Below the pieces are notes generated by a model. It saw only the letters and a program-made list of their open reading frames with translations. It made no database searches and was not told the origin of the DNA. From Mobula hypostoma (lineage: Eukaryota): a stretch of DNA of 64,000 nucleotides. A program made the translations under genes and the position numbers. The stretch covers positions 34,100,001 through 34,164,000 of the forward strand of contig NC_086119.1 in assembly GCF_963921235.1 (NCBI RefSeq), given 5' to 3'. How positions within the stretch are numbered: position 1 is the first letter of the stretch; each line of letters opens with the position of its first letter. Positions 1 to 64,000 of this stretch are shown here, in pieces.

Positions 1-62
1 ATGTTGATTTTTGCGATAAAAACATCAGTACAGTCACTGGAAGTGATTTCCTGGAAAATATT

Positions 63-296
63 CACAAACAAGAGATAGTCTGCAGATGCTGGAAATCCAA
101 GCAGCACACAAAATGCTGGAGGAACTCAGCAGGCCAGGCAGCATCAATGGAAAAGAGTACAGCCGAAGTTTCAGGCTGAGACCCTGGAGGAACTCAGCAG
201 GCCAGGCAGCATCTATGGAAAAGAGGACAGATGACGTTTTAGGTCGAAACCCTTCAGCAATCCTGCTGAGTTCTTCCAGTATTTTGTGTGTGTTTC
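63..296 (-). mobile_element. Penelope-like element 3' end fragments (tandem pair plus short inverted piece)
   Basis: ctgcagatgctggaaatccaagc...ggaggaactcagcaggccaggcagcatc, with the last part repeated (116-145 and 185-214). An inverted cctgctgagttcttccag follows. Confidence 0.8.
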
Positions 297-309
297 CTGG
301 GTAATATTC

Positions 310-777
310 CTGGATGAGGGGGTTAGACTGTGAGGAGAGATTGAACTGCCTGCGACTGTACTCACTAGAATATAGAAGAATGAGAGGAGAGCTTACAGAA
401 ACATATCAAATTATGAAAGGGGTAGTTAAGGTAGAGGCAGGAAAGTTGTTTCCTCTTGTAGGTGAGACTAGAACTAGGGGCCATAGCCTCAAGATTTGGG
501 GAGTAGATTTGGGACGGAGATGAGGAGGAATTTCTTTTCCCAGAGAGTAGTGAATCTGTGGAATTCTCTGCCCAATGAAGCAGTGGAGGCTACCTCAGTA
601 AATATATTTAAGACAAGGTTGGATAGGTTTTTGCATAGTAGGGGAATTAAGGGTTATGTGGAAAAGGCAGGTAGGTGGAGATGAGTTCATGGCCAGATCA
701 GCCATGATCTTATTGAATGGCAGAGCAGGCTCCATGGGCCAGATGGCCCTCTCCTGCTCCTCCTCCTTATGTTCTTA
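310..777 (+). mobile_element. CR1 (HER1-like) LINE 3' fragment
   Basis: Translates to CR1 ORF2 C-terminal motifs (LYSLEYRRMRG, TRGHSLK, RRNFFSQRVVNLWNSLP). Ends in ctcctgctcct...cttatgttctta. Confidence 0.9.
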
Positions 778-911
778 TAGATGATTTCATCAGTCACACT
801 TTGAGATGAAAATTAATTGGACAAATCAAGTCCAGGGATTGAACAGATTGCTTGGAGTGAAGGTTGCTGCAGTCCAGGGCTAATGCTCGAAACATTAATT
901 CTTCCATTAAA

Positions 912-992
912 CCAGCGGTTTCCAACCTTTTTTATGCCATGGACCAATACCATTAAGCAAATGATCTCTGGCCCATAGGTTTGGTAGCTCTG
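912..992 (+). mobile_element. Small hAT/MER5-like MITE remnant
   Basis: cagcggtttccaacctttttt...gccatggac...ggtttggtagctctg has imperfect TIR-like ends. A related copy lies at ~48418-48492. Confidence 0.5.
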
Positions 993-1669
993 TTTTTAAA
1001 TAAGTAACTTATTATCAAGCAAATAAAAATAAAGTAACTTAATTCTTGGATGATTTCAATTGTTAAAAATATATGTATGTCAAAATTCAAAGTTAATAAT
1101 ATTTTCTTTGTTCAAAATACAATACAAAGGGATTATTGGGGACAAAATATCCTGGTGCTTCTGTAGTTCAATATCATTGCTTTCATTTTGGTCACCATGG
1201 ACCAATTGGGCCAAAGGGTCTGATTCCATTTTGATTTACAATTTGACTCTATATATACATCTGGGTACACATAGTCTAAAAGACTCTTTCTCACATGTAA
1301 TATTTCTGTGAACATATTCACTGCTCATCATTAATATTGGGATGAATAATAAGAATATGCCTATAGAAAAATGTGACATTGTAAGCTATGATACAATTAT
1401 CCTATTGATATCTGGAAATGTAAACCAAGTGACAATGCTTCTCTGTATTTGAGGCAGGTGGTTTAGAATTCAGCTCCATTGGTGTAATAACAGTGCAATG
1501 CAGAGCTTATATCTTGGTCTTCAGTGCTTCCTCATACCTGAGTCCTCTATATCTGTAAAATATTAACTTGAACTGAATTAGTGCCCGTAGCTTAGTGAAT
1601 TGTAGTGTAGTCATTCTGTTTGACAATCTAGGCTCATACTATCTTCCCATCTCCTTCCAGTAAAAAAAA

Positions 1670-2012
1670 TTCTCTCCCCCTCCCCTTTTCTTCTGTTCTT
1701 TACTCTGACCTTATACCTCTTCTTACCTGTCTATCACCTCCCCCTGGGTACCCTCCTCTGTCCCTTTCCCCTGTGGTCCATTCTCCTCTCCTATTAGACT
1801 CTTTCTTCTCCAGCCCTTGACCTTTCCTTCCGACCTGGGTGGATTCACCATTACCTCCCATCTATTCTCCTTCCCCTCCCTCAACTTTTTATTCTGCTAT
1901 CTTCCCCCTTCCTTCTCTGTCCTGAAGAAGGGTCTCAACCCGAAACATCAACTGTTTATTAGTTTCTATGGATTTTGCTGATTTCCTCCAGCATTTTGTG
2001 TGTGTGTTGCTT
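1670..2012 (+). mobile_element. Penelope-like 3' UTR, older subfamily, with decayed hammerhead (~1918-1954)
   Basis: Pyrimidine-rich tract, then gtcCTGAAGAaGGGTctcaACCCGAAAcatc, then cagcattttgtgtg tail. Confidence 0.8.
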
Positions 2013-2914
2013 TATCATAAATTGACCAGTACTCCAGCAATTTTTCCTTCCACAACTTGATTTCTTCTTCAACTTCTCATGTCTTGATGCATGATCATTG
2101 GATGCAGTAACAAATTATTCGTAATATCTGAATGGGAATTGTTAATGACAGGAGTCTACTCAAGCATCATTCTTGGCCAATGTTGCACATGCCTTTCGAT
2201 AGTGAGTGAGAGAAGTCCATTTCTAACCATTGAGATAAATGATGTTTGACTTAGGATGGGAATTAGTGGGCATTCTTCTGATTAAAGTGTACGCTTAAAC
2301 GTGGAGCCCGAAAAAAAATTTGAAGGAAAAAGCAGGTGGTATTTTATCACCACGATCACTGCAGTTGCCATTGAGTTTTCTGTTCAAATGTTCTACGCTA
2401 CAATACGTTAAATGCTAAAATGGGTTGAGTTTTGAAGTCATCAATAAAAGGCATTGTAGATTTTGCTAAGTTCGGTACCGGAACTTGCCATGATTGTGGA
2501 GCCATATCTGTACGTATCCTCTGCAGATGATCTGAGGTCATTGTGAACAGGGCAAGTAACCCCTTAGCCAATGAACTCAAACATGGAAGAAAATTATCTG
2601 CACCTAGAAATGTTAATTAAGAAAACGTATTTCAATGCTACATTATGTACAGTAAGTGAAAGAGAGTGTGAACAAGGGACAATAAAGAAGAAAAACTATT
2701 AAGGCAATATATTTTTCTCTTTAAGACCTTTAACATTTTGGGACTTCACACTTATAAAAAGCAGATTTTCAGGATAAGAGTTGAGATTTGGCGACAATAA
2801 TAAAGTCATTAAAAATTAACTCGAGTTGGGACTCATCCATTCCCACATTATCTGGCAAGTTCAAAAAAAGTGCAGTAATTTAAGGCCTCACCTTGCATTA
2901 GAACGTGAAGCCTG

Positions 2915-3390
2915 TCAAAGTCAAGTTTATTGTCATATGTGCAAGTGCATGTATGCACATATGTAACAAAAACCTTACAGCAGTATCGAGTCATGTAAGT
3001 AACCTTCATGTAAAAATTAAGTATAAATTATACAGAATTTTTGCAAGAAAGTGCAATTGAAGCCAAACAGCCATTGTAATGCAAAATGGTCTCAGTAGTC
3101 ATCATGTTGCTACTAAACTATGATGGTTAGAATTTTGCTAGTCAGTTCAATAAGGGAAGTAGCTGTTCCTGAATGTGGTGGTGTAAGGCTTCAGGCTTCT
3201 GTACCTCCTGCTCACTGGTAGCTGTGAGAAAATGGCTTGGTCTGGATGGTGAGGATGTTTGACGATAGATGATACCTTCTTGAGGCAGCACTTCCTGAAA
3301 TTACAACCAACGGCGGGAGGGGAAGTGCCCATAATGTATTGGGTAGAGACCACTAATCTCTGCAGTTTCTTGTGTTCCTGCACATTGGAC
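2915..3390 (-). mobile_element. Rex/Babar- or L2-like LINE 3' fragment
   Basis: ORF 3147-3383 (KKLQRLV...HPHHPDQAIFSQLPVSRRYRSLK...FRNSYFP) has typical C-terminal motifs. AATAAA plus gacttt tail on the minus strand. Confidence 0.75.
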
Positions 3391-3540
3391 GCAAAATAAC
3401 AAGGATTTTGATTTTATTTTTTCAAAAGTGAGCATTGGTAGGCTCACAACAGGAATTCTGCAGATGCTGGAAATTCAAGCAACACGCATCAAAGTTGCTG
3501 GTGAACGCAGCAGGCCAGGCAGCATCTATAGGAAGAGGCG

Positions 3541-3578
3541 CAGTCGACGTTTCAGGCCGAGACCCTTCGTCAGGACTA
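3541..3578 (-). ncRNA. Minimal type I hammerhead ribozyme (PLE-type), core intact
   Basis: Reverse complement reads tagtc CTGACGA a gggt ctcg gcct GAAAC GTC gactg: conserved core, stems I and II, palindromic ACGT in place of stem III, GUC triplet. Confidence 0.8.
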
Positions 3579-3606
3579 ACTGAAGGAAGAGAGCTCTTCC
3601 TTCAGT

Positions 3607-3644
3607 TAGTCCTGAGGAAGGGTCTCGGCCTGAAACGTCGACTG
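3607..3644 (+). ncRNA. Minimal type I hammerhead ribozyme (PLE-type), core intact
   Basis: tagtc CTGAGGA a gggt ctcg gcct GAAAC GTC gactg. Confidence 0.8.
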
Positions 3645-6365
3645 CGCCTCTTCCTATAGATGCTGCCTGGCCTGCTGCGTTCACCAGCAACTTTGATTGG
3701 TAGGCTCACTATTATTTTCACTGCAAAATCCAGGTAATTGTATGAAATACTGATGTTAAAAAAATTATTCTTCATTGTGAAGTACTGCCTTTGCTAATTG
3801 ACTGCAGTAAAAAATGCCTTTAAATCTCACTTTAATTGACATTCAATGTTTAACTGGTATTGTTGAGAGATACCGTAATATAAAACAAATGTAGCTTTCC
3901 ATTTCTCTCCAGCTCAACATGTCTTTGTTTAGCTAATATTCTGTGCACTTTCAGTTGGTTGACTTCAAACAGTTCAATCCACTCAGGGAAAAAAAAATCT
4001 AATGGGAATTCTTCATCTATAGCTGAAAACATATTTAGCTTTTGACAGAAGTCTCACCACAATTTGTGAGTCATTAAGTATGTTAATGATGATACTGCCA
4101 TTTTGTTATGGTGCATGGTTAACAACTAACTGCTACTAGTTCTTCAAAACTCGAGAAACAAGGTTCAGACTCTGAAAAATGTTGTTGCCTTCAACAAGCG
4201 TACATTTCCTCTGTCTCCCTCATTGCATTGTGAACTTTTTCCCCCACCCTGAACAAATCTGTCATCAGTTAGGGCTGTTTTATTGAACTTGGCTTCTCCA
4301 AATGAGCCCAATTGTCTCAGTTGAAATGGATTCAGAGTGCTTGGCCCTGGCCATCAATTGCAATCCTTCAAATTTCAGCATGAATGCTTGATGCAGTATC
4401 CTTCCTTTAACTCGTGGTAAAGGTGGGACTGCAATTCCTGTCTTTCCCCTCACTGTGCGAGGACCTCATTTAGGGGTACCTGAGGAACGACAGCTGTGTG
4501 TATAGGAACTGAAAGAGTGCTGTTGATTAAATCATCATCAAGTCAAGACTGCAAAAAGTCAATTCTGCTTCCCGTCTTCAATGATCTCCTTTTATCTTAA
4601 AGTAATGAGGTATGGCACTTTTGCATCAAGCTGTATGCCGGCTTCCATTAACATACTCCATCTGCTTCACAAGCCAGGGGGAAGTCATTTCTGTGAGCTT
4701 GCATGGAGGCAATCAAAGCAATTTGGCACAAAGGGAAGAGAACAGCCCATTTCTAATGGATCACAACACCATTGAAGAGATTTATCTGTTTAAAATATAC
4801 AGTTTGTTTTGAAGAATAAAAATGCACTTTCCATGAAATTGCATGAATAAAACACTTCAATTTATGCTATTCAATATAAAACCATTTGGGGAGATATGTT
4901 GCTGTTTGTTGTGTCTATGCATACATTGACTACTGACAAAGTAAATTGTAGTATCAAAGAAACACATCACTCTACAAGTTTTCACCAAAATTAAATTCAG
5001 CACAAATTAATTCAGCTGCTATAGCATTTACAATTCGCACCTTGTGACGACTTGTGCAGACTCTAAGGCGCTTCCTGTAAGCCAGGCCTCGCATCACGCA
5101 ATTGGAGAAGCATGATTGATTAAGATGCCTTCTGGAACACCGTCTCTAAATCCCTCTGCCTTCTGATCTTCCTCCTTCTGGGAAATTTGGATTCTGAACT
5201 GAGAGAGAAGTTGGAAAATTTGTGGAAACCCCAACTGTAAAATTTTAAGACTAAAATGATCATGCTGGCCTTCCCTGTACTTCCTGCTCCCTGACCTCCA
5301 TTCAGAGTCTTGGGGAGAGACTGAGAAAGACGTGTTGTTATACTGTTCATCAAAGAATCTTTGAAACGGTAATAATTGGTTAATACCACTCTCTCGAAAG
5401 TAACTTGCTTCACAAACCTCATTCATAACACCATTCAGAAAATAAAAATGTTTAACAGATTTAATTAATATTTCCAGATCAAAAATTCAACTGCAACAAA
5501 AAAATACAGAAGATATTGATCTAAACACCAACACTAAGAGAGTCAGGAGAATAATATAGAGAATATGATAAGTCTATACAAGTTGGTTAAAAAGACATTA
5601 CCTTCTTTAATGTAGCTCCTGTAACTAGCACTCAGGCCCCAGACATGAAACCTTTTGAAATATTTTCCACAATTCATTTTATTATCTTTGCATAATTTAT
5701 GAGCTACTGGAGATCATTCATCTCTTCTAAGCACTGGCATATTAAGCTGTTGAGGGGACAGAATTGTAAATTCAGTGGCACATTCCTGATGAGCTGGCCG
5801 CAGGTCAGCAAAGCATTACTATGCCAGAAATTGAGCTGATGTCTCAGAGTCTACTGAGTCTCCAGAACAGCAGAGAGTTTTGTCAGGAGCCGTCCATGTG
5901 ATGATGGTGGCCAGATCGCAGTCTGTCAATCTTCTGTTGGCTGCAAGGAAAGCATATGTCTAGTTTACAGCTTGCTTACGTGATGGCCAATAATAGAACT
6001 TGCTTATTGGCTGGTTTCTTTTTCAGGAAATGAGGCTGTTTCTTGCAGGAACCGAGGCAATCAATTGGTCCTTTGGCCTGATGTCTCTGTACAGAATACG
6101 CAAAAGAAAAATGTGCATTTTCCATACATTTGAGAAACAGAACTATGTAAAACAAGCATTTTAAATTGTTCAGCATTTTGTAACTTTTCTTGTTCAATGA
6201 TTGAAATTAACCATTCCCTACATGTCATATATTGAACTGTTTTGCTGTCAAGAGCCAGATTATTCTTAAATCATGCAGAAATTTTAAAACCATATATAAT
6301 GACATCTTATGTTTCACCATGCTTTTAAAATGGGAATAACTATTAGAATTATACTTTCAACAAGT

Positions 6366-6856
6366 CCTTATATTCCGTCTGGGTAGCCTCCAACCTGATG
6401 GCATGAACATTGACTTCTCAAACTTCCACTAATGACCCACCTCCCCCTCGTACCCCATCTGTTACTTATTTTTATACACACATTCTTTCTCTCACTCTCC
6501 TTTTTCTCCCTCTGTCCCTCTGACTATACCCTTTGCCCACCCTCTGGGCTTACCCCCCTCCTTTTCTTTTTCCCTAGGCCTCCTGTTCCATGATCCTCTC
6601 ATATCCCTTTTGCCAAGCACCTGTCCAGCTCTTGGCTCCATCCCTCCCCCTCCTGTCTTCTCCTATCATTTCGGATTTCCCCCTCCCCCTCCCACTTTCA
6701 AATCTCTTACTATCTCTTCTTTCAGTTAGTCCTGACGAAGGGTCTCGGCCCAAAACGTCGACTGTACCTCTTCCTAGAGATGCTGCCTGGCCTGCTGCGT
6801 CACCAGCGACTTTTATGTGTGTTACTTGAAATCCCAGCATCTGCAGATTTCCTCGT
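6366..6856 (+). mobile_element. Penelope-like 3' fragment (ORF end, 3' UTR, mutated hammerhead, tail)
   Basis: Encodes LIFRLGSLQPDGMNIDFSNFH*. Hammerhead 6727-6764 has GAAA>AAAA. Ends with the tail cagcatctgcagatttcctcgt. Confidence 0.9.
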
Positions 6857-7559
6857 CCTTGGTTAATCTTGGTTTAAGTTAAGTAACCAGATTTTCCATT
6901 TGGGCTAGCTTGAGTTTGCCAAGAGTCATCCAAGTTCCTCATTCTTGATCACTAATAGCTAATTGTTCCTGTTGTATGTGGTGACAGATGTTGAAACAGT
7001 TGTCCTTCATGTTCAGATAGCCCGGTGGCATCCACTGTCAAGATGAAGTTATCAGATTATATTTTAGTGCTATGTGTATTACTGTATACATTAGCATCAT
7101 GGGATAATGTTACTGTACATGCTGATTGTGTTATGTGATCTCAACGCTCTGTGACTGTCCATTGTACATTGCTCCGTGTACAATGTTTCCACATAGAAGC
7201 TTGCAGAAGCTCTTTGTTTTCTTTAAAAAGAGACCCTGTTGTTAGTAAGTCCTGCTTTGCACAATATTCGTATTGGTTTATTATTATCAGATGTACCAAG
7301 ATGCAGTGAAAAGCTTGCCTCAGATACTATTCATACAGACAAAATCAATGCTCAGTGCACTGAGGGAGAACAAGGTAAAGCAATAACAACGTGGAATAAA
7401 GTGTAAAAACTACAAAGAGAGTGCAGTGCAGACAAATAATAAAGAGGAAGTTCGCAACAAGTTAGATTGTGAGGTCAAGAGTCCATCTTACTGTACAAGG
7501 GGTAGAATAGCAGGATATTCTCTCTAACATCAGGATTTCCTCTGTGAAATTGTGCTTAG

Positions 7560-7862
7560 AATACAGCTATGCCTGGCTTTGAGGTGGGGTTTGCTCGTTT
7601 CTGTACTGGACTGAAGCTGTGGCCTGCAACTAGTGGACCTCTGGATTGACTGAAGTGATGCCTGGCTTTGTGAACTTCAGTTCTGAATGCTGTTTGCTTG
7701 CTTTTATTGTTTGCACGATTTGTTTTTTTTTCTCTCTCTCTCTCTCTCTCTCTCTGGACACTAGGTGTTTGATGGTCCTCTTTTGTTTTAATGGATTCCA
7801 TTGGGTTTCTTTGTTTCGTGGCTGACTGCATACTTTGATTATAAATGTACTTAGAACTTTGT
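7560..7862 (+). repeat. Interspersed repeat 3' end with (CT)n microsatellite at ~7731-7755
   Basis: atgctgtttgcttgcttttattgtttgcacg...ttgggtttctttgtttcgtggc...ataaatgtactt. A related piece lies at ~28690-28780. Confidence 0.45.
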
Positions 7863-8661
7863 GCAAGTGAGAAAGGGCCAACATGTTGTACAATCTAAAC
7901 ACTATTTTCGATGATTTGCGTCCTCTTTTCAGCAACATATCTGAAAAATGATTCTTGCACTTTTAATTGGAACTTCAAGTTGCAATGATTTAAAATGCTT
8001 TCTATAAATGTAGATCACTTAGTATCGTACAAATTTCTTGTATCATTCTTGTTTACTTCCCTTTATATGACAAAGAAGCATCAAAATTACCTTTCAGCCA
8101 CCATGTCTATGCTGACCCGAGATGCCAATCTAAGTTAGTTCTATCCATTAAGTAGTATCTCATAATTTCCAAAACTGTATTGATCCTTTTGCAACTGCTA
8201 CTCCTTAACTGCCACTTTAGTGTTCTTGGTACACATTGGTATTGAAGCAATATTTTTTGTTTATTTATTGAAACAAATCCATCACAGTGCCCTTCATGAA
8301 AGAATTATGAAAGCAAAGAAACATTGGTGCCAAGTCATACATGGAGATGTTTGCATAGATGCCTACAGGCTAAGTAAAAGAAACATACACAAAACATGCT
8401 GGTGGAATGCAGCAGGCCAGGCAGCATCTATAGGAAGAGGTACAGTCGACGTTTCGGACTGGGACCCTTTGTCAGGACTAACTGAAAGAAGTTTTGAAAG
8501 TAGGGGGGGCAGATCTGAAATGATAGAAGACAAGAGGGGGAGGGATGAAGCTGGAAAGTTGATTGGCAAAAGGGATACAGACTGGAGAAGGGGGATGATC
8601 ATGGGATGGGAAGCCAGGGGAGAGAGAGAAGGGGGGAGGGGAGCCCAGAGGGTGGAGAGCA

Positions 8662-8794
8662 NNNNNNNNNNNNNNNNNNNNNNNNNNNNNNNNNNNNNNN
8701 NNNNNNNNNNNNNNNNNNNNNNNNNNNNNNNNNNNNNNNNNNNNNNNNNNNNNNNNNNNNNNNNNNNNNNNNNNNNNNNNNNNNNNNNNNNNNN
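8662..8794. other. Assembly gap (133 N)
   Basis: Run of N inside the purine-rich PLE UTR. Confidence 0.99.
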
Positions 8795-8808
8795 GGGGAG
8801 GAGGGGCA

Positions 8809-10560
8809 TTGGTAGAAGTTAGAGAAGTCGATGTTCATGCCATCAGGTTGGAGGCTACCCAGACAGAACATAAGTTGTTATTCCTCCAACCTGAGTGTGG
8901 CTTCATCTTGACAGCAGAGGAAGCCGTGGATAGACATATCAGAATGGGAATGGGACGTGGAATTAAAATGTGTGGCCACTGGGAGATCTTGCTTTCTCTG
9001 GTGGACAGAGCATAGGTGTTCAGCGAAATGGTCTCCCAGCCTGCGTCGGGTCTCACCGATATATAGAAGGCTGTACCGGGAGCACCAGACACAGTATAGC
9101 ACCCCAGCCGACACACAGGTGAAGTGTCGCCTCACCTGGAAGGACTGTCTGGGGCCCTGAATGGTGGTGAGAGAGGAAGTGTAAGGGCATGTGTAACACT
9201 TGTTCCACTTACACGGATAAGTGCCAGGAGGGAGATCGGTGGGAAGGGATGGTGGGGACGAATGGACAAGGGAGTCACGTAGGGAGCGATCGCTGCAGAA
9301 AGCAGAAGGAGGTGGGGAGGGAAAGATGTGCTTGGTGATGGGATCCCGTTGGAGGTGGTGGAAGTTACGGAGAATAATATGTTGGACCCGGAGGCTGGTG
9401 GGGTGGTAGGTGAGGACAAGGGGAACCCTATTCCTAGTGGCGTGGCGGGAGGATGGAGTGAGAGCAGATGTGCGTGAAATGGGGGAGATGCGTTTGAGAG
9501 CAGAGTTGATGGTGGAGGAAGGGAAGCCTCTTTCTTTAAAAAAGGAGCACATCTCCTTCGTCCTGGAATGAAAAGCCTCATCCTGAGAGCAGATGTGGCG
9601 GAGATGGAGGAATTGCGAGAAGGGGATGGCATTTTTGCAGGAGACAGGGTGGGAAGAGGAATAGTCCAGGTAGCTGTGAGAGTCCGTAGGCTTATACTAG
9701 ACATCAGTAGATAAACTGTCTCCAGAGATAGAGACAGAAAGATCAAAAAAGGGGAGGGAGATACTGGAAATGGACCAGGTAAACTTGAAGGCAGGGTGAA
9801 AGTTGGAGGCAAAGTTAACGAAGCCAACGAGTTCAGCATGCGTGCAGGAAGCAGCGCCAATGCAGTCGTCGATGTAGTGAAGGAAAAGTGGGGGACAGAT
9901 ACCAGTATAGGCTTGGAACATGCATTGTTCCACAAAGCCAATGAAAAGGCAGGCATAGCTGGGACCCATATGGGTGCCCATGGCTACACCTTTAGTTTGG
10001 AGGAAGTGGGAGGAGCCAAAGGAGAAATTATTAAGAGTAAGGACTAATTCCGCTAGACAGAGGAGAGTGGTGGTAGAGGGGAACTGGTTAGATCTGGAAT
10101 CCAAAAAGTAGCGGAGAGCTTTGAGACCTTCCTGGTGGGGGATGGAGGTATATAGGGACTGAACATCCATGGTGAAAATAAAGCGGTGGGGGCCAGGGAA
10201 CTTAAAATCATTGAAAAGATTCAGAGCATGAGAAGTGTCACGAACATAGGTGGGAAGGGATTGAACAAGGGGGGATAAAACAGTGTCAAGGTATGCAGAA
10301 ACGAGTTCGGTGGGGCAGGAGCAAGCTGAGACAATAGGTCTGCCAGGACAGGCAGGTTTGTGGATCTTGGGTAGGAGGCAGAAACAGGAAGTATGGGGTG
10401 TGGGAACTATAAGGTTGGTAGTAGTGGATGGGAGATCCTTTGAGCTGATAAAGTTGGTGATGGTGTGGGAGACAATGGCCTGGTGCTCCTTAGTGGGGTC
10501 ATGATCGAGGGGTGAATAAGAGGAGGTATCCGCGAGTTGACGCTGTGCCTCGGCAAGGTA
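8809..10560 (-). pseudogene. Disrupted PLE ORF: reverse transcriptase, Cys linker, GIY-YIG endonuclease
   Basis: RT motifs MDVQSLYTSIP, QTKGVAMGTHMGPSYACLF and YIDD. Linker CKWNKCYTC. Endonuclease GVLYCVWCSRYSLLYIGETRRRLGDHFAEH. Broken by in-frame stops. Confidence 0.92.
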
Positions 10561-13500
10561 GAGGTCAAGCTTGCACTTAAAAGGAGAAGGAGGGGTAAAG
10601 AGGTGGAATGACTGTGGGAGGAAATTCCCAAATTTATGACCTTAGTGACTGAATAAGTGCCCATCAGGACCAGAACTATGGGAGTACAAGAATACAGTAT
10701 TGAGAATATCAGCTATCTTGGAAGGTTACAGAGTGTACTGGGGGTTAAAGAGCCAGAGAGAGGCAAGAATGTGGAGAGACATGAAGGCACAGCTAAAAAG
10801 TTTAAAAATCTATTTGGTACTTAACAGGTCGCTGGTGTAAACTAGCAACCCGTTCCATCCAGATGATTATTCTATGCTGAAAATAACAAAGGCCTATAAA
10901 TGATTCCTATTATATTTAATACATTCATTATTCTAAATGCAAAATATATGAAATAAAATGAGATTTATCAACAGGAAAAGGTAGTCACTGCTTTTGATAC
11001 ACCATGTGAAATCTCTGTGCAGTATAGGGGCTTGAATTCTCAAGTTTCAATGCATAAAAAGCTTTAAAAACATGACTGAACACCTAACTAGAAACACATT
11101 GTCCTTTTTTTTTCATTAATTGTGTAAATCTCAGCCACACTGATTTTAAATGTTTATGCAATTTACTTGAATACTTTGAATTTTGAACTTTTTGAACTTT
11201 GAGTGTTGGGTGTGCTTTTAAAATGTTCATCACAATTCCAGACCAATACTGTACTACTTTTTCATGGATGTTTTGGTCAGTGGTGAAAAAATAGCAAAAT
11301 AAAAAAATATGGACATAATGAAACAAAAAAAATTGTCACGTACTTGCAATTACATAAAGTAAATGTTATGTTGTCAAATAAATAATGAAGGTAGTTTGTA
11401 GTTGTTGTTAAGGCTTACTGCAATTTATTGATGCTTTGTAGGGACAGAAAGCTGATGTTTTCTTGAGCTTTTTTTTGCAAACTGAATATACCAGATTTTA
11501 TTGAACCTGCATAAAATAATAAAGAAGCATCAGAAATAAATCCTGTAAGCTTCAAGCCTTCAGCGTTGTTAAGCAGAATTGCTGATCTTACTGATTTAGA
11601 TAAATCTTGCAGAATTATATTTGTTCTCAAGAAAAAGACTTCAAAGGTTTAACCACCCCTTTGCTAGCTCAGGATCTCTTGCCACATATAGTTTGGGTTC
11701 CACATTATTGACCTACATTAAATATCAAACAATGACACAGGCTATGGTTAAGATTTTTCCGAGCAGTTTTGTCCTGTGATTTACTTGCCTGTTTAAAAAA
11801 ATCATTGTGGCAGAATTATTGTTTACCCATGCATGAGATGTTAGGACAGCTGATGATTTATAGGTTTGCTTGCCTATAAAATCGGGTTTGCTCTTTAATT
11901 TTCTTCATTAGAAGGGGAGGACCAGTGTATGGTCCATTAAGCCCTTCTTGCATTTTTCTGCTCAGTGGATGGAAGGTAATGGATGGTATGAACATCATAG
12001 TTATTGACACTTGGAATATCATATGTCATCATATATTGCGTCAATCCAGAGGGAATAATATGAATCTTGATTACATTTCCATGTGCTCTCCTTGTATATG
12101 TACCCTCTGTTATGAGGGATGATCTATAATATATCTTGTGCTGTGTATATCTCCATTAACTCAATAAACAACTTAATTAAAAAGTCAATTGGATTTACCT
12201 GATAAATATGCTACTATTCTTCCCGGTGCACAGACCTTCCTGCTTCTGGGGATAAATCCTGAACTTACTTCGATAATTGACATCTGTAATCATTACTTGA
12301 AAATATTGATATGTTACAACAGCTTACCATTCTAACTCAAACCGCGGTGAATAATCTGAATTATCTCTTTCTAGGGATAACTAACTTTACAAACAATTAA
12401 ATTTGTGTCAGAAGTGTGCAAATGTATCAAGTGAATCTTTGAAAGCAATGATTCTATTTGCAGTCAAATAGCCATAATTAATGTCCTGCAGAATTCCATA
12501 TTCTGCATTCAAAACAAGAAAGTATCAATAGTTGGCATTTCCCCTACTTTATTAAACGGTTACAATATTTCTTTCAGAACAAAGTTTTTAATCTTTATTT
12601 TTCACTTTACACCATATAACTTTAGTCAATGAGAATTTTCAGTATTATTCTCAGATAAATTCGGAGTTCCATTATCAAAATTTTGAATAATATAAGCAGT
12701 TCTTCACATACACTTTTGTGAATTTAATTTCACAGATAACTTCTCCTTCCTCTTTTATGAAACTGCATACAGTATTTCAACTTTTTGTACCATTGCTCTA
12801 ATGTCTTCTTCCTGTGTAATAAAATTTTGTTTACTAATGTTCCTGAGAAATGCCTTGGGGTGTATTGCTCCATGAAAATCACTATTTAAAGGGAAGGACA
12901 TGTTGTTTGGTGTGGTGTTAATTAATGATAATTATAATCAGATATGATTAGTCTCCACAGCCAAGATATGTTTGCCTCATTTTGTAGATCAGAATCAGTT
13001 AGAATTCTACCTATTTGACCAAGTACAGTACAGGCAAATAATTTATTTTAGGGTGGATGTAAATTTTTTTTTATTTTCTGAGGAAAAAAATGAAAAGTAT
13101 AGTTACTCCATTAAAAAGTCTATTGTCTCTTTTGGATTAGGGGAATATTTAAATATTCACCTCCATCTCTTTTCCTTTTTCTATTCCTCCCTTTTGCACC
13201 CAATTCTACCTCTTTGAATATGGGCAAGAATACTTGCACTTTGGGCATTGAACAGAATCCTATTTGGGTGACTCAGTTGGAAGGGAGTTTCTCAGTTTAA
13301 TCACAAAAACTAGAGCAGTTCTCATTAACATAAGATGTCATTGGCAGTTGGTTTGCTTTTCAAACAAAGCAATCTAATCTCAGGTAATTTAAAAAATTCA
13401 GCTGATATGTAACACTTATTGCTTTTGCTCTGTGCTTATGATTGCTCTGAAAATCTCTCTGCTGAGTTCTTTATTATTTTGCTTTATTCAATTATATAAT

Positions 13501-13920
13501 GTGTGCTTGAATGTACATCTTCCACTTTAATATGTTTTATGAAAGGAAAATGCACAGTGCTCATCAATTTCACACCTAAAATCACCCAACTGAGGATAGG
13601 GGAAAATGCCTGATGAAGTTCTGGTCCATCTTGCCCAATAATGTTGCTGAAAGTTATTAGTTTGTGGCAGCTCTAGGATATGCTTCACTGGCACTTTGGG
13701 AATGGGTTAGTTTTAATCACTATTCTGATTAGCGTTCATTAATATTGGTGCATTTGCAACCAACCCAAGTTTGTTTGTTTCCTCCGTCAAATTCCAGTAC
13801 ACTCTCGCTGGAGGTGAGAGGAAGGAAAACATAGCCAGGTTGATTCACTAATTCTTCTAAAAAAAAATCCTACCTTTCACCAGTTTTCCTAATACATATT
13901 TTGTCTCTGCTTTGTTTCAG

Positions 13921-13950
13921 TGTGACAGTGAAAGCGACCCAGATGAGAAG
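13921..13950 (+). CDS. FBRSL1: 30-nt phase 0-0 coding exon (CDSESDPDEK) of an AUTS2-family gene; FBRSL1 best guess, AUTS2 or FBRS not excluded
   Basis: Strong acceptor ttttgtctctgctttgtttcag and donor AAG|gtaaga around an open frame, in unique sequence. The peptide resembles the 10-aa exon of human FBRSL1 (CDSESGPDDK) and AUTS2 (CDSDSDQEEK) as recalled from memory; needs BLAST confirmation. Confidence 0.7.
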
Positions 13951-14641
13951 GTAAGATTACATTTACCCGGAATCAAACAGCATTTACAATTATGCAGATA
14001 TTTTCTTTAGTTTGAGAAGTTATAAATGGAATCTATTCATATGGAAGTTCGATATATATTAAAACAAGTCGTGATTATTTTTTCTGTGAGTTTTGAGAAA
14101 ATTGTTAATTATTTGACAAAGAATCAACAGATCATCTGCACAATCTTGGCTTCTTGCGCAAATTTATAGAAAGAAAATGTAGCGTATGGAATTGATTGGT
14201 TGTTGTCTGGCATCTTCAATAAAGTGGTAGTTGTGCTGTTTGTCATTGACTGTGGATCTTTGATGGGAATGTGGCAACATTTCTGGATCATATCATTCAA
14301 TACACATGATTTGCTTGTGATGTTATTCTGCTGGGTTCAGCTTATTGTACCTAGGCCAGTATAAGTGAAGTATTAGAGAAATAAAAGAAATATCACGTTT
14401 TGAAAATAAATCAATCAATGAGCTATGGGATTTCAGCCTGGGGTAGTACTTCACAAAGTAATCGCAATTAATACTTGAAACCAAGCAAGTTGAAAATTGA
14501 TTATACTTATCACGTTACTCACAATCAATTTGAATTGGAAATGCTTTGGGATTGTAAGATTCTGTTCATTTAATAGTGATAATTGCATCTTCTACAGCTC
14601 TCTGTGTGAGTTTGGGGACTATTGTATATGCTGATTTGATG

Positions 14642-15213
14642 CCTCCTCTACTGTACACACATTTTAATTCCACATCCCATTCCCATTCTGACATGTCTAT
14701 CCACAGCCTCCTCTACTGTAAAGATGAAGCCACACTCAGGTTGGAGGAACAACACCTTATATTCCGTCTGGGTAGCCTCCAACCTGATGGCATGAACATC
14801 GACTTCTCTAACTTCCGCTAATGCCCCACCTCCCCCTCGTACCCCATCCGTTATTTATTTTTATGCACACATTCTTTCTCTTTCTCTCCTTTTTCTCCCT
14901 CTGTCCCTCTGAATATACCTCTTGCCCATCCTCTGGGTCCCCCCCACCTTCCTTGTCTTTCTTCCCGGACCTCCTGTCCCATGATCCTCTCGTATCCCTT
15001 TTGCCTATCACCTGTTCAGCTCTCGGCTCTATCCCTCCCCCTCCTGTCTTCTCCTATCATTTTGGATCTCCCCCTCCCCCTCCAACTTTCAAATCCCTTA
15101 CTCATTCTTCCTTCAGTTAGTCCTGACGAAGGGTCTCGGCCTGAAACGTCGACTGCACCTCTTCCTACAGATGCTGCCTGGCCTGCTGCGTTCACCAGCA
15201 ACTTTGATGTGTG
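14642..15213 (+). mobile_element. Penelope-like 3' fragment with 14-bp TSD
   Basis: Encodes HFNSTSHSHSDMSIH...GMNIDFSNFR*. Flanked by atgctgatttgatg at 14628-14641 and 15214-15227. Confidence 0.93.
15118..15155 (+). ncRNA. Minimal type I hammerhead ribozyme, core intact
   Basis: tagtc CTGACGA a gggt ctcg gcct GAAAC GTC gactg. Confidence 0.8.
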
Positions 15214-16547
15214 ATGCTGATTTGATGTCATTTCTGTTGTGAAAGGCCACAGGCCGAGATACATTGAGATTACCTCGCCTTGTCTTCTTCATTAGTGGCT
15301 CTGGGAAAAGCAGCGATGACCAGCATGAAGTTTGCTTGATGAGAATATCCAATTAAATGAATTCTTTCCACCCTACTGTCACACTGTGGATTTTCAGATG
15401 AAATCCACTTGACTTTTCTCAGCCTATTGTTCTCTGTCTTAATACATACAGTTAATCTTGATTTTGGATATAACCAAGTTGTAATATTATAGGTGTCTGT
15501 CTAGCATTTTAATAATTAATCACTTTACTCAATAGCCTATGCTTAAAGACCTGGATCTGAATTGGACTTCTTTCTACCAGTTTGGAGGCAAGCTTGAATC
15601 CCCAGCGCTTGAGAAAACTTGTTTGCATCTAATTACAAGAGATGTTCTCTGAAATAAGAACTCAGCAATGAGAGCTTACAGATGTCCCCTGAATGCTTCA
15701 ATTAATCATAGTGAGTAAGAACTAGATTAGTCTGCAGGATGACAATCCAAAGCAGAGTTTGAGGTGCATAAGAAACATGAAAGGTGCACCCTAAATTGTT
15801 AATTCAGTTTTCATATGACACAGCATTATCAGAAGCCTGAAAAATATGAATTAGATATTTTCCAAGGTTCGTGTAACCTGGGAATTAATGAGTCCCATAA
15901 GTACCAGGTCAGGGTCTCGCTGGTAAAATTCTGATCTGAAGATAAAGCTAATTGCCTCAAGCACTGAAGCATTAATTTTAAGCTTTACCTTATTGTAGAA
16001 TCATTCCCCCTTTCTGAGAATGAATTATGTATAATACCATTTTATGCCTTAGAACTGTCACACGGTAACAGGTGACTAAAATTAATATTTGATCCCTCCC
16101 CCAATGGCTCAATTAGTAGGAGCTGCTATGTGTGAAGCCAAGCTATATGCATCACGAACTCTTGGGTTTGTTTCATCATTAGTGCCAAGTTAGCCATTCC
16201 TTGTGGGCCTGGCTATAGAGGAGCTACAGGCAAACCCAAGCCCTAGAGATGGGAGAAAAGAATAATCATTTGCATCCCCATTTCTAATTATCTGCTGGTT
16301 ATTTCTGCTGCAAAGTGAGGAATCTTATCCTGAATCTTCCTGCCTATTGTCTAGCATTGTCATCCTTGTTTTCGCAAGGCCCTAATGTAGAAAGCCATCT
16401 CAAATTCCCAGAGCATATTTGAATGATGGTTGGACCCAGCATCAATGGACTTAGCCAGCCCCAACCCTTAAATGCCTTTGGAAGCTTTAGCAGGTGGCAA
16501 AGTCACTCCAATGTTGCAGACTATAAAAGCTGTGAGAGCATTGAATA

Positions 16548-16820
16548 TTTATTGATTGATTGAGATACAGTGCGGAATAGGCCCTTCCGGCCCTTCAAGC
16601 CGTGCGTGCTGCCCAGCAACCCCCCCGATTTAACCCTAGCCCAATCACAGGACAATTTACAATGCCAATTAACCTACCAACCGGTATGCCTTTGGACTCT
16701 GGGAGGACACTGGAGCTCCCAGAGGAAACCCAGGAGGTCGCGGGGAGGATGTATAAACTCCTTACAGGCAGTGGCAAGAATAGAACCCGGGTCTCTGGTA
16801 CTGTAAACCGTTGTGCTATA
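16548..16820 (-). mobile_element. HE1-type (V-SINE) tRNA-derived SINE
   Basis: Minus strand has B-box-like ccgggttctattc, V-domain tgggtttcctctgggagctccagtgtcctccca and a (tcaa)n tail. Confidence 0.85.
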
Positions 16821-17054
16821 CTTTTATATAACATTAACATTCACAAAAATTAAAAAATATATTTAAGAACCATTTAGAATTATTTCAGTTAAAATTACAG
16901 ACAAAATAACTGCAAAGCCAAAAGACCTAAAACTGATTAAAAACACCAAAATGACACTTGGTGTAAAAGGACAATTGATTTATCACTTGCTTTATAAGCT
17001 CCTTAACCACACTTGAAATAATTTTGTGGTCTCATATCAAGTGCCAAGTAGAAC

Positions 17055-17297
17055 CAGCGCAACGATTCAATGAACCAGCGACTCAGTTCATTTCCTCCTG
17101 CTGCCATCAGTGAGGAGTTTGCACGTTCTCCCCTTTACTGCATGGGTTTCCTCCGGGTGCTCCAGTTTCCTCCCGTACCGGTTGGTAGGTTAATTGGTCA
17201 TAGTAAGTTATCCCGTAATTAGGCTCAGATTAAGTCAGAGGTTGCTGGGCGGTGTGGCTTGAAGGGCTGGGAGAATCTCAATAAAGTGAAAAATAAA
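17055..17297 (+). mobile_element. HE1-type SINE
   Basis: gagtttgcacgttctccc...tgggtttcctccgggtgctccagtttcctccc (V-domain). Oriented opposite to the 16548-16820 copy. Confidence 0.8.
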
Positions 17298-20200
17298 ACT
17301 AAAATATCCATTGGTCTTTTCCAAGTGTTAAGTTTGGCACAAAATCTAACTTGAACTTGTGGAGTTCAAGGCATGAGCTCTCTCAGTGCTGTGAATTTGT
17401 CAGTAAATTTTCAATTTCAGCATTTGACAAATGTGTGCATTAGACGTCCTGGACTTGATTGCAAGAAATGGGCAAATGCCCATGATCTGCTTCGGAATCA
17501 ATAGCATTTATCTGTGAGTCTACAAAGCCTTTGAGAAATTTTGACAATAACTAACAAGCTTGCTGCACTCAGTCTTAACTTACACATAAATAGCCACGAG
17601 ATGAGAATACAAGGGCAGACTGTGTCTGTGGGTCTATGCCCAAGCCTCAGTCAAAGTTTTAGCATGTAAAAGAACTATGTCATCAAGCAGAATTAGGAGC
17701 TTAATGTTTACCTTGGAGTACTGGTATTGTAAAGTCATAGAGCATAGAAATTAAGTCATTTGGCCCACTACATCCATGTCAATGGTCTATATTTGTCCCA
17801 TTAACCTGCATTAGTTCTCCCCCATTTTATACTGAATTGTAGTTGCCCATATCTGTTCTCATTATCAAACAGACCCTATCTTCAAAGGTCCGTACTGCAT
17901 ATTAATTCTCATACATCAGAAAGCATCCTCTTACCTACTGAGCATTCACAAATGAGGATTAGATTGAGAACATTTTCAGTGTTTGTGCCATGAGCTGGTT
18001 CAATATGTTGACACAATGTTCATTAAATAATAGTTTTGAAAAGAATTTGCCACAAGAAATTTAACAAGTCAAGGAACGTCTGGGATATTGTGTCCAGGAA
18101 ACTCTGGAATGCAAAACTTGCTGTGGGCGGCAATGTCACTGATCAGCAATGGATGGAATATGGCTTGGAGTATTAAGGATGGGAGGGCTTACAATAGGGT
18201 GCAGTATTCTGAACATAATTGTTTCAACATAGACTGACCAAGAATATCTGAGAAAAGGAATGGACTGACAAGAAATGTGCTGGATTCCATGTGGACTATC
18301 TAGGAATTTGTGGGATGCAATGTAGTCTCCCAGCCATGTAAAGGATACGATATGCATTCAGCAGGAATGCACAGGACACATCAGGGGCAGCAAGGAATCT
18401 GCTCTTGAAGGATGAGTTGGTGAAAAATGTAAGCAGCATCCAGCAAGGAAAGTGAATTATCAATGGAAAACTGTCAGTTAAAATAGCTTTAGAATGCATG
18501 AGGATTGAAAAGTAATTCTTGGAATGCATGAGGCAGCCAGAAATCTGTTTAATTTTGCAAGGACCAAACAGAAAAACAGAGAATGCAGCAGCAGATTGCC
18601 TGTAAAATGTACCAGAATTTAGTTGAGACTCTAATTAATTCATTGGCACAAGTGTTGATAATATTGAATAGTGTATATGTTTGAACTTATGCTTTCAGCA
18701 CCGAACGTCATTTACCAGAACACATAAGGGAAATATTGTCATGGAAGTTCATTGCAGACAGTTGGTTAGCCTCCAGGATTTTTCCAGGAATGTTAGATTA
18801 ATCTCCTTGGACACTGCTACAAGCAATTCAGGAGAAACGTCAGAGAAACATTCAGAACATTGTCTATTTCTCTGTTATTTTTGTGCACTTTGTTGTACTT
18901 ATAAAATCTGTTGCAGATGTGTGAATGGAATTGACTCACATGGAGGGTGGGTGGGGAGAGGAGAAGGTTTAAGTGATTAAATCTGCAGTCGTTCATCCAT
19001 TCAGGGCTGGCAACCCACCCTGCATTAACTTCACTTTAATAGGTGGAAATTCCTGCATGGCACACCAACTCAGACAGAGTGGATTTATAAAATCTCTCCT
19101 CTAAGATCAGCTGGCAGCTAGTTTTATAGAATAGCAAAGGAGAAACTAAGTCCTGTCATACTATGGCTGGAGATATGTCAACCGTCCACCTTTCATGTAG
19201 GCAGTCAGCACCTTTCAGTGGCACTGACAGCATACGGCACATCGATCTACGGAATCCATTATCTACCATTGGTTTGAGGTGCAGCTTATAAGTCCCAGAC
19301 TGCTCAGTGGTATACATACTCATAATAACTCCTACAATAGTTAAAGCCTCTCCCCTCTATCAAATGCTCAAACTCCCCTTTATTCCCCCTTCCCTCCCAT
19401 CTTTATCTCCCGATCCTCCCAACCCGACCCTCTCTCTCCCCCTCCCTCCCTCCATCCATCTCCTACCTGTACTCACTACCGTCCTGTAAACATCACAGCC
19501 AAGAAAGCTCCTAACACCTGTAAAGAGAAATTGCAGATAGCTTGACAGAAAGGAGTTTTCTTTCTAGGTGAATTTTGAGCAAAGTGTTCTCTAACTTTGT
19601 ACAATGAACCTCTTTAATTGCAGTTAGCATTTCAAACGTGATCCATCTAGCCTATATCAGCAGATGAAGACCCCTGAAAAGTCAAAGTACTTAAATTTCA
19701 GTGAGGTTACCCATGATCTGACACGTCTCATCTGCCTTCCACTTGCGGATGTGTTCAGGAACAACTCCCTGTCCATCATCAATCTCCTTTCTGCTCAGTG
19801 TACAGCAGAAATTACACGCTGGTACACAGCAACAGCAGATGGGAGTCAATAGAGGAAATCAGTAAAAAGCTAACAGTATGAGCTGGGAATTTAGGTGATA
19901 ATTGCGAAGAGTACCAGTGTAAACTGAATGGGAAAGAATGTTTTCAAGAACTGAGATACAAGCATCACAAACATAAGACTGTAACAAGACAACCACAGGA
20001 TTTTGTGCACATAATAATCATTGGGGGTTGTCAATAACAGTCAGCAAAGCTCATCAATACTGTGACCAATGACCAATCATGACCCATGAGCATTGTCAAC
20101 ACATTGATCACTGGGCATTGTCAATTATGGTCAACAGACATGGTCAGCACAGTAGTCAGCAGGCCTTGTCAATGGCCACCGTAAGTAAGACTGGTTTCAA

Positions 20201-20694
20201 GGATTTTTTTTTAGTGATGACTGGACGTGGAACACTCTACAGCCTGAGTTAATGAATATGACTTCAAGATAAATTCAAGGCCACCTAAATCTTTGGCAGA
20301 AATGTGGCATTTCCTCAGCATTTGTTGTATAAGTGGCAGAGTTAAAGTGATCTATTTTGCCACATTTTTCTTGCAATTGCTCGCCCATCCTAAATTGACA
20401 GAACAGCTGCATCGATGCCTTTCTGCTGTCTTAAACTTAGGTGGATGTGTTATTTTAAATGTTGTAATTGGTGCATTTGTAACATTTGTACCATTTTGGA
20501 ATAGTGAACCAACTTTATTCTAAGTTTAAAACTTTAAGCGCCGATTGTTTGAATCGGGGAGTAATATCTACTGTAAGCCCTGTAATCTTAGGAACAGGAA
20601 TAGCAGTAAGCTATTACTAGCTTTGCAATAATTTTAGTTGCAAAACTTTTGTTCCTTACCTGTAGCTTTGCTGCAAAACACTTGAGTAGAAGCA

Positions 20695-21275
20695 AGGATA
20701 TATCAATAAAAGCAAGGATGTAATGTTTTTAAACACTGGAAATGCCTCATTTGGAATATTGTGAGCAGTTTTGGGTCCCTTATCTAAGAAAAGATGTGCT
20801 GACATTGGAGGGGGTTCAAAGGAGGTTTACAGAACTTATTCCAGGATTGAAAGGCTTGTCCTATGAAGAGCGTTTGATGGCTCTGGGCCTCTACTCACTG
20901 GAATTCAGAAGAATGAGGGGGATCTCATTGAAACCTATTGAATGTGGAAAGATTTTGATAGAGTGGGTGTGGAGAGGATTTTTTTTTATGGTGGGGGAAT
21001 CTAAGACCAGAGGACACAGCCTCAGAATAGAGGAGCATCCTTTCAGAATGGAGATGAGGAACTTCTTTCTTCAGAGAGTGCTGAATATGTAGAATTTGTT
21101 GCCGCAGGTGGCTGTGGAGGCCCAGTCTTTATGTACATTAAAGGCAGAGTTTGATAGATACTGGAGTAGTCAGGGAATGAAAGGATACACAGAGAAGGCC
21201 GGAGATCAGGGCCGAGGGGGAAAATGGATCAGCTATGATGAAATGGCAAAGCAGCCTCAATGAGCTAAATGGAAT
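20695..21275 (+). mobile_element. CR1 LINE 3' fragment
   Basis: PHLEYCEQFWVPYLRKDVLTLEGVQRRFT...TRGHSLRI. Confidence 0.9.
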
Positions 21276-21713
21276 GGAATAATTATGAGATTTAAGACAA
21301 CTGCGCCACTCCACAGAGCACTATAAGAGGTCATTCTGGCCCTCGGCCTTCAGGCTGTATAATGAGTCAACCTATAGCCAGGGAAATGATGACCTCCTCC
21401 TGTGAGACTGTTTGAGGTAACTTATTTTTTATTCTTTCTTTCTTCTCTTCTAATATTTGTATATCTGTGCACTTGTAATGCTAATGTGACACTGTAATTT
21501 CCTTTGGGATCAATAAAATATCTACCTTTCTTCTGGTCTAAGTGAAAGACTGTGAATTTTTTGACCGTGAAGACCAATGGAGGAAGAAGGAAGATGGCAT
21601 CAAAGGGATGCCTACTGAGAGATGATGGCATTAAAGGGATGCCCACTGACGGGTGTGGTGGTAATGAAATGATGACACAAGAGCGACTGTGGATGCTGCA
21701 AATATGGGTAAAC

Positions 21714-21890
21714 ATATGCAAAATGCTGGAGGAACTCAGCAAGTCAGGCAGCATCTGTAGTGGAAAATGAACAGTCAATGATTCAGGCCAAGAGAGGTCT
21801 GAAGGGACTTGGCCTGAAACATTGACTATTCATTATCCTCCATAGATACTGCCTGTCTTGCTGACTCCATCCAGCATTTTGTGTGTGTTG
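21714..21890. mobile_element. Old fold-back mini-Penelope (decayed)
   Basis: caaaatgctggaggaactcagcaagtcaggcagcatct ... agatactgcctgtcttgctgactccatccagcattttg form diverged inverted arms, centred on a decayed hammerhead. Confidence 0.75.
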
Positions 21891-23159
21891 GTGGTATAAT
21901 GGTGGTGAGATGGCATTGGAATATGAGCGGGGCTCTGGGGGTGTTGGTAATGGAACAACGGTGTTGTTACGGAAAGGTGAATTTCCAGTGGGAAGAGAAC
22001 AATGAAGAGTTGATATTGCTGTAAACAGCAATGTTGTTGTGGTGGCATTGGAGGTGTTATGAAGCCTTGGTTGGGGGTAGATGGTCATGGAACTAAGGTG
22101 TTAGCAGTGGAACAATTTTTGTTGTATTAGTGAAGGGTGAAGATTCTGGTCGTTACTCTGTCTAATTTTAAATAGTGTTGGTGCTCGGGTAGTACAGGGC
22201 AACATTGCATCTGAAGATTTCCCCTGCTACTCTTTGATTCCATTCATCAATCTCAATCCTCATTCTTTGCACACAGTCATAGAAGCCTCGAAATTAAAGG
22301 AAGATTCAGCCCATTTTTCCTGTGGTAGCACTCACTCTTCCTCTGGAGCAATCCATTTTAACCCTCTTTCCATACGCTCTCCCAGTTAATCTCTTTTCAA
22401 ATATAAATATCTAATTCCTCCTGAAATGTTACTGTGACCACATCAGGTAAAATATTTATCAGGAATATATGAAAACAATATATGTGAAAACTGGGCTTCT
22501 TCCTGCTAAAAACCATTTCTCCTTGCAGCAAATTCATTGGATGATAGAAGCAATCTATCATCATTTATGTTCTCAGAATATTTGAAAGTTTTGAAAACCA
22601 CGTGTAGATTACCCCTGGACCTTCTCTTTTCCAACAACCTATGCAAGACCACGGCAGTGGATGTGGAGACCATGGTAGTCACTGCTGAATGATATCATGT
22701 TGGTCAGTATCATGATTGGTTCCTATTCACATTGGATGCTTCTTCTTAGGCTTATCGCCACATGACATAGAGGGTAGGTTCGAAGTCATACCTTCATTAA
22801 AGTAGGACAGCAAGGAAACAGAGTTACTGAGTTTACAATTGCAAAGATCTTCTACATCTGCTACTGCATGGTTTTGGTTGCAGATGGTGGCTATAACACT
22901 AAAATTATACAAAGAAGATCCCTGCTGTCACGATGCAGAGTGTTAGTAGGACCCACTGTGAAGGGCCTTTATGCAATTGAGGTGAGTAAGTTAGCCAAGT
23001 TATCCTTTTGTACTGGGCTTATAAATGACTAAGGCCAATAAAAAACTAAAAATATTGGAAAAGCTCAGCTGGTCACGCAATCTTTGCAGAAAATGAAACA
23101 GCTACTGTTTCAAGTTGAAGACTCTTCATCAGAACTGTCCGATGACATATTGACTGTTT

Positions 23160-23740
23160 CAGACATCCCACCTCTCCCGGAAGTCCCGGGGGTCTCCCGC
23201 AGATTAATAATGGCTCCCTGATGCCCGCAAATTATATACAATATCATGGAAATCAATTTTTTTGAGAGCGAGCGAGCGAAAGAGAGAAAGCGCGAGAGCA
23301 AGAGCAAGCAAGCGAGAGCGCACAAGCGAGAGAGAAAGCAAGTGAGAGAGCAAGAGCGACCACGAGAGAGAGAGTGCACCCGCCTGCCATGGCAGTGTTT
23401 CAAAAAAAGAAAATATAAAACGTATGTCACCCCAAACTACACTAAAGTGTACCCCTGCCTAATAGGGGTCAAAAATAATGACAGTGTTGCTCGCTGCACT
23501 GTTTGCAACAGTGACTTTTCTATTGCCCATGGTGGGTTAAGACTGTAAAAGACATGTTGAGGTGAGTTTAACAGGTGTCATTCGTTCATTAGCATAGCTA
23601 ACGTTATTTAAAACTAGCTGGCTCGCTGCTAAAGAGCTACTCTATTGCAGACATCCCACCTCCCCCGGAAGTTCCGGGAGTCTCCTGCAAATTGATGGTG
23701 CTACCTCCCTGAAATGAGTTTTTGCGGGGTGGGATGTCTG
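23160..23740 (+). mobile_element. Non-autonomous hAT-like DNA transposon with 6-bp TSD, nested in an old fold-back PLE remnant (~23050-23826)
   Basis: TIRs cagacatcccacc / ggtgggatgtctg. TSD ctgttt at 23154-23159 and 23741-23746. BED-finger remnant CTVCNSDFSIAHGG. Confidence 0.8.
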
Positions 23741-24027
23741 CTGTTTGTCTTTTCACAGAAGCTGTCTGGCCAGTTGAGTTTACCCAGCACTTCTAGATTT
23801 TATTTCAGATTTCCACCCTCTGCAGTTTTTTTTTAGTCTTCAAAGCCTAGGGCTCCTCGACCACTGTGGTTTTCTAGGTATCTTTCTCTGGATCTCTACT
23901 GAGATGTGTATTGGACTCCTAATATCAGTCAAAAAAAAATCACCAGAGAGGATGCAAATTAAAAGGTTTTTTGGACAAATTGAGTGTTGACAGAAAGAAA
24001 ACTTTTTGAAAACAATCAATATAACAA

Positions 24028-24478
24028 TCCACCTCCCCTTTGTACCCCATCCGTTATTTATTTATTTTATTATTATTACTAATTTTTTTTCTGTCGCCTT
24101 TTTCTCCCTCTGTCCCTCTCACTATACTCCTTGCCCATCCTCTGGGCTTCCCTCCTCCCCCTTTCTTTCTCCCCAGGCCTCCCGTCCTATGATCCTCTCC
24201 CTTCTCCAGCCTCATATCCCTTTTGCCAATCAACTTTCCAGCTCTTAGCTCCATCCCTCCCCCTCCTGTTTTCTCCTATCTTTTCCGATATCCCCCCCTC
24301 CCCCTCCCACTTTCAAATCTCTTACTATCTCTTCTTTCAGTTAGTCCTGATGAAGGGTCTCGGCCCGAAACGTCGACGGTACTTCTTCCTAGAGATGCTG
24401 CCTGGCCTGCTGCGTTCACCAACATTTTCTGTGTGTGTTGCTTGAAATTCCAGCATCTGCAGATTTCCTCGTGTTTGC
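24028..24478 (+). mobile_element. Penelope-like 3' UTR with tail
   Basis: Near-identical to the 6430-6856 UTR. Confidence 0.9.
24342..24379 (+). ncRNA. Minimal hammerhead ribozyme, core intact, stem I weakened
   Basis: tagtc CTGATGA a gggt ctcg gccc GAAAC GTC gacgg. Confidence 0.72.
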
Positions 24479-24556
24479 ATATAACTTTGACCAAGTTCTG
24501 CAGCCAAAGAACACAGCTTTGTCTGACTCCATGTGAAGCTCGGTGGGATATATCTT

Positions 24557-25212
24557 AAACACAAAATAATCTGCAGATGCTGTGATCAAAGCAACACTTT
24601 CAGTACGCTGGATGAACTCAGCAGGTCGGGCAGCATCAGTTAGAAACGATGAGTCGACGTTTCGGGCCAGAACCCTTCGTCAGGACTGAAGAATGAAAGA
24701 TGGGGAAGGATTTGAGGAATGCTTGTAGCTTCAGTTGAAAGACCAGTTATTTGAAAGACAAAGGGGTGGGGGAGGGGAAGCATTGACGTCATAGCTCTGA
24801 AAACAATGGATAGTAGAAGAAGGAGGCGGAACCATGAGGGAGCTGGGGGAGGGGTAGAGTGAAATAGGGAGGGGGAGGGAATTACCGGAAGGTGGAGAAT
24901 TCTATGTTCATACCAAGGGGGGAGAATTCTATGTTCATATCAATTCTAGTTCATACCCATTCCCATTCAGATATGTCAATACATGGCCTCCTCTACTGCC
25001 ATGATGAGGCTAAACTCAGGTTGGAGGAGCAACACCTCATATACCGTCTAGGTAGTCTCCAGCCCCTTGGTATGAACATAGAATTCTCCAACTTCCGGTA
25101 ATTCCCTCCCCCTCCCTTCCTCTATCCCTATTTCGGGCCGGAACCCCGAAACATCGACTCACTGTTTCCACGGATGCTGCCCGACCTGCTGAGTTCCTCC
25201 AGTGTGTTGGGA
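24557..25212. mobile_element. Inverted (head-to-head) Penelope-like insertion, second subfamily
   Basis: Minus-oriented 3' end at 24557-~24918. Plus-oriented piece from ~24955 encodes HSHSDMSIHGLLYCHDEAKLRLEEQHLIYRLGSLQPLGMNIEFSNFR*. Confidence 0.85.
24652..24688 (-). ncRNA. Minimal hammerhead ribozyme, core intact
   Basis: Reverse complement reads cagtc CTGACGA a gggt tctg gccc GAAAC GTC gact. Confidence 0.75.
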
Positions 25213-26070
25213 GTGTTTCCATGGTCAATCATACTGCCAAGATGGAACAAGGTATGATTAGTGCTTATCCCAACCAGGTGATGTACATGGGGCTGGCAAC
25301 AGTATTGAAAGGCAAATCTGTATTGAAAGGTAAAATCCTTCAGAATGGGTGGAACCTGACATCCTAGTACATTTTTAAAAGGCTTGTGGTTTATTTCAAA
25401 TGAAATGATAAGTGTCAGGGAAAATAAGTTAATCCGTGATAAGAGTCTCTGGGTTGTGAACGCAGTTATAAATTAAAGCAGAAAGCATTTTCCTAGTGCT
25501 GTTCATGTTGCATTAGATTTACTGAGGTCCTCAAATGAAGAAGCAGATTGGCCCCAGAAAGTCAGAGGAGAAGCTGCCAACACAAGTATGGTTTGCCAGG
25601 GGTATTGCTGCCCACTAGGATGATTTGTGAGAAACTTCCTACATTCGTAATTGCACAGCAAAGGAACTGACTTCCTGCCTCCCAATTTTTGCAGTTAGCC
25701 TTGACACTGCTGGAGGAGCGATTGACCAGCCTACTGGTTCTGTTCTTATCTGATGTGCATATGTGAGGATGTTCACACAAGCACACGCATTCCGGTAATA
25801 GACTGATCTAATTGCTTTGATTGGGAAACTCAGGCTATTTTTCTTTTTGGTTCCCATAATTGCTTCCAAACTGAGTTATCTGATGTGGATTGTGAATCAA
25901 CCCCAGTTTCCCTGTGATATTCATATCTTAGGAATTTTCTGTACAAACTATTTGTAGAATCACTGAAAAAACATTGCCTGAACAGTCTACTCTCAGATTA
26001 CCATCTGCCCTTTCAACATTTCTCAGTAAATGATAATTGCCCCTTGCAAAACAAATCAAAGAGATAAGAA

Positions 26071-26296
26071 AACAACAGGAATTCTGCAGATGCTGGAAAT
26101 TCAAGCAACACACATCCAAGTTGCTGGTGAACACAGCAGGCCAGGCAGCACCTGTAGGAAGAGGTGCAGTCGGCGTTTCAGGCCGAGACCCTTCGTCAGG
26201 ACTAACTGAAGGGTCTCGGCCTGAAACGTCGACTGCACCTCTTCCTACAGATGCTGCCTGGCCTGCTGCGTTCACCAGCAACTTTGATGTGTGTTG
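26071..26296. mobile_element. Fold-back mini-Penelope element with 14-bp TSD
   Basis: Inverted arms join at ctaactGAAGGgtctcgg. Flanked by caaagagataagaa at 26057-26070 and 26297-26310. Confidence 0.92.
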
Positions 26297-26386
26297 CAAA
26301 GAGATAAGAATGTGGAGTGGTTGGTGCATGTAAGATATGTGGGTGTGAAATTAAGAGAATTTAGGAGTGAGATGAGGTGAAGTTTA

Positions 26387-26915
26387 AGCAACACACACAA
26401 AATGCTGGAGGAATTCAGCAGGCCAGACAGCATCTATAGGAAAGAGTAAACAGTCGACGTTTCAGGCCGAGAGCCATCATTAGGACTGAAGAAAAAAGAT
26501 GAAAAGTCAGTGTAAGAAGGTGGGTGGAAGGGAGGAAGAAGTAGAAGGCAGATAGGTGAAGCTGGGAGGGGGAAGGGTGAAGTAAACAGCTGTAAAGTCA
26601 ATTGGTGAAAGAGATACAGGGTTGGAGAAGGAGGAATCTGGTAGGAGAGGACAGAAGGCTATGGAAGAAAGGAAGGGCAAGGAGCATCAGAGGGATATAA
26701 TGGGCAGGTAAGAGATAAGGCGAGAGAGAGAGAAGTTGGAATGGGGAATGGTGAAGGAATAAGGGGTTTATTATTTGGGAATAACAACTTTATCGGTCCA
26801 GATAAGGGGGCTTGACCCAAAATGTCAACTGTCCACCTCCCTCCACAGATGTCACCTTATACACTGGGTTCATCCAGCATTTTCTGTATTTTGAAGATTG
26901 CACTATCTGCAGTCG
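26387..26915. mobile_element. Older inverted PLE 3' ends
   Basis: Minus-oriented UTR at 26387-~26765 (hammerhead core CTAATGA, mutated). Decayed plus-oriented tail at ~26795-26915. Confidence 0.75.
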
Positions 26916-29064
26916 CATGTCTCAGCATTCAGATTCCAGTCCACAAGTAAGTATAATCTGGCAATAGGCCCTGTATTTCTGATTAAGTATTGTGCAGGTA
27001 CATCGAAGAAGTAAGTGTACCACTGGATATGACTTAGTTACAGTGCTGAGCAATTCAAAATGGCTGCCTTCCCAGGGCTCTGTTGTTACCCACTGTCTAT
27101 AAATGATAACTTTTGTAGCAAGACTCAAGAAACCCACTAAGGAACTTGATTTAAACAATTCAGAGTTAAGATGCAGTTCGTTGGGTTTCTGAAGGTCTGG
27201 GAGTAAATGATCCGAAGTATTAAGGAAAGTGATGATTAAGCTGGTTAAGCCGAACTGCAACCACTTTAGCTCGGAAAAGTGTCCAACAAAAATACATTTT
27301 GGCAAAAGCTTGGATGTCAGCCTCAAAAATAATTGCCTTTAATAAATTGCCCAGATTTACTGCTGTCATGTGTGTTCTCAACATTTAGCAATGGGATTTA
27401 ATGGGATGGAGCTTTACTGTTGCACAAAGATTTCTAAATTAAACTTGACAATCACAGGAATTGACTGTGCTGCTGCGTCTAAGGGATGCAGATTTAATGG
27501 TCCATTATCGAAGTGCTGTTCATATTTAAAGTGTAAAGGGACTCCAAGGCCCATAAACGCAGTCAAATGCAGAATTTTAGACTGTCAACAGGACCATATA
27601 TTGTATGGATCTACCACAGGGGACACACAGGCAATCTTTATGATGGGAACATTTTGTACTTCAAGGCACATTTTTTGTAACTTCAGGAGCCTGAACAGCT
27701 GTGCACCATAAATAAAGATGAATAATTAGAATTAATAATCAGTTACACATTTTGTGTTGGTTGTAGGGGTGGTTAGGGGCTTGGGCTAGTGTTAACCAGA
27801 TTGTTTATTCAGCTGTCATTTGAGGCTGTAAGCTGCAAATATATGTGACATCAAGTACTTTGCAAATCCCAAATGATTCCTACTTTATCTTCGGAGAGTA
27901 ATGGGAATTTCAAATGCATGAAAATATACACCAAGATTGGCACTGAGCATATATCTGACCCAATTCATTATTCTCATCTGACCTTGTAAATCTAATGCAC
28001 TCGGGCAATGGACCAGAGCAAAATCCCAGCAAGTCCTGTCAAAATAATTTCCAGAATGTTCTCCAAAATTCTACTTGTGAAATAATAACCTCCACCATTG
28101 AAGATGTTACTTTTACATTGTTAGAATGAATCTCTCCCTAGATAATACCAGGCACCTACAGGTGACCTTAGGCTCTGAAGAGACGTGTCATCCAGGGTTT
28201 TGGCTTCCAAGTGCTGACTGTTTATTTCCATTTACACAGATGTGCAGACAGTGCTTGTTTTGCACTCAGTTCTGTTGTTGTCTGGTGATCAATCCAAAAC
28301 CACCGTTCACTATTTTCCATGAGGACTGAATGGTCACTTGAGTAAATCATGGGAAGTTTGTTATTCTCAGAAGAAGTACATCACTAGATTTCCTGAGCTA
28401 GAAAGGAAGAAGTGGCGCTCATTCGCAGAGTATACATACTCATCACCCTGTTTCATACAACAAGATTAGGCTGTCAAAAACCTGACCATAAGTCCTGGAA
28501 AACAGATAGATCATTTTCATAAGTCATAACTCTGCTTCAGTGGCTCTCTACTGTACAAAGCAATGGGCAGACTAACCCCATTCTCAGTGGACTACCGGAT
28601 ATGGTGCTACTGATGTTGTGCAACAGCTTACTTGCAGATCAGAAGGCAAGAAATATTACTAAAAACATGCCTATGGTCTTTTTTTAAAATTGGGTTCTTC
28701 GGCTTTCTTGCTTTGTGGTGCAAACAAACCTCAAGATGTATTATATATACGTTCTTTGATTTTAAAAAAATGTATTTTGATTGATTGATAATTCATGCTT
28801 CTTTCTTGGGAGGTCAGTGACTATCTCAGACCCTGCAATTACTTCTCACTACAGACACTTAAGAACTCATGTATACTTAGAAAAAATGAGGTTAAAAGTA
28901 TGAAAAATTCAGTCAGCACAAGATTGAGGGAATTTTGCAGTGTCATCCATAACAGCACTGCGGGAAGAGTTCAGAATCAGCCACTATTTTTCTCAGCAAC
29001 AGCAGAAAAATTAGATGTTGGAGTAAAGCGGAATTATCTCCTACCACAACGCAGTGACTTAACG

Positions 29065-29279
29065 CAAACAACAGGAATTCTGCAGATGCTGGAAATTCAA
29101 GCAACACACATCAAAGTTGCTGGTGAACGCAGCAGGGCAAGCAGCATCTATAGGAAGAGGCGCAGTCGACGTTTCAGGCTGAGACCCTTCGTCAGGGTCT
29201 CGGCCTGAAACGTCGACTGCGCCTCTTCCTATAGATGCTGCTTGCCCTGCTGCGTTCACCAGCAACTTTGATGTGTGTT
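29065..29279. mobile_element. Fold-back mini-Penelope element with 14-bp TSD
   Basis: Arms join at cttcgtcAGGgtctcgg. Flanked by gcagtgacttaacg at 29051-29064 and 29280-29293. Confidence 0.92.
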
Positions 29280-29389
29280 GCAGTGACTTAACGACTACCT
29301 TTTCCTAAAAAAATAAACTTGCTATTTCCAAAGCAATGGATATTAACCAGACAAGTTTCGCAGTTGGTGGGTGTGCATAGATGGACAGA

Positions 29390-29750
29390 TTGAGCAGACC
29401 AGGCCTGCAATCTCTACAGTTCAGAAGAATGAGAGGGCATCACAATGAATCTTACAAAATTGTTACAGGGCTTGCAAAGTCAGATGCAGCAAAGATTATT
29501 TATCAGTTGCCACACTTGCAGGGTAACGGGAGGGTCATCTAGAACTGAGATGAAGAGATATTTCTACATGCTGAAAGAGGTGAATCTTTGGAATTGGTCG
29601 CTGCTGGACTGTGGAAGCTCGTTTAAAACAAAGATTAATCGGTTTAGGATATTAAGAGAATCCCGGGTTACGGAATTAATGCAGGAAAGCGGTGTTGAGG
29701 TAGAAGTTCAGCAGTAATCTTGAGGAATGGCAAAGCAGGCTTGAGAGGCT
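29390..29750 (+). mobile_element. Degenerate CR1 3' fragment
   Basis: ttcagaagaatgagaggg...agaactgagatgaagagata...gtgaatctttggaatt. Confidence 0.7.
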
Positions 29751-30596
29751 TACGCTGTACGACCATATGTAATTATATAAGCAGAGCATCCACTATGAAC
29801 AAAGTAATAAAACTTCTTTTTTGTCATCCATTTCTTCCTCCTCCCCCCCCCCCACTACATATACACATCAAGTGCATACAAAATTGAAAGTAGCATTGAA
29901 GATCTAAGTGATCACTCCCATCCTCCACATGCACGCTGGCACTGATTTGCCTTGTAAATGATAAACAAAGTTGGATCAAAGCCTTAATGCTCGACTTATC
30001 CCGGTTTAAGGTGGATTATGACAATAGCCAGTCCCTGAAGGGGAATAGCATTTTTGCTACATGGTTGTAATTTTTTTTGACACTATGAACCTGTCATGAA
30101 GAACATTCAGTGCTCTGACTACAAACCAGAAGGAAATCTGAGATGAAATGTGGTTATGTGGGTCTGCAGTGTTTCCTTTGGACTTTATCAGCATTTCAAA
30201 GTTTCCCTTAATTATTCAAGCATACATGGCTTGATATGAAGACAAATGGGGCTTGTTTGATATTCTTGAAGTCAGGAAATGAAGAAAGTGCTCTCCTGAG
30301 GAATGGCATTCTGCTTCATTTAGATGATAGACATATGCATGTTTCTCAGATAAGAACAGTTGCAAGGCTCTCATTTTCATCCTTAAAGAACAGTCGTGTT
30401 TGTCGGCTTGTTGACATGTGCATTATCCTTGTCGTTTTGTACAAAGTGACCTGTGGGAATGGGTACTCAGGTGAGACATGTTAATGGGCTGTTGGATGAC
30501 AGGTAAAATACATGCTATTAAACCAGGCTGTTTATTAGTTTTCTTTTGACTTACATGAAGGAGCTGCTGCCATTACAGAGTTGTTTGTACTTGTTC

Positions 30597-30598
<2 letters not shown>

Positions 30599-30629
<31 letters not shown>
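30599..30629. repeat. (TG)n microsatellite
   Basis: About 15 TG units. Confidence 0.95.
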
Positions 30630-30634
<5 letters not shown>

Positions 30635-30859
30635 AGGCATTTAATTCTTTCTATATCGTTGCTGTGCAGAACTGTCTGCTTTAGATTTCCGAATGTTCAT
30701 ACAACTAAACTTTTAGTTACTAAAAATGATGTCTGTTCTGTTGGTCAGAGATTCAGGATCTTTAATTCCATTTAATCTTCAAAATTCCCTGTGGAATTTA
30801 TAGCCCGTGTTCCCAATTAAGTATGCACAGTTTCATCTTGATTTTGATTAAAATAAGGT

Positions 30860-31460
30860 CTAGGGGACATAGAATTAAAGTGAAGACCAAATGATACCGG
30901 AGGTGGAGAAGGAGGAGGGAGTGGGTGTGAAGGCTGAAAAGAAAACCATTCAGTGAGTGGTGATGGTTTGGAACTCAGTGCCTATTAAGGGCAGTGGAAG
31001 CAGAGTTAATCAAGACTTTCAGAAAGCAACTGAAAAGTCACAAGTGAAAACAATTCAGAAGGCTGGAGGGAAAGAGTAAGAGAATGGAACATAAGAAATA
31101 GGAACAGGGATAGGTTCTTAAGCCCAAAGAGCTTGCTCCACTGAATAAGACCATGCTCGATCTGATCTTGAATTCTGCTCCATTTGCCTGATAGTTCTCT
31201 ATAATTCACAATTCCCTTGCTATCCAAGACTTGGTCCATCACCCTGTTGAATATATTCAATGATTCAGCCTCTGCTGATCTCTGGGGTGAAGAATGCCAA
31301 AGATTCACATCGCCGAGAGAAGAAATCCCTCCTCTAATCTCTGAAGTGGATGAACTCTTTTCCCTTGTTATGAATCCATGTGTTCTCTAGTTCTAAGTTC
31401 ACCCACAAGGGAGAACATCCTCTCCGCAGTTAATTCAAGCCCTCTCAGAATCTCTGTTTT
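30860..31460. mobile_element. Two degenerate CR1 3' fragments in opposite orientation
   Basis: Plus copy ~30860-31085 (ctaggggacatagaattaaagtg). Minus copy ~31088-31460 (aacataagaaataggaacagg; ORF NLWHSSPQRSAEAESLNIF). Confidence 0.7.
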
Positions 31461-31684
31461 AATTAGGTCGTTCTGTGTTGCTCCACAAGCAGCTGACATG
31501 GACCCAATGTGTCAAATGGCCTCCTGCAGTGAGGATTCTGTCAGCATATTGGTTGTGCATGATACATCCTTCCAGTACCATATTCAGACCCTCAGTCTTG
31601 TGCATGGTCAAAACAAAACAAGAATCACATTGAGGAAGGAACAATGGAAATAGTTACTGTAATTTAACCTCAGGTAAACATACG

Positions 31685-32320
31685 AGCATATGAAGTCGAA
31701 ATAACCCCTTAGACCTGCTTCACCTTTAATAAGATCAAAATGGATTTGATTGTAATTTCAACCCTGTAAGTCATCTTCCCAAACAACCTACATCTATTTG
31801 CATATCAAATGCCTAATCACCCCACCTTAAAAATACTCAAAAACTCTGCTTTCAGTGCGCCCTTTAGGAAGGTAGTTCCAATAACTGAGAGCCTTTTGAG
31901 AAAACAGTTTCATTGCGTGTGTCTTAAATGGATGACTCTGGTTTTAAACAATAATCCCTAGTTCTATATTCTCTTGCAAAAAGTACATCCTCTCCAGTCT
32001 GTCAAGGTTCCAGGCTCTTACATGCTTCAGTGAAGTCCTTTATCCCTCTTCTAATTTTCACTGCACATAAGCCCAGCTTGTCTAACCATTTCTCTGAGGA
32101 CAATTCATCTATTCCAGATATTAGTCAAGTGAACCTACTTGAACTGGTTACAAAGCATTACTATCCTTCCTGAAACTGTTCTCATAGCTTTCCAAATCAC
32201 TTGCTGGACCTACTTAGTAGCCCTTTGCAGTTCATTAACAAGGACCTCTGGATTCCTCTGCGTCTCAGAGCTCTACAATATTTTACCATTTAGGTAATGT
32301 GCTTCATTCTTTCTCTTTTT
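31685..32320 (-). mobile_element. Degenerate CR1 fragments
   Basis: agacctgcttcacctttaataagatc, ggtagttccaata and ccctagttcta are CR1-type 3' motifs read on the minus strand. Confidence 0.55.
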
Positions 32321-32414
32321 CCTGCCACAGTCCTCGCTGATTTGATTTGATGTAAATGACACATTTTACTGTATATGTGCACATGACAATTAAAGATAAT
32401 TAGAAATAATTCCG

Positions 32415-32686
32415 AAAATGCTTGAGCCAAGACTTTCACTGATGCCCAGTCGAATTTGTGCCCCTTTCGATCTTCGTGGGCAAAATTCCAGATCACAATG
32501 CAAGCAATCAGCAATGAGATTTCCTCCCCACAATTTTGTTTCCGAAATGATGATCAATCAGTTGATTGAAAAGTATATAAAGGCCAAGCAATCGGATGCC
32601 ACACCACAATTAACGGTGCACTGTTGAATCATGACGAAACGTTTTCAAGTAAATTGCCAAGATCAGAGAACAACTCAACCCAACCA
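32415..32686. mobile_element. Second PLE lineage (Poseidon/Penelope-like): inverted endonuclease remnant plus 3' end with decayed hammerhead
   Basis: Minus strand encodes HEDRKGHKFDWASVKVLAQA. Plus strand has tgca CTGTTGA atcatgac GAAAC GTT ttca at 32617-32647. Confidence 0.6.
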
Positions 32687-32817
32687 TTAAAGCTAATCGT
32701 TAAATCTTTATCTTTAATACACTCAATTGCAGATTTACCCATGTTAAACAACACTAGCCAACTCAGTTAACCTATCTATATTCTTTTACCAGCCTCTCTG
32801 TGTTCTCTTTACTTCTA

Positions 32818-33112
32818 TAGCAGCTAGCACATTGTTTTACGGTGCTGACTGTGAGATAGGGGTTCGATTCCTGCCACTGTCTATAAGGAGTTTGTATTTT
32901 CACCCCACGACTGTGGGTTTCCTTTGAGATTTTCAGGTTCCTTCCACATAGCAAAGACATAAAGATTAGATTTAGTGAGTTCTGGGCATGCTATGATGGT
33001 GCTGGAAGCATGGCTACACTTATGGGCTGCCCCGTTGATTTGATTTGATGTAAATGATATATTTCACATGTTTTGATGTTTCAATGTACATGTGACAAGT
33101 AAAGCTAACCTT
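32818..33112 (+). mobile_element. V-SINE variant with a different 3' tail
   Basis: B box gggttcgattcc, V-domain gtgggtttcct, tail gtacatgtgacaagtaaagcta. Confidence 0.75.
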
Positions 33113-34942
33113 TCTTTCTTTCTTCCTTCTTTTTAACTTGGGTGCTTGATGGTTAGCATGGCCTCAGTGGATTAAAGCGTCTTATTCTGTGCCTCTAAGA
33201 GCTCTATCCTACCTATCTTTGCGTCATCAGCAAATTTAGCCACCATTCCTTCGTCCTAGTCATTGACATAAATTCCAAAAAGTTGAAGCTCCATCTCTAA
33301 TCCCAATGGCACCTCACTCTTTACTTTCTGCCAACTAGAGAAAGATTTAGCATGAACAAAATTAGTTTTCTTTCACTTTGTTTTGGCAGCAATGTATGCT
33401 CCGTACCCAGTGAGCTGTGTGTCGTGTTCATTTCCATCTGTTCTCCAAGTTAAGTGAGATGACAAATATTTAATTGGCTACATTATACTCTGAGCCAACC
33501 CACCACCTGACTAACCGATTGGAGCCACTCAACTCTCAATACTCTCAAAATCTTTTTGTAACCATTAGATGAGCAGTTGAGCTGTGAATGGCATCCCACC
33601 TCTGCTCTGATGGACTTTGACAGCTCTAGTTTGCTGCTTTTAAATGTCTCTCGTAATCATTTAAAAGCAGTGAAAATGGATTGAAGTAATTTAAATTAAA
33701 ATAATTGAACATTAAAAAGGATATTTGATTAGAAAATGTAAAAAGCTACTACTAATTAATTTAATAAGTCTTCATGTTAATGAATCTTTTAAAGAAAGGA
33801 TAAAATCCTTAGACTTTGCTTAATTAGTACCTGCTTAATGAAAGTAGGTGACCCCTCACATCAACAGCACCCCAATATATGTGCCGGCTGGGACTAGGGT
33901 AAATGTGGGGAGCCAGCTAAACTCCAGTCATACATTAGGATACAGCTTTATCTTTTTATCTCGGACGATTGGAATTCAATCTCCTGAATTTTCTGCTGTC
34001 TCGTGGTTTAACTTGAAGAGTAATCTTATGGTGTGCAATCTCAGTAACAGATCTGGAGATCTGCGAGTTGGCAGGATACCACAAGTACTTCTCAGGGGCA
34101 TGCAGCGCTGTAAGCATGAAAGGAGACTCAGATGTCTCAGTGTCTGGCAGCCAAACTCAGGAACCTCTGTTTCTTCTCTGAACACTTAGGTTAAGATCTT
34201 TGAAGTAGTCTTCCTTCCTTCACAGGTTGTCGTAGAAAAGACTGATGGTACAGCCTCAGAAAGATGAAGATAAAAGATGGGATGAGAAGCAGGCTCACAT
34301 AGCTCAGTGACATCTTAGTTGATTTACCTCCCTTGACTCACTTAGTGTCTGGAAACCTATCAGTCTGTGTCTGTAATACTCACTGGGTTGAGAATTCCAA
34401 AGGTTTACAGTCCTTTGAATGAACTGCTCTCAGTGCAAATAGCCTATCTTTTACAATAAGACTGTCATTTTTGTCAATATTCTTCAGCCAAGAGAAATAC
34501 CTGCCACAACACACAGTCAAATGTTGGAGGAATTCAGCAGGTCAGGCAGCATCTATGGAAAAGAGTAAACGGTCAACATATATCAGGCCAAGACCTTTTA
34601 TCAGGAAGAAATATCTTTCAAGTATTTACCATACCATGTCCATTGATGATTTTCAAATTGAGTGGGATCACCTCTGACTTCTAATTCCTAACTTCTACAG
34701 ATTATATGCATATTCAATCCTTTATCAATTTCTCAACAGAAGTCATACCTTCATCCAAGTGAGCAGTCAAAGTAAGCCAGTGTTGAACTTCTGCTGACAT
34801 ATGTATTGCTCCTTAGGAAGGAAGCCCAAAAAGTGCTAATGCTTCACCTCTACTTTGGAAAATGGGACCTGATTATCAGCTTCCTAATCTGAAAAAATAG
34901 GAAATTTCCAGCACTGGATCACCACTGGATTCCCAGTGACTT

Positions 34943-35375
34943 AGACCATAAGACATTGGAGCAGAATTAGGCCATTTGGCCCATCAACTCTGCTCTGCCA
35001 TTTCATCATGGTGATCCATTTTTCTTCTCAGCCCCAATCTTCTGCCTTCTCCCCATATCCCTTCATGCCCTGACCAATCAAGGATCTATCAAGCTCTGCC
35101 TTAAATCTTACATAGAATTGGCTTCCACAGATTCACCACTCTCCGGCTAAAGAAATTCCTCCTCATCTCCATTCTAAAAGAATGCCCATCTATTCTGAGG
35201 CTGTGTCCTCTGGTCTTAGACTATCCCACCATAGGAAATAACTTCTCCACATCACCTCTATCAAGGCTTTTCAGCATTTGATTGGTTCCAATGAGGTCAC
35301 TCCTCATTCTTCTAAATTCCAGTCAATGCAGCCCAGAGCCATCAAAAGTTCTTCCTTTGACAATGTTCAATCCTG
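34943..35375 (-). mobile_element. CR1 3' fragment
   Basis: agaccataagacattggagcagaattaggccatt...aagaaattcctcctcatctc...ctgtgtcctctggtcttagact. Confidence 0.85.
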
Positions 35376-35471
35376 GAAAAATGTGTCACCAGTCTGGATC
35401 AATTTCATGAACATAGTCAGCACATGCTTTACTCATGGTTGACCAGACTAGTTCTTTCAAACAAGGCACTC

Positions 35472-35710
35472 CAGGAGATGTCCGGCGTAAGTTTTTTACA
35501 CAGAGGGTGGTGAGTGCGTGGAATAGGCTGCCAGTGTCGGTGGTGGAGCTGGATACGATGAGTTCTTTCAAGAGACTCCTGGATAGGTACATGGAGCTTA
35601 GAAAAATAGAGGGCTATGGGTAACCCTGGGCAATTTCTAAAGTAAGTACATATTCGACACAGCATTGTGGGCCAAAGGGCCTGTATTGTGCTGTAGTTTT
35701 TCTATGTTTA
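35472..35710 (+). mobile_element. CR1 3' end
   Basis: Encodes GDVRRKFFTQRVVSAWNRLP. Tail gggcctgtattgtgctgtag...tctatgtt. Confidence 0.88.
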
Positions 35711-37399
35711 TAGAATACTTAGAACATACATAAAATCTCTCATGGTATGCTCCATCCCACCTCCCAGCACTGCAATCGTAAGAGTAGAAATAAACCATCA
35801 GCCCCTTGAGCCTGCTACATCATTCATTAAGATCATGCTTGATCTGATCTTGGTCTCGGTTCCACTACCCTGCTTATTTTTTCAGTACGTTTGACCCCAT
35901 TATAGACCAAAAACTGTCTTGGCCTTGAACGACTCTGCATTCCAGTACAAGTCAAAAGTAATTGTTTAGTGAAGGATAATATTTTTTAAAATCATTCGTC
36001 ATAAACTTAAGCAAATGTAATACAATTCAAAAAAGATGAAAAGATAAGGTCTGAATTTTTAAAAGGCTCATTCAGTGGGCAGTAAAATAGCAGAGCTCTT
36101 GCCCATATGTTGTGTTGAAAGAATAGCAAAGGTGATGAGAGTGACCAGAAGAGTGGGACTAGACATTAGAATCTGGGGATTAGCTGCCTCTCCTTAAACT
36201 TTCTTTGATAATGTGTCCTGCATGGACGGGAGGGGAGATTTAATGGATGAAGTTTCAGAATGGATCTCTGCATGCTGCCACAGTGTGCCTTTTTGCTCCT
36301 CACTGGATTTCTTTCCAAATGTCAGCTTGGTAGAAAGGCTGGCCTCTGGATAATTATAGACAGTATGACTTGGGTCTGCTTCTAATCCAGTTTTCACATT
36401 TAATAATTGACAACTGGGGAGGATCTAAACTTATCGCAAGTTGGTGTTCTGATTAAGTGATTTAAAATCTAACTCTTACCAATGCCTCTTCAGGTATTAA
36501 TTAAACATTTATCTTGAAGATTCCACGTTATACTCACAAATGGCATGCATTGATTTAAAACAAGTCACATTGATATTCTACTCCGGGGAAAGTTGGGCAG
36601 CAACACGAAAATATTTCAATAAGCTCTGATATTTATAGGCACAAACATTCTTGTCAGTGAAACTACATCACTTTTAAGACTCTTAAAAGTGATGTAGCTT
36701 CTGGATGTAAACCCATCGCAGTGAACAGCACTGGGATTTTCTTGTACATATCAAAATACTCAGGTAGCAGATTTTTTTCCAGTTGAAATTGAGACAGTAA
36801 GACTTGACAGGCTGCATGTTAAGCTTTAGCACATCCATTTAAGTTCACACTTCCTTCTTTTTTCAATAGAACTCAAGTACTAGAAAATGTTATGAATTGT
36901 TCCATGAAATGTTTTTTGTCAAGGGCCAAGAATACAGAATTGTGTTTGAAGAACTTGTCAATAGAAACCAGTGGCCACAAATGGTATGACGTGTTTATCA
37001 TTTTTATTCTGTGGATTTGCACGACAGTGTAATTATTCAACTGACTGCAGCATACTTAGTTGTAAAGTAAAGGTGAGCTTCTAGCTTTTCAGATCCAGAT
37101 ACAATGTCGCCAAGGGGTGGAAATTAACTCATCCATGAGCATTTGTGCTAAAAGCATTTATGTATAATCATGATGTGTGTTGTGCTCTGCTTGACAACTG
37201 CCAATTCGCAGACTTCAGTGTAACCAAACTCCAACGTATGAGGCTCAGTCATACCCATTCTCAGTCATTCCAGATGTGCAACATTAAAGTTGACTGCACA
37301 CATTTCCTTTTGGTCCCCGTTCCTTGTTTCATGGGATAGAACATATGGCAATGTTTTGTGGCTTGGTATTATTTCTCTTGAGATGAGTACAACTAGCAA

Positions 37400-37652
37400 T
37401 AGAGTCACGTAGTGTTTCACACAGCGCTTTACAGTACGGGTGACTGGAGTTCAATTCCCGCCACTGCCTGTAAAGAGTTTCTACCTTCTCCCGTGATTGT
37501 GTGCTCCTGTTTCCTCCCACAGGCCAAAGCCATCCCAGTTAGTAAGTTAATTGGTCATTGTAAATGGTCCCATGATTAGGCAAGGATTAAATCAGGGATT
37601 GCTGGGCGGAGCAGCTCAAAGGACCAGAAAGGCCTATTCCGTGCTGCATCAC
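37400..37652 (+). mobile_element. HE1-type SINE
   Basis: gcgctttacagtac...ggagttcaattcccgccactgcctgtaaagagttt...ttaattggtcattgtaaat. Confidence 0.82.
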
Positions 37653-38974
37653 ATTTTTTAAAAATGTTAAAAATAATTTTTAAAACATGCTCTTAGAAGG
37701 AGTGATTACCTCATAGCATTAATGTAAATGGCACAAATCAGGGGAAGAGCCATTCCTGCACACGTTTGGATTAATCATATAATTTTAGTCCATTTGGAAT
37801 GGTTGCCAAAAGGATCTGCATGGAGATATTTTGAACTTCCTTGGAAATCTTACAATTTCAGAAGAGAGTTGAACAAGCAGCTGACTTGTGGCTAACTGTA
37901 AAATGTAATTGATAATCAAATGTTAATGGGGTAGAAATTGGTGGTCAGTACCCCAGTCTCAGCGCTGAGTGAACGGTGTCCACCCAAATCAAAACATCCA
38001 AGGATGAATGGAACTTACAGTATTGCGGACACCTCCATAGTAAACTCACCCACTGAAGAACAAGAATGTTAGGTACCTGTCACACTGGAGACATACTTTG
38101 ACTAAGTCAACTTTTGGGTTAATTGGAGATAGTACTGGCAGGAGACAATGACGATTTCTCTTATACCATGCTTATAACTTTCATCTCCCAAGAACAATCT
38201 TTCTCCTGTTTTGTACAAGACTGGCTTTTAAAAACAAAACAGGATGAACACCTGAAATTTCCCAGCAAGACTCTGAAGATGGCCAGGCCACTTCCTGGCT
38301 CACCAATCACTTACAGTTCTTTGATGAGATCCTTCAACAGGCACCAAGTCTCAAGATTTTGGGCTTTTGTCGAAAAAAAAAATGACCTGATTATGGTTGC
38401 AATGGCAGTAATATTTATGTCTGCACAAACTGGCTTTTGCATTTTGTTATGTCTTGTTACTGTTTAGGTCCTAAATGGATAAACACAAACTGATTTTCAT
38501 CACAGCGAATGTAACATATTAAAATCTACAGCTCTGGTGTTTAGTCTCAGAGAGAGATATTGAACTGATAATATAACTCTGGTCTATTTGCTTCTTGTTT
38601 GCTAGACTTTCAATGGTTCCACCTAATATCGGAAAATGTATACCGTATACAACCTGAAATTCTTAGTCTTCACAGATGTTCATGAAACAGAAGAAATACC
38701 CCAAAGAATGAATGACAGAAAAACGTTAGAACTCCAAAGCACCTACCCCCATATACAACTTTACTGTTGTATAGATCCATGGCAATTTATTGATGCCTGT
38801 AATGAATACAACCATTTTGAGTGTAGAATATTTTTCAAGAAGTGCAGATAAAAATCTACAGAACTCAGTACCCGAACATTTACAAAGTCATGCAGTTATT
38901 TATAACAATATACCTGAGGCTCTAAGGTATCTGTGGTTACCATGGAATTTAGTTGTCTTTGGAGGTGCGTGTAA

Positions 38975-39577
38975 GCTTTGGAGGTGTTAGCTTTCATAAG
39001 TCGAGGGATAGAGTTTTTAAGAGTCGTGAAGTAATGATGCAGCTCTATAAAACTCTGGTTAGGCCACACTTGGAGTCCTGTGTCCAGTTCTGGTCGCCTC
39101 ACTATAGGAAGGATGTGGAAGCATTGGAAAGGGTACAAAGAAGATTTACCAGAACGCTGCCTGGTTTAGAGAGTATGGATTATGATCAGAGATTAAGGGA
39201 GCTAGGGCTTAACTTTTTGGAGAGAATGAGAGGAGACATGATAGAGGTGTACAAGATATTAAGAGGAATAGATAGAGTGGACAGCCAGTGCCTCTTCCCC
39301 AGGGCACCACTGCTCAATACAAGAGGACATGGCTTTAAGGTAAGGGGTGGGATGTTCAAGGGGGTATTAGGGGAAGGTTTTTTACTCAGAGAGTGGTTGG
39401 TGTGTGGAATACACTGCCTGAGTCAGTAGTGGAGGCAGATACACTAGTGAAATTTAAACGACTACTAGACAGGTATATGGAGGAATTTTAAGTTGGGGGG
39501 TTATATGGAAGGCAGGGTTTAAGGGTTGGCACAACATTGTGGGCCGAAGGGCCTGTACTGTGCTGTACTATTCTATG
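38975..39577 (+). mobile_element. CR1 LINE 3' fragment
   Basis: QLYKTLVRPHLESCVQFWSPHYRKDVEALERVQRRFTR...TRGHGFKV. Confidence 0.92.
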
Positions 39578-40152
39578 CAAACACCTTACAGACAGCAGAG
39601 GGAAATGAATCTGGTTGCTGGTACTGTAAAGCATTCTGCTAACCACTACGCTACCCTGCTGCCCTTGTTCTTCATTCCTTTGAAATGCCAGCATTACTGA
39701 GGGGAATATTTTTTTCATTTTGGATGAAGAGAAATGCAAGCACCTCTGCAGCATTTTTGGCTATCCTTTCACAATCAGGATAAAGGTGTTGATTTGTGGA
39801 CATAGAGAAATAACCCCTGGATTGGATGCTACTTCCCATAGAAGCATTGTTCCTTTTAACGTGATCCTTAAAACTTTGCCTTTTAATCATATAAACATCA
39901 GCAGGGAATTTACATTAGACTTAACAATCTTGAAACCGCTGCATGCTGAATGGGTGTTGGTTCAGAAGAAATGTAGTTTAAACATAGACTTTGTTTATTG
40001 TGACATTTGAAATGTAGGTCTCCCACAATGCAGAAATCCCCCATTCTTTCACACTGTGCTCAGGAAGGCCCGCAAACTTGGCTTATCTAGAGATCCATAA
40101 ATTGTCCTGGAGACATGATCCCCAGCAGCATACCTAGGCAGTTGTGGGCTTA

Positions 40153-40881
40153 AGGTTGATTTATACTTGTGCATACTAGCTTACGCTGTTGTGAGCATTT
40201 ATACTTGTGCGTTGGTGTGTCTGTGTCTCTCTGCAATTCACCGCAAAAACGCCAGTTGGCAGTGGGGTTTCTATGCCACTGTGTTGAGTTTCTTCGTGTT
40301 GAAACTCAACATGAAGAAACTCAAACTTAAAACAATGGCGACTGAAACTGAAGGAGGGTGAATTTTCTGTGCTTGTCCGGCCACTGAGAGACACGGACGA
40401 GGAAATGCATTTCAAATATTTTCGGATGTCGGCAGGTAGATTTGACGATTTGGGTCATCATCTCCAACCACTTATTTCGCGTCAGTGTACGCACAGTATA
40501 CTCAGAGACTGGCAATCATCATTCGAGTTTTAGCTTCAGGTAGAAGTCAACAGGCTTTAGCAGTTAGCTACAAACTGGTGTCAAGCACAGGGTCCTCCAT
40601 AATTTCGGAGGTCTGTAAAGCTTTATGGAAAGCATTGCAGCCAGAGTTCCTTCCCTGCCCTTCAGTCGCCCAATGGGAAGCTATTGCAGCGTAGGAGGAA
40701 ATATGATGCTACCAAGCGGACCAATCGCAGTTGTTTGGTCTGCGTCGCTGCGATGTGTCGTTACATTTTCGGAGAGGTGCGCGTTAGTCTACCCCGTAGG
40801 GTTCGGCGTAGAGTACAGGGTAGGGTATGCAGCTAGGCCATACCTACGACGTACATTTGACGCACAAGTATAAATCAGCCT
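40153..40881 (+). mobile_element. PIF/Harbinger internally deleted DNA transposon
   Basis: 20-bp TIRs aggttgatttatacttgtgc / gcacaagtataaatcagcct (1 mismatch). TTA TSD at 40150-40152 and 40882-40884. Transposase remnants [14 protein letters not shown] and [24 protein letters not shown]...[19 protein letters not shown]. Confidence 0.9.
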
Positions 40882-42167
40882 TTACCCATTCCCTAGAAAA
40901 TTGCTGCCACTGCTAGCAACTGGAATGTCCTCGCTATCCAGCTCATTTTGACCATATCATACTCACTTATTGCTTCCAAATTAACCTCAGAACTCTCTGT
41001 TATCCAACATAATAAACCTGTGGTTGTCTCCTGGGAAGATCAAGGATAACACATACAGTTGTAGCTGGTGATATGTGCACCTTCCCATGGTACCACTATT
41101 ACAGGTCCAATCTACTAAACAGAATCAGCATAGACCACACAATTGGGATTTTAAAGGCATTCCTGGATCTCTCCTGAGAAGATGTGCTGGAAAATAGTGT
41201 AATTCTTCTCTCAAGGGTTATATTTGTGCATTCTGTTTTGCAATGAAATCTCATCCTGGAGGTCCCAGAGGAGGAAAGCACTCAAGGCAGAAGTTGGGGG
41301 ATTAGCCAGACTCACGGCAGCAGCAGTCAGATGAGTCCCTCAGGTGTCCCATCTCTGACTGGAAGATGCATTCACACTAATTTGAATCGGCAGAGCTTCT
41401 CTCAAGTGCTACATGAGCCAACGCACAAATAGTCCGAGTTATAACATTAGCTGTACCCAATTCAGGGCTCTGACCATCCCATATCCATTTTGTCCCACAC
41501 TTTAGCTGCACTTTTTTCAAATGGGCTACCTTATCAGCACTATTCCCCGCCTTGGCATGAAACAATTTAAAAAGTTACGTGCTGCCTCATGGGTATTGTT
41601 GATGAGTCATTATAGCACTCAACTCAGGGGAAGGGTTATCTGTAAACAAGTCCGCCTTCCAGACCTGAAGCAATTTTCAGAATGTTTTTTGAATTGCTGT
41701 GTAATTGACACTGAGCACTTAGTTCAATCATGGAATACTGCTGTAACAGGCAAACCTGGAATTTTTGTTCGCCCCAAACTGACCTCCAATGATACCACTT
41801 ACCGGTTTTAGTTACAAACAGACTCCCAAACATAGACAGTAGATTTCCTTCTCCAAAAGAAATTGGTGAACTACTATTAGTGAAATGTATTAGTTTCACA
41901 GTCACTGTTACAAGTATCAGCTTTGTGTTCTAGATTTATTTAACTGGTTTTCCAAGTGCTCCAGTGGGATTTGAACAGTTGCCATCCAGACCTCTGGATT
42001 ATAAATCCAGTAGCAAACATTTTGTGACCATAACTACTGTTGCTATGCAGTTCTTCTTGTTGCCCAGTGTTGTACACCTTTCTGCAGTACCTCCTTCCTC
42101 CAGTGAACTATAGTAAATCCTCATTGTGTCTTCAAATCTAGCAGCCACTTTTTGATGAAGATCTTGC

Positions 42168-43499
42168 TGCAATTCAGTTAATTCTGGGACCAATACATTT
42201 TGGCCCATTTAATTGACTGTCCTAATTAGCCAAAGTTTCACGGAAATATTTAAGAAGGTATATATTTTTTTTTAAAGTCAATCTGCCCTTTAACTGTGTA
42301 ACAAATAATGTATTTAAATGCAATGCAGGACAAATTAGAACACCACCAATACTACTACAGAACTATAAATCTGTGTATTAGATCCTCAAAGTTATTGATC
42401 AATTCATCGAATGTATGCTGCTGTGTATGGGGTGTCCAGGGAGGGGTAACTCCTCTGGTGAAGAGGCTTGTTATGTCCACTCTGAGGCAGCACAAATCAC
42501 CTTTGGTGTCTACCAGAACCTGAGCACTCACCAGTGGCTCAAAGTAGCTGTCTGCATGCAACAGCGAGTACACCATTTCAACTGGCAGGCTAAACCAGGT
42601 GACGGCAGCTAATCGGCCTCGTAACCAAGTGAAATAGGAACACCCAGCACGTGAAGTCAGCTCCTGCAGACCGGACGGATGAAACCAACAGTGAGATCCA
42701 AAGGCCAAAAAGGCAGTTCTGCAACCATTGTGGAGAGCCAAGGGCATGATAAGGCACCAAGGAAGTTATGATTTTCCACTGCAACCAAGGGAGACCCCAG
42801 TTTGTGACAACTACTTGTACCACTGGACCGGGACTTCCAAGGTGAAGAGAATGGAACTGTCCCAGAGCAGCAGCTCAGCTTTTCCACTTTGAAAACTGTC
42901 CCACACAGCTTTCATTGTCATCGTCAGATAAGATGGACAACCAAAATGCTGCCTTTACTTTTGATTGGCTATAAATGAACAAAATTAGCAGAGACACCTA
43001 ATGCAGATAATGGACTGCTTTCATACAATGTTTTCAATGATTGCATCCTCCAAATCTTCATTTCCATTCAAGATGATTGTCAATGCCTTCAAATTCTTCG
43101 TAGTTCCTAACTTTATGAAGTTGTGAATTTTTTTTTCATTTTTACTCTTGGCCGTTTCTGGCATCTCCAAGCTTTAAACCAAACTGAGCAAAATAGTTCT
43201 GAATTGTCTTACTGCTTATTTCTCAGCAAATATCAGTGAAAAAACTCACTGGAGTTTGAACAGAAACACATGCAACTATTGCTACTTTAAAAAACTGTTT
43301 GCTGTAAGCATGGTCTTATGTCTACTGGCCGCACAAGTTCACGCAAATGATGCTGATTGGAAACTGTTCAGCAACAGACTCCTGTCCCAATTAAGCAGTG
43401 TAGTATGCCAAATAAATGATTAGTTTTTGATTTTTAAGATTTGTCCCAAATAAGTGGCTGCCCCGATTAACCGAAGGACCAATAACCGAATTGACTGTA
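42168..43499. mobile_element. Tigger/pogo-like non-autonomous DNA transposon, interrupted
   Basis: Right end ...accgaattgactgTA. Subterminal cccaattaagcgg-like motifs occur at both ends. Left TIR is decayed. Confidence 0.6.
42422..42945 (+). mobile_element. Non-coding insertion, possibly an RTE-related SINE, nested in the Tigger-like element
   Basis: GC-richer block flanked by atgctgc (42415-42421 and 42946-42952). The 5' part ctctggtgaagaggcttg resembles RTE 5' UTRs. Confidence 0.45.
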
Positions 43500-44664
43500 T
43501 TCATATCTCTTCCCTTGTGATTGTAGAATCCCAGTGGTGAGGCATCACTATACCAGGAGCTTGCTCGGCGCTTGTCTGATAAACATCTTGTCTCACACCC
43601 ATGCGCACACGTGCACACACGCACACACACACCCCTATTTTCCATATCCCAGAGGGAGCTGTATAAATCCAGGCAGAAGATGTTCAGATTGAAAGTTATT
43701 AGAAGTTGCATTCCCATTGATGACAGATCCCCAAAATGAAAATTAACCTAAAGTAAGGTGCTGTCAGATTAGTACAAATGTATGTAGTTATAGAGCCTTT
43801 TAAACCAGCAATATCCCTCACAATTTGTTGGCGCAATTATCCAGAAGCATTTTTTGTCCTGGTATTACCAAGACAACCTACGGTTATGGTGGAATGCTTC
43901 CATAAATTGGTGGCCACTGGAAAACTGCTGCATTTTCCCAGTGATCCACCTTGCCACCATTTGAGTTGATAGGAGAGAGAAACATAGATAAAAGGGGGGA
44001 CGGGGTTGTGGGGGGTGGGTAGTCGCAAAGTAAAACATGAACAGACAACCTGCTTAATGTAATAGATGGCATTTTAACTTTAAATTGTGGGAATCTGGAG
44101 AATGTGCCAGTATATTTGGCAGGCAGCAACAGAGAGGATGAAGGAAGTCAGGCTCTGCGGTTAGTCCATAAGTAATAAAGACAGAGAATGTTGGACATAC
44201 TCAACAGCTTAGACAGCATCTGTGGAAAGTCAAATGGTTAATGATTCAGGTCCAATACCCTCTATCAGAACTGATAAAGTTTTATCTCAGATATCCAACA
44301 TCTGCAGGTTTTTTGGTTTTTTTAAAATTTTCATTGTGGGAGGATCATTGCAGCAGCTGTTTGGGAGTGGACTTCCTGCAGTATTCCAGTTAATAACAGA
44401 CTAGATCTCATAAGAAGATACTGTACATCTTATCAGTCCCAAGAAATAGCAGGATTTCTTGGAACACTACTGGCATTCCCCTTACTGTTGACCTTCTTGC
44501 CTCTCCCTTCTCCAGGACTAACCACTTAAAGAAAGTCTTGTCAGTTCCACTGGTGTCTGACTGGCATCTGATTTCTCACTCTTGTTCACTGGTTTTGACG
44601 TCATTCCTATTAGTTTGAAAGTTAAAATCTGAGACTCGTTTTAAAATCAAAATCTGAGACTTAT

Positions 44665-45403
44665 TTTAAAATCAGAATCAAAATCAGGTTTATTATTACT
44701 GGCGTGCGTCGTGAAATTTGTTAACTTAGCAGCAGCAGTACCATGCAATACATGATAATATAGAAAGAAAAACATCAGTAAATCAATTACAGTAAGTGTA
44801 TATATGTATATTAAATAGTTAGATTAAAATAGTGCAAAACAGAAATAATATAAAAAAAAGTGGGGTAGAGTGCATGGGTTCAATGTCCATTTTGGAATTG
44901 TATGGCAGAGGGGGAGAAGCTGTTCCTGAATAGCTGAGTGTGTGGCTTCAGGCTTCTGTACCTCCTTCCTGATAGTAACAAAGAGATGAGGGCATGGCCC
45001 AGGTAATGGGGGTCCTTAATAATGGACGCCGCCTTTCTGAGGCACCGTTTCTTGAAGATATCATGGATGCTACTGAGACTAGTACCCAAGATAGAGCTGA
45101 CTAATTTTACAACGTAGCACCCCCCCTACCCCATACCAGACAGTGATGTTGCCTATCAGAATGCTCTCCACAGTATATCTTTATAAGCTTTCGGGTGTTT
45201 CAGGTGACAGACCAAATCTCTTCAAACTCCGAATGAAATAAAGCCGCTGTCTTGCCTTCCTTATAGCAGCATCAGTATGTTGAGACCAGATTAGATCCTC
45301 AGAGATCTTGTCACCCAGGAACTGGAAATGGCTCACTCTCTCCACTTCTGATCCCTCTTTGAGGCTTGGTTCGTATTCCCTCATCTTACCCTACCTGAAG
45401 TCC
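44665..45403 (-). mobile_element. Rex/Babar-like LINE 3' fragment
   Basis: VERVSHFQFLG...KARQRLYFIRSLKRFGLS and KAASIIKDPHYLGHAL...GRRYRSLK...FRNSF. (gattct)n-type tail. Confidence 0.85.
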
Positions 45404-45443
45404 AGATTATTTTCGATGCTGGAGATCTAGAGGAGCATACCGT

Positions 45444-45618
45444 ACACAAAACGCTGGAGGAAATCAGCAGTTCAGGCAGCATCTATGGAAATGAATAAAC
45501 ACTCAACATTTTTGGGCTGAGACCCTTCCTGAAGAAGTGTTTCGGCCCAAAACATCAACTGTTTATTCATTTCCATAGATGCAGCCTGGCCAGCTGAGTT
45601 CCTCCAGCATTTTGTGTT
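45444..45618. mobile_element. Older fold-back mini-Penelope
   Basis: Inverted arms atctatggaaatgaataaaca / tgtttattcatttccatagat. Centre at gacccttc|ctgaagaag. Confidence 0.85.
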
Positions 45619-48204
45619 ATTTGAGATGTTGCAATTTGATCTTTGTCCTGATGTAATTAAAAGACTCTGGTGATGTGGACTTATCTCATTTACTATTGTT
45701 CAAAGATGACCATTAGAATGAGACTTATCTCATACTTAGGTTGTTTCACCTAAATATAAATGCTCTGAAGTTGAACTTGCACTGGGGCTTCCAGATACAG
45801 GATGTCAGTATAACTGGAGTTCATGTAGGGGTTAAATGCTCCTGCTCCTATGGTCCTTTATAATTGGAGTGTTCAGGTTCAGGAAATTACATTGGCAGCT
45901 GCCTTTAAATCAAACTGCCTGGCCTCGAAAAATCCTATTCTCCTTCCTCTCATCTCTCGCACCCTCCAATCGATCTGGAGCCTCTGCAGTCACATGGAGG
46001 GTTAATTTCTCTAGGGATTCTTCAAGTTTGCTACAGTAACTTACAAGGAAGGTCTAGTGGAAAATGGCATTGATGCTGACTTTACTGGGGTATCTGCAGG
46101 TAATTATGTTATGTCTGCATAAATTTACCCCCTCTCCATATCTTTAGGCCACCCTGCCTCAGCAATAAATAACAGATATATGAGGGTGGTTTCCTGTCAA
46201 TGCTCAATTAGAGAGCACAGCTTGTCCTAACTTGGTTATGGCATATCACTGAGATTTATAAAGGCTGTTTGCATATTAAACTTATCTAAGCTACAAGAAA
46301 TGCCAGAACTGTACAAACACATGCCATCAACACCCATACTTTGTCTCTTTGTTCAGCCTAAGGCAATCATATAGCAAGTCTCTTAAGAAATAAAGGTAAT
46401 TTAGAGCATATGTGTATGATCTGATTCATTTTATGCCTTATGTTTAATACACAGCTTCTCTCCCCAGAGAACAGTAAACGCAATAAAATAAGAACAGTGC
46501 GCATGGACGTTAAAGGATTATGTGTCTGTTTTTTCGCTGCTGAGGGGAGAAGATTGTGTTTACAGGCTTGAATGCACACTTGCTAGGCCAAGGCAGCAGT
46601 TGATTGTGCTAGAACGCTCTGTCAGGCAATGATTTGTCAAGTAGTTTATCACTAATGTCACTTTTCAGCGTGTTGTCAGAGGTAACATATCGCCCCTTTC
46701 CCTGCTTTATACCCATTTCATGTAGAAAATTTGTATTTACTTTGGGAGTGTAATTTGTTCCTCCTGGATAATATGACCCTTAGCGGAGCCGGATCATGGG
46801 TTAGTTGAAGTGATATTTTCCTGGTAATGGTAGTCGTACATCATTCTTGTCAGCTTGGGTTAGAAGGGAAGAACATTACAGCTCCATTTTAGTGCTTGCA
46901 GACATCTGGGATTATTTGCCATAACAAAGTATGACATGACCAGTCTACAGAGTGCATTAAATTTTTACCAGCTCCTCCAGTGAGCTGCACTACACAAGCC
47001 CACACCCTTGGCAAGCAATAATGATGAAAGCCTCAGTGCTCCTGCCATCCTTCAGCAAGGTGATTGGATATGATGTCATTTGTCAAGGCAACCACTGCTT
47101 TCCCTGTGCTGTGGACTGCTCACTTCCTGCAGTCTCCCGGCGTTACGCTCTGCAGCAAAGGGCAGCTTTGGAGTGACATGATGGCATTAGTGAGGCCCGG
47201 AGACACGGTCGAATTTGTGCGGAAATTACTTCTTCTGCTCTACACAGTTTAACCCAACCATATGACGAACCTTTCTCCAGTTCTCAGTCAGCGGACTCAA
47301 AGGGAATGTGCTGTCTCTTCCAGCTGAAGTTTCAATGTACAAGTTGAAATATGACTGTGGCTGGTGTTGACATGATGTAGCTTATTTTTTTGACTTGATG
47401 TTTAAAATCACAATCTGGACTGTGTAGAATACACTGAGGCCTACCTCTGAAGGCTTCATTTTTCTTTCTGTTTCTAACCTTCTCTCCTCTTCCCATTTAC
47501 AGAATCTTTAGCAACACCTCATCATAGTTTTTGCAATTACACCAAAATTCACTTTCATTTGATTCCAATTTACATTTGCATATCCACTTCCCTGAGGAAT
47601 GAAGTGGCGTTACACATTCTATGTTAAACCCTTCACAACTGGATTAGATCCCAGGACATGTAACACCAGGAGGCGAACAAAGGTCCTTTATCACCAACAA
47701 TGCAAAAACCAAATTTCCATTCTGCAGCAAGAAATAAGATGGCAGTCACAACTGCGTGCACCAACACTGGCAGTCATTGTGCTTTTGGTCCTTGTATGCT
47801 TTGATTTCCAGGGTAGGAAGCAGAATCTGTAAGGCAGCATTCCAGTGGATCTGTTGCAGCTGCAACAAATTTAGCTCTTTGATCTGGCCGAAGAATGTTT
47901 TATAGTTATGGTTTAACTCTGAAATCCAGTAACAGGATTTCCTAACTGTATGCGGAATTTAAAATTGTGTGTTTAACTTCATCATAAAAAGTATGATGAT
48001 TCTGGCCTGTTTTATTGTCTGGAAATGAGCCAACAGATTATGTGGTATTCCTAGAATTGTTTCATTTGCCTCATAAGAGGCAAAATGTCCTGTAAACCTT
48101 CCTCTGAAACTCCTTGTGATGTGAGCCTGGTCATCTTGTCACTTCATACATCACTGTGATGCAGAATCCCCTTTGTGTTGAAGGTTGTGACCCATTTCTT
48201 ACCT

Positions 48205-48395
48205 CTCTAGGCTTACCTTCACTCACTGCCTTCTGTTCTACCTTCTAGCTTTCTTCCTTTCCCTCCCCTCCCCCTTTTTATTCTGGCATCTTGTCCCTTC
48301 CTTTCCAGTCCTGACGAAGGGTCCTGGCCTGAAACGTCAACTCCAATAGATGATGCCTGACTTGCTGAGTTCCTCCAGCATTTGGTATGTGTTGC
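48205..48395 (+). mobile_element. PLE 3' UTR fragment with hammerhead at 48306-48342 (core intact, stem I mismatch)
   Basis: cagtc CTGACGA a gggt cctg gcct GAAAC GTC aact. Confidence 0.78.
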
Positions 48396-51300
48396 CTGTT
48401 ATCTATTTATCTAGTAAGTGGATAACCTTTTTTACGCCATGGAGCCTTACCATGAACTGAAAGGTCAATGGATGCCAGGTTAGGAACCCTTCCTTTACAG
48501 GGTTGCTTTATATCTAGCTTTCATGACACGAGTGAAACAGTAAGGCCCATTGTTAGTCCACATAACTCAGTCATAACTGCTTGATGTTCTGAATGCCACT
48601 GAAATACTCCTTAGGTAACAGCTGAGCCCTGGGATTTTCACGATTGCTGTGGCACAAAGTAGAATTTTCTGCAGAATTTCTGAAATATTTTGAAGTAAGA
48701 GAGCCCTGTTATATTTTAAAATCAATCTACACTCATCCAGAGATGTTGTGAAATTACCTCACACCCTCTCTCCTATTGACTAATTCATACTCCACGCCTT
48801 CAAATGAAGGAACCCCTTCAACTTCTTCAATCTTACTTCTCCATCATTCATATTTGTAAAGTCCAAGGTTTTCACCTTCCAGTTGCTGCTTCCTAAACCT
48901 ATCTCATCGTTTTTTTTGTTCAGTTCAGCACTGGTGCCAGTGTATTTTGGGTCTTGGCCTTTTGTCTTGCTTTCTCAAGTGGATTAAAATGAAGCTTCCA
49001 CTGGGAGTCCTGCCAAAACTCAGATAGTAAATAATGGTCATTTCCTTATAATGTTGCCCTGTTTGTTTCTTTATCTCATGAAGCAGCCTCCTACAGGAAG
49101 AAAATAGCTTTCACTTAGTGGACCAGTTGGTGTAGCTAGCGGGAGGTTCGCAATTATTGTCTTTCACCTCTGGAAGCCGAGGGAAAGTGATCAAGGTCTC
49201 ATTTTAGTGATGGCCATTAAGAGTCACAAGTATACCATGTTGACTAAAGGCTCTTTCTGCCTGGTCCCCAGTGGGCAATGTCTGGTCAGCTGCCAAGCAT
49301 TCATGAACAGAGAGCTAAACAATAAAGTTCTACCATGCGGAGAGCTCTCTGCTAGGTAATGGGGAATAAATTCATCTTCTGGCTTTGGATTTGTCGGTTG
49401 CTGGGTAGTGTAATGTTAACATTACTGGAATAAAGTTTGAAAGAGTGGCCCAGTTATCTGAAGGCATAAAATTGAAACTCATCATAACAGTCAGGAAATA
49501 TAATTTCAAGGAGTTAATTGAAGCTTTTTTTTGTTGAAAGCATAAGTTTTTCTGACAGAAGTTAATAATTAAAGCTCATTTGGTTCAGTAATGTGCATTG
49601 GGAGGGGAATTTGCTAGTGTTATGCATTCTGGACAGTGTGTGACTGTGGCCTATCTGGTGTGTATGACCCTCAACTGCACCCTTAGTGTCAGGGCTAATT
49701 CAGGGCGGACAATAAATGCCGACGTTGGCACTAATATCTTCCAAACACATGGAACACGAGGGCCCAGATATGGTGTGGATCTGTAGATGGAACAGACACT
49801 GAAAAGGTGGTGTGGTTACAGACATAGAACACAATGTCAACATAAATACAGAACATGCGGTATGAACACAAACCGGCAGGTCTTAGCAGTTGATCTTTTG
49901 CCCCACCAGCTTCTCCTCACTGCTCCACCTGGCAGTGATCATTCCTTTGGTGCCTCAGATCTGATTTTTCAGTTATTACAATAACTGCCAGGTGCAGACT
50001 TCCAGATTTTAAGATATTTGGCTATTCTGTTAGTCAACTGTTATGAACTGCATCCTCAGTGTTACTGAACGTTGAAAAATACCTCAAATGCTAGAAACCT
50101 GAAGTGAAAATGGAAGGAGCTGGAAACACTCAGCTGGTCATGCAGCATCTGTGGAAGGAGACACAGGGTTAATCATTATGTCACAGATCATCAGTCTCCT
50201 TGCTTATGCTCTGCTTCAGACTAAATTCTGATTTAGTGATACAGGTCTTTGTGTTTGGCAGACCACACCTTGTCCCTGCTCCCCTGTAGTTGCCAGTAAT
50301 GCAAGCGATGAGAGTCACTTCACAAATGCTCTCCAAGAACAGTATTGGAACAGCAGTTAGAGAATAGTGAGATTTCTCCAGAAAGAATGATTTTTCAAAG
50401 AACTACTGGTTAGGATGAGAAGGGACTGGTGAGGACAGAAATGAGTTTACAAACGAATTCTAGTCAGCTTCTGCTGACTAATGATTCTGTTTTGTAATCT
50501 GTCCGTGTGTTCAGAAGGAGGCTTTTCACCAATCTGACATTTTTCCGGAATTTGTAAAAAGGTCACATTTGAGTTACATTACTCTTAAATGGCTTTAAGG
50601 TGAGTCTTTATTTTTCATATTTTAACCTACAAACACAGAGGATCTGTAGTTAATTTCTTTGATGTGTAAAGAGGAAAAGAATCTCATTACAGCCTGGAGG
50701 CACATTGCATGAAACAAAATCATATGACCTTGTAGGCCGAACTGTCACAATTTAATCAAGATTCTTCGTTGAGCTACAAGAAGCAACTTAATTCTCGCAA
50801 CCTTGACTGATGATGATCGCTAAAGTGGTTGTTAATTGGTGAGAATAGCTCTCGTCAATCCTGAAAAGGTCTCCTTGGAGGGATCTGCGTTTCATGTAGT
50901 GAACGTGACAGATTGTCTGCATTTCCATACTGGAACCAGCCCTCACTGTTCTCCACATAATGCACGTTCAGTCTCTGCGGTGGGATTCGAATTTACCCAA
51001 TAAAAAATTAATTATGGGAATGTCAACAAAATATATTGCCTGTCAAAGAGTAATGGGAGGGCAGTAGTTACTGGTGGTGAAATTGAGGAAGGCCACATGG
51101 GACAGTACAGAAAGGTGTACAGCCTCTGGCAGCATTCCTCTGGTTCACAGGGAGTTTAACCTTGGCAAGAACTTGGGAAATTGGTTCCTTTTGAGTAACT
51201 GATAGTATTTGAATTGCAGTGCAAAGCAGGAGGAGGCAGCAAGGAATGTGAGCTTTGTGAAAAGGCAAGGGCTACGGAGCGGAGAATTTTAAATGGAATG

Positions 51301-52950
51301 CATCCAAGTACAACAAAGAACAGTAGTTTGAGGACCTGCTACAAACTATTTAAAGCGAACAGCAGTCCATTCAGCTACGTTGGAGGCTGAGGGCTGAAGT
51401 GCCTCCAAAGAAAGCGGCTTTCTATATTCTGTTGAGTTTAATGTTGTTGCCTGGCCCGTCAGGAGTCATTTTCTGTCAGAAATCCACTGAGCAGTAATAG
51501 TGTCAGAAGCATTACAGCCAAGTAGCAGAGAGCCAAGTCCCACAAACAGTGGCGACATAAATGATAGAAGCATCTGCTTTAATAGTTAGTCAAGGGTTAG
51601 GTGATGGCCAGAATGCAAGGGAAAACCTTCACCCTGCTCTGTGGGGTTTTGAGGTCCACCTGAGAGAGCAGTTGTGGTTATGATTTAGAATCGCATCTAA
51701 AAGGCAATAGTTCAAAATTTCCTCAACCCTACATTGAACTGCTTATGTCCATGTAGGGCTTAAACCTAGGAGCTTTGACTCAAAGAGAGCAGCTGGAGGG
51801 CCAAGGTAAACTAAATGTACATTGTTTTCCTCATTTATCTTTACTAATATTTTTCTTGTGCAGAACATGGAATGTAGCCAATGCACAGTATTCCTATGTT
51901 TCTGTGCATTCGAAGCCTTTATAAAGAGAATCACAGAGCCAGCAAGTATTTTGTTGTTATTCCACTGCAGAGCTCTAAAGGATATTTGAAAAAAAGGTTG
52001 CTATTTTCAGCGCTGCTCACGTTTCTGTTCACTCTGAGTTTCCAGCTAAAAGTGTAGGATCCCTGAATTATTTATTTAAATCTCGGCTTTTGTACGGATA
52101 AATTGTTCCTTTCACACTAAAATAAAATAATTGCCCAAGGAGTGGATACTGGTGCAGTGTTTACCTTTCCTTCAAAAGTTAAAAGCTCAAAGTAAATTTA
52201 TTATCAAAGTAGATAGCTGCATCATATACAACCCTGAGATTCAGTGTCTTGTGGGCATACATGGTGAATCCGAGAAACTCAGGAGAATCAATGAAAGACC
52301 ACAACACACCCAATAGATTGGACAAGCAACCAATATGCAACAGATAAGTGTCCAAATACAAAAGAGAAAATAATAATAACAACAAATAAATAAGCAATAA
52401 ATATCAAGAACATGAGATGAAGAGTCTTAGAATCTATGGGTTGTGGGAACAGTTCAATGATGGGGTGAGTGAAGTTTCCAAGATGCTGCGGGTGAGCCAT
52501 GCGACATGTTACGGGTTGCTTACAAAGCTTCACCTTCTTCTGTTTGTAAAGATTTGCCATGTGACCAGGTGGGGGATTTACATATGACTGAACTCTGCCA
52601 CCCTTCCTCCAACCCAGGAATTCCTTAACCATCACCCAAAAGCCTCCCATGGGAGGAGCAATTGAAAATCCCCAGTGACATTTGTGCAGCCGTTGACTTA
52701 TAAGTCTGTGCTGAGAGGAAACAGACTTGGCTCCCACTCAAGTGTCGTCAAGTCACGTTCATCGTGGTTAGTCCATCACTCCAGTTTAGTGCATTTCTTC
52801 CAGCTGTAGATCTACTTTTGCTCAGATCTGAAAAAGATGCAAAATAAAGACAATTAATCAGAGCCTTTTATTTTGAAAAGAATGGACCTGTGGAAAGCCA
52901 AAAGTTAAAAAACAAAGACTTGTTTTCACCCATTTTGCAGTGGCAGTCTG

Positions 52951-53192
52951 TGTCATGTTTTGAACCTCCGAAAGCTAATCAAAAGAAAAATGCAGGAGCT
53001 GGGAGATGCATGTCTACTTCATTTTACTTCAGTGAGGCACTCACTTTTGACCTGGTTGTGTTATATTGTATGCCATTCACGTATTTCTTTCATATAACAC
53101 ATAATGAATTAAGTAACCAAACAAAGAATGCTTAATCAAACAATATGTTTACAATATTATTCAAATATTATTGAAATATTAAATGCACAACA
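52951..53192 (-). repeat. 3' LTR of the Gypsy element
   Basis: Minus strand starts TGTTG and ends TGACA. A polypurine tract gcagggaggag (53193-53203) immediately precedes it. Confidence 0.75.
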
Positions 53193-55530
53193 CTCCTCCC
53201 TGCTTAGCTATAAACTCCAACTCTATATGGAAAGCGTCTCAACTATGTACACAGTGTACTATATAATACAGGCATAGTAAATTTCAAATTGTCTCGTTCA
53301 GGCCTAAAGACTTCATCACTGTGGAGGATTTCTTACCCTTGTGGGATAACTTCTTTCCTGATGAGGTGAGGGGTCACTCTGTTGGGCAGGTGAGAATTGC
53401 GGCTTCGAAACAATCTCAGGTTCTGTGGCCTCCTCTGTAGTGGTTGTAGGTGTTGATTATGGGTCTGCAGGAAACTCTGGACATGTTTCTTCTGGACACG
53501 TTGGCATCCCAGACAGTGCATGGCAAACCGTTCGATCTGCCGATCTATCCCAAGCCACCAGCCAAAGGTTCAAGCCAACGCTTTCACTTCGAGCACGCAT
53601 GTAGCCTCTCCAACGTTTCAGTTCTCAGCTTGGATGATCCAACTCACAATCCGCACATAAGGCAACCTCTGTCAAGGTCACGTTCAGGTTGGCGCTAGTA
53701 AAAATGAGGGAACCAGAACTTCTACTACACATTCCAACTATTTCAGGACAGTTTAGAGTCTTCTCTGGCTTCCTTTTGGATCATCTGTGCCGTAATAAGG
53801 AGACTTTCAATTTGCATTAGGGAGAATACATCAAGAGGAGTGTCCTCTTGTGTAATTATTTTCAGTATTTCCTTTTCCAAGAGTAAACAGGACAATCCAT
53901 CAGCATTTCCATGATTTGTCGTCCCCTTGAATTTGATCTTTTAATTGCGTCATGCAGGAAACAGAGCGCATCTCTGCAGTTGTGGTGCTGTTGTTAGTGG
54001 AACTGCCTTCTGTGGATTGAAAATGGACACAAGTGGTTGATGATCACTAATGAGGTTAAACTCTCTCCAAACACCCCAAACCAGATTCAAGGCCTCTCTG
54101 TCAATCATTGTGTAATGTTTCTCTGCAGTGGTAAGGGAACATGATGTAAAGGCTATGGGGCATTCACTTCCATCACTCATAACGTGTGATGTGACTGCAT
54201 TGATGCCAAAAGGTAAGGCATCACGGCCGTGCTTCACTGAACAATGTGGATCATAATGTGAGAGAATAGTGTCTGGCGTCACCATTTCTTTTGGCTTTTG
54301 GAATGATACCTCATACTACTCTGACCATTGCCATTTCTTCCCGATCTGTGGTAATGAGTTCAAGGGTTGGAGCACAGTAGAAAGGTTTGACAGAAACCTG
54401 CTCGAGTAATTGACAAATCCTAAAAAGGGCCAAAACTGTGATACATCCTTTTGCCTTGGGACATCCACCACTGCTGGAATTTACTCAGCACACTTATATG
54501 ATTCTTGTGCATCAATAGTGTGACCACAGTAAGAATTCAGTCTTGTCGTATAGTGTTCTGAGGCCATAAAAATAAAGCCTACTTCAAAAAATAAGCCTAT
54601 AATAGCCATAAAGTACTTTGTGAATGTTTACGGTAGGAAGCACTTTGGACTCTTCTTCCATCTCCATCTGTAGGTAGGCCTGAGTCAAGTCTACTTTGCT
54701 GAAATGTTTTCCTTCAGAAAGGTTTGCAAAGGTATCCTCTATCATGGGAAGCAGGTATTGATCTACTTTCAGTACTAGGTTGGTGGCGAGCTTAAAATCA
54801 CCACAGACCCATTCTTCTTGGCTACTGGGACCACAGGCATTGCCCATCGGCTCCACTCAGTCTTGGAAATAATTCCTTCAGCCTCCATGTGATCCAGCTC
54901 ACTGGCTACTTTATCACAGGTGGTATAAGGAACTGCTGGGCTCTGTAAAACTTGGCTGTGGCATTTTCCTTTAACACTATTTTACCCTTGATATGTTTGA
55001 GTTTTCCAGTGCCACCATTGAACACTGCTGTGGTATCATCCAGTACTTTTCTTAATTTGCTTTCAGATGACTCTATTGCAGGGGCTGTAGCATGCAAATG
55101 GTGGATGGATCTCTAATCATGTTGTAGTTGTCTCAGCTACTCAAGACCCCACAATGCTGAATCTCCTGTTTTGATCACATACAAGCCCTATGTGGCTTGG
55201 TTATTGTATTTCACTGTTACAAATGTCATTCCTCAGGAGTGATCTTTTCTCCAGTATAAATTCCTAGTTGGATATCTACAGGTTTCAGTTCAGTATCTTT
55301 GAAATGTCATTCAAACTCATTTGTGAAATGGTTGGGGCAGTTAAACCCCTAAGCAGACTGTATGCTTTTCCATCTATTACCCTCAGCAAGACTGGCACGC
55401 GCTTTTCATTGGCTGTTTCATTTGCTTCAAAATGCTGCTCAATTTGTTCACTGTACGTCACCCAGTTATCTGTTGTGCAGTCAAATGCGTCTATATTTCC
55501 GCTGTATTCTGCCATTTCTTTCTTTTTTTC
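52951..55530 (-). mobile_element. Internally deleted Ty3/Gypsy LTR retrotransposon
   Basis: gag start MAEYSGNIDAFD...EQIEQHFEAN. RT FSKVDLTQAYLQM. RNase H PIAFTSCSLTTAEKHY...DREAL...SDHQPL. Integrase Zn finger remnant WWLGIDRQIERFAMHCLGCQ. No 5' LTR seen. Confidence 0.9.
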
Positions 55531-55534
55531 TTTC

Positions 55535-55830
55535 CTCTCTTCCCCCTCCCCTCCACTCTCCCCCTCTCCCCCTTGCCCCCTTTCCTCCCTTTCTTTCCTC
55601 TCTCCTCCTTCTGCCCCCTCTCTTCCCACCACTCCCCACCTTCTCCCTCCCCCTATCATCTTCAACTTGTACTCCTTCCCCACCCTTTTTTTCTGCCCCC
55701 CCCACCACAACCTTCCTTTCCAGTCCTGATGAAGGTTCTTGGCCTAAAATACCAACTGCTTATTTTCTTCCATAGATGCTGCCTGACCCGCTGATTCCAA
55801 CAGCATTTTGAGTGTGTTGCTCTAGAAATG
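55535..55830 (+). mobile_element. PLE 3' UTR fragment, decayed hammerhead
   Basis: Pyrimidine tract, then cagtcctgatgaaggttcttggcctaaaat and catagatgctgcctgacc. Confidence 0.75.
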
Positions 55831-56469
55831 CAGTAAATTATTCATCATGGCTGAAAGTGTGCAATTATGCTTGTTACAATTAAGCTGCACAAGGCGTTCT
55901 ACTGCACTCTAATGACATTATATAAATACAAGTTGTCATCATCGTCGTTGACATCATCTCTGACCTTGTGACCACTTTTGATGGTACTTACAGCATTTCT
56001 TTTGCCAGTCAAGATAGTGAAGTGTGTCTCTCCTTAACTCCAGTAAGCAATAAGGTCTGTGAAGAACTTGATCTTTTTTGCTGATGCTCACAGCATCACT
56101 CCTTCAACAGACTGCACTTGCAAAGTGCGAGGACTGTGAATACCAGTCAAAGTGGTTTTCACACGTATTCTCATGACAAAAACTTTTATTAAAATCTCCA
56201 CAAGGCACATGGAGTTGTGAGTCAATATGAACTGTGAAGGTAAGAGCAAAAATTATGCAAATTCTGTTGGCCACGTTTTCCTCTGTTTGAGTATTAATCA
56301 ACATAGCGATCCACTTTTAATTAATTCATGAAAGAGAGCAGATTGTTCTTTTGGTAATGCAAAGGCCCATGGATATTCCTTGTTCTAGATGTTGCCATTG
56401 TGGAGATTATCCTGCTGTGAGTTTGCATAGAACTAATTCTATAAGCCTGCAGTTGGTAAGACCACATCA

Positions 56470-56760
56470 TTATTGATTGATTGATTGAGATACAGCGCGA
56501 AACAAGCCCTTTTGGACCTTCGAGCTGTGCTACCTAGCAATCCCCCAATTTAACCCTAGCCTAATCATGGGACAATTTATAATGACCAATTAACCTAACA
56601 AACGGTATGTCTTTAGACAGTGGGAGGAAACTGGAGCACCCTGAGGAAACCCAACGTGGTCACAGGAAGAACATACACAGTCCTTTCAGGCAGCAGTGGG
56701 AATTGAACCCAGGTCTCCCATACTGTAGAGCATTGTGCTAGCCACTACACTACCATGCCT
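56470..56760 (-). mobile_element. Full-length HE1-type SINE
   Basis: Minus strand has A-box-like ggcatggtagtgtagtggctagc, B-box gggttcaattccc, V-domain and (tcaa)n tail. Confidence 0.88.
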
Positions 56761-57637
56761 CCCCATTTTGATAATATCAGATGCCAGGAATCTCATGTGC
56801 ATGTAATTGCTTAAAAAAAAATAAAGCTGAAAAAAAATGTAGTAATAATTTAATATAAGGAAAAGGTCAGGTAGACCTGAACGAAATTGAAATGAAAGTA
56901 CGTTCCTCACAATCCACAGTAAGTACATACAGTACCTTGACCCCATTTCAAGTTCTTAAGCATAATAGCTGGAAAAAGCAAGTGTAATTCAAATCGTGAT
57001 CCAGGTAGGGATCTCAGTAGTTCATTACTATTAGTCATAAAATTTACTAACCCATGATTAGTGGTCAGTTGTTGATTACAGCTAATGCTGCAGTGCATGG
57101 TTCTGGAACCAAAGTAGTTCCCAGGGAATTTTACAATGATAGCTATCCAATCAGGAAAATGCAGCTTTTAACAAAATTGGATGTGACTAAGGAATGAGCA
57201 ACTCCATTATTATTAAGTGTACTGATATTTGCCTTCTCTCTCTTCCCCGCCCAATTAAATTGGAGGGGGGATTGCTGGATGTGCAAGAGAGAATGGATAT
57301 CAAAGGAATAAGTGTGACACAGCGAAGCTCTTGGGAACTGACATTGACTCAACAGGCTCAATTGTCATGTTGTGAGAAAATATTGAAACAAAAATTAGAT
57401 GCATCTGGAAAATACAATGGGAAATGGTAATTTTTCCTGTAATATACCAGAGCCACATAAGTTCAAGGAGAACATGCTCAGTAATTTCCTCCGCAATAAT
57501 CAGAAGTTGTTTCACAAGAAGGCTAACATGCATCGCAGTCATACAGGGAAGGCAGCTGGCTTCCCTCTGACTAACCAGTCATGTGAAAGTGTCAGAGGAA
57601 ATACAAGAAGGGTCTTCAATCCTACCTGATCTCAGGA

Positions 57638-57729
57638 CAGGAGTCGGCAAACTTTTTGCCTCTGTGGGCTCGATCGTGTATTAATGAGCGGACGGTGGTC
57701 CAGATAAATGCCATATAAAACTTGAAATA
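57638..57729 (+). mobile_element. Left end of a hAT/Charlie-like MITE, interrupted by the LINE
   Basis: caggagtcggcaaactttttg is a typical Charlie-type terminus. Confidence 0.5.
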
Positions 57730-59208
57730 GTCATAGTCATACTTTATTGATCTCAGGGGGAAATTGGTTTTCGTTACAGTTGCACCATAAATAATAAATA
57801 GTCATAGAACCATAAATAGTTAAATAGTAATATGTAAATCATGCCAGTAAATTATGAAATAAGTCCAGGACCAGCCTATCGGCACAGGGTGTCTGACCCT
57901 CCAAAGGAGGAGTTGTAAAGTTTGATGGCCACAGGCAGGAATGGCATCCTATGACGCTCTGTGCTGCATCTTGGAGGAATGAGTCTCTGGCTGAATGTAC
58001 TCCTGTGCCCACCCCGTACATTATGTAGTGGATGGGAGACATTGACCAAGATGGCATGCAACTTAGACAGCATCCTCTTTTCAGACACCACCGTGAGAGA
58101 GTCCAGTTCCATCCCCACAACATCACTAGCCTTATGAATAAGTTTGTTGATTCTGTTAGTGTCTGCTACCCTCAGCCTGCTGCCCCAGCACACAACAGCA
58201 AACATAATAGCACTGGCCACCACAGACTCGTAGAACATCCTCAGCATCGTCCGGCAGATGTTAAAGGACCTCAGTCTCCTCAGGAAGTAGAGGCGGCTCT
58301 GACCCTTCTTGTAGACAGCCTCAGTGTTCTTTGACCAGTCCAGTTTATTGTCAATTCGTATCCCCAGGTATTTGTAATCCTCCACCATGTCCACACTGAT
58401 CCCCTGGATGGAAACAGGGGTCACCGGTACCTTAGCTCTCCTCAGGTCTACCACCAGCTCCTTAGTCTTCACATTAAGCTGCAGATAATTCTGCTCACAC
58501 CATGTGACAAAGTTTCCTACAGTAGCCCTGTACTCAGCCTCATCTCCCTTGCTGATGCATCCAACTATGGCAGAGTCATCCGAAAACTTCTGAAGATGAC
58601 AAGACTCTGTGCAGTAGTTGAAGTCCGAGGTGTAAATGGTGAAGAGAAAGGGAGATAAGACAGTCCCCTGTGGAGCCCCAGTGCTGATGATCACTCTGTC
58701 GGACACACAGTGTTGCAAGCACACGTACTGTGGTCTGCCAGTCAGGTAATCAAGAATTCATGATACCAGGGAAGCATCCACCTGCATCGCTGTCAGCTTC
58801 TCCCCCAGCAGAGCAGGGCGGATGGTGTTGAACGCACTGGAGAAGTCAAAAAACATGACCCTCACAGTTCTCGCTGGCTTGTCCAGGTGGGCGTAGACAT
58901 GGTTCAGCAGGTAGACGATGGCATCCTCAACTCCTAGTCGGGGCTGGTAGGTGAACTGGAGGGGATCTAAGTGTGGCCTGACCATAGGCCAGAGCAGCTC
59001 CAGAATAAGTCTCTCCAGGGTCTTCATGATATGGGAGGTCAATGCCACCGGTCTGTAGTCATTGAGGCCGCTGGGGCGCGACGTCTTTGGCACAGGGACG
59101 AGGCAGGACGTTTTACACAGTACAGGAACCCTCCGGAGCCTCAGGCTCAGGTTGAATACATGGTGAAGTCCTCCACATAGCTGAGGGGCACAGGCTTTGA
59201 GCACCCTG
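57730..59208 (-). mobile_element. Rex1/Babar-clade LINE, 5' truncated, fairly young
   Basis: RT motifs NDYRPVALTS, FFDFSSAFNTI, GAPQGTVLSPFLF and KFSDD (ORFs 58758-59231 and 57876-58724). AATAAA plus (atgact)n tail. Confidence 0.92.
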
Positions 59209-60723
59209 CTCAAAGGGTGGGAATTATCCATTTCAATACATCTAGTTTGGCTCAGATTAATGAATAACGCATGCTAGAAAATCATTTGTGCTTAAGTTTG
59301 CCTACCCCTGTCTCAGGAAGTATTAGATGCCAGTATACACTGAGGCTGCAGTCATCTGCTTAAAGAGGGAAAAGCTGTGATGAGATCCTCACTCACTTCA
59401 CAAATTCCCAATTATGAATTTTGTTTACATAAATGATCAGAACAATACCTTCACACACTTCTGTCTTTTTCACTGTCAGGCTTTTACTCTGTCTTCCCAC
59501 ACTGCAATGATTTTCCAGCCCATGTTATAAAACATGAGATTACTAATCCAAAAGAATGGTTTGTTTTCTTGGGAGGACCAGCTGGTAGTAGTCCTGTGTC
59601 AGCTGCCATCCAGTGGTGAATCCATCTCTATAGAGAAGCTATCTCCATAGAGATGGAAGTCTATTCAAAATGCTGAAAATATACCAGGACTCAAGACCAG
59701 ACTACTTAGGTTTTGTTCATTGGCTGAATCTAGTATCCTTCATTTATAACCTGATTGGAAATAAATGCAAGGATGGAATAAATCTTTATGTTGTTTTAAC
59801 TGACAACTATCATTAATAATTTCTAACCTAGTTGAGCAATCCCTTTATGTTTGGGATTGCGAGCAAGAATCCTAACCCTGATACCATTACAGATGGTGAA
59901 GAGAGTTTCTTACTTCAATCTCTTGGGTTGGGAATTGTCCTAAGTATCTGAGGGGAGTTTGAGAATCTGTATATTTCATGTCAGAATGATGTAACTGCCA
60001 CCACACTATTTGTGCTTAATAATAATAAAAAAAGAAAATTTCAAAGGACTGAAAATAAATCAATGGTGATAATTCAGCATTTCTGGTTTATTTCTTAATT
60101 ACAATCTAGTTAAGTCAACATAATAGAAAGCTGTCATTTTTTAAAATGCTAGTGCTTGTTTCAGCTTTACCCCTGAGCAAACTTGATATTTTATTCTGTT
60201 TTTAGTATTACAGAAAAACCTCGAGGGAAATTAGATCATATTTATAATATTCTTTTCATTTACTGGGTTGCCATTGATCCCATTAACTTTCTGTCTCGAT
60301 CTGAACAACTGGGAATACAAAAGAGGTCCTGGCCTGCCTGCTGTTTATTTTGAGCCTTTAAGTGACAGGGTGCAGTTTGTCCTTCCAGGACAAATGTTTG
60401 GCTATTAAACAGACACTAGTCTATATCAAATGTGAATGCTGCACACACTAGATGTTTGTTGTTGGCAGAGAGACACGTGTTGCCCCATCTGTCCTTTAAA
60501 GCTGGCAAAGTCATCTTGCTAACCTTTCACCTGTGGCCACCCACAGTAATTTTTGGGTCATTTACTGCATAAACAGAATCAATATGTGAAATATAAAAAT
60601 TGGATGATAAATTAGCTTTAAAATCCTTTTTGGAATACTATTGATACCACCCCTATGACCGATTCCCAACCAGTGAATTATTTTTGTGTAAAGTGAAGTG
60701 TAAAGAAAGGAATTAGAGATAAA

Positions 60724-61520
60724 AACATAAGAAATGGGAGAGGAGTTGGCCATGTGATCCCCTGAGTTAGCTCTTCAGCATCCAATGACTGATCCTGTGC
60801 TTCCGAAACACTTTCAAACTTGATAGTATTGTTTGATTTTCTTGGCGTCCAAAAATGTACCAATTTCAGTCTGAATAAATTTCCTGATTAATGTTCACAA
60901 ATCTTCAGGTAGCTAATCCCAACAATACTCCCTGAGTAAAGAGATTACTCCTCATTTCAGTTTTAAGTGGCACCTCCTTATCCTAGTACAGTGTCTTGAT
61001 TTCTGAACTCTTTGGACTGAAGAAATAGCCTCTCAAAATTTGACCTGTCAATCTCCTTCACAATATTGTATGTATCATTCTCCTAACCTCCTGTGAGTAT
61101 AGACCAGTCTTGCAATCTCTCCTTGTAGCACAACACCTTCGTCTCTGGAAGCAACCTAGTGAACCTACACCATTCCTGCTAAGGAAGCTATATCTTTCAG
61201 TACTGAATCTGAAAACGCACAGACACACACTTTGATCTGAGCAGATCCTCCAGAATCTCAGTGAGACTTCCTTACATTAACACTCCAAACACCTTGCAAT
61301 AAAGGATAACAACGAGTTGGCTTCCTACTTGAGCTCTCTAGATACAGGTTTAATTCTGTACTTCATGAACATCAACACCTCTCCGTACATCAACACCTCT
61401 CTGTACATCAACATGTGCTGGTTTTCAGTGCTTAAAAAAGTCTGCCTTTCTGCTCCTCCAACCAAATATTGCTTTATCTCACGTGATGCTCATCCCACGT
61501 CTTCATGCTCATTCTCTCAA
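60724..61520 (-). mobile_element. Degenerate CR1 fragment
   Basis: aacataagaaatgggagaggagttggccat...ctcctcatttcagttttaagtggc...aacctagtgaaccta. Confidence 0.65.
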
Positions 61521-64000
61521 CTTGTTACTATATTTTTGTGCACACTTTCCAAATCCCTCATGTCACACTTTCCCAGTTAGCCAGTTAGCCAGTTTCCCAG
61601 TTAACTGTTTCCCAGTTAACAGTGAAGATTCTACATGCTAACTTTTTGAAGTCGGAGTTAAGTATGTGAATGTACTGGTGTAATAGAGAAAAAAAACACA
61701 TTTGTAACAGCACCACAGCCACATAATGTCAGATACAACAGATGCAAGAAAAAAAAACTCAATTAAATATGAAGTATACACAACTTTTACAAGAACCCAA
61801 TTAGGATAAAAAAAATTATCTAAGGTATTAATATAGATTGTCAATAGATACAAGTGATCAATTTCCCCTGCACCTGCATTGAAGTTTTTGGGTTTGAGTG
61901 AAGCAAGCTGACAATCAGTGGGATTAACTGCTGCACACTGTACCTGTGATGCTGCTGCAAGTAGGTTTGCCATCACACCTGTTAGTATTTGAATCTGTGC
62001 ATGTGACAATCAACTTGACTTTGACTTTCAACACTCAAAAAGAAGCTCAAAAAGCCCCCCCCCCAAAAAATCCACACGTTTTGAATTCTATGTCCTAGAA
62101 AATCTCCATTTTCATAACTTTTGTTTCTTTCATATTATTCTTGAACGTGACTGTGCAACATACGTGGGTCAAACATTCAACTTAAAACTCCAGTTTAAGT
62201 CAAGCCTTCACTGAAGGGTTAAGAATGTGTTGGGACATCACTAAGCGCGAGTTGTGTCAGGGCAAACCTAATCCAGTTCCTCAGAGGCACAGGCTGACAG
62301 AATAAGGCCTTCATAAACTCAGTCCCAATTTCCAATGTCTCCCAATTCAGCATCATGTTGAATTACTCTGGAAAAGGACGGGGACGAGTAACATTCTCCC
62401 TCAATCAGTGGTATTCATTACCGATTTCTGCATTGCAGGAAATTGTATGGATAAAGTAGGCAAAGTCTTTTATTCCCATGTCTAGCTTTGTTGTGCCATT
62501 GAGGAGATAAACAGGTAATGTTTCAGGTGGACAAACTTTCATTAGAAATGCATTTTCAGCTTTTCAGCACGACTGCATCTACATTTATTATATCGACTTT
62601 GCTCACTGATCCCTGAATTGCTGAAATGTGCCAGCCAGGAGAGTTCCACTTTTGGTTTGAATCTGTATTGAGTTTGCTGCTATCAGCCAGGGTGACTGTA
62701 GAGTGGCGGCTCCTAATCTGGGATCCATGGACCCCTTGCTGAATGGTATTGGTCCATGGCATGAAAATTGTTGGGAATCCCTGCTGTAGAGGCTTCTAGT
62801 ATCTGAAACAGAGTTCAGTGTTCCATTGTTCAATCTAATCAACAGCACACTTCCAAACAAAATTTGAAATGAATGCGTCGCCTGACGTTCCTCAGACCAG
62901 TGTTTCCTTTGCGTGTTTGAAAGGTGGCTTTGAATTTGACTTTTAAAAGCTTCTTGTTCCCTCAAATCAGGGAACACGGTAAATGCAAGCTTTGAAAGTG
63001 ACAAAGAAGGTGGAGAGCAGAATACAACAGAAGGGTTACTTGACACATCACAGATCAGTGTCTATTACCCTTGCTGGACTGACTGTGCCAAGTGGCTAAA
63101 ACCTTGAACTCATTTATTTCCCACCATCTCTATGACAAAGCTGGAACTTGGAAGTGTAGGAGAGGCAGAGCTTTCTTGCTGCACAAAACCTGAACATATT
63201 TAGATGCTTGATTTTGATTCTCTCTTGATTCTCTCTTTGCTGGGTATATGTCCAAAGAAAGAGAGAGAGAGGGGGCTCGTATTCCGAGAATATCAATCAG
63301 GACATCCCGAAGTACTTGTGAAGTTTAGCTACTGCTGTATTCATGCTGTAATGTTAGGTGTATACACTTAAAATGGGCAATTGGGCCTTTGTTTAATGTA
63401 GAACTTCTCTCAGTCCAGCAGCCCTTCAGGACTGCATTGTTGTGTCAGCCTAGCATCTAGTGCTTTAATTTCTGGAGTGGAATTTGATCTTACTAATTTC
63501 TGACCTGGAGACAAAAGTGTTAATGACTGAACCACAAGGATACCAAATACTCCCTGTTTGTTTGCCCTTCTTCATTAATTGTAGCAATTATCAGCAAGCT
63601 GAGGAGGAAACAGGACACAGCATAGTGAACACTGGTACTGCTCTTTATCGTCACCAGTTTCCACAGGTAGATCTGACTGTTTTTTCCATGCCTAATGCAG
63701 GCTGTTGCCCTGGCTGGCATCAGTTGATTAATAACATCAGAAAGCAAACCGACTATTTTGCTACTTCAGTTCAACAACTCATTAGTAAAGTGATTGGCAT
63801 CACAGGCAAGTACAAAACCTAATTCTGCTGAAATAAACACAGACTATACCTTTAAAATGAAAGGTCAGTGACCTAAATGTTAATCTTGTTTCTCTCTCCA
63901 CAGATTCACATTTGTTTATTTATCATGTGTACATTGAAGCATACAGTGAAATGCGCTGTTTGCGTTAGCTACCAACACAACCAAACGTTATGCTGCAGAC

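What the first reader, a model, noticed from the sequence alone, without database searches (positions are those of the whole stretch)
3434..29293. Young palindromic, non-coding mini-Penelope elements with ribozyme-centred arms and exact 14-bp TSDs
Seen: three independent insertions (3448-3695, 26071-26296, 29065-29279) made only of two inverted copies of the PLE 3' end. Each has a different but exactly 14-bp flanking direct repeat, and each folds back at or within ~15 nt of the hammerhead. Older decayed versions (21714, ~23050, 45444) show the design recurs across subfamilies. The 3448 copy encodes an intact hammerhead on both strands. Established: PLEs often insert with inverted ends. Inference: either a stereotyped minimal integration product or a self-propagating hairpin-RNA family using PLE RT, reminiscent of retrozymes. 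The differing centres favour repeated de novo formation. Best candidate for an undescribed system in this window.
Basis: partly seen in the sequence, partly recalled or inferred. Interest (0 to 1): 0.85.

Follow-up and report, generated by a model that had tools for sequence, protein, structure and literature searches.

The report
Minimal palindromic Penelope insertion products
Three ~220-bp DNA palindromes are real, young, single-event insertions of the 3' end of a Penelope-like retrotransposon, built in the head-to-head, one-tailed style already described for this transposon class. They are not a new kind of mobile element.

Summary
Three palindromes (3448-3695, 26071-26296, 29065-29279) have 88-104-nt arms that are 96-99% complementary. 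Each is flanked by a different, exact 14-bp duplication. The arms are the 3' UTR end of a genuine Penelope-like element (PLE), which has RT and GIY-YIG ORFs at 8878-10170 on the minus strand.

Contigs from two related species run straight across the copy-3 site. One keeps a single 14-mer; the other has 14 letters there. One species also lacks copy 2. Each palindrome is therefore one recent insertion, not an assembly fold-back.

In all nine inverted PLE insertions in the window, one arm carries a 31-40-nt "tail" and the other ends at a second, tail-less site. That site is also used by simple insertions. The arms of one palindrome share private variants, and two centres show 3-5 nt of microhomology.

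This matches the published PLE hallmarks: a head-to-head inverted 5'-truncated copy, a one-sided tail and a TSD. It also matches the 2024 in vitro finding that a PLE protein cuts and extends both strands from two adjacent start sites.

I found no evidence of self-propagation or retrozyme-like behaviour. First readers noted similar PLE palindromes (0.86-3 kb) on other pieces of this genome. The one open point is that most junctions cluster at the 5' border of the hammerhead.

The parts
3434..3447 (.). Copy 1 left target-site duplication (ATTGGTAGGCTCAC)
   Evidence: Exact 14-nt direct repeat with 3696-3709
3448..3487 (-). Copy 1 'tail': extra 40 nt of the PLE 3' end, present on the left arm only
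   Evidence: Left arm starts at query position 1, right arm stops at position 41
3488..3591 (-). Copy 1 left arm (PLE sense on the minus strand). Complete hammerhead motif at 3541-3578
3594..3695 (+). Copy 1 right, tail-less arm (PLE sense on the plus strand). Hammerhead motif at 3607-3644 with CUGAGGA box
3696..3709 (.). Copy 1 right target-site duplication
26057..26070 (.). Copy 2 left target-site duplication (CAAAGAGATAAGAA)
   Evidence: The organism C contig ends its match at 26070 and resumes at 26325 with only 24 letters between
26071..26207 (-). Copy 2 tail (26071-26104), left arm (26105-26194) and 13-nt continuation of that arm (26195-26207)
   Evidence: An organism A contig crosses the flank/arm border (25186-26092)
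26208..26296 (+). Copy 2 right, tail-less arm. Starts inside the hammerhead (+5 from C3). 5-nt overlap GAAGG with the left arm
26297..26310 (.). Copy 2 right target-site duplication
29051..29064 (.). Copy 3 left target-site duplication (GCAGTGACTTAACG)
29065..29193 (-). Copy 3 tail (29065-29100), left arm (29101-29188) and 5-nt continuation
   Evidence: Organism A contig 28689-29087 crosses the border
29194..29279 (+). Copy 3 right, tail-less arm. 3-nt overlap with the left arm at the centre
   Evidence: An organism A contig starts at 29259 and runs into the right flank
29280..29293 (.). Copy 3 right target-site duplication. The only copy of the 14-mer in organism B
   Evidence: Organism B contig: record 1-363 = 28688-29050, record 364-1664 = 29280-30583
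14628..15227 (+). Young simple (non-palindromic) 5'-truncated insertion of the same subfamily (14642-15213). Tail-less 3' end, exact 14-bp TSD ATGCTGATTTGATG
8378..10700 (-). Longer decayed PLE copy that identifies the family. RT ORF 9697-10170, GIY-YIG ORF 8878-9552, 3' UTR with hammerhead 8439-8486, tail-less 3' end at 8378. Contains the N gap 8662-8794. The 5' limit (~10700) is approximate
21676..21892 (.). Older mini-palindrome. Tail on the left arm, arms 83% complementary, centre at the hammerhead
45410..45617 (.). Older mini-palindrome. Tail on the left arm, arms 83% complementary
23045..23826 (.). Old mini-palindrome folded at the CUGAUGA box (~23138). Tail on the right arm. The sense arm is split by a later 581-bp TIR element (23160-23740)
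64..292 (.). Old three-segment insertion: tail-bearing antisense arm, a 68-nt re-copied segment, then a 38-nt tail-less sense piece. Decayed ~14-15-nt TSD at 49-63 / 295-309
24560..25217 (.). Older, longer inverted insertion. Tail arm ~24560-24920, tail-less arm 24921-25217, which reaches 142 nt further 5' and has a ~175-nt internal deletion. The junction is not at the hammerhead
   Evidence: Present in organism B, absent in C

Best explanation
Each palindrome is the complete product of one abortive integration by a Penelope-like retrotransposon. It is not an element in its own right.

Proposed sequence of events (the cut geometry is read from the sequence; the remaining steps are inferred):
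1. The PLE protein cuts the two target strands 14 bp apart.
2. Both freed 3' ends prime reverse transcription on PLE RNA.
3. One cDNA starts at the true 3' end and so carries the 31-40-nt 'tail'. The other starts at the second initiation site, about 31-40 nt upstream, and is tail-less.
4. Both cDNAs copy the same template only as far as the 5' border of the hammerhead region.
5. Their 3' ends pair through 0-5 nt of microhomology, and each is completed using the other as template.
6. Gap filling then yields a head-to-head palindrome flanked by a 14-bp duplication.

Confidence. 'Single-event, de novo PLE insertion product of the known head-to-head type' is about 0.8. The specific twin-priming route is about 0.55.
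For: Family identity.
- The arms equal the last 90-147 nt of a real PLE, with RT followed by GIY-YIG.

Single recent events.
- An organism B contig joins 29050 directly to 29280 and keeps one 14-mer.
- Organism C has 14 letters in place of 244 at copy 3, and 24 in place of 254 at copy 2.
- Organism A contigs cross the flank/arm borders.

Fixed stagger.
- Four of four young insertions have TSDs of exactly 14 bp, including the simple insertion 14642-15213.

Two start sites.
- All nine inverted insertions in the window pair one tailed arm with one tail-less arm.
- If the two ends were chosen independently, this would happen with probability at most 0.5^9.
- The tail-less end is also the end of the simple insertions.
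- In organism B, 129 contigs stop matching at 26297 and continue into AT-rich flanks.

One template per event.
- The arms share private variants. Copy 2 has cacc..tacag, which the simple copy 14642-15213 also carries. Copy 3 has gcttgccc.

Junctions and template state.
- Overlaps at the centres are 5 nt (copy 2) and 3 nt (copy 3).
- All arms extend 21-45 nt upstream of the predicted ribozyme cut, so uncleaved RNA was copied.

Literature.
- Inverted 5'-truncated copy plus one-sided 30-40-bp tail: PMC8557442 and PMC3846280.
- The PAc protein cleaves and extends both strands, the two RT start sites bracket the tail, and hammerhead cleavage is not needed: PMC11167929.
Against: - In six to seven of the nine inverted insertions, the two arms end within 0-18 nt of each other. 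Two independent cDNAs would not do this unless both stop at a common obstacle. A single cDNA copying back on itself explains it more simply.
- The centre of each palindrome was not confirmed by reads. The short-read contigs break inside the high-copy arms.
- Copy 1 was not tested for an empty site. Copy 2 is undecided in organism B.
- The published in vitro study saw no strand preference for either start site, so the strict one-tail pairing has no in vitro counterpart.
- The window holds only nine inverted events.
Confidence: 0.8

Rival explanations
1. Self-priming (snap-back). A single target-primed cDNA starting at the tailed site stops near the hammerhead. It folds back on a few complementary bases, copies itself, and is joined to the other target end. 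Only one RNA-templated cDNA is made.
For: - Arms are nearly equal in length, and the spacers are short (2, 13 and 5 nt).
- In copies 2 and 3 the spacer continues the tailed arm.
- The 3' end of that arm can pair with bases 5-13 nt behind it (GAAGG/CCTTC, AGG/CCT).
- Arkhipova et al. 2013 inferred self-priming from palindromes at inverted PLE junctions.
Against: - It does not explain why copy-back synthesis stops at the position that simple insertions use as an RT start site.
- In 24560-25217 the tail-less arm holds 142 nt that the tailed arm lacks. A copied-back arm cannot contain these.
- In vitro, both target strands are extended.
Confidence: 0.25
2. The palindromes are a self-propagating, non-autonomous hairpin-RNA family, retrozyme-like or SINE-like. 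They would be transcribed and re-inserted as units by the PLE RT.
For: - A minus-strand transcript would end with both RT start sites.
- Three of the four young insertions in the window are mini-palindromes.
- A contig of organism D spans a copy-3-like centre (29169-29241) at 92% identity.
- One inverted junction (26202 joined to 24384) has about 30 times the unique depth in organism A. I followed up neither of these leads.
Against: - The three young copies have three different centres.
- Copy 2 shares its private variants with a 572-bp ordinary insertion that reaches into the EN coding region. The source RNA was therefore an ordinary PLE transcript.
- The full transcript folds into a near-perfect duplex of about 100 bp, -224 kcal/mol. 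That hides the ribozyme and would hinder an RT.
- The two hammerheads of copy 1 lie on opposite strands, so no transcript has two sense ribozymes to excise a unit.
Confidence: 0.06
3. The palindromes are assembly fold-back artefacts, or each is two independent neighbouring insertions in opposite orientation.
For: - No read was shown to span a centre.
- PLE structures are known to trouble assemblies.
Against: - Exact 14-bp duplications bracket each whole palindrome, with no internal TSD.
- Related species have clean empty sites that remove the entire palindrome plus one 14-mer.
- Independent short-read contigs of organism A confirm the outer borders.
- The arms share private variants.
Confidence: 0.02

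Closest known systems
Head-to-head inverted pLTR insertions of Penelope-like elements with a one-sided 30-40-bp tail (Arkhipova et al. 2013, PMC3846280; Craig et al. 2021, PMC8557442)
   Same: - An inverted 5'-truncated copy abuts the direct copy.
- The tail is on one end only (31-40 nt here, 31 bp in Adineta vaga).
- A short TSD surrounds the whole unit.
- There is a palindrome or microhomology at the inverted junction, and a hammerhead motif in the repeated part.
   Different: - Here nothing lies between the inverted copies. There is no ORF, and each arm is only 88-147 nt, so the whole insert is one 215-248-bp palindrome.
- The TSD is a constant 14 bp (8-10 bp in the rotifer examples).
- The host is probably a ray.
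In vitro integration by the Anolis Poseidon PLE protein PAc (Frangieh et al. 2024, PMC11167929)
   Same: - Both target strands are cleaved and extended.
- Two adjacent internal RT start sites are separated by the tail.
- The hammerhead lies about 90-100 nt upstream of the start sites.
- Uncleaved RNA is the template, and targets are AT-rich.
   Different: - The in vitro work did not follow the joining of the two cDNAs.
- It reported no coupling between strand and start site.
- The genomic copies here always pair one tailed end with one tail-less end.
L1 twin priming (inversion/truncation insertions of LINE-1)
   Same: - Both nicked target strands prime cDNA synthesis.
- The two cDNAs are joined through microhomology.
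- The result is flanked by a TSD.
   Different: - In L1 the second primer anneals far upstream. The two inverted segments are therefore different, adjacent parts of the RNA.
- Here both arms are the same part, giving a true palindrome.
Animal non-LTR retrozymes (Cervera and de la Pena 2020, PMC7229834; Li et al. 2026 preprint, 10.64898/2026.07.22.740005)
   Same: - They are short and non-coding.
- They derive from the PLE pLTR.
- They carry type-I minimal hammerhead motifs.
   Different: - Retrozymes are direct tandem repeats whose sense ribozymes excise a monomer that circularises.
- These are inverted repeats with at most one sense ribozyme per transcript.
- I have no evidence of circular RNA.
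MITEs / foldback DNA transposons
   Same: - They are small and non-coding.
- They have long inverted arms.
- They have a fixed-length TSD.
   Different: - The outer ends here are not identical, because one arm has an extra 31-40 nt.
- Those ends coincide with RT start sites of a retroelement.
- The arms are retroelement 3' UTR, and the centres differ from copy to copy.

Membership tests
Endonuclease-positive Penelope-like element (source of the arms) | Single ORF with RT followed by a C-terminal GIY-YIG endonuclease | tested here: met
   On the minus strand, ORF 9697-10170 hits RVT_1 (E 2.6e-4). The downstream ORF 8878-9552 carries the ..LYIGET..R..EH.. motif and hits GIY-YIG weakly (E 0.045). 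Its 70-81% identical ray homologues hit at E 0.001-0.002 over profile positions 2-72 of 78. All hits are below Pfam's gathering score, and the ORFs are decayed and frameshifted.
Endonuclease-positive Penelope-like element (source of the arms) | Minimal type-I hammerhead motif in the repeated 3'/pLTR region: CUGANGA, an unpaired nt before helix II, GAAA, palindromic 15.2-16.2, no loop 3 | tested here: met
   The motif is UAGUC-CUGAYGA-A-GGGU(loop)GCCY-GAAA-CG-UC/GACUG. Across 17 diverged copies, 85.6% of cells pair, against 19-42% when the partners are slid. Helix II pairs in 94% of cells, and 5 cells are compensatory. Rfam models do not detect it, as expected for a motif without helix III. Catalysis was not tested. 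The young master has a G10.1-U11.1 wobble.
PLE head-to-head insertion architecture | Inverted 5'-truncated copy adjacent to the direct copy, the whole unit bounded by one TSD | tested here: met
   Empty sites in related species remove the whole unit.
PLE head-to-head insertion architecture | 30-40-bp tail present at only one end | tested here: met
   The tail is 40, 34 and 36 nt on the left arm only in the three young copies. It is one-sided in all nine inverted insertions in the window.
Animal non-LTR retrozyme | Direct tandem repeats, each with a sense hammerhead, so that a monomer can be excised | tested here: not met
   The arms are inverted, not tandem. Only copy 1 has two complete motifs, and they lie on opposite strands.
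Animal non-LTR retrozyme | Accumulation of small circular RNA | not testable with these tools
   Only assembled contigs were available. The one possible RNA run (X9) cannot be told from DNA.
Self-propagating palindromic family | Same centre and shared private variants at many loci | tested here: not met
   Within the window, the three young copies have three different centres. A genome-wide test was not possible.
MITE / foldback DNA transposon | Identical terminal inverted repeats at both outer ends | tested here: not met
   One arm extends 31-40 nt beyond the other, and the ends match retroelement RT start sites.

The most novel reading that the evidence does not exclude
The clustering of junctions at the 5' border of the hammerhead may be programmed rather than incidental. 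In seven of the nine inverted insertions, at least one arm ends within about 20 nt of the CUGANGA box.

One possibility is that the telomerase-related PLE RT stays anchored on the hammerhead-containing RNA fold. That fold would then act like a template-boundary element and force template switching. On this reading, mini-palindromes are a regular output.

Such palindromes encode ~100-bp perfect hairpin RNAs. These could feed small-RNA silencing of the family, or occasionally be re-mobilised.
Probability: 0.08. Interest if true: 0.7.

Novelty: new member of a known kind. Interest (0 to 1): 0.3.

Why it matters
How PLEs generate their odd tandem and inverted structures is still an open mechanistic question. 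The first in vitro system dates from 2024 and stops before the two ends are joined.

These minimal, young palindromes have clean empty sites in sister species, so they are natural end-products that can be read directly. They show four things:
- a fixed 14-bp stagger;
- one tailed and one tail-less start per event;
- a single template per event;
- microhomology at the join.

That is useful supporting material for PLE specialists, and a caution for repeat annotators, because these objects look like MITEs or miRNA hairpins. It is not a new class of element.

Tried and rejected
- Rfam. A scan of the whole window at gathering threshold gave nothing. A scan of 3400-3750 at E<=10 gave only microRNA-precursor models that match any long hairpin, and no hammerhead model. 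I treat those microRNA hits as shape artefacts.
- Run-off at the ribozyme cut. I considered that the fold-back marks run-off at the hammerhead cleavage site. I rejected this because every arm continues 21-45 nt upstream of the predicted cut.
- Strand bias. The tailed arm looked as if it always faced left (7 of 7). The old copy at 23045-23826 has it on the right, so the count is 7 of 8 scored (the arm at 26379-26912 was left out), which is not significant.
- TSDs of older copies. None were found with an exact-match search for 6359-6856, 24029-24472, 24560-25217, 21676-21892 or 45410-45617. They are presumably decayed.
- Scan notes. A search for notes near this window returned nothing. A search for second-stage work on twin priming also returned nothing.
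- Limits of the read data.
  - No palindrome centre was confirmed by reads.
  - Copy 2 in organism B remains undecided: the contig ends at 26056 with 48 unplaced letters.
  - A genome-wide census of junctions was not possible with the tools.
- Literature. A search for ORF-less PLE palindromes found no dedicated description.
Full report
**The observation**

The three stretches read as described. The repeat finder confirms the inverted arms and the flanking duplications:

| Copy | Arms | Length | Complementarity | Spacer | TSD positions |
|---|---|---|---|---|---|
| 1 | 3488-3591 / 3594-3697 | 104 nt | 99% | 2 nt | 3434-3447 / 3696-3709 |
| 2 | 26105-26194 / 26208-26297 | 90 nt | 96% | 13 nt | 26057-26070 / 26297-26310 |
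| 3 | 29101-29188 / 29194-29281 | 88 nt | 99% | 5 nt | 29051-29064 / 29280-29293 |

Each TSD is a different, exact 14-mer. In every copy the left arm runs 34-40 nt further out than the right arm, so the palindromes are asymmetric at their outer ends.

**The assembly gap**

The N run at 8662-8794 is 4.9 kb from the nearest palindrome. It lies in the 3' UTR of a longer PLE copy on the minus strand.
- Its left side (8378-8655) aligns with 6537-6827 and 14926-15212.
- Its right side (8795-8974) aligns with 6367-6446 and 14656-14835.
- Both alignments are collinear and on the same strand. Those two copies have 90 nt where the window has 133 N.

The two sides therefore belong to one element in one orientation, and no reading frame is involved. 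The EN ORF stops at 8878.

**What the arms are**

The arm sequence recurs about 29 times in the window. One copy (8378 to about 10700, minus strand) continues upstream into two ORFs.
- ORF 9697-10170 matches reverse transcriptase.
- ORF 8878-9552 has a cysteine-rich motif followed by ..LYIGET..R..EH.. and a weak GIY-YIG match.

The closest database proteins are uncharacterised proteins of the stingray Hypanus sabinus (up to 81% identity) and of Mobula. Some of these hit GIY-YIG over nearly the whole profile. RT followed by GIY-YIG defines an endonuclease-positive Penelope-like element. The window probably comes from a ray; this is an inference.

The region about 100 nt from the 3' end carries a minimal type-I hammerhead motif of the kind described for metazoan PLEs (PMC4209133).
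- It has CUGAYGA, one unpaired A, a 4-bp helix II, GAAA and the palindromic CG.
- It then has UC followed by the predicted cut.
- Over 17 diverged copies the proposed pairs form in 85.6% of cells, against 19-42% for slid controls, with a few compensatory changes.
- Rfam does not see it.
- The young subfamily has U at 11.1 (a G-U wobble). Copy 2's only complete motif has C at 16.1. Copy 3 has no complete motif. 'Intact hammerhead' therefore holds only for the boxes of copy 1.

**Single, recent events**

Contigs of four public runs were laid on 23400-29399, and contigs of three runs on 25400-31399.
- Organism A (95% of the sampled words, probably the source species) has contigs crossing the outer borders: 25186-26092, 28689-29087, and 29259 onward.
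- Organism B is about 2% diverged in unique DNA. One 1706-nt contig matches 28688-29050 with its letters 1-363, and 29280-30583 with letters 364-1664. The site is empty and holds one 14-mer.
- Organism C has 14 letters where the window has 244 at copy 3, and 24 letters where the window has 254 at copy 2.

This excludes an assembly fold-back and two separate insertions. It dates copy 3 after the A-B split and copy 2 after the split from organism C. The older copies at 24029-24472 and 24560-25217 are present in B but absent in C.

**Anatomy that bears on mechanism**

1. TSD length. A fourth young insertion of the same subfamily, 14642-15213, is a plain 5'-truncated copy. Its TSD is also exactly 14 bp. 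The 14-bp stagger is therefore a property of the family's endonuclease, not of the palindromes.
2. Outer ends.
   - One arm starts at the true 3' end, with a spread of a few nt.
   - The other starts at a GU-rich site 31-40 nt upstream.
   - That second site is the end of most simple insertions in the window.
   - It is also where 129 organism B contigs stop matching and continue into AT-rich flanks.
   - All nine inverted insertions in the window pair one tailed arm with one tail-less arm. Chance gives at most 0.5^9.
3. Template. The arms of one palindrome share private variants. Copy 2's variants are also those of the simple insertion 14642-15213, which reaches the EN coding region. The template was ordinary PLE RNA, one source per event.
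4. Inner ends. They lie at -17/-17, -13/+5 and -1/+7 from the first C of the CUGANGA box. Overlaps are 5 and 3 nt in copies 2 and 3. Every arm runs 21-45 nt upstream of the predicted ribozyme cut.
5. Not all inverted insertions fold at the hammerhead. In 24560-25217 the junction is about 350 nt in. Its tail-less arm also reaches 142 nt further than the tailed arm. The pair 26379-26912 is of similar size.

**Comparison with what is known**

Arkhipova and colleagues describe PLE insertions in which an inverted 5'-truncated pLTR abuts the direct copy. They report a 31-bp tail on one of the inverted pLTRs, a short TSD around the whole unit, and palindromes at the inverted junction (PMC3846280; PMC8557442).

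Frangieh et al. 2024 showed that a purified PLE protein cleaves and extends both target strands. It initiates at two adjacent internal sites whose spacing is the tail, and it does not need ribozyme cleavage (PMC11167929).

The three palindromes are the shortest possible version of that architecture. I favour twin priming from the two start sites of one RNA, followed by microhomology joining. It explains the outer ends and the longer tail-less arm at 24560-25217. A single cDNA copying back on itself explains the near-equal arms better and remains a serious rival.

**Self-propagation**

Self-propagation is not supported.
- The three centres differ.
- The source lineage also makes ordinary insertions.
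- A transcript of the whole element folds into a -224 kcal/mol duplex.

Two loose leads prevent full exclusion.
- An organism D contig spans a copy-3-like centre at 92% identity.
- One inverted junction sits at about 30 times unique depth in organism A.

**Notes from other windows**

First-stage notes on other pieces of the same genome describe PLE palindromes of 0.86, 1, 1.5, 2.2 and 3 kb. They report 14-15-bp TSDs and a one-sided 36-nt tail, and one note describes 'a size series down to non-coding palindromes'. I did not check these notes. They fit the view that the mini-palindromes are the short end of a continuum, and they weaken the idea that the design is centred on the ribozyme.

Within this window, however, seven of nine inverted insertions have an arm ending within about 20 nt of the CUGANGA box. 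That leaves a possible stall or template-switch hot spot to be tested genome-wide.

**Verdict**

The interpretation as a new system is not supported. These are new, unusually clean examples of a known PLE insertion mode. They have modest value for the still unsettled mechanism of PLE integration.

Noticed in passing
window 23160-23740: A 581-bp element with perfect 13-bp terminal inverted repeats (CAGACATCCCACC) and an apparent 6-bp duplication (CTGTTT). It is inserted into the sense arm of an old PLE palindrome. It contains a GA-rich microsatellite (23264-23370) and two 55-nt direct repeats. It is probably a non-autonomous DNA transposon.
   Followed up: partly
window 116-251: Two tandem 68-nt units (87% identical) inside an old PLE insertion. 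The unit covers helix II to the middle of the arm but not the CUGANGA box. It looks like a template re-slip during one insertion. Contigs of organism C show a similar go-back joint (24417 to 24353).
   Followed up: partly
window 29169-29241 (contig of run X11, organism D): A 79-nt contig from a more distant species matches across the centre of copy 3 at 92% identity. The orthologous site is empty in organisms B and C. This means either recurrent formation of the same junction or a related palindrome elsewhere in that genome.
   Followed up: no
window 26202 joined to 24384 (run X1, table 5c): A contig joins an antisense arm at about 134 nt from the 3' end to a sense arm at about 89 nt, with one letter between. 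Its depth is about 361, against about 12 for unique DNA. This may be a multi-copy inverted junction.
   Followed up: no
window 3632, 15143, 26231, 29215 and mirrored arms: All arms of the young subfamily read ggccTgaaac, where the 24336 copy has ggccCgaaac. The active master's hammerhead therefore carries a G10.1-U11.1 wobble at a CpG site. Whether it still cleaves is unknown.
   Followed up: partly
window 57876-59231 minus strand: Two ORFs with RVT_1 matches. One also carries the ALKBH8_N-type Pfam domain. Together they are an unrelated retroelement fragment with a reverse transcriptase, probably a non-LTR (LINE) element.
   Followed up: no
window 26297 (run X5, table 7): 129 contigs of organism B stop matching exactly at the tail-less end. 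They continue into unrelated AT-rich sequence. This is consistent with genome-wide use of that start site and with AT-rich targets.
   Followed up: partly
window 24020-25217: Organism C has only about 150 letters where the window has 1198. Two PLE insertions (24029-24472 and 24560-25217) are therefore shared by organisms A and B but absent from C. This gives a relative age series for the family.
   Followed up: partly
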